Part shown: positions 1 through 64,000 of the stretch, one piece after another
Layout: every line of letters starts with the position of its first letter
Numbering within the stretch: the stretch's first letter is position 1
Source: Microthyrium microscopicum
Lineage: Eukaryota
Assembly: GCA_010405405.1 (NCBI GenBank)
Contig: MU004233.1
Location: 2,582,539-2,646,538, forward strand
Direction of reading: 5' to 3'
Length of the DNA: 64,000 nucleotides
Notes under the pieces: generated by a model
Seen by the model: only the letters and a program-made list of their open reading frames with translations
Told to the model about the DNA's origin: nothing
Databases searched by the model: none
Made by a program: the position numbers and the translations under genes

Positions 1-3000
1 TTAAAAAGTATAACTCTACTTAAAGTAACTACCTAATTTATAATAAAGAGATGCTTATAATTATACTTACTCTAAAAGAATAAAACTTAGAGCTACGAGT
101 AGTAGAGAAGTTTAAAGTAATATCTAATTATAAGAACCTAGAGTATTTTATAAAACTATAGAAGCTTATAGAAAAGTATATCTAATAGTCTATTAAACTT
201 ATAAAGTATAATATAATAATTAAGTACTAATTAGGTTTATAGAATAGCGTAGTAGATAATCTTTCTTATTATAAATAAGATATACCTTAGAACGTAGTTA
301 ATAAAAAAATCTAGGCTAGAACTTTTTAACTACTTTATATCTAAAGGGATTAATTACTTAAATTACTATAAGCTTTACCTATCTATATTATTATTCTTTT
401 TATAGCAATTAAAAATAAATTAATAAAGATTCTACTAGCTAATAAAGCTCTAATCCCTAGCTTACTACTACTAATACTAAACGTCTCTAAACTATTAGTA
501 ACCTAGTAGAATAAGGTAGTATAGGCTAATAATACTTATTAAGTAGCTTATTAGATAATTAAAGCTAGTAGATAAAAGTTTTCCTTATTAATTATAAATA
601 TTAAAATCTCTATTCCTAATTACTTAATTAATAGTAAGGATTATCTTTACTAAAGAGGATAACTATAAATCCTAAATCTAGAACCTTTATAGATAGTAAT
701 ACTATAAGTAGCTTATATATTCTTAACTTAAAGCTATTCTAGCTATAAAGGTACTTATTAAGCTCTATAGCTATACTTCTTCTAGCTTAGAATTATGACT
801 AATATAAGGCGTTTTATAAGAAATTATAGTATATATAGCTAATTAAAGGTTAGTTATAAGTAGAAAAGAGGCTTTTTAAAGCTTTTATTTATCTTAAGCT
901 AATAATAATAAGAACTATTAATAGATTTTATAATAGACTTTCTTTTATTAAATAGATATATAATCTTAATAGTTATTACTAATTAGCTAAGTAAAGAAGT
1001 AATCCTAATCTCCTTTACTTAAAAAGAAGCTAAAGATATTATAGCTATTTTCTTATAATATATCTATTTCCTTTATAGTATTCTTAACGTAATTATCTAT
1101 AATTATAACCTAGTATTTATAAAAGACTTCTAGATAAAGTTTTATACATTACTATAGATAGAGCTATGACTATTAATTATATTTTATCTCTAGATAAATA
1201 GCTCTATAGAATAGCAAAACTTAGATATTAAAGCTAAAGTATAAATATATATAAATTATATATAATTAAACTAGTTCTTACTAATATTAATACTTTAACT
1301 TATATTTAACTTATAACGCTTATTTATAATAGAACTCTTACTCTTCTTTCTATCTTATAGCTTTAAAAACTCTACCTTTCTAGACTTTTCTAAGTAAGCT
1401 TTCTTATCTAAATAGAAGAATACTCTAAAAAAGAGGAAAGAAAAAGCTACTTATATAATTTTAAAAGCTATAAAATAGGCTTAAGATACTATAACTTTTA
1501 TTTAAGAAAAAATATAGGAATAAGCTAACTAAATAAGGATTTAAATACTTAAGTATAAAGTTAGTAATTAGGTTTAGCTAGACTTAAAGAATATTAAGAC
1601 TAAATAAATAAAGAAGAAATTTAATTACTATTACTCTAAGTTTTAAGTTATAAAGGTAGTAAGCTTATATATAATTATATTAAATATATTATAGAGAACT
1701 AAGAAATTTTACGTTAACCTATTTAGACTAGTAATAGATAACTTATTCTTAAGTTAAGATACTAATAATTCTTATTTATTACTAATTTTAGTTAAGGACT
1801 TAGACGAAGAAGAATAAGAGGAGTAGCTAGTAGAGGAGATTATAGCTAAAAAATATAAGAAGATAATAAAGAGTAAACTTTATATAGTTTACGTTATTAA
1901 ATAGGTAGGTTATTTAGATATAATAAAAAAACTAATTAATTTTATTAAATAGTTAGAAGCCTACGTAAAGTAGATAGAGAAAATAAAGTACGTATAAAAT
2001 AATTATAAAAGATTAGTACTAAACTAGTCTATTCTTTAAGTATAACTAAGATTAAAAACTAGCCCTTTTATTATAGTAATTAACTCTATAGAGATATAAT
2101 TAGAGGTACTATTTATAACTTATATATAAAAATACTTTTCTTTTATTTATACTAAGACCCTTTTTTCTACTAAATAAAACTAGAAAATTATAAAAATATA
2201 AGAAAACTAAAGAAATAAGATACGCCTAATAAACCTCTACTACTAAGGAAGATAAACTTAAGTAGTACTTTAAAGCATAGGAGGATTAAAGTAGATAGTT
2301 AATAGTAGAGAATTCTTATCCTTCTTAGCAACCTTCTCCTTATTATTATAAGAATACTTCTTATCTAAGCTAATATTATTATTATAAACGTAGTTTAAAT
2401 ATATATTATTATAAAATCTTAAAAGCTAAATATAACCTATATATCATAGCTAATTCTTTAAATTAGAATAGCTAATATAATAAATATAACGCTACTTTTT
2501 ATAAGTCTTATTTTACTTATTTTTAGTAAAGAATTATAAAATACTTATATAATAAATATCTAAGGCTTTAAGATAACTAACCTAGCTACTAATTAACTAA
2601 ATTATACTAAAGGAGCTCTAATAAATTATAATACTACAAACGTTAGACTACGAATTATTAGTAAATTTTTTAGAAAAGACGTTTAATAAGTTAAGACGCT
2701 TATTAGAGAAGTTAAGAGAATAGTTAGCTATAGTATAAAAAGCCTTACTTTATAAATACGTTAGTATAAATTAAGAAAGGCTAAAGAAGTATATATAATT
2801 TAGTTAATATAAAGTACTTTAAATAAAGCATAGTTTTATAAATTGTAATAGTTAATAACTATATATACCTTCTTATATTAGAGAGTAGTTAGTAGATAGG
2901 AATAAGGGTTATAAATAATATTATTCTAGTAATGAAGTAGGATTTAGTTAAGAAGGTAAAGGCCTTTATTTACGTCGTTCTAGTAGGCCTTATATATAGC

Positions 3001-3880
3001 TACCTTGTGCGTAGTAAGTAGATAAGGTTAAGGAGTATTATAGTTAGTAACGTATATATAAGGAGAGGTAATAGTAATAAAGATACAACTATTAAAACTA
3101 ATAGTATTATTAAAAGCGTTAATAATTAGGGTAGCTATCTCTATATAGTTAGTAAGGCTATAGCTACTATAACGAATAACTTACCTAATTAATTAATTAA
3201 TTAATTAGGTAAGGAAGAAGAAACTAATAAGGACTAATTAGAAGAGAAGAAGCTTATTTAAAGTATAATAAAGGAAGAATAGTTAACTCTATAGAACAAT
3301 ATTACTTTATATCCTTTAAACGTATAGATAGAAGCATAGTAACTTAATTATAGTTACGTTCTTTTAATCTTATTCTTTAATATCGTAATAAAGCTCTAAC
3401 TAAGTATAAATAAGACGACTTACTAATTAAGCAACCTTTATAGAATTATAATTAAAAAGAACTAACATTATATACTAAGAAAAGGGCCTTATACTTAGAA
3501 TTTAGTCTAAAATAGGTAAAATACTAGTATAGAACTAATAGTTAACGACTTAAGCTTTATATTTTATACTTAAAAGTAAACGTATAGATCTATACGTTGC
3601 AAATAGAAGCTTCGTCGCAAACTATAAGAATAATAAGCGTTAAACATAGCTAGATAAGATTAGGATCTTATAATTAACTTAGTATTTTAGCTAGAATTTT
3701 TTTAGACAGAGGGGGTAATATTAGGGGTTAAATCCCCTAAAGCTATACTCATTTAGGCTACTCTTATTATATATAAATACCTTAATTAAAGAGTCTCTTG
3801 ACTCTTCTTTCTCTCTAAGTTACCTTCCTATTTAGTAGGCTTATAATATAACTTGTCTCTTTGTTATCTAACTTATAACA
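1..3880 (+). mobile_element. RIP-degenerated Ty3/Gypsy (chromovirus-type) LTR retrotransposon, 3' part: RNase H, integrase, chromodomain, PPT, 3' LTR
   Basis: Very AT-rich, TpA-enriched, no ORFs. Reversing C>T/G>A changes recovers DHKNLEYF (~125-150, RNase H), HPGHKGT (~735-755, integrase zinc region), KRGFLKPL (~865-890), and EEWLVEEI...YVIKWVGY (~1820-1915, chromodomain). Confidence 0.88.
3719..3880 (+). repeat. 3' LTR of the Gypsy element (~162 bp)
   Basis: Preceded by polypurine tract agacagagggggtaa (3704-3718). Starts TATTA (RIP form of TGTTA) and ends TAACA, i.e. TG...CA termini with a short inverted repeat. Confidence 0.75.
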
Positions 3881-5476
3881 CTAAGATTAAGTATCTATTA
3901 TCGCTTAAAAGGAGTTAAAGGTCATAAAACTATATATTCCTTATATTAAAAACTATTTATTACTAAGGAATTAGAAGTCTGCTAATAAATTTTAAGTAAG
4001 GAATTTGCTAGTTTACCTCCTACGTATATTTAAATTAAAGATTTTACCTAAGGCATTCTTTAGTAGCAAATTCTAGAGGCCTTTTTAGGCGTAAATTAGA
4101 TTAAATCGTTTAAAAAAAGAAATCCTAAGGTCCTATAGATTATAGCTCGTTAAATTAATAAATAATAAGTCAATAGTACTACCGTTAAAGCTATTTTAGA
4201 CTATTTTAATCGCCTTAAAAGAGCTATTTCTTTTCTAAAGGTTAAAGTAGCAAATATCTATAATTTTAATAAGATAGAAATATGCTTAGGCATAACGAGT
4301 TAAGAGGTAGTTATAGTTAGTAGGCAAACCGCTAAAAACTATAAGAAAGGGGATTACTTTATAGTAGAAAATGGTAGTTATAAAAATATATTAATTTTAG
4401 AAACTATATTAGCTACTAGCTTTATTTCTTCTTATCTAGCTATCTATAAAGGTAAATTGGTTCTAGACTATTAGTTTCCTCCTTAATATAAAGAAGAACT
4501 ACTTTAAAAAGGCTATAAATTTATAGCTATAGTTAATAGTTAGACATTAAATTAACTAGGTAAAGAATAGCTTAATTAGATCTTTATTTTATAAACAACT
4601 CTGTTAGATCTAAAGGAATAGTGGATTTTAATCTATAATAACTATAGTAACTATGCTATACCTAAATTTTAATATAAATATATTAAAAATCTTATTTAAA
4701 TTGTCTATTTACTACTATATTCCTCTTATAGAACTTAGCCTTTAGATATTAGCATTTTTAGACCTTTAAAATAATATTTTTTAACTAAACTTAATAGATC
4801 TTCTTTAGCTTCTTCTTTAGCTCTTATTTAGAAAAGAATCTTTATTTAGATTTATATAAAAGTACGTTAAAAAGCCTTTATAAAGAAGAACTATAAGTCT
4901 ATCTTTAAAGCAACTAGAATTTAGCCCCTTAATTAATATTAAGTTCTTCGTTATATTCTATAGACTACTTAAAATCCTTTAGAGATAGATCCTATACAAA
5001 ATATACTTATTTAGACTCCTTTAGCTTCTTTTCCTACTTTAGAAAGGCTTCTTTTTAGCTTAAGAATAAAGTAAGTAGTTATGCGTTCTATTTAGTAAGA
5101 GATGAGTAAGATCTCTATAAAGAACTACGCTCTATAATAGTAAGTAAATACTCTTTAAAATTAAGTTTCTATACTTTAGTTAGCTCTAAAACAAAGCTAG
5201 AGAAAGAAGAGAAATTATAATACGAAGATAGATAACAAAAAGCAAATTATGCTTAATTACGCGACGAATGCTTTAAAGAACGCTTTAAAAGTAATTGCGC
5301 TTAGAATCAAAAAAGTAAAGATATAGAAATTAGGTCTTAAAATTAAGCTAAATCTAGTAATTTAAATTATTTAATTATATTATGTTTTGATTGTTTTATG
5401 CTTTAGTGATTATGATCTAATTATTGCTTTTTGCATGGGCCAGAAAGGGGTGGGGCCAGATCTAGGTGGACCACGT
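3881..5476 (+). mobile_element. RIP-degenerated Fot1/pogo (Tc1-mariner superfamily) DDE transposon, 3' part
   Basis: De-RIP reading gives GVNWIKSFKKRNP (~4090-4125), YNFDETG (~4258), ETISATG, AIYKGK, NGWT, LICDGHGSH (~4628-4653), LPPHSSHRTQPLDVGIFGPL (~4710-4768) and FKATGIWPL (~4904-4930). Ends in ...ggtggaccacgt followed by TA. Confidence 0.88.
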
Positions 5477-5478
5477 TA
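5435..5478 (+). repeat. Terminal inverted repeat of the Fot1/pogo element plus TA target site
   Basis: GC-rich gggccagaaaggggtggggccagatctaggtggaccacgt|TA with an internal direct repeat (gggccaga x2). An ACGT terminus and TA target are typical of this family. Marks the sharp AT-to-GC boundary. Confidence 0.7.
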
Positions 5479-5833
5479 GTGTTGGAGTCAGTGACGTCAA
5501 CGATCTCCAGGAACAATGGAGCATCATCGCGCGTCCAGAATATGAATGCACATCTGCTAGTTCTTCCAAATCCCTTGGCGATCGTCAACCTTCACTGGAA
5601 CCATTCTGCTTCTATCCACTAACCAGTAACCACTCACACTAAGAGGTACTTTAGCCGCTGAACCGGTGACATCGTCTCCCGTCGGTTCCGTTTTGCTTGG
5701 TCCCAATCCCCCAGTTATGACATGCGCCATCCCCCGACTCTCTTCCCTTCGCCTTTTAACCTTTCCATAATCATTGCGGCGCAGTTTTCCTTGACTACTG
5801 GGAGCCATTGTCGACACGCGAACTAATATCATC

Positions 5834-7995
5834 ATGTCTAACTTTGCTGCAACCGCCGCTCATCTAGCTAACAGCAATCGCAAGCAGACGTCACCAAAGG
5901 AACCAGATCTCACTCCATCATCATCAGCTCGTTCTGCAGCCGCGCATGCTAAACCCAAGTCTACCAATGCCACACCAACTCAATCAACGCCCAGCACGTT
6001 GGGAACAGCCAGCTCAAGAGCCGCATTGCTCGCACATTCCACGAGAGCCCAACCACACAATGCCTCAGTACCTGCGCCAGTTACCAAATCAGAAGGACCA
6101 ACGAGTCAAGAAAAGGCACTGCTTGCTGCGACGAAGTCCTTCAAGAACCAGCAACCATCTCATAATAAGCCAGTGTCTGCTTCAGGACAGCGAGACGCAA
6201 ACATTGCACAGAAAAGGATCGAAGCCCGTCGCCAGGAATCAGAAAAACGAGGCAGTAGAATCATAAACATTGCGCCAGAAATGTTGACTCAACATCCGCC
6301 AATTCGGATGGAACGGGAAGAAAAGGCGCACAAGGAGAAACTGCATTCGGATGCAGTAGCTTTGGCCAAGCAGGCTTTTGCTAAACAACAGCAATCGAGA
6401 GACCGGCCATTGACTGCACCATCATCTGGGTCACGCTCACTTGCGGGGACAGATAGTAGACATAACGCAATCCAGTATCTTTCATTGCAAGAGACTGCTC
6501 AGCGAATGGCAGCCGATCGACTACAGAAAATAGAGGACGACAATCCAAAGTCTATGCAAAGTTACTATGGCTATGCACCGGTACAGCGATCGAAATCTCA
6601 GCGCCTGATCCGCAAAGCATTACCTCGTGGACGGACTCCAAGTGAATCTCAGGATGTCGCTGACTCTCATCGCATAAGATCGCAAATGACTTCACTACAA
6701 GCTCAGATCAATCAAGTCGATGAGTCTAGGCAGGAGCAAGATCGACAACGGCTACTGGCTTTCGCACAAAACAAAGTGCGAGGTGACATGCAGAAAATTG
6801 ATGAGATGGTATTCAAGGACACGGGCAAAATGTCGCCAGCTATGATGAGTGATTGGGATTCAAAAGCACGAGCTCGCATACGAGAGAAACGCGTGCTTGA
6901 AAAAACTCAACCAGATGATGCTATTGATGTCGGAGGTGGGAAGTTGTTAGATAGGTCCGAAATTGATGAGCTTGCTGCGGCGAGGGTCAAGCCGACGTTG
7001 GCTGGCATTGATGAAAGGGTAAGATTTCCATACGTGCAAACATGCTACAAAATTCCAGACTAACAAAATTGCAGGTCGGCCAGCGAAGAGCAGAGGATGA
7101 AGCAAATCGCATTGCTCACGAGGAGAAGAAAGAGCACGCAGCACAAGAAAAGCAGAGAAAAAGAGACGAGAAGTTGCATAAGAAGGAAGCTCGAAAATTA
7201 GAACGAGCCTCTGGAACACACCAGAATGATAATGATACTCACGAAAGCACGAACGACGATGAAGAAATCCCTGAAGATGACCATCAAGACTCGCGCTGGA
7301 AACGCCTATCCGGATTGCACACCCCTCTCAACATTCGTCGCAAACTACATCGCCAGAACAAAGAACACGATACCTCCGATGATGACAACTCCTCAGCCAA
7401 GAAAGCTGGCGTCTGGAAACGTCTCTCACACGCCAAAGCTCCCAGTAGTGTTGAGGATGAACCGTCGCCTAAATCGCCAAAACGCTTTTCTGGCCTCATG
7501 AAGTTAGGACGCAAATCAGCCTCATCACCAGCCTCATCACCAATTCCTTCGCCTGCGCTCTCTGCGCAGCACGAGGCGGCTTTCTACTCTGCCTCTTCCT
7601 TATCACCAGAGTCGCCCCCTCTCACTAATGCGAATGCACCCAAAACAGAGGCATCCAACCCGAACGTAATCAAGCTGGACGCGCCAAAGACAGAGACCCC
7701 CCACAGCAAATTCAAAACCGCAGTTGCCAAACTTCTTGTTCAATCCAACCCAGATACAAACGGATCTGCATCTGAAGCAGACAAAAGCTTTGAGCCTCCC
7801 ACCCGCCCAGTCATCTCAGCTCCACTCCCAGACTCCCTCGAAGTGCACCATATGGGCTCTGAACTGCCATCACCAGCACCCGGGACGTCTGTATCTTCTA
7901 TCAATGCAGCAGGCGATGAAGAGCTCCGCGAAAGGGAACGCATCGATAAACTCGCAGGGATCCACCAAGCCTCAAAGTTCAAAGAGGAGATGTAG
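5834..7995 (+). CDS. Eisosome protein 1 (Eis1/DUF3812)-like protein; exons 5834-7018 and 7075-7995
   Basis: Two ORFs are joined in frame by intron 7019-7074 (gtaaga...ctaac...gcag). Family-like segment RIRSQM...IDVGGGKLLDRSEIDELAAARVKPTL followed by a coiled coil. Confidence 0.75.
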
Positions 7996-8139
7996 TAAAC
8001 GCTAGCGTCTGATTTAAAGATATGAGAGAGAAGAAATAATTAATTAATTTGAGAGTTTATGAATACAGTTCCAAAGTCCAACGCTAGTCATTACGCTCAG
8101 AAACGCCGTGCAAATCGTCCAGTCGATTAAGAATTCAAA

Positions 8140-9101
8140 TCAAAAATACGTCTTCGCAATCTCATAAAAATCTACCTCAGCACCCCTCCTCTCCTCATCA
8201 ATCGTCTCTACCGCCCTAGTCAACTCCCTCCGATAAATCCTTCGAAGCGCGCTGTAGTGCGTTGGATCGTTGAATGTGCTGCCTATGCCCCAGCCGATGG
8301 GCAAGCTGAGGCGGAGTTTGCTGGCTGGATCTATTACAACGATAGCATCCAATGGTGCTTGACAGCCTGCGATCGGCTGCAGTAGTCCGAGACTTGAGAA
8401 GACGGTTGGTGGGTTGGTAGATGGTTCGATGGCTGGAAGGACGATTGGGAGACGTGTTGAGAGGGTATTGGCGATGGTCATTGAGGAGCAGACGGTGAAT
8501 GCTTGGAGGTTTGGTGAGGTTGTCCATAAGGTTGGGAGGATATCACTGAAGATTGTTAGAGATAAACTGAGGGAACTGCTGCAGTCATTGAGGTATTTAG
8601 AAAACGGTATACGTGAGACTGATACGAGTGTATGTGGAATGTAACCTGATATGCAATCGGACTCATGACTTTTGGAATTGATATTGATTGTCTTCATGTT
8701 GGAAATAAAGATATCTTGTCAATCTCAACCCGATGGGTAACGTCCAAACTATTATTCAACCGCACTAGATCTCAGAAAAAAAATGAAACTCACCATAAAA
8801 AGTGCAAATGACTTTCCTGGCTCCCGACAACAGCTAAAACAATTATACTCTTCTTCCCATCATACCTGGTAAAATTATTTCCCGACACTTGACCAGGCGC
8901 TACATTAGGCATATTCGTCTTTGCCTCCAGTAACGCCTCTACATCAAAGTCCCAAGCGTCGTGAGCTCTTTTCAGTAATGTAGGCTCTTCGACCTGACTG
9001 TACTGATCATATCCGCCATGATCCGGTGAGTCCGTTGTGCGACGACTCACTCGTCGCGGCGAACTGGTGCTGAACGAGTAACTAGATCCTGGTGTTGACA
9101 T
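8140..9101 (-). CDS. Hypothetical protein, probably spliced (5' exon from 9101, 3' exon to 8140); exon junctions unresolved
   Basis: ORF MSTPGSSYSFS... ends at a gtgagt donor (~8793). Downstream ORF 8140-8697 contains AIVVIDPASKLRLSLPIGWG. I could not find a clean in-frame acceptor. Confidence 0.45.
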
Positions 9102-9941
9102 GATGAACAGAAGTAAAAGAGATATGTATACTAGTATTAATGAAGAATAAGGCTGAGTGGCGAAAGATGGCAGCTTGATTGATTTTATATATAACTGATC
9201 TTCCATACCTTTAAGCATAAAAAGTATATACACTATGTAAGAGGAGCTCTATTTTCTGTAGGCTAACGCGGTCCAAGCTACAATCTGACAGGGCAAGGCT
9301 GGTCAATCTCTCCTAGAATAGGAGTCATACTAACATTAACAGCTGATGTTCTGCATAATGACGGTTGAAGAGGGATTGTTTACGGTAGTTGTTGCTATAT
9401 ACGGTATGGGCTTAGTAAGATCTGGAGTAGAGTAGTATCCGATGATAGGCACGCGATTGAATTGTATCCGATATGCGGCTGATTAGTTATGTTGGCTTTC
9501 GGTTCAATGGTGGTTACATGGGATGTCGTTGAGGAGAGGGGGCGGATGGGCAACTGGTTGGCGAGTATGGCGCGCGCTTGTCATGGAGGATGATGCCTTG
9601 TATCGTAGCCTTTACTTGATATATTACTTCTCCAAATAAATTCCATGATAACGATATGGATGGTGGTTGGTATGATGAGTTGAGAAGGTAGGCACGCAAG
9701 CACGTTGCACCCCGGTCCCCACGTTACACCTCCAACAACACCTCCATCTCCCTGCCCGTATAGGCAACTTCATCCTTCTAGAGCTTTAGCTTGAGGTCGT
9801 TTGCTGCCAAAGCTATCGTCTGAACCTACCAGTACTTTCTCAGAGTTCCTTCTCATAATCCATAGCACATCTCCATCCAAACAAACAACCGACCCCTCAT
9901 CGAACCACCATGTCTTCATCCCCCACCAAACATAACCGGAT

Positions 9942-11030
9942 ATGACCAGTCCCCGAACTCTCCAGACTCTACGCTCCAACGTCTGGGCTGGCCGTGTCCC
10001 TCTCGACATCCGCCTCGCCAGCGGAGACTGCAAGACATATGACCAGTCAGATGCCTACATGGTACGCGCTCCCAAATCTTCTCTCCCCACTTCCGACTGA
10101 CACGCTATTTGTAGATACTTGCGCCTCGAATCTCATACCTTCCACTCCTACTCCCACGTCTCTTTGCTTTCTTCCAATCCAGTCTCATCGAACCAGATAC
10201 AAATTCAAGCCAAGGCTGGTTCTCCTTCGAAGGCATACCTCTCAAATGGCCGTTCCCCATCGGTCTACTTTATGACCTATACTCCGGCGCCAAAGAACGG
10301 CTCGTAGAAGAGACTACCGGCAAAGAAGCACTCCCAGTAGATGGAACCACAGCCGGCACGCTGCCTTGGCGGTTGACGCTACACGTTTCTGGATGGCCTA
10401 AAGAGTCGCTGATTCCATTGGACGAAGGAGGCAAGATATTGCAGGATGCGTTCAACAACAGTGTCAAGGAGGTATGTGTGGTAGTTTTAAGGAGTTTGGT
10501 ACCAAGCTGATGAGTTACAGGCCAGCCATGTTAGACATGGGTCAGCAAAAGTCATCATGTCTCTCGGCAAAGACGCAACAGAACAGCTATGGGAAGCCGT
10601 GCAGAAAGTCGACGTCACACTGTATGCCAATGCAAGCCAACAGCTAGTAAGGCGACGAGCGGATGCGTTGAAACATGTGCCTATCAAGGTCTATTTGCCT
10701 GGAATGCCCTTGGATAGTAGCCAAGGGGATCAAACGCCTGGACACTTGAAAATCGTATTGGGTTTGATCAAACCTGTTTTGGCGACAAGTACGTTATTGC
10801 AACCTGTCAGATCGAAGTAAACTAATATAGATATAGGACAGCCACAGACGCTTGGTACAGCTTTGAATACTCTCATTCCAGCTTTGTTTCCAAGTAGACG
10901 TAGTCCATTGTTGGCTTACCCAATTCTTCACGGCGCGATAGTACCGCTTGCTGTGGGTATTGAGGAGTTGGCTGAGTATGCTGCTTATGCAGACGGATTT
11001 CTGCATATTGCTATCGCAATGATGGGCTGA
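9942..11030 (+). CDS. ATG5: Autophagy protein 5; 3 introns (~10062-10114, ~10472-10520, ~10788-10837)
   Basis: Spliced translation: VWAGRVPLDIRL..., PRISYLPLLLPRL, GWFSFEGIPLKWPFPIGLLYDL, TLPWRLTLH, DAFNNSVKEA, GQPQTLGTAL...LHGAIVPL...YADGFLHI. Confidence 0.95.
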
Positions 11031-11322
11031 TAGTGAATAAACTAAACATTTCATACACAAAATACTGAAGTGGGTCCATCAAGTATTATCATAAGATAAA
11101 GACAGAAATAAGTCCTATCGAGAGGTGTTCCGTCTTTCCTGTGTAGATGCTCAGTACTATCCTATCGTCGAATCAGACGGCTTAGAGAAGGATTGACAAG
11201 GATTTACATGGAGAAAGCACAAGAAAACAAAAATATGAGGAGCCAATGAGGCTGATAGGAGCGCGCCAATTATTCTGTCGTCCCGTTGCTCGGTATAATC
11301 TGTTGCGGAAACTATGGTCTCG

Positions 11323-11331
11323 TCAGGCTGA
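11323..11331. promoter_or_regulatory. TCAGGCTGA palindrome ~380 bp upstream of the HET gene
   Basis: Exact match in intergenic DNA; recurs upstream of other accessory genes. Confidence 0.6.
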
Positions 11332-11705
11332 GGCTGTGCCAGGTTGACAACAGCTGGCTGATCAACAAGGCAGGTTAGCTCGCCTGCAGGTATGTATGTA
11401 TGCCGCGGCGCAGCACCTTCTGAATCCTTTCGATGGCTATAACAACCTGATAGGCCCATAAATGTGAAGATCCCAAATACCGGCGTTCATCTTCACCCTG
11501 ATTACCAACCACTAAGCAATCAGACACGACAACTTTATTCCTCAAATTCAAAACGTCTCTCCAGCGTATATGAAAGGCAGTTATGCTCAAGAAAAAAGCT
11601 TCGGTTGATTTGGTACTGAATCTCGTCCTGCATCGTGCCAGATCAGAGGGCCAAAAGCTGTAGAACGTATGCTGACATTGGCAGGACAAGAACGCTTCTA
11701 GCAAG

Positions 11706-13674
11706 ATGATATCGATTGATAATAATATCGACCCGCCACCATCACTAAATCTTCCTGGGGAAATCGATGTCATCGGGCAAGAAGAAGCCGCTTGTACTTC
11801 TTGCCAAAACTTTGAGATTGATCTTTGGTGGCCTCCTTGGCATGAAATTGTCGGTGCCCGAGATCGAGGTTGTGCATATTGCTCGTTACTCCTAGATGTA
11901 GCATCATCATTTGGACTCTGGCCGGGGGATGTCGTTGAGGATTACAGAATATCCTGTTCAGTCCAATCGTGGCTTGATACCATAGTTCTGAGGCAGTCAG
12001 CCCAGTCAGATGCTGGTACACCAGTCGCAATATATCGCGCGAAGTCAGGTAAGTGGAAATCTGTTTTGTACTATCAGACTCGCTCACAAGATTATGGCAG
12101 ATCAAGAAGACTCGCATCTTCATAAACGATTACGGACACTTCCTGTCCTTGCGTCGCACTCCAATAGTGAAGATACGTATGTCTTCATTCAGAAACAGCT
12201 CGCGGAGTGTATTGAGTCTCACCCCGAATGCTCATCAAGAGGATCTGTTTCTCTGCCACTTAGAGTTCTGGACCTTTCGGCTGGACTCGATAGTATTAAG
12301 CTCGTCGTTGATCCACCGCGCTTAGGTGTTTTTGCAGCTCTATCCTACTGCTGGGGAGATATTGGAAAGCACCCGGACCGAATGCTCACGAAGGATTCGA
12401 TTACCGCCATGCAACAAAACATATCATGGACGAGTCTATTTCCGCTATTTAGAGATGCCGTCACTATAGCCACGAAGCTGAACATACCATATCTCTGGAT
12501 CGATTGCTTGTGCATAATTCAGGACGACTCCCAAGACTGGGAACTGGAGTCTTCCAAGATGGCCGACTACTATGGCAATGCATTAATTACCATCTCGGCC
12601 GACTGCAACATTAGTCCGGAGCAACCACTTCTTGCTATTCGAGACGAATGGTGGAGGGCAAGAACCTTTCTCTTGAAAGGCTCTGGGCAACACTTTTACG
12701 CTAGACGATTGCATAGTAGTCTGCGCAACAAATGGACACTGCATACCAATCCACTAGCTGCACGTGGTTGGGCGTGGCAAGAAAATTTGATATCACGTCG
12801 CGTTATTCACTATCTAGACAGCGAGGTGGTCTGGGAGTGTCGCAGATTATCTCGATCCGAGGATGGATTTCTAGACTCCAGCCAACTCTGGGGCCGTTAC
12901 ACACAAACGCCATATGATCTATGTCAAGCTTTCGCTGGGATGGCAACGTCCCCAGCCAAGCAGTGGCTCAAGTGTATTGAAACATTCTCGGGGCGATTGC
13001 TGACCTACGAGAAAGATCGACTTCCAGCTATCAGTGGTATAGCCAAAATAATGCACGAAAAGTTGGGCGCGGAATATCTTGCTGGTTTATGGCGGAGTTC
13101 TCTCATAGAAGGCATGATGTGGAATACGTTAAGTCTTTCGCGAGCCTACGTCCCGAACTCTAACCCCTCGTGGTCTTGGAGCTCTGTTGCAGGAAAAATA
13201 ACATACAATCGCTGGTCCTCCTTCGAACCTCATACTGAGGCGGTGGTTTTGGAGGCTGAGTGCTCCATATTGGGATTGAATCCGTTCGGCGAAGTCACAG
13301 GTGGATATTTGAAAATCCAATGCCTGTTCTCGGTTGGGACCTTGGAACCTCATAATGGACGCAGTTGGTTTGGACGTCTCCGGGGCAGTACCTCCGGCAG
13401 CATCATATTTGACTGTGCGCTTGAGGTAATCGAGCTGTGCAATCTGTGTGGCGAGGTGTCCGTTGGAAGGTCGACTGATCCTTCGTCAAAACTCTCTCGT
13501 CCTATCCGCGTTTTTTACATCATAATAGGCAAAGAGACTGATGGTGAAAGATGCTTTGGCCTACTCTTGGGGAAGTCTCCGATCGTGGATGGAGCATACA
13601 CACGGATTGGTTTCTTACATCACTTGAAGGAAAGCGAACATGACATGAGCATCCAGACTATAACAATAGTATGA
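11706..13674 (+). CDS. HET-domain (heterokaryon incompatibility, PF06985-type) protein; intron ~12049-12100
   Basis: LPLRVLDL, FAALSYCWG, FRDAVTI...YLWIDCLCIIQDD...ESSKMADYY, RGWAWQE, DRLPAISGIA, YLAGLW, PSWSWSS. N-terminal CxxC...CxxC exon. Confidence 0.93.
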
Positions 13675-14627
13675 ATGCTAAATGAAGAATTGTCAGTATT
13701 TATGATAGTCGAGTATCAGATTGAGCTATGGACCACAATCTGTAATTGATCCTGTCCTACTACACGCTCGGAAACAAGCTTGCCCGTGTCTGAAGCTCCT
13801 ACTTGTGCAGAATCTGAGATCCATAGATCAAGGTACCACTCTAAACGTCTACTCAATGAAGAAACACGGCACCACGTAGGTAATGTATCCATCTCGCTGC
13901 AAGGTGCCTTTGCAGTAGCATTCTTCGCTGGGGCTTGACGTCAAGATTGGGTTACAGCAGAGCGTAATCTCTCTGGAATAACGAGTAAGTTTTAACTCCA
14001 AATGCCTGTGGAGAACAGCTCAAAGGGTGTTAGATGCATGATGGCATCAACGACAGGTATCACTACAGCCCTTGCTTGACAGAGAAAATTCCTTCCGTAA
14101 TGTATCGAACTCGGCCATGGAGAATCATGAGCTTGTCATTCGATATACCCTCGATGTGCAGCAAGATCACTTATTTTGAGCAATGCTGATGGATTGCAAG
14201 AATGCGACTGGTTATAGTAACAATTGGGTTTCTACAGACTCCGAGAGATGACGATCGAAAGAATGCCAGGTTTGCTTTCCAAACGCTCGGAACTATTCTA
14301 GCTCTAGTCCATCCTATCTAATGATCTGACTATCAGAAGGTTGTCAGCTTGTGAAAGAATGATTGTGAAGAATAGCCCACTTACCAATGCAACTATGAAA
14401 AATCTGAATAAGTCATAAGTGAAAGTTCCAGAGTAATTCCCCGCAAAGCCCGATGAAAGAAGTTCCTTATCAGGTCAACCTCTCCTTCGCATGGACCAGT
14501 CAAATCAAAAATGCCATAGTCCCGAGTCACCGACACCCATCGATCATAGGAGTCGCCCATATTCAAATATGATGATAAACTTCAAGCGCCCCAGGTCGTG
14601 ACCAAGAGGCTTTCCTTTGTATTAAGT

Positions 14628-15935
14628 TCAAGTGGCTTCTGATATGAAATCCTGTTTATTGTATGGCCCGTATTCGCTCGAACCGTCGTCTTTGTCAATT
14701 AAGTATATTTGCAGAGCAAACTGGCCATCCACAGCTTCGTCCCAGATAGGATCACCGCGCTCATCAACCTGGACAGTATCTTTGCCACTAGGCCATTTCA
14801 ACTGTCTACGCTTGAGATCCATCTGAAAATCCTTGTAGGTTGCGTTCCTTCTATCGATGTCTTTGGGATCTCGAGTGTGGAGGTAAGGAATTGGGTTGAC
14901 ACCGTATCTGGATATCGTTAACACGTAGATGGGTATCTAGGGGGATAGGATAAGAGAGATCACATACTCAGCTTGAATCTGACGTCCGATGTCCTCCTGG
15001 CTTAGCCCAACTATTTGTCCTGCCGCCCAGTAGAAATCCTAGAGCTACTGTATGGCTCCACTGCTCGCAACGAGTTCCGCACTGAAAGCATCGAAAGGTC
15101 CAGGACAGCCCCTCTTGATCAATTTCTGGATTATCCTATCGAAGCCACCCTCCATCATCATGTTTGTGCTAACTCCAAAGTCATATTTGCCTCGTCCATA
15201 TAACTTGAACACACGCTTGCTCCGGACGTTGTATCTGATTTGAGCCATGGTCGCATTACAAAGGATATGGATCGGGTCAAGAGATTGCTCCTAATATTCA
15301 TTAGTCTGAAAACCTTATGTATGACATCGGTTTCTAGAGGTTCCTTGGCGGCAATAGTGATTAAGGGATTCAAGAGAGGGAGTCATAGCATTAGCCAGAA
15401 GTCCTTGAAGGCAGGAACTTACAGGATTACCAGCACCAGCTCTTGTCTCGGACAATTCCGTAGTCTCAGGTAGTCCCGTAGCCTCAGGTATTTTCGTACT
15501 GTCATGCAGGTTGGTAGCCTCAGGATATTCCGCAGTCTCAGGCAATTCTGTACCATCAAGCAGGCCCACAGAATCAGACACGTTGTCAATTTTGGAATCG
15601 GGACGCTCTACAGGCTCTACAGGAGCATCGCCGGCTTTGAGATGATTGAGGTGCTTGTAAATTGGGGAAGGAGCTGACTGCTTGAAAGAATCTGAAGGTG
15701 ACGGTCTTCGAGGTGACGAAGGCCTAGGAGGACCATCAGGTCGGGGAGTGGTAAGAGTCATTCGCATTTCGGTAGATTTCCCCGAGTTCAAGATAGTCTT
15801 GAGATGATTGTTGCTGATGACCCACCCTTGCTCAGATTTGACTTTTTTGAACAACTCGCCTTGACTCAGTCCGGGGTTTGACGTTTTGCAGCCCTTGACG
15901 GCTTTCTTCATATCCGCTCTAGTTGGTAGATCCAT
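14628..15935 (-). pseudogene. Fungal hypothetical gene with two in-frame TAG stops (15045-15047, 15039-15041); introns 15291-15422 and 14908-14967
   Basis: One reading frame across canonical introns: MDLPTRADM...AGNP|EQSLDP...KRVFKLYGRGKYDFGVS...GAIQ*L*DFYWAAG...QIQAE|YGVNPIPY...ISEAT*. No intron signal covers the two stops. Confidence 0.6.
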
Positions 15936-16785
15936 CCTGAGTTGATGGGCGCAAACGGATGAATAGTGATAAATCTAAGTGGAGCTGGCAATCAATGGAG
16001 AGTTTGTAATAATGCTGGAGAGTGCGGAGAAGCAGATAAAGAATATTATAGGGCGCAAGGTATCATCAAAAACGGACCAGGCTCCAAGGAAAGAGCAGGA
16101 GGCGCTTATATCAGGAGTGTCCTGGTATTTAAGTAAGCACAGAACACATCAGTTACCTTATTGCCACTCCATCATAGCCCAACATTGGGAGTCTAGGTTT
16201 CGAACGCTCTTTAAAGTTTTATTGAACACATTGATAGCTGGAAAAATAGTGATCAGATCGTGATAGGAAAACGGTGCCTATCAGTCGACAGAATTGCTAG
16301 CACGATGCCATCAAGTATGATGCTTACTGCCTGCTGCGCGGTGTTATCGACGGGTGACGTCCTAAGTAGCTGATGGTAGAGCGCCAGTCACCTGCATGTT
16401 GTTGAATGGTTGGTATGCTTTGATTGCATGCTAGCATTGCCATTAACCGATTGACTTTTTGAACAATCTCAGCATAATATTGGAGCGAGCGAGAGACACA
16501 AGAAGACCGATTGCTCATGGAGAACTTAGTATAGCGCTGGCATGTGTTTTACCGCAGGCGAAGTCTTGACGAGATCATGTAGTAACGGTGATACAGATCA
16601 TCTTGTCCAGAACGGGGCTCCAGTGGTTTGCCAGGACTGGCAAAGAGGGAAATTTAGCTTTCAAACTCAGCGGAAGCATTTGTCTCATTTCTCCATGAAA
16701 CTTTGTTCAAGCTTGGAGAAGGTGAAGTTCAGAAAGGGAGTTAAATGCATTTCTGGCGACTAGCCTTCTCCTGGATTAGCGCCAA

Positions 16786-16828
16786 ACGCGAAAACGCGAT
16801 ATTGGCGCGTCGTGCACGCGTTTCGCGC
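16786..16828. promoter_or_regulatory. Cluster of MCB/SCB-like cell-cycle boxes upstream of CDC6
   Basis: aaACGCGAAAACGCGatattgGCGCGTcgtgcACGCGTTTCGCG, about 240 bp upstream of the ATG. Confidence 0.75.
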
Positions 16829-17060
16829 CGAACTCCTAGCCCACCTTCTTCCATTAAGATCTTGCACCTTCAGACCTACTTCAGTCACCATATGCGATTT
16901 GTCTAGAGCAATCATCTTCAGTCGACTGCCCTGGTTCTTACTCCCAGCTTCTCTGGAGACTCAGTAGAACTTGTCCCAGGAACAACTCGAAAGCCAAGCA
17001 GCGACACCCTCTGTCGACCAACATCCTTCCACCCTCTAGCAAATGTTCCTTCAATCCACC

Positions 17061-18965
17061 ATGGCAGTTCTTGGAAAACGTACTCGCCGGCAGGAAATTG
17101 CATCTTCCAGCCCTGTTACTCCACGGGTTACGCGAGCGAAGCGACGAGCTACTGAAGAGTCAACCAAGCCGTTTGTCATTGTCAGCGACGAGGAGGAAAA
17201 CCCATTCATAACGTCTACGCGCGGCAAGAGAAAGCGATCGACGAAGAAAACCAATGCCGACATCGATGATCTTTCTCTAGAGAACCCACCACCGCTTAAG
17301 AAGCAGGCAGGTGGAGTTGGCAACCGCCCAGAGCCAAAGAAAGTTGACAGCGCCTCTCCGGTTTCAAAGAACGACTCGGTTCCGACTACTCCTCGTCACC
17401 GAGATCACAATGGCAAGATTGCAATTACTCCACGACACCGTGCATTGATGGGTCTAGCTGGGACTCCGCAATCACTACGGACGCCTACTACGCCTCGCTT
17501 CTTTCCATCGGTATATGCCGATGCTCGAAGATTGTTCCGCGGTAGCGCTCAATCAGCCAAAGTCATTGGCCGCGAAAATGAGAAGGAAGAACTCACGACA
17601 TTCATCTCAAAACGTTTCAAGACTAAGAGCTCTGGTTGTGTCTACATTTCTGGTCCACCCGGAACTGGCAAGAGCGCCCTGGTTACAGAGATTCTTCATG
17701 AATTACAAGAAACCTTTATAGTTCAGACCTCATATTGCAACTGTATGAGCATCAAGAATGTTAACGACATCTACGCCAAACTTTTCGACGACTTCGGTGC
17801 TGCCGATGTGCTCCAAGGAGATGAAACCGCTGGACTAAAGAAGATTTTCCACTCCAAAACACAGTCACACTTTATCATTCTTGACGAGATTGATCATCTA
17901 TTGGATGTGGATCTCGACCTGCTATATCAACTTTTTGAGTGGTCTCTCAAGAAGACATCATCACTGGTCCTTGTTGGCATTGCGAATGCTTTGGACCTCA
18001 CCGATCGATTTCTTCCTCGCCTCAAGGCCAAAAACTTGAAGCCACACCTCATTCCGTTCATGCCATATTCAGTCAAGGAAATTAGTTCTATCATTACTTC
18101 CAAGCTCAACACTCTTATGCCAGTCAATGAGACTGAGCCTTCAACACACGTACCATTCATTCATCCAACAGCTATTCAATTCTTAGCCAAAAAGGTTGCC
18201 GCTCAGACTGGCGACATTCGCAAAGCATTCGCAATCGCTCTCCGCGCCATCGATCTCATCGAAACAGAAACGCAAACCTCCCTCTCGAAAAGCGCTGGAG
18301 AAATGAGTCCATCCATATCCCCCAGCCCATCCAAGACGCCACTCAGCGAAAACATCTTTCTCTCATCTCCCACCAAGACCAAATCACCACGCAAACATAC
18401 GCCTGTCAAAAACCCAATGGCCCTTCTGACTGTAGCCAACGCACCACGAGTCACCATTGCCCACATGGCACGCGTCACAGCTACAGCCTTCAGCAATGGC
18501 CTGACACAGCGCCTAGCAGCACTCAACCTTCAGCAAAAAGCAGCCCTCTGCGCACTCTCCGCTCTCGAAGGTAGACTACGAGATGACGCCAACATGCCCC
18601 AAACACCTAGCAAAAAGACCCTCGCACCAACTCTTCGCGCCCTCTTCACAGCATATGCCAAGCTATGCAAACACGACAATGTAATCGCGCCCCTCACAGC
18701 CTGCGAATTCCGCGATGTTCTTGTCGGTCTCGAGACCCTTTCGCTCGTATCCTGGGTCGACGGCAAAACGGGCAGTCTAGGCGCCGCAGCGGGTGTAAGC
18801 ACACCATCACGACGAGGCCGTGGAAAAGCCACTGGAGGCATGGACTCTGAAGGCATGGAGAACCAAAAGATCGCCAGTACGATTGGCGTCAAGGAGTTGA
18901 AAGCGAGTCTCAATGGAGCCGGATCGGACATTTTGTTGGCGTTGATGGACGGATACGCACTATAG
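17061..18965 (+). CDS. CDC6: Cell division control protein Cdc6/Cdc18, AAA+ replication licensing ATPase
   Basis: Walker A GPPGTGKS, Walker B IILDEID, GIANALDLTDRFLPRL, GDIRKA, many S/TP CDK sites, C-terminal winged helix. Confidence 0.96.
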   Translation: MAVLGKRTRRQEIASSSPVTPRVTRAKRRATEESTKPFVIVSDEEENPFITSTRGKRKRSTKKTNADIDDLSLENPPPLKKQAGGVGNRPEPKKVDSASPVSKNDSVPTTPRHRDHNGKIAITPRHRALMGLAGTPQSLRTPTTPRFFPSVYADARRLFRGSAQSAKVIGRENEKEELTTFISKRFKTKSSGCVYISGPPGTGKSALVTEILHELQETFIVQTSYCNCMSIKNVNDIYAKLFDDFGAADVLQGDETAGLKKIFHSKTQSHFIILDEIDHLLDVDLDLLYQLFEWSLKKTSSLVLVGIANALDLTDRFLPRLKAKNLKPHLIPFMPYSVKEISSIITSKLNTLMPVNETEPSTHVPFIHPTAIQFLAKKVAAQTGDIRKAFAIALRAIDLIETETQTSLSKSAGEMSPSISPSPSKTPLSENIFLSSPTKTKSPRKHTPVKNPMALLTVANAPRVTIAHMARVTATAFSNGLTQRLAALNLQQKAALCALSALEGRLRDDANMPQTPSKKTLAPTLRALFTAYAKLCKHDNVIAPLTACEFRDVLVGLETLSLVSWVDGKTGSLGAAAGVSTPSRRGRGKATGGMDSEGMENQKIASTIGVKELKASLNGAGSDILLALMDGYAL

Positions 18966-19124
18966 CATCATATCAGGGGCGCATCGTAAGGTTGTCATGT
19001 GTAAACGGTCGTTTTGTTTGGATACATTAGCATTCAGCGCATAGATTTGCATTAGGCGCTGGTTTCGATATCATGAATTTGAACCCCATTTAATCCATCT
19101 CTGTCCTATCATAACATCTCCAGA

Positions 19125-19923
19125 TCATTCAAACCTCCGCCGTTCTTCCTTCCAAATGCCCAACCCCTGACCCATTGCACCCACACTCTCCCGTACACCA
19201 TTCACCAACGCTTTCGCCATACCTTCGCGCTGAACTCCTTTCTTCACTGGCTCGGCGCCAGCAACAGTATAGCTTGATCCTTCACCAGTCGCGTACTCGG
19301 AGCCCATGCTCGGCAATACGTTCTCGCCCGCTGACAACGCGACGAACAGCGCAAAGGGAACTAGCCATACACACAGCCCAAAGAAACTCGCGATCTCATT
19401 GAAGCTGGGCAGCGCCTGTGCAGGATCGTATGGGTTATAGCGGAATGCGCCAGAGTCGTGTGGCGGACGCTGGAAATGGTTGAACCAGAGGAAATGATTC
19501 GTCAAGACAAGAACTACATGGAGCGATTAGCATCGTATCCAGACAGGACAAACTATGGGGACTCAGTACCGCATGATAACAAAAAGAACGGATCAGTCAA
19601 TTTGACAACAGGAAACCTCCGTAAATTCTGCAAATACACCAAGTGACTACCAACACTGAGGACGCTAAGTTTGAATGGGAAACGGTCGATTATTACGAGG
19701 AGAGTTTGCAGGGCAATAACGGTGTAGATTAGGCGTGTGAGGACTTTTTTGGCAAGGACGGTGTGTTCTTCGACTATCTCGGACAGGTAGTAGAGGCCGG
19801 AGGCTATATGGTTTGTTAGTGATTAAAAGGGATGATGGAGACGGGGTGTTTACCTATTGCGAGGGTTAGGAAGCAGAAGCCTAGGATGACGCCTATGAAG
19901 CCGAGCAGAGGGAGGATCCACAT
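19125..19923 (-). CDS. SVP26: Svp26/Tex261 ER-Golgi cargo adaptor membrane protein; 2 introns
   Basis: MWILPLLGFIG...LTLAI|ASGLYYLSEIVEEHTVLAKK..., NHFLWFNHF, EIASFFGLCVWLVPFALFVALSAGENVLP. Confidence 0.92.
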
Positions 19924-20462
19924 TGTGACGCGATGTTTGGTGTATGAAGAGAAGATAGAGGAATGATCATGGCGGCATGATGTGGGCGTTGAAAGGCGAT
20001 GTATGAATGTCGCGAAGAGAACACTTGTGTGAAAGATCAACGTCAATGAGGCTTGATGATGCAGGCGCATCACTGGTATTCGGTACAATGCAGAGCATAT
20101 TACGCTGTAGCTGTGCCAAGATCTGGTGTCTCTTTTAAGCGTGACTTATCTCTGCTAGTTGCTGCATTTGATGGCCTTCATCGGGCTAGGCGAACAGCGT
20201 AAATGTAGTTCTATATGAACAGAGTGCGCGAAATCCACTGACATACAGCTGCAGAATCCCCAAAGTTTCTTCTACGAAACATTTTCGGGCTTAATTTTTA
20301 CAGACAGAAGAGCGTTTCGTGAAAATCGGAAATCAAGATGAGGCTGAATCTTATCTTATCTTACTCAACTACCTAGGTACTCTCCATCTAAGATTTTAGA
20401 CTTCAACTCCAAAATTCTTTTTACAGACTTCCCCACCGAGCAATTATACTTCCTAATTCAAG

Positions 20463-21328
20463 ATGTCTCGGCCAGAGGATATCCTGTAGGTCTAAGAAGC
20501 CCAGCTCTTTGAAACACTGCTAACATATTCAGCCCGCCGGATCTCTACTATGATGATCCAACCTCGAAAAAATATACTTCCAATTCGCGTATCCAAAATA
20601 TCCAAGCGAGCATGACACACCGCGCCCTCGCACTCCTAAACCTCACCGAACCATCTTTGATCCTCGATGTTGGCTCCGGCTCTGGTCTATCAGGAGCAAT
20701 TCTTTCCGCCGTTCCTCCAGAACAAGGCGGACCTCACACTTGGATTGGGATGGATATCTCTGCGAGCATGTTGGCCGTTGCGCTAGAACGGGACGTAGAG
20801 GGAGATATGCTCTTGGCTGACGCTGGTCAAGGCGTTCCGTTTCGTCCAGGTACCTTTGACGCTGCAATCAGTATTAGTGCGGTGCAGTGGCTTTGCAACG
20901 CCGAAAGCAGTGTTGAAAGTGCTCCCGGTCGATTAAAGCGCTTTTTCGAAGGTCTCTATGCCTCATTACGAAGAGGTGGACGAGCTGTCTGCCAGTTCTA
21001 TCCGCGAGACGATAAGCAAAAGAAGATGGTCTCTGACGCTGCCATCAAGGCTGGCTTTGGTGCTGGTTTGCTTGAGGACGGAGGAGGAACCAAGCAAGTA
21101 AAGGTATATCTTGTTCTGACTGTTGGTGAAAGCGGCGATATAACTGGCATCGTGGCTGGTATGGATGGCGTTGACGTTGAAGACCATCGGAAACGACGAA
21201 ACAAGAAAGGCGAACGACCGAATAAGAGAGATGAGATTATACGGCGCAAACACAGAATGGAGGGCAAAGGCAAAGTCGTCAAGGCTACGACCAAATACAC
21301 TGGGCGGAAGCGGAGAATTGCATTTTGA
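20463..21328 (+). CDS. BUD23: 18S rRNA m7G methyltransferase Bud23/WBSCR22; intron ~20486-20532
   Basis: MSRPEDIL|PPDLYYDD...KYTSNSRIQNIQ, SAM motif LDVGSGSGLSG, FRPGTFDAAISISAVQWL, C-terminal TKYTGRKRRIAF. Confidence 0.96.
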
Positions 21329-21428
21329 CTGCTTCTCACATACCTTCAAGCAAGGTTTAACGACATTACGAACAACAAGATACCCAATGCATTTCTATTC
21401 ACACCAAAAGTACTTCGAAAAATGACGT

Positions 21429-22709
21429 CTATCCTTTGCGGAGATATTTCGCTGCTTGTGTCAAATAGTCCCCAACCTAATCCCTCGGTTAGCCTGGTAG
21501 CGAACCTTCGAGCAAAGAGAATCTCATTACCTTATGGAAGCAAGTAGTATTAGCCTTGGCATCTTTTACACTCTCTCCGATTGTATAGTCATAAGGCTGG
21601 CCGGTATGCCTATCGGTCGCTGCTATCTTCAAGGAATTGATGGTCTTCTGCTCCGAGTCTGGCAGTGTGACGACAAATCCAAGAAACTCATCCATCGCCT
21701 CACGACTAGGCCCGGCATCTTCACTTTGATCCGCCAACATCACCTGGCCAAGCTTCTGGATCTTCTCTATTGTGGCCGGCCGAACTCCTTTCTTCAGCTT
21801 ACTCTGGCTGAGTTGAAGCTGTCGGAGCTGTCGGCCAAGAGGATGAGCCAGGATTTTCTTGATGTCTGCTTGCGAGAATAGCTGCTTACTCAGAGGATTT
21901 CTCATCACACCACTGTTCACTTCCAACGCCTTGGAGAGCTCTTCCATATCCCACGCGTAGTTATCTTCCGTCACCATGAACCTTCCTCTCGGGATGTCCT
22001 CAACCCTGTCACCATACATCGTTTCGTCATTGGCGTATCGTTTGTTGAGTTGGTCACGTTCGAAATGGGCGAAAGCGGCTGCTATCTCCTTCTCCATGCT
22101 TTCCGGTAGCGCTGCCTCCAGGAGATGCATACGTTTGAGGACTCGCTGGCGTTTCTCATCTGTTGTTATGCCTTCATTTTGGCTGCTAGCCCACCCGTTT
22201 ACGTTCTCAAAGTCTTCGGCGATGAGCTCTTCTATCTGTCCTGGCGACTTCTTGATTGCTCTAGCAAGTTCCTGGACGGAGAGTGGTTGTGGCATGGGGA
22301 CAGCAACGCTGATATCGCCTCCACTGATGGCTTCCATTACGGATAGCATGTCTCCGAGCCCAGGATTATCGAAAGGACTACCACTAGACTGTCCATCAAG
22401 GTGCTCAGAGGTTGTATGTTCCATCTCGGAAAGGCCTCGAACTTCTTCCTTCAGGATCCTCGCTACCAGCATCAATTCTTTGTATCCAGCCTCTAGTGTC
22501 CTTTCAGCTTCGTTCCGCTGCTCCTCTGTCTCCAGTATCGCTGCACTTCGAGGGACTTGATGGGATTTGCTCGTAGTCTTCTGGGGCGGAGGCGACGCCA
22601 TCTTAGGTTGACGTCTACTCCCGGCGGCGCCTCTTCTCTTGAGATATCGATTTCCTATCGCATTATTTGGATCTAAACTCATCGACATCATTGCAGTTTC
22701 TCTCGCCAT
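21429..22709 (-). CDS. Fungal hypothetical protein with a degenerate U-box/RING-like segment; short last exon after an intron near 21477-21530; start may be 22601
   Basis: 406-aa ORF with YANDETMYGDRVEDIP...NYAWDMEEL...VMRNPLSKQLF. Final exon VGDYLTQAAKYLRKG*. Confidence 0.7.
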
Positions 22710-23184
22710 ATCTGATCAACTCGTTAGCACAATCGATGATGGGGATCAAGGATAACTATGGGTCGAATGTAAATGACATGTTCCCATAAGTGTGATATCT
22801 ATCATACGAGACTCTTTGTTATCGTATCCTTGAGTCAAAGCTTCTTTTCGTAATAAAGCGCAATGGGATATATACTGGCTGATGGGAGAGCATGATGCTC
22901 ACATACCTTGGTCTCCAGCCTCAACCCACCCCTCCAAAATCAGCTCGTGCAGAAAAATACTCGAAGGCTGACCTTCGAGCGCATTGTACAACTCCGTCAG
23001 TAAACCGTCGTCGTCCCGCATGCTTTCAGCCTTGTGGAGATTGCAACAATATTCTGCGTTCACAGCTTTGCTGGAATCAGAAATCAAGCCCCATTGCCGG
23101 TTTATCCATGCGCATATTATTTGCTATCAACCTGATTCACATACTATGGGGTATTTGCAGATGTTTCAAGTGCATTTGTATTGA

Positions 23185-23193
23185 TCAGGCTGA
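23185..23193. promoter_or_regulatory. TCAGGCTGA palindrome in the divergent promoter between the U-box-like gene and the PARP-like gene
   Basis: Exact match, ~310 bp upstream of 23498. Confidence 0.6.
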
Positions 23194-23497
23194 ACAGTGA
23201 GGCGGATTCTCCACATCGGGCTGCATATTCCACTAGACAATGGCTGCATGCCACGTCGAAAACAGCCTTGGGCCTTGATAGTGCCAATACTCGGTGAAAA
23301 GCATGGAAAAGCAAACTTAGGTTGGTATACGATGACTAACGAGTTATGACACTGTATTGAAATCAGCAGTTCACATGACGAGGCATACTCGAGGTTTGCT
23401 TGGTACATGATGTTTCTACCAAGCCTGGGTATACCAGGACTTGAGTTTCGATATACTTGTTCGAAGCATCATATCGTAGCTCCTGGCATGGGTCGAA

Positions 23498-26400
23498 ATG
23501 CCGTTCAAATCTTCGAGAATCTTTGCCTCTGTCAAGAATTCTTTGAACGTCGACAAAGTCAGAATACTATCAAGCTCATCCACTGCTTCGCTGGAACGAT
23601 GGATTCAAGATATCAGAATGGTGGCGGACAGTGTCCCTGGCTACTCACTGGATGCTACTTCAATCCAACAACAAACCTTGGACATGCTTCGAAATGCTAC
23701 AGACAGCTATTTGCTCAGCACCAAAAATCGATCAGACCAATTCTCTGCTCAGTTCGATAGCACATTGGATACCCTGGTCCAGGATTTTACTCTTCGATGG
23801 CCCTCGGACAGACTAATTGCCATTTTTGCCTGTCTTCACCTGTCTTCTGCTGGATTAGCGACGACACACATACTGTCTATACGAGCACTAGATGCTGAAC
23901 AGTACCTGACGTGTCTGCTCATATGCGACCAAATTCGACCAGCTTTCATACCACCGCGAGAAATACAGATTGCCAACAGCCTCAATCAAGTCATAAGAGC
24001 GAAATCCAGACATATCCATGAATTTGGATTGCTTGTGGAAAGGTTTCGGTTGATGGAAACGAGACACTGGCTGGACAGTGGCGTGGTAGAGCATCTCCTG
24101 GCAAGATACGACATCGCTGGGAGAATGTGGCATGAAATAAACGTGCTTCTCGAAAATAGGAGGCTACACACTCTCTATGGAGTCGTGGCTTGGAGACACA
24201 GTTTGCCGGCCGATAACGCTGCCATAATGTCAATAATCAATAGTTCCTTCCCACATCTCCCTTGGATCTTGACCTGGCGGCCACATGTTCAGCGAATCAA
24301 GCAGTGGGAAGAAGCGTCCTTTGCCATTGAGGATAGAAGGCGGCTGGAAAGGGTGTTCGACTTTGATGGCCCAGATGTCACATCATCTGGCCAGCAGTCG
24401 AAATTGAGTTTAGCAGCAAGAGGGAGCTACAAGCACGTTCCGGTGCAGCCAGAGACTCCAGAAACACATGAAAAGCTATTGCAGCTTCTCTCAGATGCCC
24501 AAAGAGCTGGTCAAGGGATGGTCAAAATTTTCATTCAGCTATGCGTGGAGAACTGCGCTGATGAGAAAGCCATGTCAATGGTTCGATTGGCTATAGAGAA
24601 TGGTGATAGTGACTTATGCGATGGCCTATCATTGATATACAATGCTCTCTACACTCAGAAAGGCTTGAGTAATCAGATTGGCGAACTCGCGAAGGCGTTA
24701 TCCACGGTAAAGAGTGGAGAGTATGCGGATACCTCTCTTATTCCACTGGAGCAAATCGTCCAACAGGTCGAGAGCTTATTAGACGCTGCTCAAACAACCT
24801 TTCGAGAACAACTCCAGAGTGGAACTGGAGAATTCGTAGGAATGCTGATTTCAGATCTCAAGCAAGCTGTGTTAAAGGCGGTCTGGCTTCATAAAAACAT
24901 TTCACCTCAACTGCTTGCCCGACTTGTGCAAATCCCCTCTGAAGATGTTCTAGAGGCTACATTCAAGCATCTGTATGATGCTGAAAGAACTGGTCAAGTG
25001 GCAGATGCCCGCTTTAAGGACTATTTGGCATCGACTTTAGGAGGCCAATCGGGGATGAGTGCCTCTGCTGGTCATCTTGTCTCTTTCCAAGAGATTCAAG
25101 TCGAGCTCGAATTCTGGAAAACCAACCGTAGCAGTACGAGAAGGGATCTCGCTAAAATCATTTCTGGGTTGGAAGACATACCTCAGGCCACGTACATTTC
25201 ATGTCTACCTGCGATCATTCAAGAAGACGACACTTTTATCGAAGAGATCAAGCACATCTTAGCATCGGAGAAGAAGGTCACTTGTTTCCAGTTCTCAAGG
25301 TATATAGCCCGACGACGTAGAAATGGACAGTTGCTCCACGATTGCTGGATTATGATTCTTGGTGTGCTTATCCAACAGCAAGGTCAAGACTGGCTGCCCC
25401 ATGCCGCTACTAGGATGGTTCTGGTTGAATGGCTGGGCTTTATCAAAGACATGCAATTCCTTCTAGGTCCCATACAATCTCAACTCTCGCTCTCTTGGCC
25501 GGGTCTGACTCCTGAGCGGCTCGATTGGTGGGGACATCTTTCGAAGCATGAATCAACGATTCAATTTCTCGTTGAACAGCCGAGGACCCATCGAAACATT
25601 CAATGGCTATATTTCCCATCTCGGCAAAATGAAATACAAGAATTGATAAACCTGGTGCAAAGCCACAAGACCATGCCTCCTACGCGGAAGATAGCTCTTT
25701 CTTATCTTGACATGGACGGCAACAACGTTGTCAATATCAACACGCTGCTCCGGTCATTCGACACGCTGTCTGATTTTCCACGAGCAGCCTTTGATAGAGT
25801 AGTACTCAGAGCTCAAAGTTCAGGCATCTGGCCTAAGAATGCTGTTGGTGCTTTACTTCGTTGCTGGGCTCGAAGTGCCGAGCTTGATCAGTCTGCTTGC
25901 TCGGCATTTCAGGCCTTTGGTGTTGTCCTCCAAATATCGCGATCAACGCACTCGCGGACCCACGGCAATCAAGTGGCCTCGCAAGAGATTGAAAGAGAAT
26001 GTAAAGAAGTTTTGCAAGATGCAGAGAAACTTGAGCGTTTACGATGGCAGCTTCAGAGAAAGCGGCCAAAGAGAGTGGCGGCTCTGCTCAAAAGCCTAGA
26101 TATCATGGATTCTATGCATGGTAGACACTCAGATCTGCCAGAAAGCTTGATTGACGCGGTCGAGGTATTGAGTGATAATGAATACGAGATTACATTTCCT
26201 CTGACTGACCTCGGAGAGATTCAGCTCTATGGTCGGGGTATAACGAAGAAGTCTCGCATATTGAGGCTACGTATTCGATTGGATGGCAAGCCAGCATTTT
26301 GCGTTCATACATCCGCTGAAACCGACTCCAGCTCCAATCAACACTACTACTGGGACGTGTTTGATGATTATACAAATGGTCCTGCTTGTTCACAGCGGCC

Positions 26401-27403
26401 CAGCCTGCTCTCCTACTATTTGAGCCAGACGATGATCCATTTGCTGAAAAGATCGAATCCGTCTCTACAAACGATTCACAAAACTGCCCAGGAACTGATC
26501 GACAATAACCCCTCAACCTGTTTAGTTTGTGCCAAGGATTTGAAAGTCACACTTTGGAAACCATCTACCTGCTCAAAAGCATGCTCAAAAGCCTTCCGTA
26601 GAGCTCCTCTAGAAGTACGACTTCACAATCTTCTCGTTGACCCATCGACCCTCGATCTTCTTTTAACCAGCCTATATCTTGCTGTCAGCGACCCCAATCA
26701 CGTCCGCTTCAATCTGCTACAAGACTGCCCCATCCCTACTACCCAGCTCGTGTCGCTCATCGACTCCTTTCCCGCCCTCTCGGTCCTCGCGGCCGCCAAA
26801 GATCTCCCAAGCGCTCTCTACGGTACCGATGGTCTCGGCTCCCAACGCGAGCTGCTACTCTCTTGGATTTGCATAGCCTTTCGTGGTTTCATGATGAAAG
26901 CTTCTGACCGCTACAAGATCCATGGTATGGCCAACACTGAGCAATTCCTCATGCTCAACAGCCATCATGAGCGCGAGTCTTTATTCGCCGCTCAATCTCC
27001 CAATAGCCCCGGTGGTGTCGTCTTCCATGGCACGCAGCCTGCTCGCTTGTTCTCTGTACTTACCCAGGGTCTCAAAGTCATGAGCCACACTGCTCCAGTC
27101 AATGGTGCGAGTTATGGCGCTGGTATATATTGTGCAGACGAGCCGGCAACTTCAAATGCTTACGCGGGTGCGATCGTGACGAGCTGGAAGCACAGTGCGC
27201 TGAATGGGATGCGGGTGATGCTGGGGTGCGAGTTGGCGGGTCATGCGTTGTCGTCGAGCTTTCATGTTATCCCAGTAGAAGACCGGTTATTGGTTCGCTA
27301 TGTGTTTTTGCTATCGGCCACTTTTGTCCCGCCAGCGAGAGCGCATGTTGAACCGGCCATGGCGTCAGCATACTCAACGTTGAGGACAGGCTTAGCAAGT
27401 TGA
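23498..27403 (+). CDS. Large PARP-family (PARP6/8/16-like) ADP-ribosyltransferase, 1301 aa, intronless ORF
   Basis: C-terminal VFHGT...LTQGLKVMS...NGASYGAGIYCADEPATSNAYAG...VMLGCELAG...FHVIP...LLVRYVFL, preceded by CLVC...CSKAC and PLEVRL...DP...DLLL. Confidence 0.88.
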   Translation: MPFKSSRIFASVKNSLNVDKVRILSSSSTASLERWIQDIRMVADSVPGYSLDATSIQQQTLDMLRNATDSYLLSTKNRSDQFSAQFDSTLDTLVQDFTLRWPSDRLIAIFACLHLSSAGLATTHILSIRALDAEQYLTCLLICDQIRPAFIPPREIQIANSLNQVIRAKSRHIHEFGLLVERFRLMETRHWLDSGVVEHLLARYDIAGRMWHEINVLLENRRLHTLYGVVAWRHSLPADNAAIMSIINSSFPHLPWILTWRPHVQRIKQWEEASFAIEDRRRLERVFDFDGPDVTSSGQQSKLSLAARGSYKHVPVQPETPETHEKLLQLLSDAQRAGQGMVKIFIQLCVENCADEKAMSMVRLAIENGDSDLCDGLSLIYNALYTQKGLSNQIGELAKALSTVKSGEYADTSLIPLEQIVQQVESLLDAAQTTFREQLQSGTGEFVGMLISDLKQAVLKAVWLHKNISPQLLARLVQIPSEDVLEATFKHLYDAERTGQVADARFKDYLASTLGGQSGMSASAGHLVSFQEIQVELEFWKTNRSSTRRDLAKIISGLEDIPQATYISCLPAIIQEDDTFIEEIKHILASEKKVTCFQFSRYIARRRRNGQLLHDCWIMILGVLIQQQGQDWLPHAATRMVLVEWLGFIKDMQFLLGPIQSQLSLSWPGLTPERLDWWGHLSKHESTIQFLVEQPRTHRNIQWLYFPSRQNEIQELINLVQSHKTMPPTRKIALSYLDMDGNNVVNINTLLRSFDTLSDFPRAAFDRVVLRAQSSGIWPKNAVGALLRCWARSAELDQSACSAFQAFGVVLQISRSTHSRTHGNQVASQEIERECKEVLQDAEKLERLRWQLQRKRPKRVAALLKSLDIMDSMHGRHSDLPESLIDAVEVLSDNEYEITFPLTDLGEIQLYGRGITKKSRILRLRIRLDGKPAFCVHTSAETDSSSNQHYYWDVFDDYTNGPACSQRPSLLSYYLSQTMIHLLKRSNPSLQTIHKTAQELIDNNPSTCLVCAKDLKVTLWKPSTCSKACSKAFRRAPLEVRLHNLLVDPSTLDLLLTSLYLAVSDPNHVRFNLLQDCPIPTTQLVSLIDSFPALSVLAAAKDLPSALYGTDGLGSQRELLLSWICIAFRGFMMKASDRYKIHGMANTEQFLMLNSHHERESLFAAQSPNSPGGVVFHGTQPARLFSVLTQGLKVMSHTAPVNGASYGAGIYCADEPATSNAYAGAIVTSWKHSALNGMRVMLGCELAGHALSSSFHVIPVEDRLLVRYVFLLSATFVPPARAHVEPAMASAYSTLRTGLAS

Positions 27404-27798
27404 TCAACATAGACACTGCAGTCAATGATAAGCCTTGCCCCGGTGGAGACAGCTATCTGCAACTGCGAGAGCGTGAAAGTAACACCATATTTCCAGTGCA
27501 TCTCATGGCTCTCATCGCACTTGATGGCTACCATAGCATACACTTCGATTTGTCGAGGGCTCGTGATGTCTCTATATTGCCCCATAATCTGACGTGGGCC
27601 AGAAATTATCATCGCGTCTTCTGGCTCACCTAATACTTCATGACACACAGCAATTACTATGAGAATCTGTCTAAATGGCCTGTGCAGAGCAAGATGGTCT
27701 CCATACTGTAATGTCAAACTGGCTATTGTCAAAAGGGCATGATTATTTTCAGAAATGATGTTGAGGAAACATCACAAAGTGAAAGGTGCTTTTCATTT

Positions 27799-29100
27799 TC
27801 AAATGATTACTGAAATATCGTCTTCTGTCGGAGCATCTTGTTCTTCATATCTATACACAGGAACCCAACCTTTGTAGAGAAGTTGTAATCGTTCGAGCTC
27901 TTTCTTCATGGTCTTCCGCGTAAACTTGGGCGTATTATCAATCGAGTTTTTCTGGCCCAGCAACGCTGGAATTTTGAAGAACTCTTCCAGTGATGGAGCT
28001 GTTTTATTTCCCTGCGCGGTAGTACTTTGCATTTGCGTCCCAATGCGATTCCGCATTTCTTCAAGGGCCTCCCTATGCTTCTGGGCCAGAGGGTCTTCCT
28101 CTTTTTGGCGAGGTGGAATCAGCAAGCGAACCATGATGGTGAATGCGACACTAAATAGCTGATATGTGACCTCTCTGGCCCGGTAAATCTGGGTCAGATT
28201 TACAGGATTGCGGTTGATTTGTCCCACAATGACAACTTCGCAGAACGAGCGTATGCATAGCAGAGGGATGACAAACAAACAACGGGCCATGTACTGTAGA
28301 AGCCAAGTCAGCAATATATATCCAACTTGACTCAAGGTTCTCACCGTGATATAGTATTCATCATGTTGATTCTCGGCAGAACCAATGTAGCTTTTGTAAT
28401 CAGACGAAACATAAATCATAGCTATCGTCGTCCAGCAGAACTCCACCGCAGTGAAAGTAACGTCAAATGCGCTTCTAGCATTCGCAATAGATGCAATAGC
28501 TTTCAGGTCAGAAAATGAAAGCCAAGTAAGAGATAAAGACAAGAGCTCAATCCACTGATAGAGTCCTAGAAATAACATGATAAAGGCAATTATCGTCCCA
28601 GGGAGGAATGTAGGAGCGTCAATATCCATATACCGGTATCTTCCTATCAGTCTCCAGATTCCCCATAACATAAAGACGTCGGATAGGACTTTGAAAATCG
28701 ACAATATGGAGTCTGCAAGCATATAACTGGCAGTCACTGTCTGAGCGAGCTCTCGAACTAAACAATCCGTCCAGATCCACAGTGACCAGCTAATCCGTTG
28801 TAAGCAATCAGACACAGTGAGTACGCAATAAACAGTGCTCACATCGACAGTAATATGAGGCCAGTGTCAAGCGTCCATATTTCCTTCCAGTGCTTTGTTC
28901 GAAAGGTGAAATACACATAAGTGAAGGTAATTTGACACGTCGCAGCCAGGGAGTTGAATATCAACATTCCGATCCCTGGACGTATCGTCCCCATTGGTAC
29001 TTGGTATAGTCCCTTCATTTGACGGTAGGCCGAGGCACTTTGGGTGGTTGTTGAAAATGTCAAGATTCTAAATACAACTCTAGCAATAGCTACTACGAGC
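27799..29100 (-). CDS. Multi-pass membrane protein of unknown function; introns ~28800-28842 and ~28294-28345; start uncertain
   Basis: ORFs 28839-29063 and 27799-28842 linked by gtgagc...cag. About 6-7 hydrophobic segments and a charged C-terminal tail. Confidence 0.7.
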
Positions 29101-29387
29101 TACATGATCGATTAAAAGTCGGGCAATGTCGTCCTTCGTAATTTTGACTTCTTGTAATCATTACTTAAGGCGATACGAAGAGGTCCGTAGAAGTTTGACC
29201 TACCTAATGCTTTGTGTTCAACTAAAAGCGGGCGGCAGATTGGTGAAACGTGTAAAAGAGCTCGACTTGAGGCCGGTCCCTTCCTTTTCAAGTGATCGTA
29301 TCATTAGCCGGAAAGACTGAACTTGTAATGCATGTCTTAGTACATGCATAATCATTGAAAGTGGGGATATGCACTATAGTTCTTGGT

Positions 29388-29396
29388 TCAGCCTGA
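29388..29396. promoter_or_regulatory. TCAGCCTGA palindrome upstream of the minus-strand membrane protein gene
   Basis: Exact match in intergenic DNA. Confidence 0.6.
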
Positions 29397-29985
29397 CGAC
29401 AAGTCGTCCGGCCGGGTTATGGACTAAGTGAAGCACAGCTGAATTCTGCCTCACTATTTCTGCATCCAGCTTTGAATATCCTAGCTCTGGAACAAGAACA
29501 GTCTACTCATTTGCGTCATCTTTTCGCAGACTGCTTTTACAAGACCAACTTCCAGCGGGATCAGAAGATTGAGCCTGTTTAATGCCAGAACTTAATTTCC
29601 CCCCAATGTGGTTTCTATGTTGCAAAAAACATGTCAGCAGGGCCAAACTCACAGACAGGAAATTCTACGTAGTTCATTCAACGGGCCGACGAAGTAATTG
29701 GGACGCTTACATGAAGTATTATGTCTACCATATGCTACGATCTACCACCTGGTACCGCCTTTCCCACTAAAGTCATGAAGGTACACATAGTACATCGAAT
29801 ACGATGGAATTTGTGGCATCTTTGGTTTAGCAACACTGGTGGTGGATATCAGCGACCTTGATGAGGTTGTGTCGTCTGTTTACTTAGCAAGATATCACCC
29901 AAGCTGGTATCGTTCTCATTGGGGATAGAATTTTTGCCTTTTGTTTTTGCTGGCGGTTCCATGTAAGAAAGAACCACCTTGCTTC

Positions 29986-31492
29986 TCATAGTACAGGATA
30001 CACCTCACAAGGTACGATTGCTCTCTTAGAGTTGAGATCCAGCCGACCATCTCCAACTTTCTCAAGGCCAGGAAGTACAACCAAGTCCACAGTGACGATA
30101 CTGCCTTTGTTTGTGTTCCCATCTTCACAGTCTTGGTATTCGTCTCCAATTTGTACTGACTGATCTGGCTGCGGAATAATTAGTTGGAGCCTAGCTGGAT
30201 GAATGCCGAATTGTAAAGCAATCTGAAAGGCCAAGGCAGTAATATGATCGACCTCTTCGCGCAAGGTCTCTCGCAGGTTACCTCCCGAGAGCTGAACGAC
30301 TCCAGAGAGGAATCGCATAATCTTTTCAGAAGCATCGGATCTATTTTTCTCACTGAGACGACGTATACCAAAGTAGCCAGAGCTATTCTTATTACTGATT
30401 CTCGAGTTGATGCGTTGGAAGAGAGCAGCCCGCCACGTATTTGCTGTTGTCTCTCGACTGTATGCTGATAGATCAGTTGCGCTTCCATTGGCTGCTTAAA
30501 GGACAATTAGTATATAGCTGCAGAATGAGCGGACTTGTGCCTTACTCGGTGTGTTGTTACCATCTAGAAGATTTTGGAATGTCTCATGAATAGTGAAAAC
30601 TTGCCGCTTTGCTTCTCCAGTGCCAAAGGCGCCAAAGCCAAAAGGCGCTGAGAAGAAGTGCTCGACTAATATTGACCAGATGCGTCCTCTCAAGAAGAAC
30701 CTTGATCGCCCTCCTTCAACGCGACCAAGGAAGCCAGTGGGATCTAACTCGTTACCGAGCCTCTGACCATGGCGAATTAACAACTCAGAATGCTGTGCGG
30801 CAGTAAGTTCCTCAACTTGACGTTGCAACTCGCGAAATTGGAGTTTTAGCTTGTCATCAGGCCAATAGTCGTTATCCTTTTGGTTGACTAATAGTTGTGA
30901 GATCAGATTGTCGACTTCGTTCTTGTGATCACGATCCTTTGTTACGATGGTACTTTTATGGTTTGCATCCATCTTCATGCGTGTACTTTCATGATTGCTC
31001 TTCATTGACGATACTATCGCGGAATGCTCTTGTGACATGTCGGAGACTTGTTTGTCGTGATCTTTTTTGGCTTTTCTAGTTTCGCTATCGTGTTTCTTCT
31101 GGATGGCATCCTGCAGTTGATTAGTGCATAATCCAAGCAGCTGTCGTGACATTGGAGTATATATGCAGAGAGTAGCCTGCAACAACGAAACTTACCGCAT
31201 TGCGGATGTCAGTATTCAACTGATCAATTTTTTGCTTCGCTTCTTTGATAGTCCGATCTCTGGAAGATAGCTCATCTGCTAGCCTACGCTTTTCTCTCAA
31301 TAATGCTCGAGTGAAGTCGAACAAATCCTCTAGTAGATCCCCAGATAATCCACCCTGGATCGGGTATACACCGTCCTGGTTTCGGTGCATGAACTTGCTG
31401 ATATTGTTGCCATAACGATTATGGACGCTATCAGCTGCATTGCGAGCAATCATTTGCTCATCGCGACTGAGAAACATATCCCTGAATACCAT
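29986..31492 (-). CDS. Coiled-coil protein with a C-terminal beta-rich domain (putative GrpE-like head); introns ~31141-31195 and ~30496-30545
   Basis: Three ORFs joined by canonical splice sites. N-terminal coiled coil, WPDDKLKLQFRELQRQVE, C-terminal IALQFG...RLQLIIP...VTVDLVVLPGLEKVGDG...RAIVPCEVY. Confidence 0.8.
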
Positions 31493-31681
31493 AGTCAGAT
31501 CTTTTCGGCGATGAGATCCTCAAAAAAGTTCCAAAGCGATTTCGACTTTAGAGTCTGAATCTTGGGGGTCTATCAGACGTCAAGTCAAACTTTGATGAAG
31601 AGCTGGCTGCAAGGCGTTTTCAAGCTCAGGACTAAGGGGTTATGGCCGCCTATTGAAATAAAATACAAACCGGTATAAACC

Positions 31682-31792
31682 TCAGCCTGATCATTTCTTG
31701 GATTATGCATGTTATGATGCAGATCAGTACTTAGCGTACTTGGCTACTTGCGACGTGGCTCAGCCTTCTCCAATGTCAGGAAGTCAGCCTGA
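31682..31792. promoter_or_regulatory. Two TCAGCCTGA palindromes (31682-31690, 31784-31792) in the 461-bp bidirectional promoter
   Basis: Exact matches between the ATGs at 31492 (-) and 31954 (+). Confidence 0.65.
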
Positions 31793-31953
31793 TGAAGTTC
31801 AGAAGAAGCAAAGTACTTTTGACCCCAGTAGGAACCTTAGAGTGCATAGTGCAGGTCCTATCGCTACTGGTCATTCGTCCTGACTCAAGATAAATGACTG
31901 AAGCTGTGTCGAGCATCACTTTACCTCAACTAACTTTCGAACCTTTCGTATCT

Positions 31954-34381
31954 ATGGCCGATATTGATGCACAAACGGACAATGGGCCACGGATTGTACT
32001 AGGAATCGACTATGGAACAACGTTCACGGGTTTGTAACTGATAAACATGGCTCTGTTATGTACTAACAATGTCATCAGGTCTTGCGTGGATGCAGACCAC
32101 AGGACATGACAGTCCAGGTATAAGCAACATCAACACATACCGATCATGGCCTGCAAAGGATGCTCCAAAAGTGCCATCAGCAAAGTCATATTCCAAGGCG
32201 GAAGGAAGGTCTAGGAATTGGGGATATGATATTGATGATAAGGCTATCGTGATGCGCGTAAGTGTTGAGTGTACTGTCCATGAAGCGCGATGGGAGACAT
32301 CGAGTGTCAGGCGTGATGAGCATTGCTCGCTGACAGCCTTCCCCTGAATCTTTGCTGACAGCCTTCCCAGTGGACCAAACTTGAGCTTGAGCCTAAAGAA
32401 CATCTCCGCGAGGAATTGGCTATTCTCCAAGAACTCGTAAAAGGATTGGAACTTGTCAAAAACATAAGGACGAATCCTTTGTCAGGCGCAACGGCCGACG
32501 TTCCAGTACACGTATCTAAAAGCTCCGAAGATATCGTTCGAGATTATCTGCGTGATGTAGCCAGAGAGTGGTATCAACACGTACGAGCTCAGGGACAGTA
32601 CATCTTCAATCGAGTCCCACTGGATATAGTTATCACTCACCCAGCAGTAAGTTACAACCTAATCTTTTGATCAATCCTCTAATGTCACAAAGTCTTGGTC
32701 ATACGAAGCACGAAACAAGACGTATAGAGCAGTGCGCTCTGCGTTTTCGAAGGTCATGTTTCCTACTTTGCGAAATGTTTCGTTTGTATCGGAGCCAGAG
32801 GCCAGTGCTTTGACTCTGGTTCAAGACCTGCTCTCAAAAGATCGAAACTCTTTCATACCCGGAGAGAGCTTTGTCCTTTGCGACGCTGGTGGTGGCACAG
32901 TTGTAAGTCTCCCGTGACAGGATTGCGGTTCTGCATATCTAATGTCTTGATAGGATCTGGTTTCCTACAGAATTGACCGAATTGAGCCGTTGAAACTCAC
33001 CCGAGTGGGTACAATTTCAGGCTCCAAAGGTAAGATGGCCTTGTGGAAACTCACATTTCTTGACGACACTCACTCTGGTCTTGAGTTTATACTAACGAAT
33101 TCGATCTACAGTGGGGGCCATCTTCGTCGATCGGGCGTTCCTGGAATGGGCAGATGTTAGACTCAAAAACCTAAATCTCGCTCCAAGTGATTACGGAAAC
33201 GGCGGACACTTTGCGATCACACCGGCCGGGAAAGCATTCCTTGACAGATTCGAAAGAATCAAGCATGCTTTCAATGGGACAGGAGGTGGAGAGGTTCAGC
33301 TTCCTCGCGGCACTGAAGTGGAGGAAGCATATCAAGAGAGTTGTGCTAGCGGCGTGCTCACTTTGACTAAGTACGTATTTTATACTTGCAACTTTGCTAT
33401 GCTGACGCATGTTTAGAGAGGATGTTAGCGGAATGTTCGAAAAGAGTGTAAGAGGCACTGTAGAATTGATTGCTCGACAAATTGTTCTCGTAGAACAAGA
33501 GGAGTATGATGGGGAGAGGTGTGATGTCAAGGTGAGTTTGAATGCCCCAAGCAGGTCGCCCGGTATGCTAATTAATTCGAAGAACATATTCCTGTCAGGT
33601 GGTTTTGCAGAAAGCCCGTATTTATACCAGCAGGCCAAAGACTTTGCTGACACAAAAGCAATCGATTTACAGAGAGCTGATGATTGGTAAGTCGGCCTAG
33701 ACTTAGCACACAGGTTTGGACTAACCAAGACTTGTAGCTGGAGCGCTGTCGTTAGAGGAGCAGTACTCAAAGGTATGGGCGTAGGGGCAGATCTTCCAGA
33801 ACGAGTCAAAGAATGCCCAAGGCACTACGGCATATGTGTTTCAGATGTATTCGCGGCTTGGAAATACGATGGTACAGATACTGTGAAGAACACCTATAAC
33901 GCCTCGCAGATGGTACACCATCAGGTCTCGTGGCTTATCAAGAAAGGTGACGTGATACTTCCAGACAAAGCTATCAAAGCCAAGCTGCGAGTGGTTTGTC
34001 AGTTTACAGACAGTCACGTCAAGGCCGGCGAGACTGTTCGAGTTATATTTGCCGCCACCAACCAAGCTAGTCCATCTAGGAATTTGCCTGATCTTCCAAT
34101 CGGTAAGTTGTCAAATCCAGAATGAGGTTGAACTAACAAAATCTGTAGATAAGAATGAGGTGGTTTCTTTAGACGTTGACCTCAGTAAGCTTCCTAGAAA
34201 CAAAGAGTGTAAAATGGAGAGAGCAGAAGGAAGAGGAAAGTACTACCAGGTGAATCTCGTTGCAGAGCTAGAAGTCAGACATCGAGTGACGGCGAGATTG
34301 ATGCTGGGAGATACAGTATTGGCTAAGCATACTACAACTCTGAATGGGAGTAATCAGGGCACCACTAGAGTAGCTCCTTAA
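31954..34381 (+). CDS. Atypical Hsp70 (HSPA12-like actin-fold ATPase), ~8-9 introns
   Basis: IVLGIDYGTTFTG (phosphate 1), KVPS, WTKLEL, IVITHPA, SEPEASA, VLCDAGGGTVDLVSY (phosphate 2), CGAIFVDRAF, IFLSGGFAESPYL (adenosine), SWSAVVRGAVLKG. No EEVD tail. Confidence 0.92.
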
Positions 34382-34425
34382 ATATCTATAACTGAAATAT
34401 ACTCTCTTTATGACTAATTAGAATG

Positions 34426-35569
34426 TTAGATGTTCTGGACCTTGACTACGACTTTACCCTTTGCACGTTGACTGGCCATCCGTTCGTATGCCTACATCAA
34501 TTTAAATGGTTAGATCTGGTAAGAATGCGGTGACTCGAGGCGAGGTTGCTTACCTGTAGAGCATCTTCCATCTCGTATACTTTGTCAACCGCAACGATCA
34601 ACTTGTCTTCTTCAATAAGCTTCGCTAGGTACTGTCTCGTCTTCTGATCTGGGTTTGTTTGTTGGAAGATGTAAGTTCTAGGTGTTCCACCCAGAAGCCG
34701 CGGCCATAGACTATTTTTTGCTGCACACCATAAGCCCTTTACTATTCCTTCCATGGCTCCAACATTGACGAATTTTCCATCTGCTTTGAGAAAGCCCGGA
34801 CTATTCTGGAAGAGCTCATCTGTGCCTATCGTATCCAGAATAACATCGAACGGCTCTGAACCATATTTTTCGGAGAGATAGGTATGCAGCGGAGCATGCA
34901 CACGGTAGTCGATGACCTGGATTTTCGAAGTAAGCAATAATTTACAAGGATAAAGGCGCGAAAACCAACCTCATCAGCGCCTAGCTTCTTTACCAGATCA
35001 AAGTTTTCCCCTGCTCCAGTTGCTACAACATATGCTCCCTCAGCCTTTGCAATCTGAAGCGCTAGAGTACCCACTCCGCCACTGCCTCCATTGACAAACA
35101 CCCTACTCCCTTTCTTGATCCCTGCAGTCCGTACCATCAGTGCTGCGGTTTGCCCATTCCCATCTAGTGATGCTGCCTCTGCAAATCCAAATGCTGTTGT
35201 TTGCGGCATCTGTAGCACATGAATGGCAGGCAGCATGACGTACTCGGCTAGTGTGCCTGTGCCATGGAGGAGAAATGTTGAGATTGGAACTGAGCCAAAC
35301 GCTCTAGTGCCGGGGGTAAATTCTGCTGGCGCATCAGGTCCAGCGAGTTCGATGATGCCAGAAAAGTCAAGTTCGGGGATGTATGGACGTGACAGCAGAG
35401 GGAGCGAGGGAAAGACCTTGATGGCGTGTGAGATGCCTGGAGTTAGCGCAGAGTGTGATACTTTGATGAGCAGATTGGATCTAGTAGGAGACGAAGGCTT
35501 CGACAGGTCCGTTTCCAATTTGAGAACCACTGATGGCGGTCCGCGAGTACGAAATGTCCAGGCGCGCAT
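34426..35569 (-). CDS. MDR-superfamily NAD(P)H quinone oxidoreductase / zinc-independent ADH-like protein; 2 introns
   Basis: PELDFSGIIE, GTLAEYV, VFVNGGSGGVGTLALQIAK, LGADE|VIDY, FDVILDTIG, last exon AYERMASQRAKGKVVVKV. Confidence 0.92.
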
Positions 35570-36360
35570 TGTGATGGAAATGATGCGAAGCGACTTTCAA
35601 AAACTCGTGGAGCTCACTGTGACCCAAATCCTCAAAGATTGGTATATTTTATTGAAGGCTGTAACATAAACATCAGATGGCTACTCTACTACTTCTTGTC
35701 AACTTCTCCGACCTGTCCGACTTGTCCGAGTTGCCCAATCGTTGAAGCATCCACCCCCTGAAATTCTAACATGTGGCGGTGCGGTTTGCTCAGCCACAGG
35801 AGATTTTCCATTCATCGGGCCCAGCTCATGAACTCCTAAGTTCTTAAGAGTTCTGTCTGTCAAAGTAAACTTCTATGTAGTACTCACTCCTGAACTTAGA
35901 GTGAAAATAGTTTGTCTATTCCACTCTATGATAGCAGTTGATGCAATCGTAAGCTGAAGAACACTCACATGTTCGAAACAGAAAGCACGATGTGCTCCAT
36001 CGTACTATAATCAAAGAACTGATTAGCTGCTAGACATTGTATTGCTTTGGGAACCGCTCTATTGCGACATCATACAAAATATCAATTCCAAGTGCATCAA
36101 CTGGCCAACCCTCGCAAGGTTGACTTCCCCACATGCAGCCCAAGCCAGCCTGATGCATATCCGCCTTGTTTGCTAGAGTGCCAAATGAGCTAAAGTAAGC
36201 TTCAATGCAGCTGTTGTCTCGGTCAGTAACCTCGAGTTCAATTGGAGATATTAATGGCCAAAGTATGGGGCAATTGGTCCTCATGCTACAAACCGTTTGC
36301 GGTGGAAAATCAAGGATAGAAATGACTAAAGACTCTTCCCACTCTTCGCTAGCGTTCTTT

Positions 36361-36407
36361 TCAGCCTGATGGCATGCATGCGATATCGTTCTTTAGATTC
36401 AGCCTGA
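36361..36407. promoter_or_regulatory. Two TCAGCCTGA palindromes (36361-36369, 36399-36407), each preceded by cgttcttt
   Basis: Exact matches ~150-190 bp upstream of ATG 36557. One-mismatch copy CCAGCCTGA at 36145. Confidence 0.65.
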
Positions 36408-36556
36408 CGAAAGTATCGAAAACATTGGAGTCCCCGCATGCCACGAACTGAATGCCGTGGCAGTATGTCTTTGACTCCTTGGGTCACTAAGCGTGCTCAA
36501 ATACAATACGGGAAACTTGATTGAGCAGACTGTATTCTTCCTCTTGCTCATGCATC

Positions 36557-37499
36557 ATGGAAGCGTGGCACTTCTTCAATTATACAGTTCAAAGCCCACT
36601 CATCTCCCTCCTCTATACCACCGAGCGTTGGAATCTAGCACCATTTCCTGCCAACCTTGCAGCAACTTCCTCTCACTTTAGCAATCTTTCGACTCCAAAC
36701 GGCTCCATCCAGGCCTGGACACTTCCCTACTCGCCATCTGAGCAGTGGTCTACTCTTCCCGAAGGTTGGACAGCCGACGGCCCAGACCAGAACATAAACA
36801 GCGACCCCCTCACCATCACCAACACCACATACATTTGCTCAACGCCTCACAACAACAGCTGCCTCATCCTAATCGAAGGCATCGGAGCCAACACAATCGG
36901 ACCAACCCACAGCTCCATAACATCACTCACCCACGGCCTCGGATTCCTCTTCGCCCTCATCTTCGCCACCCTCTTCACGATCATGGGCTCCAAAAACAGC
37001 AAACTACCACAACCAGAAATGGCACACCACGAAGCCATCCGCACCAACTACACACCCGCCCCAGTGGCCAGACACGTCTCCACAGCACCACCACCCCATC
37101 AACAACAACCCCCCCCTCCCAAACGCCAGTCCACCATCCAACAACCCCAAGAGTACAAAGGCGTCTCACCCAACTCCCTAACCTCCGAAATCGCCCACTG
37201 CGCCAGCCTACTCCGCGAACTATATGCCCTAGATCTCAGGTAAGCCTCCATTCCCCCGTCTTCAAAATCACAACAAATCGTTAACCAACACCAGCATATG
37301 GGGCATGCAGAACTGTGTCCGCGACGAAATCCCCCGCCGGCAAACAATGGAGCGCAAAGCCAACGCGCTATTTCGCGAAATCCGGCGCATGACCGGAGAA
37401 TGGCGCGCAAGCGTTGGATCACGCTGGAGTATGGAGGATCGGCAGGCGGTGGAGACGATTTGGCGGGCGGTGCATGAGCATCCAGAGACGAGATATTGA
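36557..37499 (+). CDS. Single-pass membrane protein with a Pro/Gln linker and helical C-terminal domain; intron 37240-37294
   Basis: MEAWHFFNY..., TM GLGFLFALIFATLFTIMG, spliced LRELYALDLS-IWGMQNC...KANALFREI...W...W. Confidence 0.75.
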
Positions 37500-37854
37500 C
37501 ACAGACGAGAAGAGATGCTGAGGGGAGCGAGATATCAAAAGAGGAAGGAACAAGTAGAAAGCGACAACGAACGAATGCATTAGAAATATCTACAAGCGTG
37601 TGCACCGTAAACGTCGCGAACATGCAAATCTATCAACCAGACTTTGCAAAATTAGCTACTAAGAATAAAAAAAACCTATTCTCATACCCGCCCGCTTGAA
37701 ATGCTATTGTGTTTATACAACACTGAAAAGACAGCCATGATGAACGGTGGTATATACACGAGATCTGTGCCGTCCAAATGCCAAAAAAGGAGAATGCTCT
37801 GTGCATCGATTACTCTTCGATGATACGAGCCATACGTCGGAAACAAAGGCGCCA

Positions 37855-40659
37855 CTAACGGTCTGCTTCGACGGCGCCGACTTCGCGCACACAGTCAATC
37901 AAGGCGTCAACTTCGCCTAGCGCCCATCGTGGACTGTCGAGCTCATCGACGATCTCCATGGGGGAGCCATACATGCGGCCCTCCAGTTTGGCAAGCGCAG
38001 CGGCAGCTACGCGGATGAGTGCGGTATCGCCTTCAAACGCGAGGATATCCCAAACGCGCGTAGCAGCATCGAGCGACAAACGCGGCGATGCAGTGCAGAA
38101 GGCATGTAAGATAGGGAACAAATAAACCGACGGATCCAGGATTGGTCCAGCAGACGGTGATGGAGAGCGCGGACGCATGATGCCGGCGGGACTAGACGGC
38201 GAGATGGGAGAAGATATTTCAGCCGAGTCGTGGTGGCCGGGGAAAACGTTGCGGCGAGTGATGAGGTGTCCGTGAAGTTGGGGGCGCTTGTAGGCGAGGG
38301 TAGCGAGGACACGGTTGTACGAGGCGTTGAGAACATCAGGGTCGTGAGTGAGGATGCCAGAGGCAAGCGGACGGTTAAAGACGTTTGCTAGGGCAATGAA
38401 GGCGTCGGAGGGAGACATGTTGATGAGGAGCAGGGCGGCTAGCGTTTGGATGCCAAAGTCCCAGTGTACGTTGGATCGGTACACAGCATATGCCATGCAG
38501 ACATCGGTTAATGCCTCGTGTAATGGCGCACCCTCGTGGAACATGTTTAATTCCGGAAAGACGGCGGCGGAATCTGCCTTTAGCGTTTGGGACAAAAATC
38601 CAGTAGAATCTCTGGCCTTCTCATCATCACTTAGCCCCTGGAGTCGTGCAGTCAACTCGTGGGCGCGACTGAGCGCCTTTTCGTAACTTTGTGGTGTTAG
38701 ACCAAGCTCGTTGCCTACAGCTTTCGACCATATTTCCCCGCGACGATGTGGTGGAACTCCACGCCACCAGAGTTCTCTGGTCTTGGAGTCTTTCACTGCA
38801 GTATCCCAGTTAGGTAAAACTTGATTTTCCCAAGCTTTCGTACGCTCAAGCACAGCAGCGTCTTTCTTACACTGAACGTCCTGAGCTTTTTTCTCCCGTT
38901 TTCTCTCAGCGTCAGCGGCAAGTTGCATCATCCTTTGATACTCCTTGAGATGCTTCTTCTCTTCCTTCTGACTTTTTGGGGGTAGCCAAGACGGACGAGT
39001 GCGGGTCAGAACGCGTTCCTTTTCCTTGCTGACTGGGAGAGGGTCTAATAGTGGATCATTCTTGCGGATTGGTGGTAGCTCGATAGGTTTCTTGACAGAC
39101 GGAGAAGCTGGTGTGCTTTTAGGCTTCACCTTGCCAGATTGAACAGCATCCTCGTGCTTTCGCTCAACTTGCTCGGCATAATCTTCCAGTTTACCAGTCA
39201 AATCCCGGGCTTCCGTGTCAAGGTCTGACAAGACAATATCACGAGATTTGGTAGCACCAAGAGGCCCGGGGAACTCGGCACTAGCGTCGGATAGACTGGG
39301 AGATATGGCGATAGAGGATGCGCTAGACTCTCCGCTGGAGAGGGTGTTGGGGCCAGAGGTAGTCGAAAGTATTGAAGCTGCGCGATCGACAATTCGTTCT
39401 GGTGTGGAGTTACCACTTTCAGACTGATTGCTCTCCGTGGTCGGTAATGATATAGTTAATGATGTTGGATCCGATCTTGCTCTTTGTATTCCTAGATTTG
39501 GCATATCTCGCTCATGTGGAGGTCGTGGAGAAATGGGAACATTGCAAATAATTGCATCGTCAGGAAGTTCATCGTCCAAATCGTCAAATTCTGCTTCCAG
39601 TTCTTCTACAGTTTTCCGGCCAGGTTGCCACGATTGGCGTCTGCGATTAAATGAAGATACGGACGAGAAGCTAGCATGTGAAGGAGGGCCAATTGGCAAC
39701 GAGCGAGCAGAAGGGGAGAAATTTCGGACTCCATGCGACGGAGACGGAGATCGTGAACGAGTGACTGATTGGGGGCCTAGATTTAGTACTTGTCGGGGTT
39801 GATGCCTCCGTGAGCGTGTTCGGGGACCTGGTACTGGCAGTTGATATTTGCTTCCCCTATTTGAGAATTGTGAATTTTTGGAACCATTTGGGAGTGATGA
39901 CAATGGTCTCGATGACGTGTTTGTTAATTCGCGAAAGGAGGAAGAATGATGTGAAGGTGAAAATGGATAGATGCGAGTAGTATTAGGGGCCTGGGACGAG
40001 TGTTTGTCGATATTCTCGAGGCTGATATCTTCGAAATTAGACAGGTCGCATGACATCGAATCAACGAGGCCTGAAGAGTGGAAAGAGGAGGATTTCGAGG
40101 ATTTGGAGTCTGCTGTGAGTTCTGGAGGAGAAGGACAGTCTGGTGATTCTCCTCGCGAACGAGATGATATAGCAGCAGCGGCAGCCATTGGAAGTATGAG
40201 GGAGCGGACGCGGACAGCCGGGGATTTGAGGTTGTGGTCGGAATTAATGTCTGGGAGTTGGAGAGTGGTTGAGGGTATTAAAGAAGTTGTTTTCGCGGTT
40301 GTGGGAGGGTCAACAGAGGTCGCGACTATTGATTGGAGGGAATTGGGTATGGTGTTGTGAGATTCTAGAAAGAGCAACGGCGCTGCATTCCGGCGGGTAC
40401 TCAGTCGCTCTTTCCTCCAGGGAATTGACGAGAGTACAGAATTAGAAGGAACAACGGAAGCGACTGTTTGTTTTGTGGAAAGAGCAGTCCGAGAAATGAG
40501 CGACTTGTTGGTAAGAACGTCCGGATCTGACTCTGGCAGCGGTAATGGGGTCGAAGAGATGGAGTAAGAATATTTAGGGAGAGCAAAGACTTCGGTCGTG
40601 GTTGTGGTGTTGTAGGCGAGCGAATCCACCAAATTGTCGCGGCGCGCCATGGTGGTCAT
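37855..40659 (-). CDS. TBC-domain Rab GTPase-activating protein (TBC1D12/14-like) with Ser-rich N-terminus
   Basis: VLPNWD...RELWWRGVPPHRRGEIWSKAVGNEL, FPELNMF...PLHEAL, LAALLLINM...AFIALAN, RVWDILAFEGD. TRPSWLPPKS motif upstream. Confidence 0.9.
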   Translation of the reverse strand: MTTMARRDNLVDSLAYNTTTTTEVFALPKYSYSISSTPLPLPESDPDVLTNKSLISRTALSTKQTVASVVPSNSVLSSIPWRKERLSTRRNAAPLLFLESHNTIPNSLQSIVATSVDPPTTAKTTSLIPSTTLQLPDINSDHNLKSPAVRVRSLILPMAAAAAISSRSRGESPDCPSPPELTADSKSSKSSSFHSSGLVDSMSCDLSNFEDISLENIDKHSSQAPNTTRIYPFSPSHHSSSFRELTNTSSRPLSSLPNGSKNSQFSNRGSKYQLPVPGPRTRSRRHQPRQVLNLGPQSVTRSRSPSPSHGVRNFSPSARSLPIGPPSHASFSSVSSFNRRRQSWQPGRKTVEELEAEFDDLDDELPDDAIICNVPISPRPPHERDMPNLGIQRARSDPTSLTISLPTTESNQSESGNSTPERIVDRAASILSTTSGPNTLSSGESSASSIAISPSLSDASAEFPGPLGATKSRDIVLSDLDTEARDLTGKLEDYAEQVERKHEDAVQSGKVKPKSTPASPSVKKPIELPPIRKNDPLLDPLPVSKEKERVLTRTRPSWLPPKSQKEEKKHLKEYQRMMQLAADAERKREKKAQDVQCKKDAAVLERTKAWENQVLPNWDTAVKDSKTRELWWRGVPPHRRGEIWSKAVGNELGLTPQSYEKALSRAHELTARLQGLSDDEKARDSTGFLSQTLKADSAAVFPELNMFHEGAPLHEALTDVCMAYAVYRSNVHWDFGIQTLAALLLINMSPSDAFIALANVFNRPLASGILTHDPDVLNASYNRVLATLAYKRPQLHGHLITRRNVFPGHHDSAEISSPISPSSPAGIMRPRSPSPSAGPILDPSVYLFPILHAFCTASPRLSLDAATRVWDILAFEGDTALIRVAAAALAKLEGRMYGSPMEIVDELDSPRWALGEVDALIDCVREVGAVEADR

Positions 40660-42543
40660 CTTACTGGTTTAACTGGCTGTTGCAAGGTTCCAATTACGAA
40701 AAAGGGGGCGCTTCCAAGCCACAACTCATCTCACTTCTTAAAAACACCTCTCTTGGCTCTCGTGTGTGTTGATCATTCCTTCTTCTTGAATTAATCGCGA
40801 TGTTGCTGAATTTTTGCGTAATAATAGTGATTAAAGATTGTTGTGTCCCTAGTATTGGTGACAAAGTTGCCCTTAGATGTGCTGGTTGTACTGGTGTGGT
40901 AGGTGAAAATGGCGATCAATCCAAAGCCTGGGAGGAAGGGATATTACTATTATTCTTTTTTAAAGTCTCCAATGCCAGCACGGCCAGGTTTTTGCCTGTT
41001 TTTGGCTATTGCTCTGACGAAGGAATTGACAAAAACACGGTCCAACTACTACGTCAAGGGCAATGAGTTGATAGAGTTAATATATTGTGACCTGTGCAGG
41101 GCAGGGCAATGCTGGTGGCAGGTAAACTGGTCTGACTTGACTGTCGCCGGTATTTGAGCCTCTCCTGTTGGCCAATCCACCTCTTAAGTCTCAGGAATAT
41201 ACCCTGAGTCGCTGCAACCTGTAAGATTCGTGAACTTTGATGCCGGTGCCAGTTTGGTAATTTCGGAGGCAGTCGAGTCGAAGAATATTCGAGGAATTAG
41301 GAGTTGACGGATTCAAGATCGTTGATGGAGATCACCATTAAGAGAAAAGCCGGTCTTTAAGGCAAGCTCACAAGCTTTCCGATACAGATATCAGCTGTGC
41401 TATCAGATGATAGTGGATAAAGTTGCATGGCTAGTTGGCTTTGGTCTTGCTTCTGGCCTCTTTCGAAACCAAGTTCTACAAACTGCGACTCTTACTTGCT
41501 GTCTTGTCAGATACCGCACATTTAAGAAGAAGTACGCGCAATCGTTATGCATGCATGCAGTTCAAGTCAACCACCCACCTCCAGCTTTAGCAACTTTGCC
41601 CAGCCTTTCAGGATTTGATCCTCACCAGATATGCTCATGCGCATCAACCAATCCGGCAAGCAAGAAATCATATCCCTCCCTTGGTTAACCGCTCAATCAA
41701 GAAATACAGCTTCCATATTTCTTCGGGAAGAAATTAGAACCAAGGTAACGTGTGAAAAATAGCAATCGTTAAAGCCTTAAACATTCATCGCGCAAGCAAA
41801 AAACGCGGGAAGGCTGGGATCATCCTCGCCTCCTCCCCCGTACGGATCTCAACCTACATCCACTAACCACCAGTACATCCACCGGGTCCCCCAGCCGTTT
41901 TAATTTCACGCTGGCTTTGTCGTCAAACGGACCTTGCGAAAAGAACGGTTGTTCTGTCTATATTCGTTAGATGATATCGACCGTTCCTGAGCGATGACAT
42001 GCTGGCGTTCCATCCACTTTCGTCGTGTGAGTAGTCTAACAAGGGAGACCTGGGACCTGTCTTATTATGGTAACAGTAACAATTTACCGACGCTTATTTC
42101 GTTGCAGCTTGGAGGTACCTTTCGGTGGGATTTGGGAAAGTGAAATCAAGATCGAGGCTCATTGGATGCATGTGTGCTAATGCAAGTCGATCTTGCTCCG
42201 CAGTGGCTCTGCACGGCTGGATGGATCTCTTATCGGATGCAGATATGTGGCTCCATTGTTTCTTGAGCCCGTGAGCCGAGCTGTTTATACCGACATGCTA
42301 ATATATATGATGTTGAGAACTATATGGCTCGCCAAACAAAACAATGCACAGCCTCACTTTTTTCAAATGCATAGTATCATCACTATTGAAATTTCTGTAA
42401 TGCTAAATGGGGTATCATGCAAACCATATCCGAATTTTAATGCTCAATGGGGTATAATGCGAGTCGCTCAAGTAGTACAAACAGAAACATCAAGAGAGCA
42501 AATCTCCGCAAACCAATTCCACCCAATAGCGAGGTAGATATTC

Positions 42544-45500
42544 TCAATCAACCTGTTTGCCAGCAATATCCCTCTCAGCTCGCAGAATAGCTTCCTCCAG
42601 ACCCTTCCGCTCACCCAACCTAATCTTCGTGAGCCTCAATTGCCCATCCAACCATTTCAGCACAGGCCCATATCCAGTCTGCCGTCCTGAGATGACTTTA
42701 AAGAACGCCTTACAGGCGAGCCTATTGTGCATCATTAGCAGACAGCTCTTCGCAGGATTATAGTGAGGTTATTGGACTTACCAACGCATACACTCCCTCT
42801 TAACCACACACTGAAATCCTCCGGAAGAATCCGAGTCCTTTCTGGCGAGTCGTCTTAATGTGCCAAAGCACAGATTAATCAGCGCTTCAATGGTTCCTGA
42901 ATCATGCCGGAATTAGTTAGCGCACGCGAATGTATAATGCGAGGTATAATTGCAGGCAAGTGAAGAGAACGATTGAGCGGGCGATCATCGCATTTTGAGC
43001 AGGGGTGTGCCAGTTGCCTAGTTGGTGCTTGGTGTGGATGCAGGGGTATGTCGTAAGGCTTAATGGGGGAAGTTGATGATGGGAACAAAAAGAGAATGAT
43101 ATGGAAGAGATGTTGGTGGTAATGGAGAGAGGCAATGGTAGAGATGAGGGTCTTATCAAGGAGATTATTGCAAGGAGAATAAAGGGAAACGTACCGATAA
43201 TGATCTTAGGCGATAGCGCATGTGAGCCAGAAAGTTCGCGACTATAGAAGTACAAGCGCCAGGCCGTCTGATGGAACGACAGATATAGATTCGTCAGCAC
43301 AGTAGGCAGGCTGTTGAAAGCGGTGTTGAAGAGGAATGGTTTCAATTGGATGCGCATTGCATTGAGCGCTTTGTGCTTGAATGCTTGGCCTGGAATGGCG
43401 GACGTTTCGATGGTCAATGAGTTGGATATTCCTTGGATATCGGAGCGGCGCTGATCGTTGGAGACGTCTAGATTTGTGGTGTTGATTGATAGACCGCAGT
43501 AGGGGAATGATGTGGTTGCTTGCGGTACCTCTCGCCCGTGGACGGTAGTCTTGAAGTTGGCGAGACTTTTGGATGGTTCGACGGTGATACCGTATTCAGG
43601 GATGCCGGCATGCATTATGGATAGGAATTTGGTTGCCGTGGCTTTGTTGGTTGAGATCAGGAGAAAGTCGTCGACTAGTCTGATAAGCAGCGTGTCTGGC
43701 GACTTAGTGAATGCGAGTTGACCGGCTTCGAGTTTGCTGTAGAAGAGGTTGCATAGTAGACTGGATACGATAGAACCTTGGGGGATACCATTTTTCTGGC
43801 GATAGAACTTCTTGCCGATACGGACGACATTGTTTTCGATATGTTGATCTAGTAGTCCTAAGAGTTCGTCCTTGTTTCTGGTCTCGATGTTTGTTTTGCC
43901 AATGAAGACGGTCTCAGACTTCGAAGCGCCACCCTGATTAACTGCGTCTTGTTGCATAGAGGTAAATCGTTTCGCTGGCTGAGCAAACTTTGTGAATTTG
44001 ACCTTGGGCTTGAGTACAGTAGCACCCTTTTGACGAGTCACTTGGGGAGTGCGTATCTGGGCGGATCCAGCGACGCTATAGATTCCTGACTTGATGATTC
44101 GGTCTAGTAGTGAAACCACCTGAGCCTGTGGGATCGTATCGAAACAAGATTTCACATCGACCTTCGCAAAGTATAGAGTGGAGCTGCTTTTGCCTAGCGA
44201 TTCTAGCTGATTCCGATATCGAGTAATAGCTGTATGAATACCGCCAACAGAGAACAATGAACAGCCTAGATGCTGAGGCCGGCGATCGAGTTCGTATTTG
44301 AGCACCTTGAAAGCCGGAGTCATGGCAGAATTGATGCTCTTTCCAAGCAATCTTCTCCCATTCTGTAGATATTCCTGTCTCTTCTTCAAATTCATAACTG
44401 GTCGAAACCCATTTCTCTTCGGCACTAGACGGATCTGACTATATCCCAAGGAGCGAGCGCCTGTGCTAAGGAACTTCTTCACTGAATCTGGACGCATCTC
44501 CTGAAACATGTTGGTCTTTACTTCACGAAGAGCAGGCTCAGTGAGTCGATGCCAAACATCGTGGCGAAAGAAATGGAGCTTGTTCTTGTCTGAACTGGAT
44601 TCGGTGACGTGAAAGTCTGATCTGATCAGAAGAATGATAAAGGAGTCGAAGATCCAGTACACGAATTCGGCCAGTAGTTCGGTTCTCTTTTCGAAATCCG
44701 TCTTGGACATCTTTTGATCATTTGGCCCAAGCCAGGCGATGCCAGATATCTTGATCCCTTGCAATACTTCATACAGCGATAGAGACTCGAATCTTCTCAT
44801 CGAAATGAATTTTTCTACTGACTTCATGAAAGTCGCCATGTTGTCCTTAGTTCCCCAAACGCTGAGCGGGAAGAGATGTCGAAGGACAGCTTGAACGAAC
44901 AGTACGACACATTTCGTGGGACACGCATGGTCGCTTGTAGCTTTCGTTCCAGACCGCACCAAGGCTTGATCGTCGCCACCATCTGTCACGTCCTGGACTG
45001 TACTCTTACATCCTCGACCATCACGGCCAGAATACTTCTTCAACAACTCAACGTATGGAAGCCGATGATGTCTCTTCCTGATAACAGCGACCATTTCAAC
45101 TACCGGTCCCCGGAGACGCTTCGGCAGCCAATTCTCTTTCGTCTTACTCTTCAGCGCCTGAATGCCCTGCTCGCGAACCGTATAATCCTTGAAAGCCTGC
45201 GCAGTCTCCCTCGAATCCACCGTCGAAGTAAACACATTATGCAGCCCAAACTGTCTTGGGAACATATACTTCGCCACATGCACACTTTGCTCCACGGATC
45301 CAGTATCCGGATAACGATTAAAGACATGAATATGCCTCAACCCAAGCTTAACGCGACTCTTGGAGCTATACGCCGGTTTAGCATAGAACATACGATGCCG
45401 TACAAAGCGAACTTCCGAAGGTCGTCGAGGCTCGAGCAACTCGCCCTTCACCACTCCCTTCTTCTTGACACTTTGCCCTCCCTTAGGCACTGTCATCTCA

Positions 45501-46312
45501 GCAACATCTTTAACAACCCTCTTCGCCATCGCAACCGCACTCAACGGCACCCCACTAACCTGCACCCAATTCCCCTTCCCTCCATTACCCCCGCGCCCAG
45601 CGGGTTCCTCCAACGGGACAAACACCGCCGTATCCAACACCAACTCAATCATCACCAAATCCCCTCCCTTCCCTAACAACTGCAACACCCTACTCCACAA
45701 CGACCCGGTAAGAACCAAGTAGCTATCATTCGGATATTCGCATTTACATTTCTCGCCTGGCGGACCAGGTCGATATCCCTGCGCCAATAAATGCGTCGGC
45801 CGTGAAGAGCGTCGGAAGAGTGACCAGAGGACGAATTCGATAGCTTCGGACTGGAGGCGCGCATCAGGTTCGCGCGCTGTGCCGAGTGTTGAGGCGATGG
45901 TGCTGGTTTGGTGTTGTTGGTGGTGTTGGGAGAAGGCGGTTAGATCGGCCTGGCGGGTTGTTGGTGGTGTGGGGCGCGTGGTTGTTTGGGTGCATATTGC
46001 GGTTGTGTTGAGGTAGGTTTGGAGGATGGCATCGTTATCGTTGTCAGTGGTGGTCGTGGTGGTGTTGGTGGTGGTGGTGAGGCGTTGTAGACGGGCGATG
46101 GCGGACGCGTTTCTGGTGGGATTGGAGGCGAGTTTGGAGAGGAGGTATTGGCGCAGTGATTGGACTTGGTCGTAGTATGTTGTTAGGACTGGATGTTGAA
46201 TGTTGATGTTTGGTTCGTCCTTGGGAGCATCTTTTGGTATTGCGACTTTTTGTTTTTTATTCGCTTTGTCAGCTTGTGAGCTTTTCGCTTTGCGTTTTCG
46301 CTTATTACCCAT
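42544..46312 (-). CDS. TERT: Telomerase reverse transcriptase; exons 46312-43195, 42896-42782, 42721-42544
   Basis: QFP-like KYMFPRQFGLHNVFT, T motif FHVTE...LHFFRHDVW, motifs 1/2 IRLVPK..FRPVMNL, A FAKVDVKSCFDTI, B' GIPQGSIVSSLLC, C LIRLVDDFLLI, E FPYCG. Two 3' introns restore the C-terminal extension. Confidence 0.96.
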
Positions 46313-46357
46313 GATTAGATATGCATGGCGATGTGTTCACGGATTGATGCAGTTGTT

Positions 46358-46382
46358 CGCGTTTGTATTGTTTACAAACGCG
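46358..46382. promoter_or_regulatory. Inverted repeat CGCGTTTGTA-ttgtt-TACAAACGCG upstream of TERT (two MCB-like cores plus forkhead-like TGTTTAC)
   Basis: Perfect 10-bp arms, 46-70 bp upstream of the TERT ATG. Confidence 0.6.
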
Positions 46383-48573
46383 GGCGGGCTGAAGTTGAGA
46401 TGGCGCGCAGGCTAGTGTTTGACCTTGGGAGATGCGTGGGAAATCTAACGGCATCCACGTGGAGATGTTCTTAAAAATACGCATTTTACGATTTCTCGTA
46501 CCTGAAACAGCTAGAACTTTCTTTTTGGAAGACTAGTGAATTGGAGGGTGAAGGGGACCGGATTTCGGAATTGCACTGTGGATGTTTGATGAGACTGTGG
46601 TTCGGATGGGGTTGTTGTACCACGCGAAGGACTTCAATGGCTGGTACCTGACTTAGCCTGTGGAGTATGACGATGATTGAACCATCGGATTGTTTATTTA
46701 TTTCGTAAGAGACGGAGAATATTCCAAGTCTTGGATTTGGAGACTGAAACGAAAATACTCAAGACAATTGGTTTTGGATGACTTTGAGATTGTCTACTTT
46801 TTGCGATTCATTGATTTATTTCTTCATCTTGAGCTGAATTCGAAGCCATTGTTGCAATGGGCCGGGAATTAGGTCAATGGCTCAAGCGTGCAAACTGATA
46901 ACGGGTGATCCATAGTACGAATTAGCAGTTCGTTGTACTAATCAACACAAAGGAGGCAATATAAGTTTCAAAGATCCTCAGATGACTTGAACATACAACG
47001 CAGGGAAAAGGGATAGCATGTTCTTCCCCCGCTTCAAGCATTAGCATAACAAAGAGTGCAAACCATACATACAAATGAAGAGTGCTTTTGGTTGCTACAG
47101 TGCTGGAATAAAGATATATTGATGGTGGGGTTGAGTTGTTATAAACACATGCAATTAAATTGATTGAGACGTTCATGCAGTCAGGATGACGGTTCCTACG
47201 GCGTGGACCCACAGACCACAGAACAGCCAAGTCATCAAGCGGAGAGAACAAGGATAGTAATGAGACAAGGACTCGAATGCGTGTCGAAGTGGTTGGGCTC
47301 AAACCGGCTGGGTCGATATGAAGATGTTTTGCTACAGTAATGTATCGTAGCGTGGGAGGATGACTGGAAATAAGGGAGTAGGACTTCTTTCTGATGCGTA
47401 GGGACAGTTCTCTGCTTCATAATACTTTGAATGGTAGTCAATGCGACAACAAGCAATGGTTACCATCGCACTCTATCAAGAATGTATAACTTTTCTCTTA
47501 TCTTGGAAGATAATTTGGGCGAGTATTGACGCAGTCGATGGGAAATAAAATACTCTCTAAGAAAGCGTAGTACATGGTAGACAGTTGGCACTTGATGGGA
47601 GTACACCATTTATTCGTCGTCGTGCTGGTATTTCAGTATGAAGGAGGAATATCTGCAGGTTCAAGTGATTAATGCGCTTTCCCGAAGATAATCTGCAATG
47701 CGTAGTCTGTCTGCAAGCATGGGTTGTTCCTTCCGCAAGGCAACTTGCACCCATTGCATTTGATCTGGCAGCCACCGCCTACTGGTAAAGCCTAAAGCCT
47801 GACCCGCGACTTCCTCATTAGTGTGCTGTGGTTGCACTTGCACTCCACGTCTTTCGTTGTTGGCAGTTGCGACCGACGACCTTGCAAGTTGTACCGATTG
47901 TGCCCTGCTTCAAGCTTGTCTGTGCCTTCTACTTTTGCCCATCAACCATCAACCATTGACCTCCCTACCATACCTACCTCCTACGATCTACCTAACAACC
48001 ATTGATTGATTGCTCTTGCCTTCATCGCAACTCTCAAACAACAATATCCCCTCATCGCCAGCAACAACCAGACTGCTGCCTGTAATCCCTTTTTTCGGCC
48101 AACCGACAATTCCTCTCTCTCCCCTGCGCAACCTCAAATCCCACTTCCACCTCCCTATTCGCCTACCACAAAGAAGTACCTTCGCCTGCAGCATACTCTG
48201 CCTCGCCTTGCCAATAATTCTCGTCTTGCACTTCCAGTTGGCTATTGACCACCGCTTAATTTCCTTGCGCGGGCAACCCCAAACTTTAATACTGCATCAT
48301 ACACACGCTCAACTGCTTGCCCAGTGCTGCCAAACATCTTTTTGACTTCAGTCGCTTCGCGCACGCTATTGGTTCCCTCCTTTCTCCGCCTCAGTCCTCA
48401 ACTGTCTCGACCCTGGCATTGGTCCTCATCTTACCGCAGAAGAAACCTCAAACTGCCTTTCCTTTCGCCCCGACCCTCTACTTCCCCTAGAGCCAGTTTG
48501 TCATACTTCTGTCCAATAAACTGTCTTGAATTCTTGCATTCAAAGTCCAATACTTGGTCAGCGCTAGCCACAT

Positions 48574-51500
48574 TTGTTTGCTGCGAGCCTGCCAGAAGCA
48601 TGGATGGCGGCCATGGACCTCGATCCTGAGAACTTTCCGCTGGGCTCTCCATTCGAGTATCATCAACAACCTACTCCTACTACATCACATTCGAGAACTC
48701 GGAGCAATTCCTCTAATCATGCCCTCTTTTCTGCTCCTCCACACCAGCCAAACTCGTCTCTTGACGTAGATTTGAATGACCCCGATGCCTTCTACCGTCC
48801 ATACTCCGGCCAGAGTACAAACCTCCCCGACATCTTCATTCAGTCTGAAGACCAACAAGTCATGCCTCCTAAACGAAAACCCCCGATCGTAAACGGTACC
48901 ACTTCGAAACCCGCCTCCAACCCTCCTACTCTCCCTCGAACCACGTACCGTTCCGCTTCTGGACCCGCAGCGTCAGTCCGCACACAAAAAGATAATGCCA
49001 TCTCAACTGGTTTGGGTATCAAGGAACGGATGAAATTGTTGGAACAAAAGGCACATAGTGGTGCATCGCGTCCTGCTTCTTCGTCTAAACCACCATCTTC
49101 AAGATCGCCAAGAACATTGTCAAAAGACCGCGCACCACTAAGAAATGGGCCAACATATTCCTCTCCCAGAAAAAGAGAAAGAACGGGGTCGGCAAAGCAA
49201 CCTTTATTTGGTGAGGTTGTTGACGAGGATTCAGGGGCGGGATATGGAATACCTACGTTGAACAAGGCGCGTTCAAATCTGGAAACTAGTCTATCACAGT
49301 CAGCAGGATCTTCAAGATCTCCGAGTTTGTCTTTTCCTGCGTTCGACTCACATCGATCTAGAAACTCACCATCTCCAGGCTCGTCTCATAACCGATCCAG
49401 TAGCGATGGAACGGAAATTGAAGTGGATGGCACATCAGCTACACCGTCTCCTCCCCCTTCTCGAATACCGGTCCCACGCAGTCGACGCGCATCTGATCTG
49501 GGCCCACACGGACAATCTTTACGATCTCCAGCAGCTAACCATGCATCACCTCGATCTGACCGAACACCACGAGCCAGAACGCCTGTCACACTTACATCAC
49601 ATCGCTATAGCCCCAAACGGAGAGTTGAAGCAAACCAGACCCTGACCGCAGTTATCAAGGAACCTATGCCCAAACTCTCTCCTCCCCTTCGAAGTTCTAG
49701 AACGCGACAGTCTGCAACAACCACCTCAACCGCAGCTTCGAGAGCCCGAATGAACGACCGCTTTACAAAAACGGCCACAATAGACAAATCTGTATCACGC
49801 AACGCGCCAAAAGATTTTGTCCGCGTTGATATTACTTCAAGACGAGAGCAGGTGTCTAATAAGCTTAGCAAAACCTACCTGGATCGGCCTAAGATCGACA
49901 CCAGCAAGAGTATGACCAGTGACCCAAGTCCCGAATCACCCAGCTTTCCTGGTGCATTTCCACCTTCGCCAACACTTTCGGAGGAGGATGCAAATGCCGG
50001 AGCATCATATGATGACTATCATCAAGATGAACAACCACATCTGTCAAAAGAGCAAGAGCATATAGAATCGGCTGCGAACGTACCTATAGCTACAAACCAG
50101 GTTTCCTCGCCCCACAAAACCGTGTCACAAGAACCACCGGAAATTCGAACTTCTATGGAGGGTCCTAAGATCAACGGCACGCTCTTTTCCCAAGTCTTGA
50201 CAATGCGGGATGACAGTCCAGTATCTCCCGAGACTAAACTTCCTGACGATCTCCTTTCAGAAAAGGATGATGGCGAGACTGTTCACTTTGTGATGCATGA
50301 TACCCCACAGCTTCCACATGAAAACTTTGTGGCTCCAGAACAGTCGCCAATTCCAGAACTGCCGGAGGACGATTTTGATTTTCCCGGTGGGCGCCACTCT
50401 ATCTACCCGGACGATTCGATCAGCGTTGTAGGTCAGCAGCGAATGCGATCACAGCAAGAAACCATTCCACCGGTCCCAGAACTCCCAAAACTCAACACAG
50501 AAAATCTTCGCACAATCGATAGTGCTGCTAGAAGCGAGATCAACCGTGTTTTGGAGCAGTATCAAAAAGGCAACGTTACACCTGAAATGGTTCAAGAGTT
50601 TAGAGAACAAGTTGAACAATTGACGCCTAACATGGCACAACATGTCAATTGGGACTCTCCTCATGCTACGACCGAGTTTTTTCAAAAGGTCCTGGGCGAG
50701 GATGAATCAGGTCGACCACTTTCTTCAACGGCGTCACGTAGTGGTCGCGGTCAAAAAGGTAGTCGACCCGTAAGCATTAAGAATGACCTTCGAGATGATC
50801 ATGAATACCGAGGCACTGCAATCATTTTCACTAATGATAGGTAAGTAACTATCAATGCTTCTTCACTCACGCTCGCGTTTGCAATATTACAAATGCAGAT
50901 CCCATGCTGACCAAAGTACTATCACAGCGCGACTTCAGGTGTTACGTCCTCAAATGCTACTACACGCCCAGCTACAGCAGACAAGACTATATTCATACCT
51001 CACGTTCATGACGATAGATTTTCCAACGATTTTCCCCTTCCCTCGCCGTTGGCTAGATCTTTCTCTATAAACCATCCCGTCGAACCCTCTCAAGGTCTAC
51101 GTCTCACGATAGACAATAATTTACCTTCCCGTAACTCTACCTCCATTTCACCTGTCGCTCCAGAGCACCCTCCTCCACCGCCACCACCTGTGCCACGGCC
51201 TGAACTCACCAAGATTGAGACAGAGCCACTCATCAGAAAACAAACTTGGGGATTGCCACCATCTCCAGCCCCGAGAGGCCGGCTGCGCCAAGGAACGATG
51301 GAAACAGAAGCAAGCACAAATCGTGATAGTCGGGCGTCAAGACCATCAATTGGTACTTCTTCGCCAGCTCCACGACAATCCTCCGATGCGGATGCTCCCG
51401 AACAAGTTACCAAAGCTGATCAGGATTTGAAAACGAGATGGAACATCTTAAAAGAGCTGGTGGATACGGAGCATAAATATTACTACGACATGACAATTCT

Positions 51501-53997
51501 TGTTGATATATTTATGGCAACGGTACCGTCGGTTTCTAGCCTTAACCCCGATGATCGCCGTATCATCTTTGGCAATGCTGAAAAGGTTCGAGAGATTTCG
51601 TCTAGGTTCTTGGAAGCCTTGAAGAAGGCAGTTCATGCAGTTTATCAAATCCCTCAGGAAAATCGCTTCCACATGAAACGGACGAGTACAGAGACATCCA
51701 ACACTCGGGAATCATATCTCACTAATTCAACTGCTGGTTCTATGCCAAATAAGGATATCCATTCGATACAAGACAGGAAGACCAATGTGGGTCACTTGTT
51801 TTTGCAATTTGCCGAAGACATGCACAAGGTTTATCGAACATACATGATCAACCATCCAAGCTCCAACAAGAAGCTTATTGCCTTCAAGAACGATCCACAA
51901 GTCGCACTTTGGTTGGAAGAATGCGTACTCACGTCCAAGGACATTACCGACGTGTGGAGTTTGGATTCTATGACTATAAAACCTACCCAGCGATATCTCA
52001 AGTATCACCTACTGCTGAAACAACTTATCGACCACACCCCTCCAGACCATCCAGACTACGAAGACCTCACTAAATCCTTCGAGCTATATACCAAAAACTC
52101 GGAGAATATCAACGCTGAAGCAAAAAAGCGAGAGTTTACAGAAGGAATGCTGCAGAAGCATCACCAGAAAGACTCTACTCGGGGTTTCAACATCAAGAAG
52201 CTCATGAAATCAAGAAACACAGGCCCCGGTCAGCCACAGCAACGGCATAATTCTTCCAGTGGCGGCGGTGCATATACACCTCAGTTTTCGGCCGATGATG
52301 ACAGCTACGAAGCTATCCGGCAAAAATTTGGTGGCCATTTCTTCCAGCTTCAGATTGTGATGCGGGACTTTGAGAAATATCTTGAAGACGCAGACATCCA
52401 TCTTCAGCGTATATTGAGATGGTCTGTTAGTGTCCAAGCCAGTTACCGCTGTGATCCTACATCCCGTTTCACAGAAGTCGAGAGTCGCATTCATGAATTC
52501 TCCGAGCTAGTAACGTCCATCAAAACGCACGCATTTCCAGAGCATAGCGCCGCTGTTCAGAAATATGTTATTGATCCTGTTAGAAAGTTGTGGAAATTGC
52601 ACGACAATCCGCAACATCTAATGGGTAGGCATAGAAAGCTCAAAACATCTTTTACACGATACCAGGCTCTGAAAGACAAGAAGGACAAGGTCAATGAGAA
52701 ACTACAAGAAGACGCAGAGAACTGGATGACCATCAACGATGTACTTACATCAGAGCTCCCAGAGCTTTATCGACTGACGAAAGAAACTGTCCATGCTTGT
52801 TTGAAGAACTTTCTGGAAATCCAATGCCGGTGGGAATCAATGTGGATTGAAAAGCTCAAACAGTTTGTTGGCGACTACGATGCCACCCTCTTCTTTGAGA
52901 GTGACATGGGTCTGTTCTTCAACGCCATCATCAAAGAGTATCGACAAGATGCGGAAGAAGTCAAAACCCATCTGCTCACCATGCAATTCTGTCAACCTAA
53001 TGGACCCGACTTCGAGAATCTATCTCTTCATGGAAGATTTCCTCCACCAGAAGGATATGACAGCTCGCCTAGTTCATCAACGCATCGGCCTTCATACTCG
53101 AGTACCAAGCGAACTGGAACCGGTCTTACTGTACAGTCTGTTCGTGGGTCGGTTGAGCACGCTGCTAGAAGCACGCCTAACCTCAACCTCGGTACTCCTC
53201 AAACTGGCGATACATCTTTGCATCGCCTCAGCGATCATCAGCCTGGATTTGCTCTTAGCCCCAATTTTGGCAATGAGTATCCCGGATTGTACTCGGCACC
53301 TACTAGCGGTGGGCCAACTACACCGGTACATGCTGCTAGTCATCGGACTCCTCATATGCATGACCAACCGTCATCTTCGCATCCACATGGCCGTCCGCAA
53401 TACCACCAAGACTGGTCTGAAACGCCTGCAGAAATTCACATTCCGCCAGGCTTCAATGAACATGAACAGCGTCGCGCTCATTATGGCCGAGAACCATCTC
53501 GAGGGCCCACCACATCTGGTCGCCACCATACCCGCCAGAACTCCTCCGTCAACAACTTTACACCAGCCGTGGTATCAACAACGTTACGGGACCACAATCC
53601 CGATGGCCGATACAGTGGTATCTTCCAATCTGCTCTTCCGGCTGACATTAACGATGATGACCAGGCTTTCCACCTGCAGAGCCGCCCGTCTCTGGACTAT
53701 GATGTAGCTGAAGCGCACGACTACCAACGGCACTCTCGTTCCATGCGCGAAGACCCCGTCGATCGTCCAGGCTCGCCTCGAGTGCTTTTCGTAGTTGCCT
53801 CGTTGTTTGAGTTCCACATTGACAGTAATCGTCGCGAAGCAGGTTTCCCGTATCTCAAGTACGTTGCTGGCGAAGTGTTTGATATTGTCGGACAGAAAGG
53901 CGAACTTTGGCTTGCGAGAAACCAGGACGATTCAAATGGCACGCTTGGATGGATCTGGGAAAAGCATTTTGCGCTGCTGCCGAATGATGGCAACTAA
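48574..53997 (+). CDS. Large RhoGEF (DH) + BAR-like + SH3-like protein (dynamin-binding protein/Gef1-like); intron 50841-50927; true ATG probably ~48604
   Basis: DH: RWNILKELVDTEHKY, IIFGN, SLDSMTIKPTQRYLKYHLLLKQL. BAR-like FGGHFFQLQIVMRD...ELPELY. C-terminal VVASLFEF...GFPYLKYVAGEVFDIVGQKGELWLA...GWIWEKHF. Confidence 0.9.
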
Positions 53998-54848
53998 TTG
54001 TTCTAGGTTCTAGATTCTTCACTCTCTTGTCATACATACTGCATTATACACCCTCTTGGACAGTTTTTCAGATCCAGCGAATATGCTTTCACAACGCCAT
54101 GGCATATCCCATGCAGGCCAGTGGTTGTCGCGGCAACCTTTTTCACGTCTTTGTCAACAGCCTGTTTTTTTTCTCAGTAACTCAAATACACACACCTTTT
54201 TTTATCTTCTGAAACGACATATACGTCTACATACCTTCTTGTTTCGCATACCATTCCCAAAGGTACGTTTTTTTCTTCGTTTCCTCTGCTCATGCATCGG
54301 CGTTTTGTGTGGGTCGATCACCTCTGTATCTTGTGCTCTGCGTGAAACTGGGCTTTGACTTGGCTGCTGCATTGGATGATCATGCTTGCGATACAAAAAC
54401 CTCTTTTCCTCCTTTGTGCTTATGGTGTTCGTTGTGCGTTTGTGCGTATGGTGAATGTAACAAAATACCCGATGCTTTTGTTTTTGTTTTGCGATTATTT
54501 GTACATTGTATACTTTTTGCGAAGCGTCTTTAGCATTTGCTGGTTGGGTTGGATTCGCCGGGTACTTAGATGGGTGATTGTTGATGGGGAAGTAGGGTAG
54601 ATAGATGTAGGCGGTGAATTAGGAATGGAGATATTATGGCATTCTTATATGTTGATGTGGTAGGTGCTTTACTGCGGTTTCTACTACCTATGTATGGCGT
54701 GGTGCCAGGTCTGGTAGCTGACGCATGTGTATATCCATCTCCCTTTGATATACATTCATGATCTCTACCGCTTAGTCCATGAACAACCTCGCTGTGTGGT
54801 CTCAAACGGCTCTGATTTTCTTTGTCATTCGCAGATTTCGCCCCAAAC

Positions 54849-55278
54849 TCAGTGCTTGATCTCAATCTCCTCATATACACTCCCAGCCGAAACAGCACCC
54901 TCTCGCTCTGCATGTCCTTCCTTGCCACCAACTGCATCTTCTCGCACTGTCTCCGTCTCTGTTGCGTAGCGCACTGGTTCTGGATCTTCGTCTGAGGCTG
55001 CTGCTTGCGCTGAGGCGTGGGCTCGTCGTTTGGCATACATCCTAGTTTTCGATCAGATTGGGTAGTTGGTAAGGTGGGGAGAAAACAGCTTACCGATATA
55101 CAACCCAGACTAGTATACTAACTAAAATCAACACCATGATTACGATGATGGCTGGGAGGACTATGCGTGTGAATGTATCGTTGCGTTTTGGATTGTTAGA
55201 TGGGGAGGGATTGGATGTGTTTGTGGTGGAGGTTCGTGTGCCTGTCATGAATGTTGTGTGTGGGCGTGTATCTTCCAT
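54849..55278 (-). CDS. Small single-pass membrane protein; intron ~55042-55093
   Basis: Thr/Ser-rich N-terminus, TM IVLPAIIVIMVLILVSILVWVV, gtaagc donor and ctag acceptor, then basic AKRR and an acidic tail. Confidence 0.6.
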
Positions 55279-56319
55279 TTTGGTCGATTATTTTGATGCT
55301 GGTGGTGGTGTTAATGGAGGAATTGATACAGCTGTGGCTGGGGGAGACAATGTGACGATATGGTTCAGTAGTCACTGAGCAAGAGAGAAGACCAAAGGGT
55401 TCAAGTAGCCCATTAATCAGTTCTATTGAAGTCTATGTACAATATTACAAAGTCCAGCCATTATCTTTTTATAATATACACGGCCACAAGGGCAGAGGGC
55501 TACGGTGTATTGTGGAAAAGTTAGTTGTTGTCAAGACCTACGATTGTGGTGCTCGCGTGCGGCAACAAGTACCTCTGAGGACCCATTGGATGGATAGAGG
55601 TATATAACGTGCAGTTAGTTGTAGTTGGAGGTGTGTTATGTTGTGGATTGATGAGGTGGTGTTGCGGGCTACAATTTCGAGAGCGGCTTGTGGTTTGTGG
55701 TGCCAAAGGCTAAGTCAGGGCTTGGGGAGGTCAGGATGTGTGTTGTGATGAACTTTTTGCTCAGAGTCTGAGCAATCCGCGAGGGGTTTGAGTAGGTACT
55801 TATTGTGAAGGTTGTTTGGTTATTGTCATGAGGCTTGATCGTATGTTTCTGAAAAGAAAGGGAGGTTTAACGGGACGGGTTGACATGGTATGAAGATCCT
55901 ATTTCGTTTCTATAATTTACGAATTATAGGTTGAGCCATTGTAGTATATCTTAGGAGACTTACTATACGCTGGGAGATGTGGTTCTTGCTATATGAATTA
56001 GTGCAATCTTGATATCTTTCCCAGATTTACTTTCCAGTCTAAGTTGTAATTGTTTGTTTGTTCTTCCTCCACAGACACTGAAGGCCGGGGTGGCCTATAA
56101 TTAGCACAAGCTCTGTCTGTGACTCATATTGAATCCTTCTTCCTTGCTTGTATCAGGGTCTAGAGATGAATCGGGATCTAGTGTTTGTAGGAACCGCCTT
56201 CTTTACACAAGCGTAGGTGGTTCAGTAAGTTTGTGGTTTCTGCGTTCTATTTTTCAAGGCTTCAGCCTTTCTGAGCAAGCCCTACTCTACGCTAATAATA
56301 ACTTTACAAAGCTTCTATC

Positions 56320-57133
56320 ATGGATAAAGTCATCTTAACTCCACGCTTGGAGCTCATCCTACAACAGTCAATAGATATTGAAAGCGATGAGGTGAAAGAT
56401 TACCACTTACTTCGCTGCGATCCAGGCGCAACTTCATGGAGGTGAGTACATCCTGTCCTTATGCGATGGAACATGTGTAAACTTATCGACTTTTCCCGTA
56501 CTCGGCTAATCAATGCCATCATTTAGTTTTGGAGGCGTAGCTAAAGACATTCAAGAATCTCAGCAAGTCCTCATCAAAAATCACTTCCCAATCAAAGACC
56601 ACGACAACGACGTCCGCCAGTACCGCGCATCATACAACGTCTATCTACGCGGTGATACGACCACCAAGGCTCCACAAGGCCGCGATTCATCACGCTTCAT
56701 CGGTAGGGTCGGAGCTCTTGAAGGCCGCGTCTATGGCCCACCATTCTCACCCGACCTCGTCATTCCAGACGATATCCTGGCAAATGAGAAGGCCCTCAAG
56801 CTTGAGGTAGGTTATTCTTTTCTAGAAAAATCTTGGGGTCACGGATACGCATCAGAGGCATTGAAGGCATTGATGGCAGCATATCAGAATGCCAACTCGC
56901 TCTGGAATCCACCGTATGAGAAGGTGTACTTTATGGGTATCCTTGGGCCAGCGAATGTTCGCTCTTCGAGAGTTCTGGAGAAGGTTGGATTCAGACTCAA
57001 AGGGATTCATAGCTGGGATGGACCAAAGCATTTTCTTGGTGGTGCGATGCAGCCGAATGAGGTTGCTGTGTACTCCTTGGATCCGTCTTTGGGCAAACGT
57101 GAAGAATCACAAGCCGGTGATGAGCGAGTGTAA
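56320..57133 (+). CDS. GNAT-family (RimJ/RimL-like) N-acetyltransferase; intron ~56442-56526
   Basis: ILTPRLEL N-terminus, EVGYSFLEKSWGHGYASEAL (acetyl-CoA motif A), NVRSSRVLEKVGF. Confidence 0.9.
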
Positions 57134-57473
57134 CATTGATGGTGTTACCGGTCATATCTTTCCTAATACTAGATTTTCGTTTTGCGTTCGGGAGGAGAAT
57201 GACTTGTCATTGAGATATTACCTGGACAATGAAATCGATCAATATCTCCCTAATTCCGATAAGAATACGGAACAAAGGACTTATGGTAGTACTATTCGTG
57301 ATTGACCGGTCGGACTATGTCCTGAAGTACAGCTATTGGGTCACCCTCTTTAAGGCAACAATTTGCTTCGAAGCACCAATCCACCTCCATGAGCTTATGT
57401 AGTACTGCGCCATCTCATCCTCGCTCCCGAACATACAAGAGTTGGGAACCAATTTGCAGTGCTGGCAGGCTTA

Positions 57474-57482
57474 TCAGCCTGA
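57474..57482. promoter_or_regulatory. TCAGCCTGA palindrome with no obvious target gene
   Basis: Exact match between the GNAT 3' end and ECM29. Confidence 0.35.
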
Positions 57483-58397
57483 GTCGTTTTGCGCCCTCAT
57501 GCTCATGACGGGCATGAAGTCATCGGAGGGTCCTATGCATACACCAGGTCTCCAGTTGTGGCGAGGCATTGCTTGATCCTCTACCGTCAGATTGGCTGTT
57601 CGTGCATTCTAGGCAAGTTCGCCCTTCAAAACAACTTTCCGTCACCAACAAACGGGTCGAGTCACGCTTTTTGGTTGAGAGTAAAATGAAAGCGTTTGCG
57701 GGTGGACTATGCTGATCCATCGCGAGATCCGCAGCTTGATAGGAAGGGAAAATTCTACAAATGACCCGACGAGAACTCTCTACTGGGGAGCATGATGTGC
57801 GGTTTAGTGTGTTTCATCTCATCTGAAAGTGGTGTGCTTCACTTCCTTTGATATCTCTAACCGCTTGAAGTCTGTACTGCTGACGAGCCTCTGGATCTGG
57901 GGTATAATTTAGCAGCTTCTTGTATCCTGAATTCGCATCTGACAATGGAATAGAGCATTTATTCCAGGTAGAGCACTCGACCTGGTTTTTCTGAGGTGAG
58001 AAGAATGAGAGTTCGCAGCATGGAGTTGCAGTGGACGCGTTAGTGGTTGTACCTGAACTAGGCCGTAATAGGTATCCATCAGTGGCGTAACAACGTCCAT
58101 CCTGATGGTTACGACTACTCCAGTGCCTGATACTACACATTCACCATTATGGACACTTTTGGAAGATCATGGATCCTATAAACTAAGTGCGCCTCACAAC
58201 TCTCACAGAGATCCAAATGCTGCCAGGCCTCAACCACATCTGCACTCCACCAGCCTCTTCCTGAAATCTCACAGGCTTTTATACGTATTGAAGGGACTGT
58301 ACTCTATCTTCTGGTCGCTCCGGATGTTCCAGTTTTGATCACGACTCTCTTCTCATCGCGATCTAGTTCGGCTGTGGTGCTTGGCGTCGTGCTGACG

Positions 58398-61300
58398 ATG
58401 TCTTCCACCGATGCCGTCCCCAGTGAGGCTCGCGAAGTGGCGTTGGTTGAAAAGCTGGAAATGAGAATTGCGCTGGCTCAGGATGACAAAAAGCTACAAG
58501 CAATTCTACTGACATTTCTCCCACCATTACTGCTCAAGCTGGATTCGCCTCATTTGGCAGTCCGGAATAAAACCATATCGGTCTGTCAACACATCACCTT
58601 GCGACTTGAATCGCCTTCAGTTCAACTACCTGCTGCTGCGCTCATAAATCAGCTCAAGCAAGATGGACATACACCTTTATTTCGCCACTTCAACACCAAA
58701 TATGCTCGGCTCGGAATCGCCCGGCTACCAGATCAACCGTCCAAAGATCAAGTCCTTCAGGATGCCATATTAAGAGACATTTCGAAGCATTTGTTGCCGC
58801 CATCAGCGACTGGCGCATATCTTCTTCATTTCTTCTTCTGCGTTCTCAAAGATTACAAGTTACCAAAGCGAGGTGACCTGAAAGGCGAGACTCTTCGTGA
58901 GTTTCTCAAACTGTCTGCCGCAGACTGCGACGCCCTCTCATTCTGGTTTGGAAAGATCTTTTTAGCACCCACAAAAAACATTGCCCCAACCAACGCGCCC
59001 ACTGCAGTAGAACAGTCTGTAGATGAGCCAGGGCACCAAAGCACAATAGGGAATAGTGTGAACCGAATACCAGGTCTATCGAAAGAGGATTTGGACCTAA
59101 TACGCCTGTCTGAATTTCCGGATGCATGGAAATCCGATTCTGCTTTAGGACTCAATTTTGGCAAGACGAAGACTCTAATATGCGAATTTGCCGAGACAGA
59201 TGCATTTGAAGACAAGGACCGACTGTGGCCTTTTCTCTGCGCCATATCGGATACCAATCCAGCTGGTGTGGCTGATCGAGGGAAGCTTTACACCAAACTC
59301 GCCTCAGGCATAGATATGGAAGATTCCACTCTGGTGAAGCGACTTTATACAACTTACCTAGGAGTAGATGATGGCCCAGAAAAAACTACACCACCAGCAC
59401 CCCTTACATTGAGAACACGAATTCTCACATTATTAGCTCGCTCAGATTACAGCGCCAACTTGTACCCAGAACTCCTCGATGCCGTACTCTTGGAGGGCCT
59501 CGTTGACAGTTCTGCTGGTTTGGCTGCAGAGCGCTTCAATATCTCCTTTATCAATTTTGTCATACATGTCTTTAGGCTGTCCGATCGCGCTTCCGTGGGC
59601 TCCATGGGTAGCTCACTTGCGCTCAAGATGAAAGACTTTCTCAACGACGTTCAAGGCTGGCCCAAACCGGACCCTGGTATCGATTTACAGCTTCGTGGAA
59701 AAGTCTACCGACTGATCGGCCTGGCATGTAATGAAGGACGAGTAACAGATCTCGGCCTACTCGAATTTCTTCTGCAATCGTTGAGTGAGGATACGTCAGG
59801 CAAAGAAACGCTGCTTTACGTAGAGGAGGCACTATCGTCCATGACACTGGCTTTGTCACGTTCTCCATTGAATGAAAACGAGCAATTCGGCCTCGAGGAT
59901 ATCCTGCTTAGATTTCTTAAATCTGCCCAGCAGCACAAGAGTCTTATCTTTGTCCTTGCTAGACTAGCAAATCGCTGCCTTCCATTCAGCAATGTTGTCG
60001 CTCGAAGTATTGACATCAATGCTATGGGAGGTCCACACAAGACCTTTGAAGGCGCAGAAGAAGGCAGAAAAGGCTTGGATCCACTCTGGTTCAAAACGAC
60101 CAATCTACATCGGCCAGATCTTTGGTCCAATTCGGACAATGATTCAATGAAGTTGGACGAAGTCGAATTGCTAGAGTACAGCTTTCCTCGATTCCTACCT
60201 CTCATGAGGGAGTTCTTCCCTGGCCTTAAAGAATCAAGTTCTTCTGTTCAATTGAAGTATGAAGTCCAAGAAAGAGCACGAAAAGTACCTTCTTCGTTTG
60301 CGATGATGATCAAGTTTGCATTCAGAATATTAGTGGCGCAATCCACAGGTGCGCAGAAAGTGGCCACCCTGACGGAGAATTGGGATCGCGAAATGGATAT
60401 GCTTTTGACGAAAAATGCAAGCAAGCGCAAGCTTCTATATAGCTCGCTACTGTAAGTTCCACCAGGTTCTAATGTATGCAGCTGCTAATCGTGCTAGGCA
60501 CGCTGATAATGCCGACCCTCTATTTACTGGACTCGACACTTTGATGCTGGGGTCTTTACAGGCATTCAGCATGCACAGCTCAAGTGACGTTCTGGATTGT
60601 CAGGATATCTTCGTTCAGCTGCTTTCGGTATCACCGAAGCCATACAGAAAAAGGCTGGTACAATATCTCGACTTTGACAGCATATTGACAGCCCTCAAAT
60701 CGTCAGATCGAACGACGAGAGAATTGGCAGCTCGTGCATTCGGTATACTATTTTCTGAACGTTGGTCGAGCAAAGAGTCAGAAAGCAACATCAAAACACT
60801 GTCTGGATTAATACAGGACGCCAAGAATTGGCAATCATCTTCTGGAATTGAAATCCAGGCTGCTTGTGGGGCAATCATGGCTTTGACTCAAGCATTTGTT
60901 CGATTGACGGCCACCGAACTCTCCGATTCGGTGTCTGCGATGCTGCAGGATCTCAACCGTATAGCTTGTCAAGTGGCCTCGTCCGCCAAAAACAAGGACC
61001 TTATAGAGGCTTCGTTATCCACGATCGGTCAATTTGGCATCTGGCTCACTTATGGTCACAAGCTCTCCTTCCCGGTGCCGGGTGTGCTTGACGCAGACAA
61101 AGAATTGACGAAAGACGATCTCGTAAGCAAGCTCGCCAAACAAGCAGAAGAAGGGAATGAGAGAGCAGCTGTAGCTTTGGGTCGTTTCTCTGTCTGGCTC
61201 GAAGAGGAGTCTGATAAAAATCTTCTTATGAAGATTTACAAATCTCTGTACGAATGCCATTCGATTCGACAGTCTGAGACCCATTTTGCCGTTGGAGAAG

Positions 61301-64000
61301 CTATGAGCTGTGTGGCATTTGGCTCGGATAATACTACAATCGAAACGGAATTCGATGCCACTGTAGATCCACCAAAAGGGCCATCAAGAACCTCAATGGC
61401 CACATACGTGTTACTAGAAACACTGAAAGGTTGCAAAGCATCCAAGCCGGCATTACGGCGTGGCTCCATCATCTGGCTGCTTTCATTAGTGCAGTATGGT
61501 AGTCACCACGAAGTGATTCAAAGCCATTTGACCCAATGTCAGCGGGCGTTCATGTTGTGTCTAAGCGACCGGGAAGAACTGGTCCAAGAAGCTGCTGCCC
61601 GTGGTTTGGGTCTGGTGTATGAGAAGGGTGACAAGAAGCTGAAGGATGCGTTAGTCGCAGACCTGGTCTCCTCGTTTTCTGACAACAAAGCGAAGATGAG
61701 TGGCACAGTAGAACTCGATACTGAACTGTTCAGCGAAGGTGTTCTACGAACTCACGATGGGTCAGTCTCGACATACAAGGACATCTTGGACCTCGCATCG
61801 GAGGTTGGAAATCCAAGTTTGGTGTATCAGTTCATGTCTTTAGCGGCAGACAGCGCAATCTGGAATAGTCGAGCGGCATTTGGCAAATTCGGCTTGTCCA
61901 ATATCTTCTCCGACTCTGGAGCCGATGGATATCTTGCTCAGAATCCGAAACTGTATCCAGCTCTGTACCGGTATCAGTTTGATTCCAACCCCGGCGTCCA
62001 AAGATCGATGCGATCACTATGGCAGAGCTTGGTCAAAAATCCACAGGAAACACTAAACGATCAATTTGATGTCATCATGCGAGACTTGCTCAAACACGTT
62101 CTTGGCCGAGAATGGCGAGCAAGAGAAGCCTCTTGTCGAGCCATCGCAGACCTGATCCAAGATCGTAAGTTTGAGAGATATGAGAAGTATATGGATGAGA
62201 TTTGGACTTGTTGTTCTAAGGTCATGGACGACATCAAAGGCTCTGTCCGTGAAGCAGCCAAGGGCCTCTCCCGCACTCTTACTGCCATCTTGGTTCGCAA
62301 CTTGGAGACTGGTGAGCCATCCAAGGCACTTCTGGGAATGCTTGGACATACCATTCCATTCTTACTTGATCCTGCCCGAATCGATTCAGCAGCAGAGGAC
62401 GTGAAAGCTTGGTCAGTTTCTACACTGCTCACCATCATCAAAAAGAGCAAAGGGTCTGTTCTCGAGGAATGGATCCCTCTCCTACTAGAATCATTCATCA
62501 CACTATTCAGTTCTCTCGAACCAGCAGCAGTCAACTATCTCCACCTCAACGCAGCAAAATACAACACCACCGCATCAGAAATCGACGGCATGCGTCTCCA
62601 AGCCACAAGACAAAGTCCGCTGATGGAAGCACTCGAGACACTTCTTGACATGCCATACAAGAACCCTGATACACCCAACAAAATCATCATCGTCGTTGAG
62701 CAATCTATGCAACGCATGATCGGCATGCCTTCATTGACGGCTACTAGTCGTATCATAGTCACCATGTTTGTCCGCCATCATGCTCGATATAAGGAGTTCG
62801 CAGACAGACTGTTGACCGGTATTCGAAAGCCATTGACGGATCGAAACGATACTGTTTCCAGCTCTTTTGCTTATACGGTTGGGTATATTGCTCGCTGGGC
62901 TTCGGACCAGGAAATCAAAAAGATTGCTGATTATGGCGTCAAGCTTTGGCGTACGTCTGAAGCAGATAGACATCGAGAGGTGGGTGCGGAGATCTTCCAG
63001 GCTATCTCTAAGCAGGCATCTGAGAAATTTGCTGGCTTGTCCGGGTATCTGTTGCCTTTTGTGTTCGTGGGTAAGCATGATGATCAGGAAAGCGTCAAGG
63101 AGATTTTCTCCAAGACCTGGAGTGATAGCACTAGTGGCTCGAGAGTCATTATGCTTCATCTGACTGCTATGGTTGAGCTGGCTTCTACTATGCTCGATGA
63201 TCCAAAGTGGGCGATGAAGCATGCTGGAGCTAGAGCGATTGCTGAAGCAACCGATGTGATCGCCGGGCTAGACGCTCTCGTTGCGCCTGAAGAAGCTCCA
63301 AAGGTCTGGCCTGCGCTGGCCAAGGCACTGGGTGGAAAGACATGGGAAGGCAAGGAGGTTGTTCTCCAAGCCTTTGGCAAATTCGTTGAAAAAGTAGCAC
63401 CCTTTTGGCAGAAAGATCCGGCCGTTGCTTCTGAGATGACCAAGGCAAGTTCCTTATACTTAAAGTTTTGCGTATTCACTAATCAATAGTTTAGATCATG
63501 CTGCGAGAAGCACGACGCCAAAATCGTGACTATCAGCGACACTCTTTCCCGGTCCTGGGGCAATTCGCTGGTGCTCGTACAGATCTCGATCTAGGCGAGC
63601 AAGTACTAGAAATCGTATCACCCCTCGTCGATGATTTGGTGTCCGCTGAAGACTCTATGGATGTCGATGGCGAAGACAAAGTCAAAGATATCGTTCGTGA
63701 TGACTTGCTAGCCGGCGCGATCACATCTTCAGCGAAATCCTTCAAGTCGACAGTGATCAAGGACAACGGTTTGTGCCATTCCAGAACACTTCATGGTCTA
63801 GCTAACACATCCCAGACTTCGCCCCTAGATTCATGTCCTTCCTCGACATGGCCGTCAAAGCCAACTCCGTTCAAAGCAGACATGTCTCCATATCTCTCTT
63901 CGAAGTACTGGAACCTCTATTGAGCTCCATCGATACTTCCAGAGCCGATCTACTCAAGTCAAAGGAGTCTCAGATCGCTTCAAGACTCAAGGTTCTTCTA
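58398..64000 (+). CDS. ECM29: Proteasome adaptor Ecm29 (HEAT repeats), truncated by the window end; introns ~60452-60497, 63445-63494 (GC-AG), ~63769-63814
   Basis: EVALVEKLEMRIALA...FLPPLLLKLDS, VSTYKDILDLASEVGNPSLVYQFMSLA...WNSRAAFGKFG, KLYPALYRYQFDSN, REWRAREASC, GKTWEGKE. Confidence 0.95.

Follow-up and report, generated by a model that had tools for sequence, protein, structure and literature searches.

A nine-base palindrome, TCAGSCTGA, is a candidate regulatory site in non-coding DNA of Microthyrium microscopicum

Results

The locus and its gene block

The window, by which we mean the whole stretch of 64,000 nt that was analysed, contains a 15-kb block of lineage-restricted genes, as seen in Table 1. 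In order, these are an unknown 408-codon ORF (minus strand), a PARP-like gene (plus), gene B (minus), gene A (minus), a gene for an Hsp70-like actin-fold ATPase (plus), a Zn-ADH-like gene (minus), and a gene for a small membrane protein (plus). Domains were sought with Pfam in the 134 ORFs that have at least 90 codons, in spliced exons, and in two full proteins. These ORFs gave no DNA-binding or transcription-factor domain, and none of the three sets contained a glycoside hydrolase, a sugar transporter, or a member of a pentose-pathway family. The Pfam scan of the window also gave no Starship captain or recombinase domain, and no biosynthetic enzymes were recognisable in the block. The only enzyme encoded next to a copy of the palindrome is the Zn-ADH-like one, which is of the ADH_zinc_N_2 type. 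Transcription was followed with spliced RNA contigs, which carry no expression levels and differ from the window at 1 letter in 5392. Two further sequencing runs, at depth 2-3, come from the same organism and not from a relative.

Table 1. Exact copies of TCAGSCTGA, additional half-sites, and the gene block in the window
Feature	Position	Strand	Context
Half-site AGGCTGA	11249..11255	+	76 bp from copy at 11323
Exact copy TCAGGCTGA, centre G	11323..11331	.	~290 bp past ATG5 stop, before HET gene
Half-site AGGCTGA, in TGAGGCTGA	20341..20347	+	SVP26/BUD23 divergent promoter
Lineage-restricted gene block, 15-kb, with 6/8 copies	21492..37281	.
Half-site AGGCTGA	22965..22971	+	upstream of PARP-like gene
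Half-site AGGCTGA	23026..23032	-	upstream of PARP-like gene
Exact copy TCAGGCTGA, centre G	23185..23193	.	divergent region, 408-codon ORF (minus) / PARP-like gene; 305 bp before PARP-like ATG 23498; in RNA contig
Exact copy TCAGCCTGA, centre C	29388..29396	.	370 bp before ATG of multi-pass membrane gene B (29018, minus)
Exact copy, centre C	31682..31690	.	401-bp divergent promoter, gene A (ATG 31492, minus) / Hsp70-like (ATG 31894, plus); RNA-contig gap
Half-site AGGCTGA	31760..31766	-	gene A / Hsp70-like promoter, between its two exact copies
Exact copy, centre C	31784..31792	.	second in gene A / Hsp70-like divergent promoter; 102 bp before Hsp70-like ATG
Exact copy, centre C	36361..36369	.	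182 bp before ATG 36551 of small single-pass membrane gene; in RNA contig
Exact copy, centre C	36399..36407	.	38 bp from copy at 36361
Half-site AGGCTGA	56262..56268	-	248 bp before GNAT ORF
Exact copy, centre C	57474..57482	.	~340 bp past GNAT ORF; 916 bp before ECM29 ATG (58398)

Copy number of the palindrome

An exact scan of both strands found eight copies of TCAGSCTGA in the window, at all eight positions given in an earlier note on this DNA and at no others. Since TCAGCCTGA is the reverse complement of TCAGGCTGA, this is a single 9-mer counted over both strands, with no degenerate pattern involved. Forms with A or T at the centre occur twice in the window, both times in coding sequence. 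The word itself was picked out after the fact.

The earlier note had calculated that about 0.5 copies would be expected. The excess stood when dinucleotide shuffles of the window were used, which gave 0.75 expected copies and reached eight or more in 0 of 100 shuffles. Over the whole window, the raw count stands out less than that arithmetic suggested because three unrelated 9-mers reach seven copies each. The ranking is different in the roughly 12.9 kb of non-coding DNA that is not AT-rich, where TCAGSCTGA is the sole outlier, with eight copies vs four for the next unrelated 9-mers. Markov chains of order 1-4 trained on this non-coding DNA did not produce any 9-mer at eight copies (0/300 for each order, 0/1200 in total).

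These counts bear on whether the palindrome has a function at all, since it could be a statistical tail, a by-product of local duplication, or an old short repeat with decayed flanks. Such an origin is suggested by the post hoc choice of the word, by the three other 9-mers at seven copies, and by the one-mismatch variants, which showed no enrichment in the window (15 seen vs about 16 expected). For the binding site of a factor such sharpness would be unusual, and it counts against reading the palindrome as one. In addition, the copies at 36361 and 36399 are each preceded by CGTTCTTT, and this shared upstream octamer suggests that the pair may be a local duplication. The Markov simulations argue in the other direction, as does the spread of the seven-copy words over both coding and non-coding DNA, whereas TCAGSCTGA is non-coding in 8/8 cases. 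The top word is also symmetric at 8/9 positions, for which the probability in a random 9-mer is 1/256. Finally, a blastn-short comparison of plus or minus 200 bp around the copies found only matches of 13 bp or less, overlapping windows aside. The flanks are thus unrelated, and TCAGSCTGA is not the end of a MITE or part of a dispersed repeat, the latter a possibility that the earlier note had raised. Taken together, we consider an origin with no function improbable.

Placement outside coding sequence

All eight copies lie outside coding sequence supported by Pfam or spliced RNA, in agreement with the earlier claim that they are non-coding. The chance of this is 4e-5, or 4e-4 once the in-frame TGA is allowed for. 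The copies at 11323, 23185, and 36361 fall inside unsupported stop-to-stop ORFs of 100-120 codons without a Pfam match. Seven copies had been placed about 150-480 bp upstream of genes; the nearest downstream ATG is 102-375 bp away for six of the copies, and the copy before the HET gene is 375 or 679 bp from its ATG, depending on whether that is taken as 11706 or 12010. The copy at 36361 is also upstream of the intron-bearing leader of the ADH-like gene. The copy at 57474 has no obvious target gene. As the note had seen by eye, the scan of the window found no exact copy upstream of ATG5, CDC6, SVP26/BUD23, the TBC gene, TERT, or the RhoGEF.

The copies are clustered: the block, which was delimited post hoc, accounts for 22% of the non-coding DNA and holds 6/8 copies (p = 0.002). 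One or more exact copies are present in 4/4 of the block's 5' intergenic regions (22.7 to 36.6 kb), and none was found in its three convergent 3' regions. With a site in every 5' intergenic region, the genes of the block would answer to one factor. Dividing the genes into accessory and core, as had been proposed, did not give a significant split of copies within the window (Fisher p = 0.10).

Position relative to transcripts

Of the six copies located where RNA contigs give coverage, four are transcribed and do not precede every transcript, which counts against a factor site; one of the four is in a spliced 5' leader exon. The one in the leader exon is the copy at 29388, which sits in an exon (29204-29614) with spliced minus-strand introns on both sides and, therefore, in a transcribed leader. 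The copies at 31682 and 31784, together with one half-site, lie in the sole RNA-contig gap, at about 31527-31880 as inferred from bin depths, and are 92-257 bp away from the ends of the transcripts of the two divergent genes. With 4/6 copies transcribed, the statement that the palindrome marks the promoters of accessory genes is thus clearly borne out for one divergent promoter only.

The transcribed copies raise the question of an RNA-level element, UCAGGCUGA, that would lie in the 5' leaders of genes downstream and be recognised there by an RNA-binding protein. At HET and gene B, the two tandem arrangements in which the downstream gene is clear, the G-centred form is sense to the gene, which would suit such an element. 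The two copies in the contig gap and the one at 57474, which is antisense to ECM29, do not fit. Furthermore, a hairpin of four base pairs closed by a single-nucleotide loop cannot form, which would leave the symmetry without a purpose at the RNA level. We find this explanation very improbable.

Half-sites

In the window, the 7-mer AGGCTGA has 14 occurrences in non-coding DNA and 6 in coding sequence, where its density is at chance. Six of these half-sites are additional to the palindromes, and most of them adjoin full sites (Table 1). The shorter GGCTGA, one of which is contained in each copy of TCAGSCTGA, has a density of 1.27 per kb in non-coding DNA vs 0.41 per kb in coding sequence of the window. 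TCA precedes 8/21 of the non-coding GGCTGA occurrences (p = 6e-10).

Comparison with other fungi

The PARP-like protein, its own entry aside, had one homologue at 28% identity (2 matches among 7995 scored candidates). A search with an exon of the Hsp70-like gene returned, besides the protein it encodes, a single relative at 43%, which is on a contig of 2189 bp. When metagenomes were scanned with ECM29, no relative was seen among 239 pattern matches. The scan with BUD23 gave 80 metagenome loci at 54-75% identity. These are too distant for promoter alignment; their use was limited to synteny and to serving as an outgroup and a control for composition. The SVP26-BUD23 pair is kept in 45/80 loci, and no other gene of the window was found in the 80 loci at E <= 1e-8.

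The 798 kb of ascomycete DNA in these loci holds 10 copies of TCAGSCTGA, which is the chance level and ranks 82 of 512 palindromes. Nine of the 10 are inside ORFs. Outside ORFs, and with an identical mask, the density of the palindrome is about 70-fold lower in the outgroup loci than in the window. Conservation was not seen for the half-site of the SVP26/BUD23 promoter, with AGGCTGA present 4 times vs 5.0 expected in 41 kb. In the literature accessible to us, a search on exact, partial, and degenerate spellings found no description of TCAGSCTGA as a fungal motif.

Discussion

A candidate site for a dimeric protein

The feature is real but ordinary: it is a candidate transcription-factor binding site, a common kind of finding. 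The symmetry at 8/9 positions, the over-representation, the confinement to non-coding DNA, and the placement in 5' regions fit a dimeric DNA-binding protein, as the earlier note had proposed. Our preferred reading, to which we give a probability of roughly 55%, is that TCAGSCTGA is a cis-regulatory site read by a symmetric dimeric protein and co-regulating its genes, with a Zn2Cys6 protein of the XlnR/AraR kind as the best candidate by architecture. One subunit of such a sequence-specific protein would bind each GGCTGA-type half. The site would act ahead of certain genes or within their 5' leaders, most of all in the 5' intergenic regions of the 15-kb block. By analogy of site architecture, the factor may be a Zn2Cys6 protein of this kind.

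If the preferred reading is correct, a defined 9-bp site would make gene control easier to approach in a leaf-litter dothideomycete that has been little studied, as a means of listing the regulon by a genome-wide scan and as a bait for the factor. It would also mean that the architecture of the XlnR-type palindrome, with a changed half-site, is used at genes unrelated to plant cell-wall breakdown. The putative co-regulation and non-self or cell-death role were proposed in the earlier note from its view of the neighbouring genes. The stronger claim, of a single switch that would control the HET, PARP-like, and Hsp70-like genes together, would interest researchers in fungal immunity. In a more specific version, a lineage-specific factor with XlnR-like recognition, for example, a paralogue fixed on GGCTGA, would control orphan and non-self-type genes (HET, PARP-like, Hsp70-like ATPase, and membrane proteins). 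We think this version quite improbable. It would amount to a transcriptional programme for incompatibility or defence genes that works through a defined cis element, and no such programme is known to have been described.

Comparison with known binding sites

Several known sites were compared with the palindrome. Those of Crz1, of the GAGGCTG type, and of AP-1/Maf, HSF, PDRE, and Rpn4 were set aside for lack of fit. The AflR site, TCGN5CGA, found in the promoters of the aflatoxin cluster, is a pathway-specific palindrome of a fungal gene cluster. The block resembles this arrangement in that it is a contiguous set of genes whose 5' intergenic regions all carry a short palindrome, while the 3' regions carry none. 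It differs in that no regulator gene was found among the window's 134 ORFs, two copies are outside the block, and its genes encode no recognisable biosynthetic enzymes.

A dimeric factor unrelated to the XlnR kind could also be responsible, for example, a bZIP or bHLH protein reading CAG/CTG halves one base apart, as in an E-box, CAGCTG, with an inserted base. The DAP-seq motif of the plant group I bZIP protein SWIZ, an E-box variant, is (A/C)CAGNCTG(T/G) (PMC11106548), and its CAG-N-CTG core with a one-base spacer is matched by the CAG-S-CTG core found here. The absence of canonical XlnR forms from the window and the non-xylanolytic nature of the neighbouring genes also suit this explanation. 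On the other hand, the flanks are T...A in 8/8 copies and not (A/C)...(T/G), the centre is G/C only, the spacer-free form TCAGCTGA does not occur in the window, and the precedent comes from a plant. Among the half-sites additional to the palindromes, AGGCTGA (6) also outnumbers AGCCTGA (2), and this excess speaks for a unit that reads GGCTGA more than for a half-site of CAG alone. A factor of this other kind appears unlikely to us.

The preferred reading draws on XlnR, the canonical motif of which is GGCT(A/G)A (PMC6323846; PMC8180590), a half-site with which the GGCTGA of the window agrees. XlnR binds GGCTGA fragments with nanomolar affinity (PMC6323846; PMC8180590; PMC8928461), and in the dothideomycete Aureobasidium XlnR activation requires GGCTGA (PMC12969433). 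Gel shifts with Aspergillus oryzae XlnR are reported to give a ~10-fold preference for GGCTAA (PMC6323846). In the non-coding DNA of the window, GGCTAA is at chance, with a density of 0.36 per kb (6 occurrences over 16.5 kb), and, in a difference from XlnR sites, there are no copies of TTAGSCTAA, nor of mixed TYAGSCTRA forms other than TCAG..CTGA. Two further differences are that XlnR targets are xylanolytic, cellulolytic, or pentose-catabolic, which the genes adjoining TCAGSCTGA are not by Pfam, and that eight copies in 64 kb is a high density for a pathway regulator.

The A. oryzae protein binds TTAG(G/C)CTAA as a dimer, with TAGSCTA as the core (Ishikawa et al. 2018, cited in PMC8180590 and PMC6323846). 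Among the published sites that our search found, this dimer site is the closest to TCAGSCTGA, and by sequence it is a near match. The earlier note could not assign the palindrome to a known factor; the comparison improves on that, with the factor itself only a candidate. Both sites are 9-bp inverted repeats with the same central G/C, and they are identical at 7/9 positions. The two differing positions form a mirror pair and fall where the XlnR half-site, as published, accepts A or G. TCAGSCTGA may, thus, be described as the all-G version of the XlnR palindrome.

Abundance and placement of the word

The 9-bp palindrome TCAGSCTGA (S = G or C) had been proposed in the earlier note as a promoter mark of accessory genes, with eight copies at eight coordinates. 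All eight were confirmed and no further copy was found in the window. TCAGCCTGA and TCAGGCTGA are reverse complements and, therefore, the word is one 9-mer counted on both strands. The actual constraint at its centre is "G:C, not A:T"; the window holds two centre-A/T forms, at 39419 and 48840, both within coding sequence.

Eight copies were observed compared to 0.75 expected, and none of 100 dinucleotide-preserving shuffles of the whole window reached eight. TCAGSCTGA is also the commonest 9-mer of the window once the AT-rich left end is excluded. Since three unrelated 9-mers have seven copies each in the whole window, the raw count is less striking than the earlier arithmetic implied. The strong excess over chance holds and becomes sharper without coding sequence: in the roughly 12.9 kb that are neither coding nor AT-rich, the word has 8 copies and the next unrelated 9-mers have 4. 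Markov chains of order 1 to 4 were trained on this same DNA, TCAGSCTGA copies included, and no 9-mer was found at eight copies in any of 300 runs per order. The chance of symmetry in eight of nine positions of the top word is 1/256. One-mismatch variants of TCAGSCTGA were not enriched (15 seen, ~16 expected).

The left end itself (1-5500) has a GC content of 0.22 in its first 4 kb, compared to 0.45-0.51 elsewhere, contains the most repeated AT-rich 9-mers of the window and resembles a degraded repeat of the RIP type.

Within 200 bp on either side, the flanks of the copies have no match longer than 13 bp in common and, thus, TCAGSCTGA is not part of a dispersed repeat. The copies at 36361 and 36399 both have CGTTCTTT upstream, and this pair may be one local duplication.

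The earlier note called all eight copies non-coding, and none of the eight was found within coding sequence backed by Pfam or by spliced RNA. Non-coding DNA amounts to 16.6 kb and coding DNA to 42.0 kb, and the chance of this placement is 4e-5, or 4e-4 once the in-frame TGA of the word is allowed for. Stop-to-stop ORFs of 100-120 codons cover three copies (11323, 23185 and 36361); these ORFs had no Pfam match, and the dicodon score is a weak test there.

Genes and transcripts around the copies

Pfam searches of 134 ORFs gave a gene map with an eisosome gene, ATG5, HET, CDC6, Erv26/SVP26, BUD23, an unknown 408-codon ORF, a PARP-like gene, unknown genes, a Zn-ADH-like gene, TBC, TERT, RhoGEF, GNAT and ECM29. 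No transcription-factor domain was found among these ORFs. A low-complexity, Ser/Pro-rich ORF of 758 codons (48568-53994) lies ahead of the RhoGEF ORF on the same strand. Probably both belong to one long RhoGEF gene, with the 758-codon ORF as its N-terminal part. Spliced RNA contigs with the same sequence as the window supplied the joints from which three genes were rebuilt, as seen in the Table.

Table. Rebuilt genes, outlying copies of TCAGSCTGA and the conserved coding copy in other fungi.
Feature	Position	Strand	Description
Copy 11323	11323		between ATG5 and HET
Gene B	ATG 29018	minus	371 codons, multi-pass membrane protein; rebuilt from RNA joints
Gene A	ATG 31492	minus	456 codons, coiled-coil front; rebuilt from RNA joints
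Hsp70-like gene	ATG 31894	plus	ten exons, 650 codons; rebuilt from RNA joints
Copy 57474	57474		916 bp ahead of ECM29, without clear target
TCAGGCTGA in SVP26 coding sequence of other fungi	L009 1320; L072 2912; L073 6827; L075 9043		outgroup contigs

The Hsp70-like gene of the earlier note corresponds to the ten-exon gene, whose protein is listed publicly as "actin-like ATPase domain-containing protein" (Microthyrium microscopicum). Pfam gave no match for this protein; it contains GIDYGTT and DAGGGT, which we take to be motifs of the Hsp70/actin fold. The PARP-like protein (23498-27400, 1301 residues) matched the PARP catalytic profile only over a short part, positions 47-102 of 199. Beside its own protein, one homologue was found among 5.8 billion proteins, a Sporothrix eucalyptigena hypothetical protein with 28% identity. 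The PARP-like protein is thus nearly an orphan, and with this single homologue the label "accessory" is fair for the genes of the lineage-restricted block (21492-37281) in which it lies.

Between 22.7 and 36.6 kb, six copies of the word are spread over the four 5' intergenic regions, three of which are divergent promoters; the three convergent 3' regions of the block hold none. The block makes up 22% of the non-coding DNA yet has six of the eight copies (p = 0.002, for a block delimited post hoc). The proposed contrast between accessory and core genes, with the word in 5 of 7 versus 1 of 6 upstream regions, is not significant (p = 0.10).

That the word marks promoters was borne out in part: two copies lie in an RNA-free divergent promoter gap, but the other four copies of the block lie within RNA contigs. 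This gap, the only one in the RNA contigs, falls in the 401 bp that separate gene A from the Hsp70-like gene, and two full sites and one half-site lie inside it. Bin depths put its limits at about 31527-31880. Given these limits, the distances from the sites to the two transcript ends are 92-257 bp, which is the classic position of an upstream element. Copy 29388 is within an exon bounded by two spliced minus-strand introns in non-coding leader (29150-29204 and 29614-29711, upstream of the gene B ATG) and, therefore, lies in the leader of gene B or in read-through from gene A. Gene A and gene B either share read-through transcripts or overlap, the leader of gene B then reaching into the 3' end of gene A. 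A further minus-strand leader intron at 36005-36075, upstream of the ADH-like gene, indicates that the ADH-like leader begins close to the pair 36361/36399.

Two other words were seen in the non-coding DNA. CGGNTAAW, the published monomer site of XlnR/AraR, occurs at 29303-29310, 84 bp from copy 29388; it is one of three in non-coding DNA, near chance. CATGGAGA(A) has 7 copies in the window, four of which (11207, 14116, 16516 and 16690) are in non-coding DNA around HET, CDC6 and the unknown gene at 15 kb. Possibly this is another upstream word, weaker than the first.

Half-sites and outgroup control

The half-site 7-mer AGGCTGA occurs 20 times in the window, 14 times in non-coding DNA and 6 times in coding sequence, where its density is at chance level. 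The six non-coding copies outside the palindromes (p = 0.017) mostly adjoin full sites (11249; 22965 and 23026; 31760), and, of the remaining two, one is in the SVP26/BUD23 promoter and the other upstream of GNAT. TCA precedes 8 of the 21 non-coding GGCTGA (p = 6e-10).

No close relative was found in the metagenome contigs scanned with ECM29. A BUD23 scan of metagenome contigs provided an outgroup of 80 ascomycete loci (54-75% identity, 798 kb total), in which TCAGSCTGA has 10 copies and ranks 82 of 512 same-shape palindromes. Nine of the 10 are within ORFs of at least 100 codons, and four of these nine are one conserved site in SVP26 coding sequence, which is a coding coincidence and not a promoter site. 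When one crude ORF mask was applied to both, DNA outside ORFs had 5 copies per 12.1 kb for the window versus 1 copy per 174 kb for the outgroup; the enrichment therefore belongs to this genome or region and not to ascomycete intergenic DNA generally. The divergent SVP26-BUD23 pair is kept in 45 of the 80 contigs; no other gene of the window was detected in them at E <= 1e-8 up to 10 kb from BUD23.

Comparison with known factor sites

The statistics (8 versus 0.75) and the 5' intergenic position support well the reading of TCAGSCTGA as a candidate site of a dimeric factor. Co-regulation of the neighbouring genes and a role in non-self responses are speculation.

A search of the available literature did not find TCAGSCTGA described as a fungal motif. 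The nearest published likeness is the site of XlnR, the fungal xylanase regulator. As described in the available excerpts, Aspergillus oryzae XlnR binds GGCT(A/G)A, with nanomolar affinity for GGCTGA fragments, and its dimer binds TTAG(G/C)CTAA, core TAGSCTA, in xylanase promoters (PMC6323846, PMC8180590, PMC8928461). For the dimer site, PMC6323846 and PMC8180590 cite Ishikawa et al. 2018. In the dothideomycete Aureobasidium, an excerpt reports that deletion of GGCTGA abolished XlnR-dependent activation (PMC12969433). Compared with the dimer site in these excerpts, TCAGSCTGA is the same palindrome with G for A at the sole position where the XlnR half-site varies. The plant bZIP motif (A/C)CAGNCTG(T/G), as excerpted from PMC11106548, is a weaker likeness than the XlnR site. 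Its flanks are unlike those of TCAGSCTGA, and its spacer-free form is absent from the window.

Membership in the XlnR regulon was rejected on two tests. The preferred XlnR forms are lacking in the window (TTAGSCTAA, 0 copies; GGCTAA, 0.36 per kb, which is chance), and Pfam identified no xylanolytic or pentose gene beside the word. Therefore, we liken TCAGSCTGA to an XlnR-type dimer site and do not file its neighbours as an XlnR target set; by this analogy, the candidate site would work like an XlnR-type dimer site.
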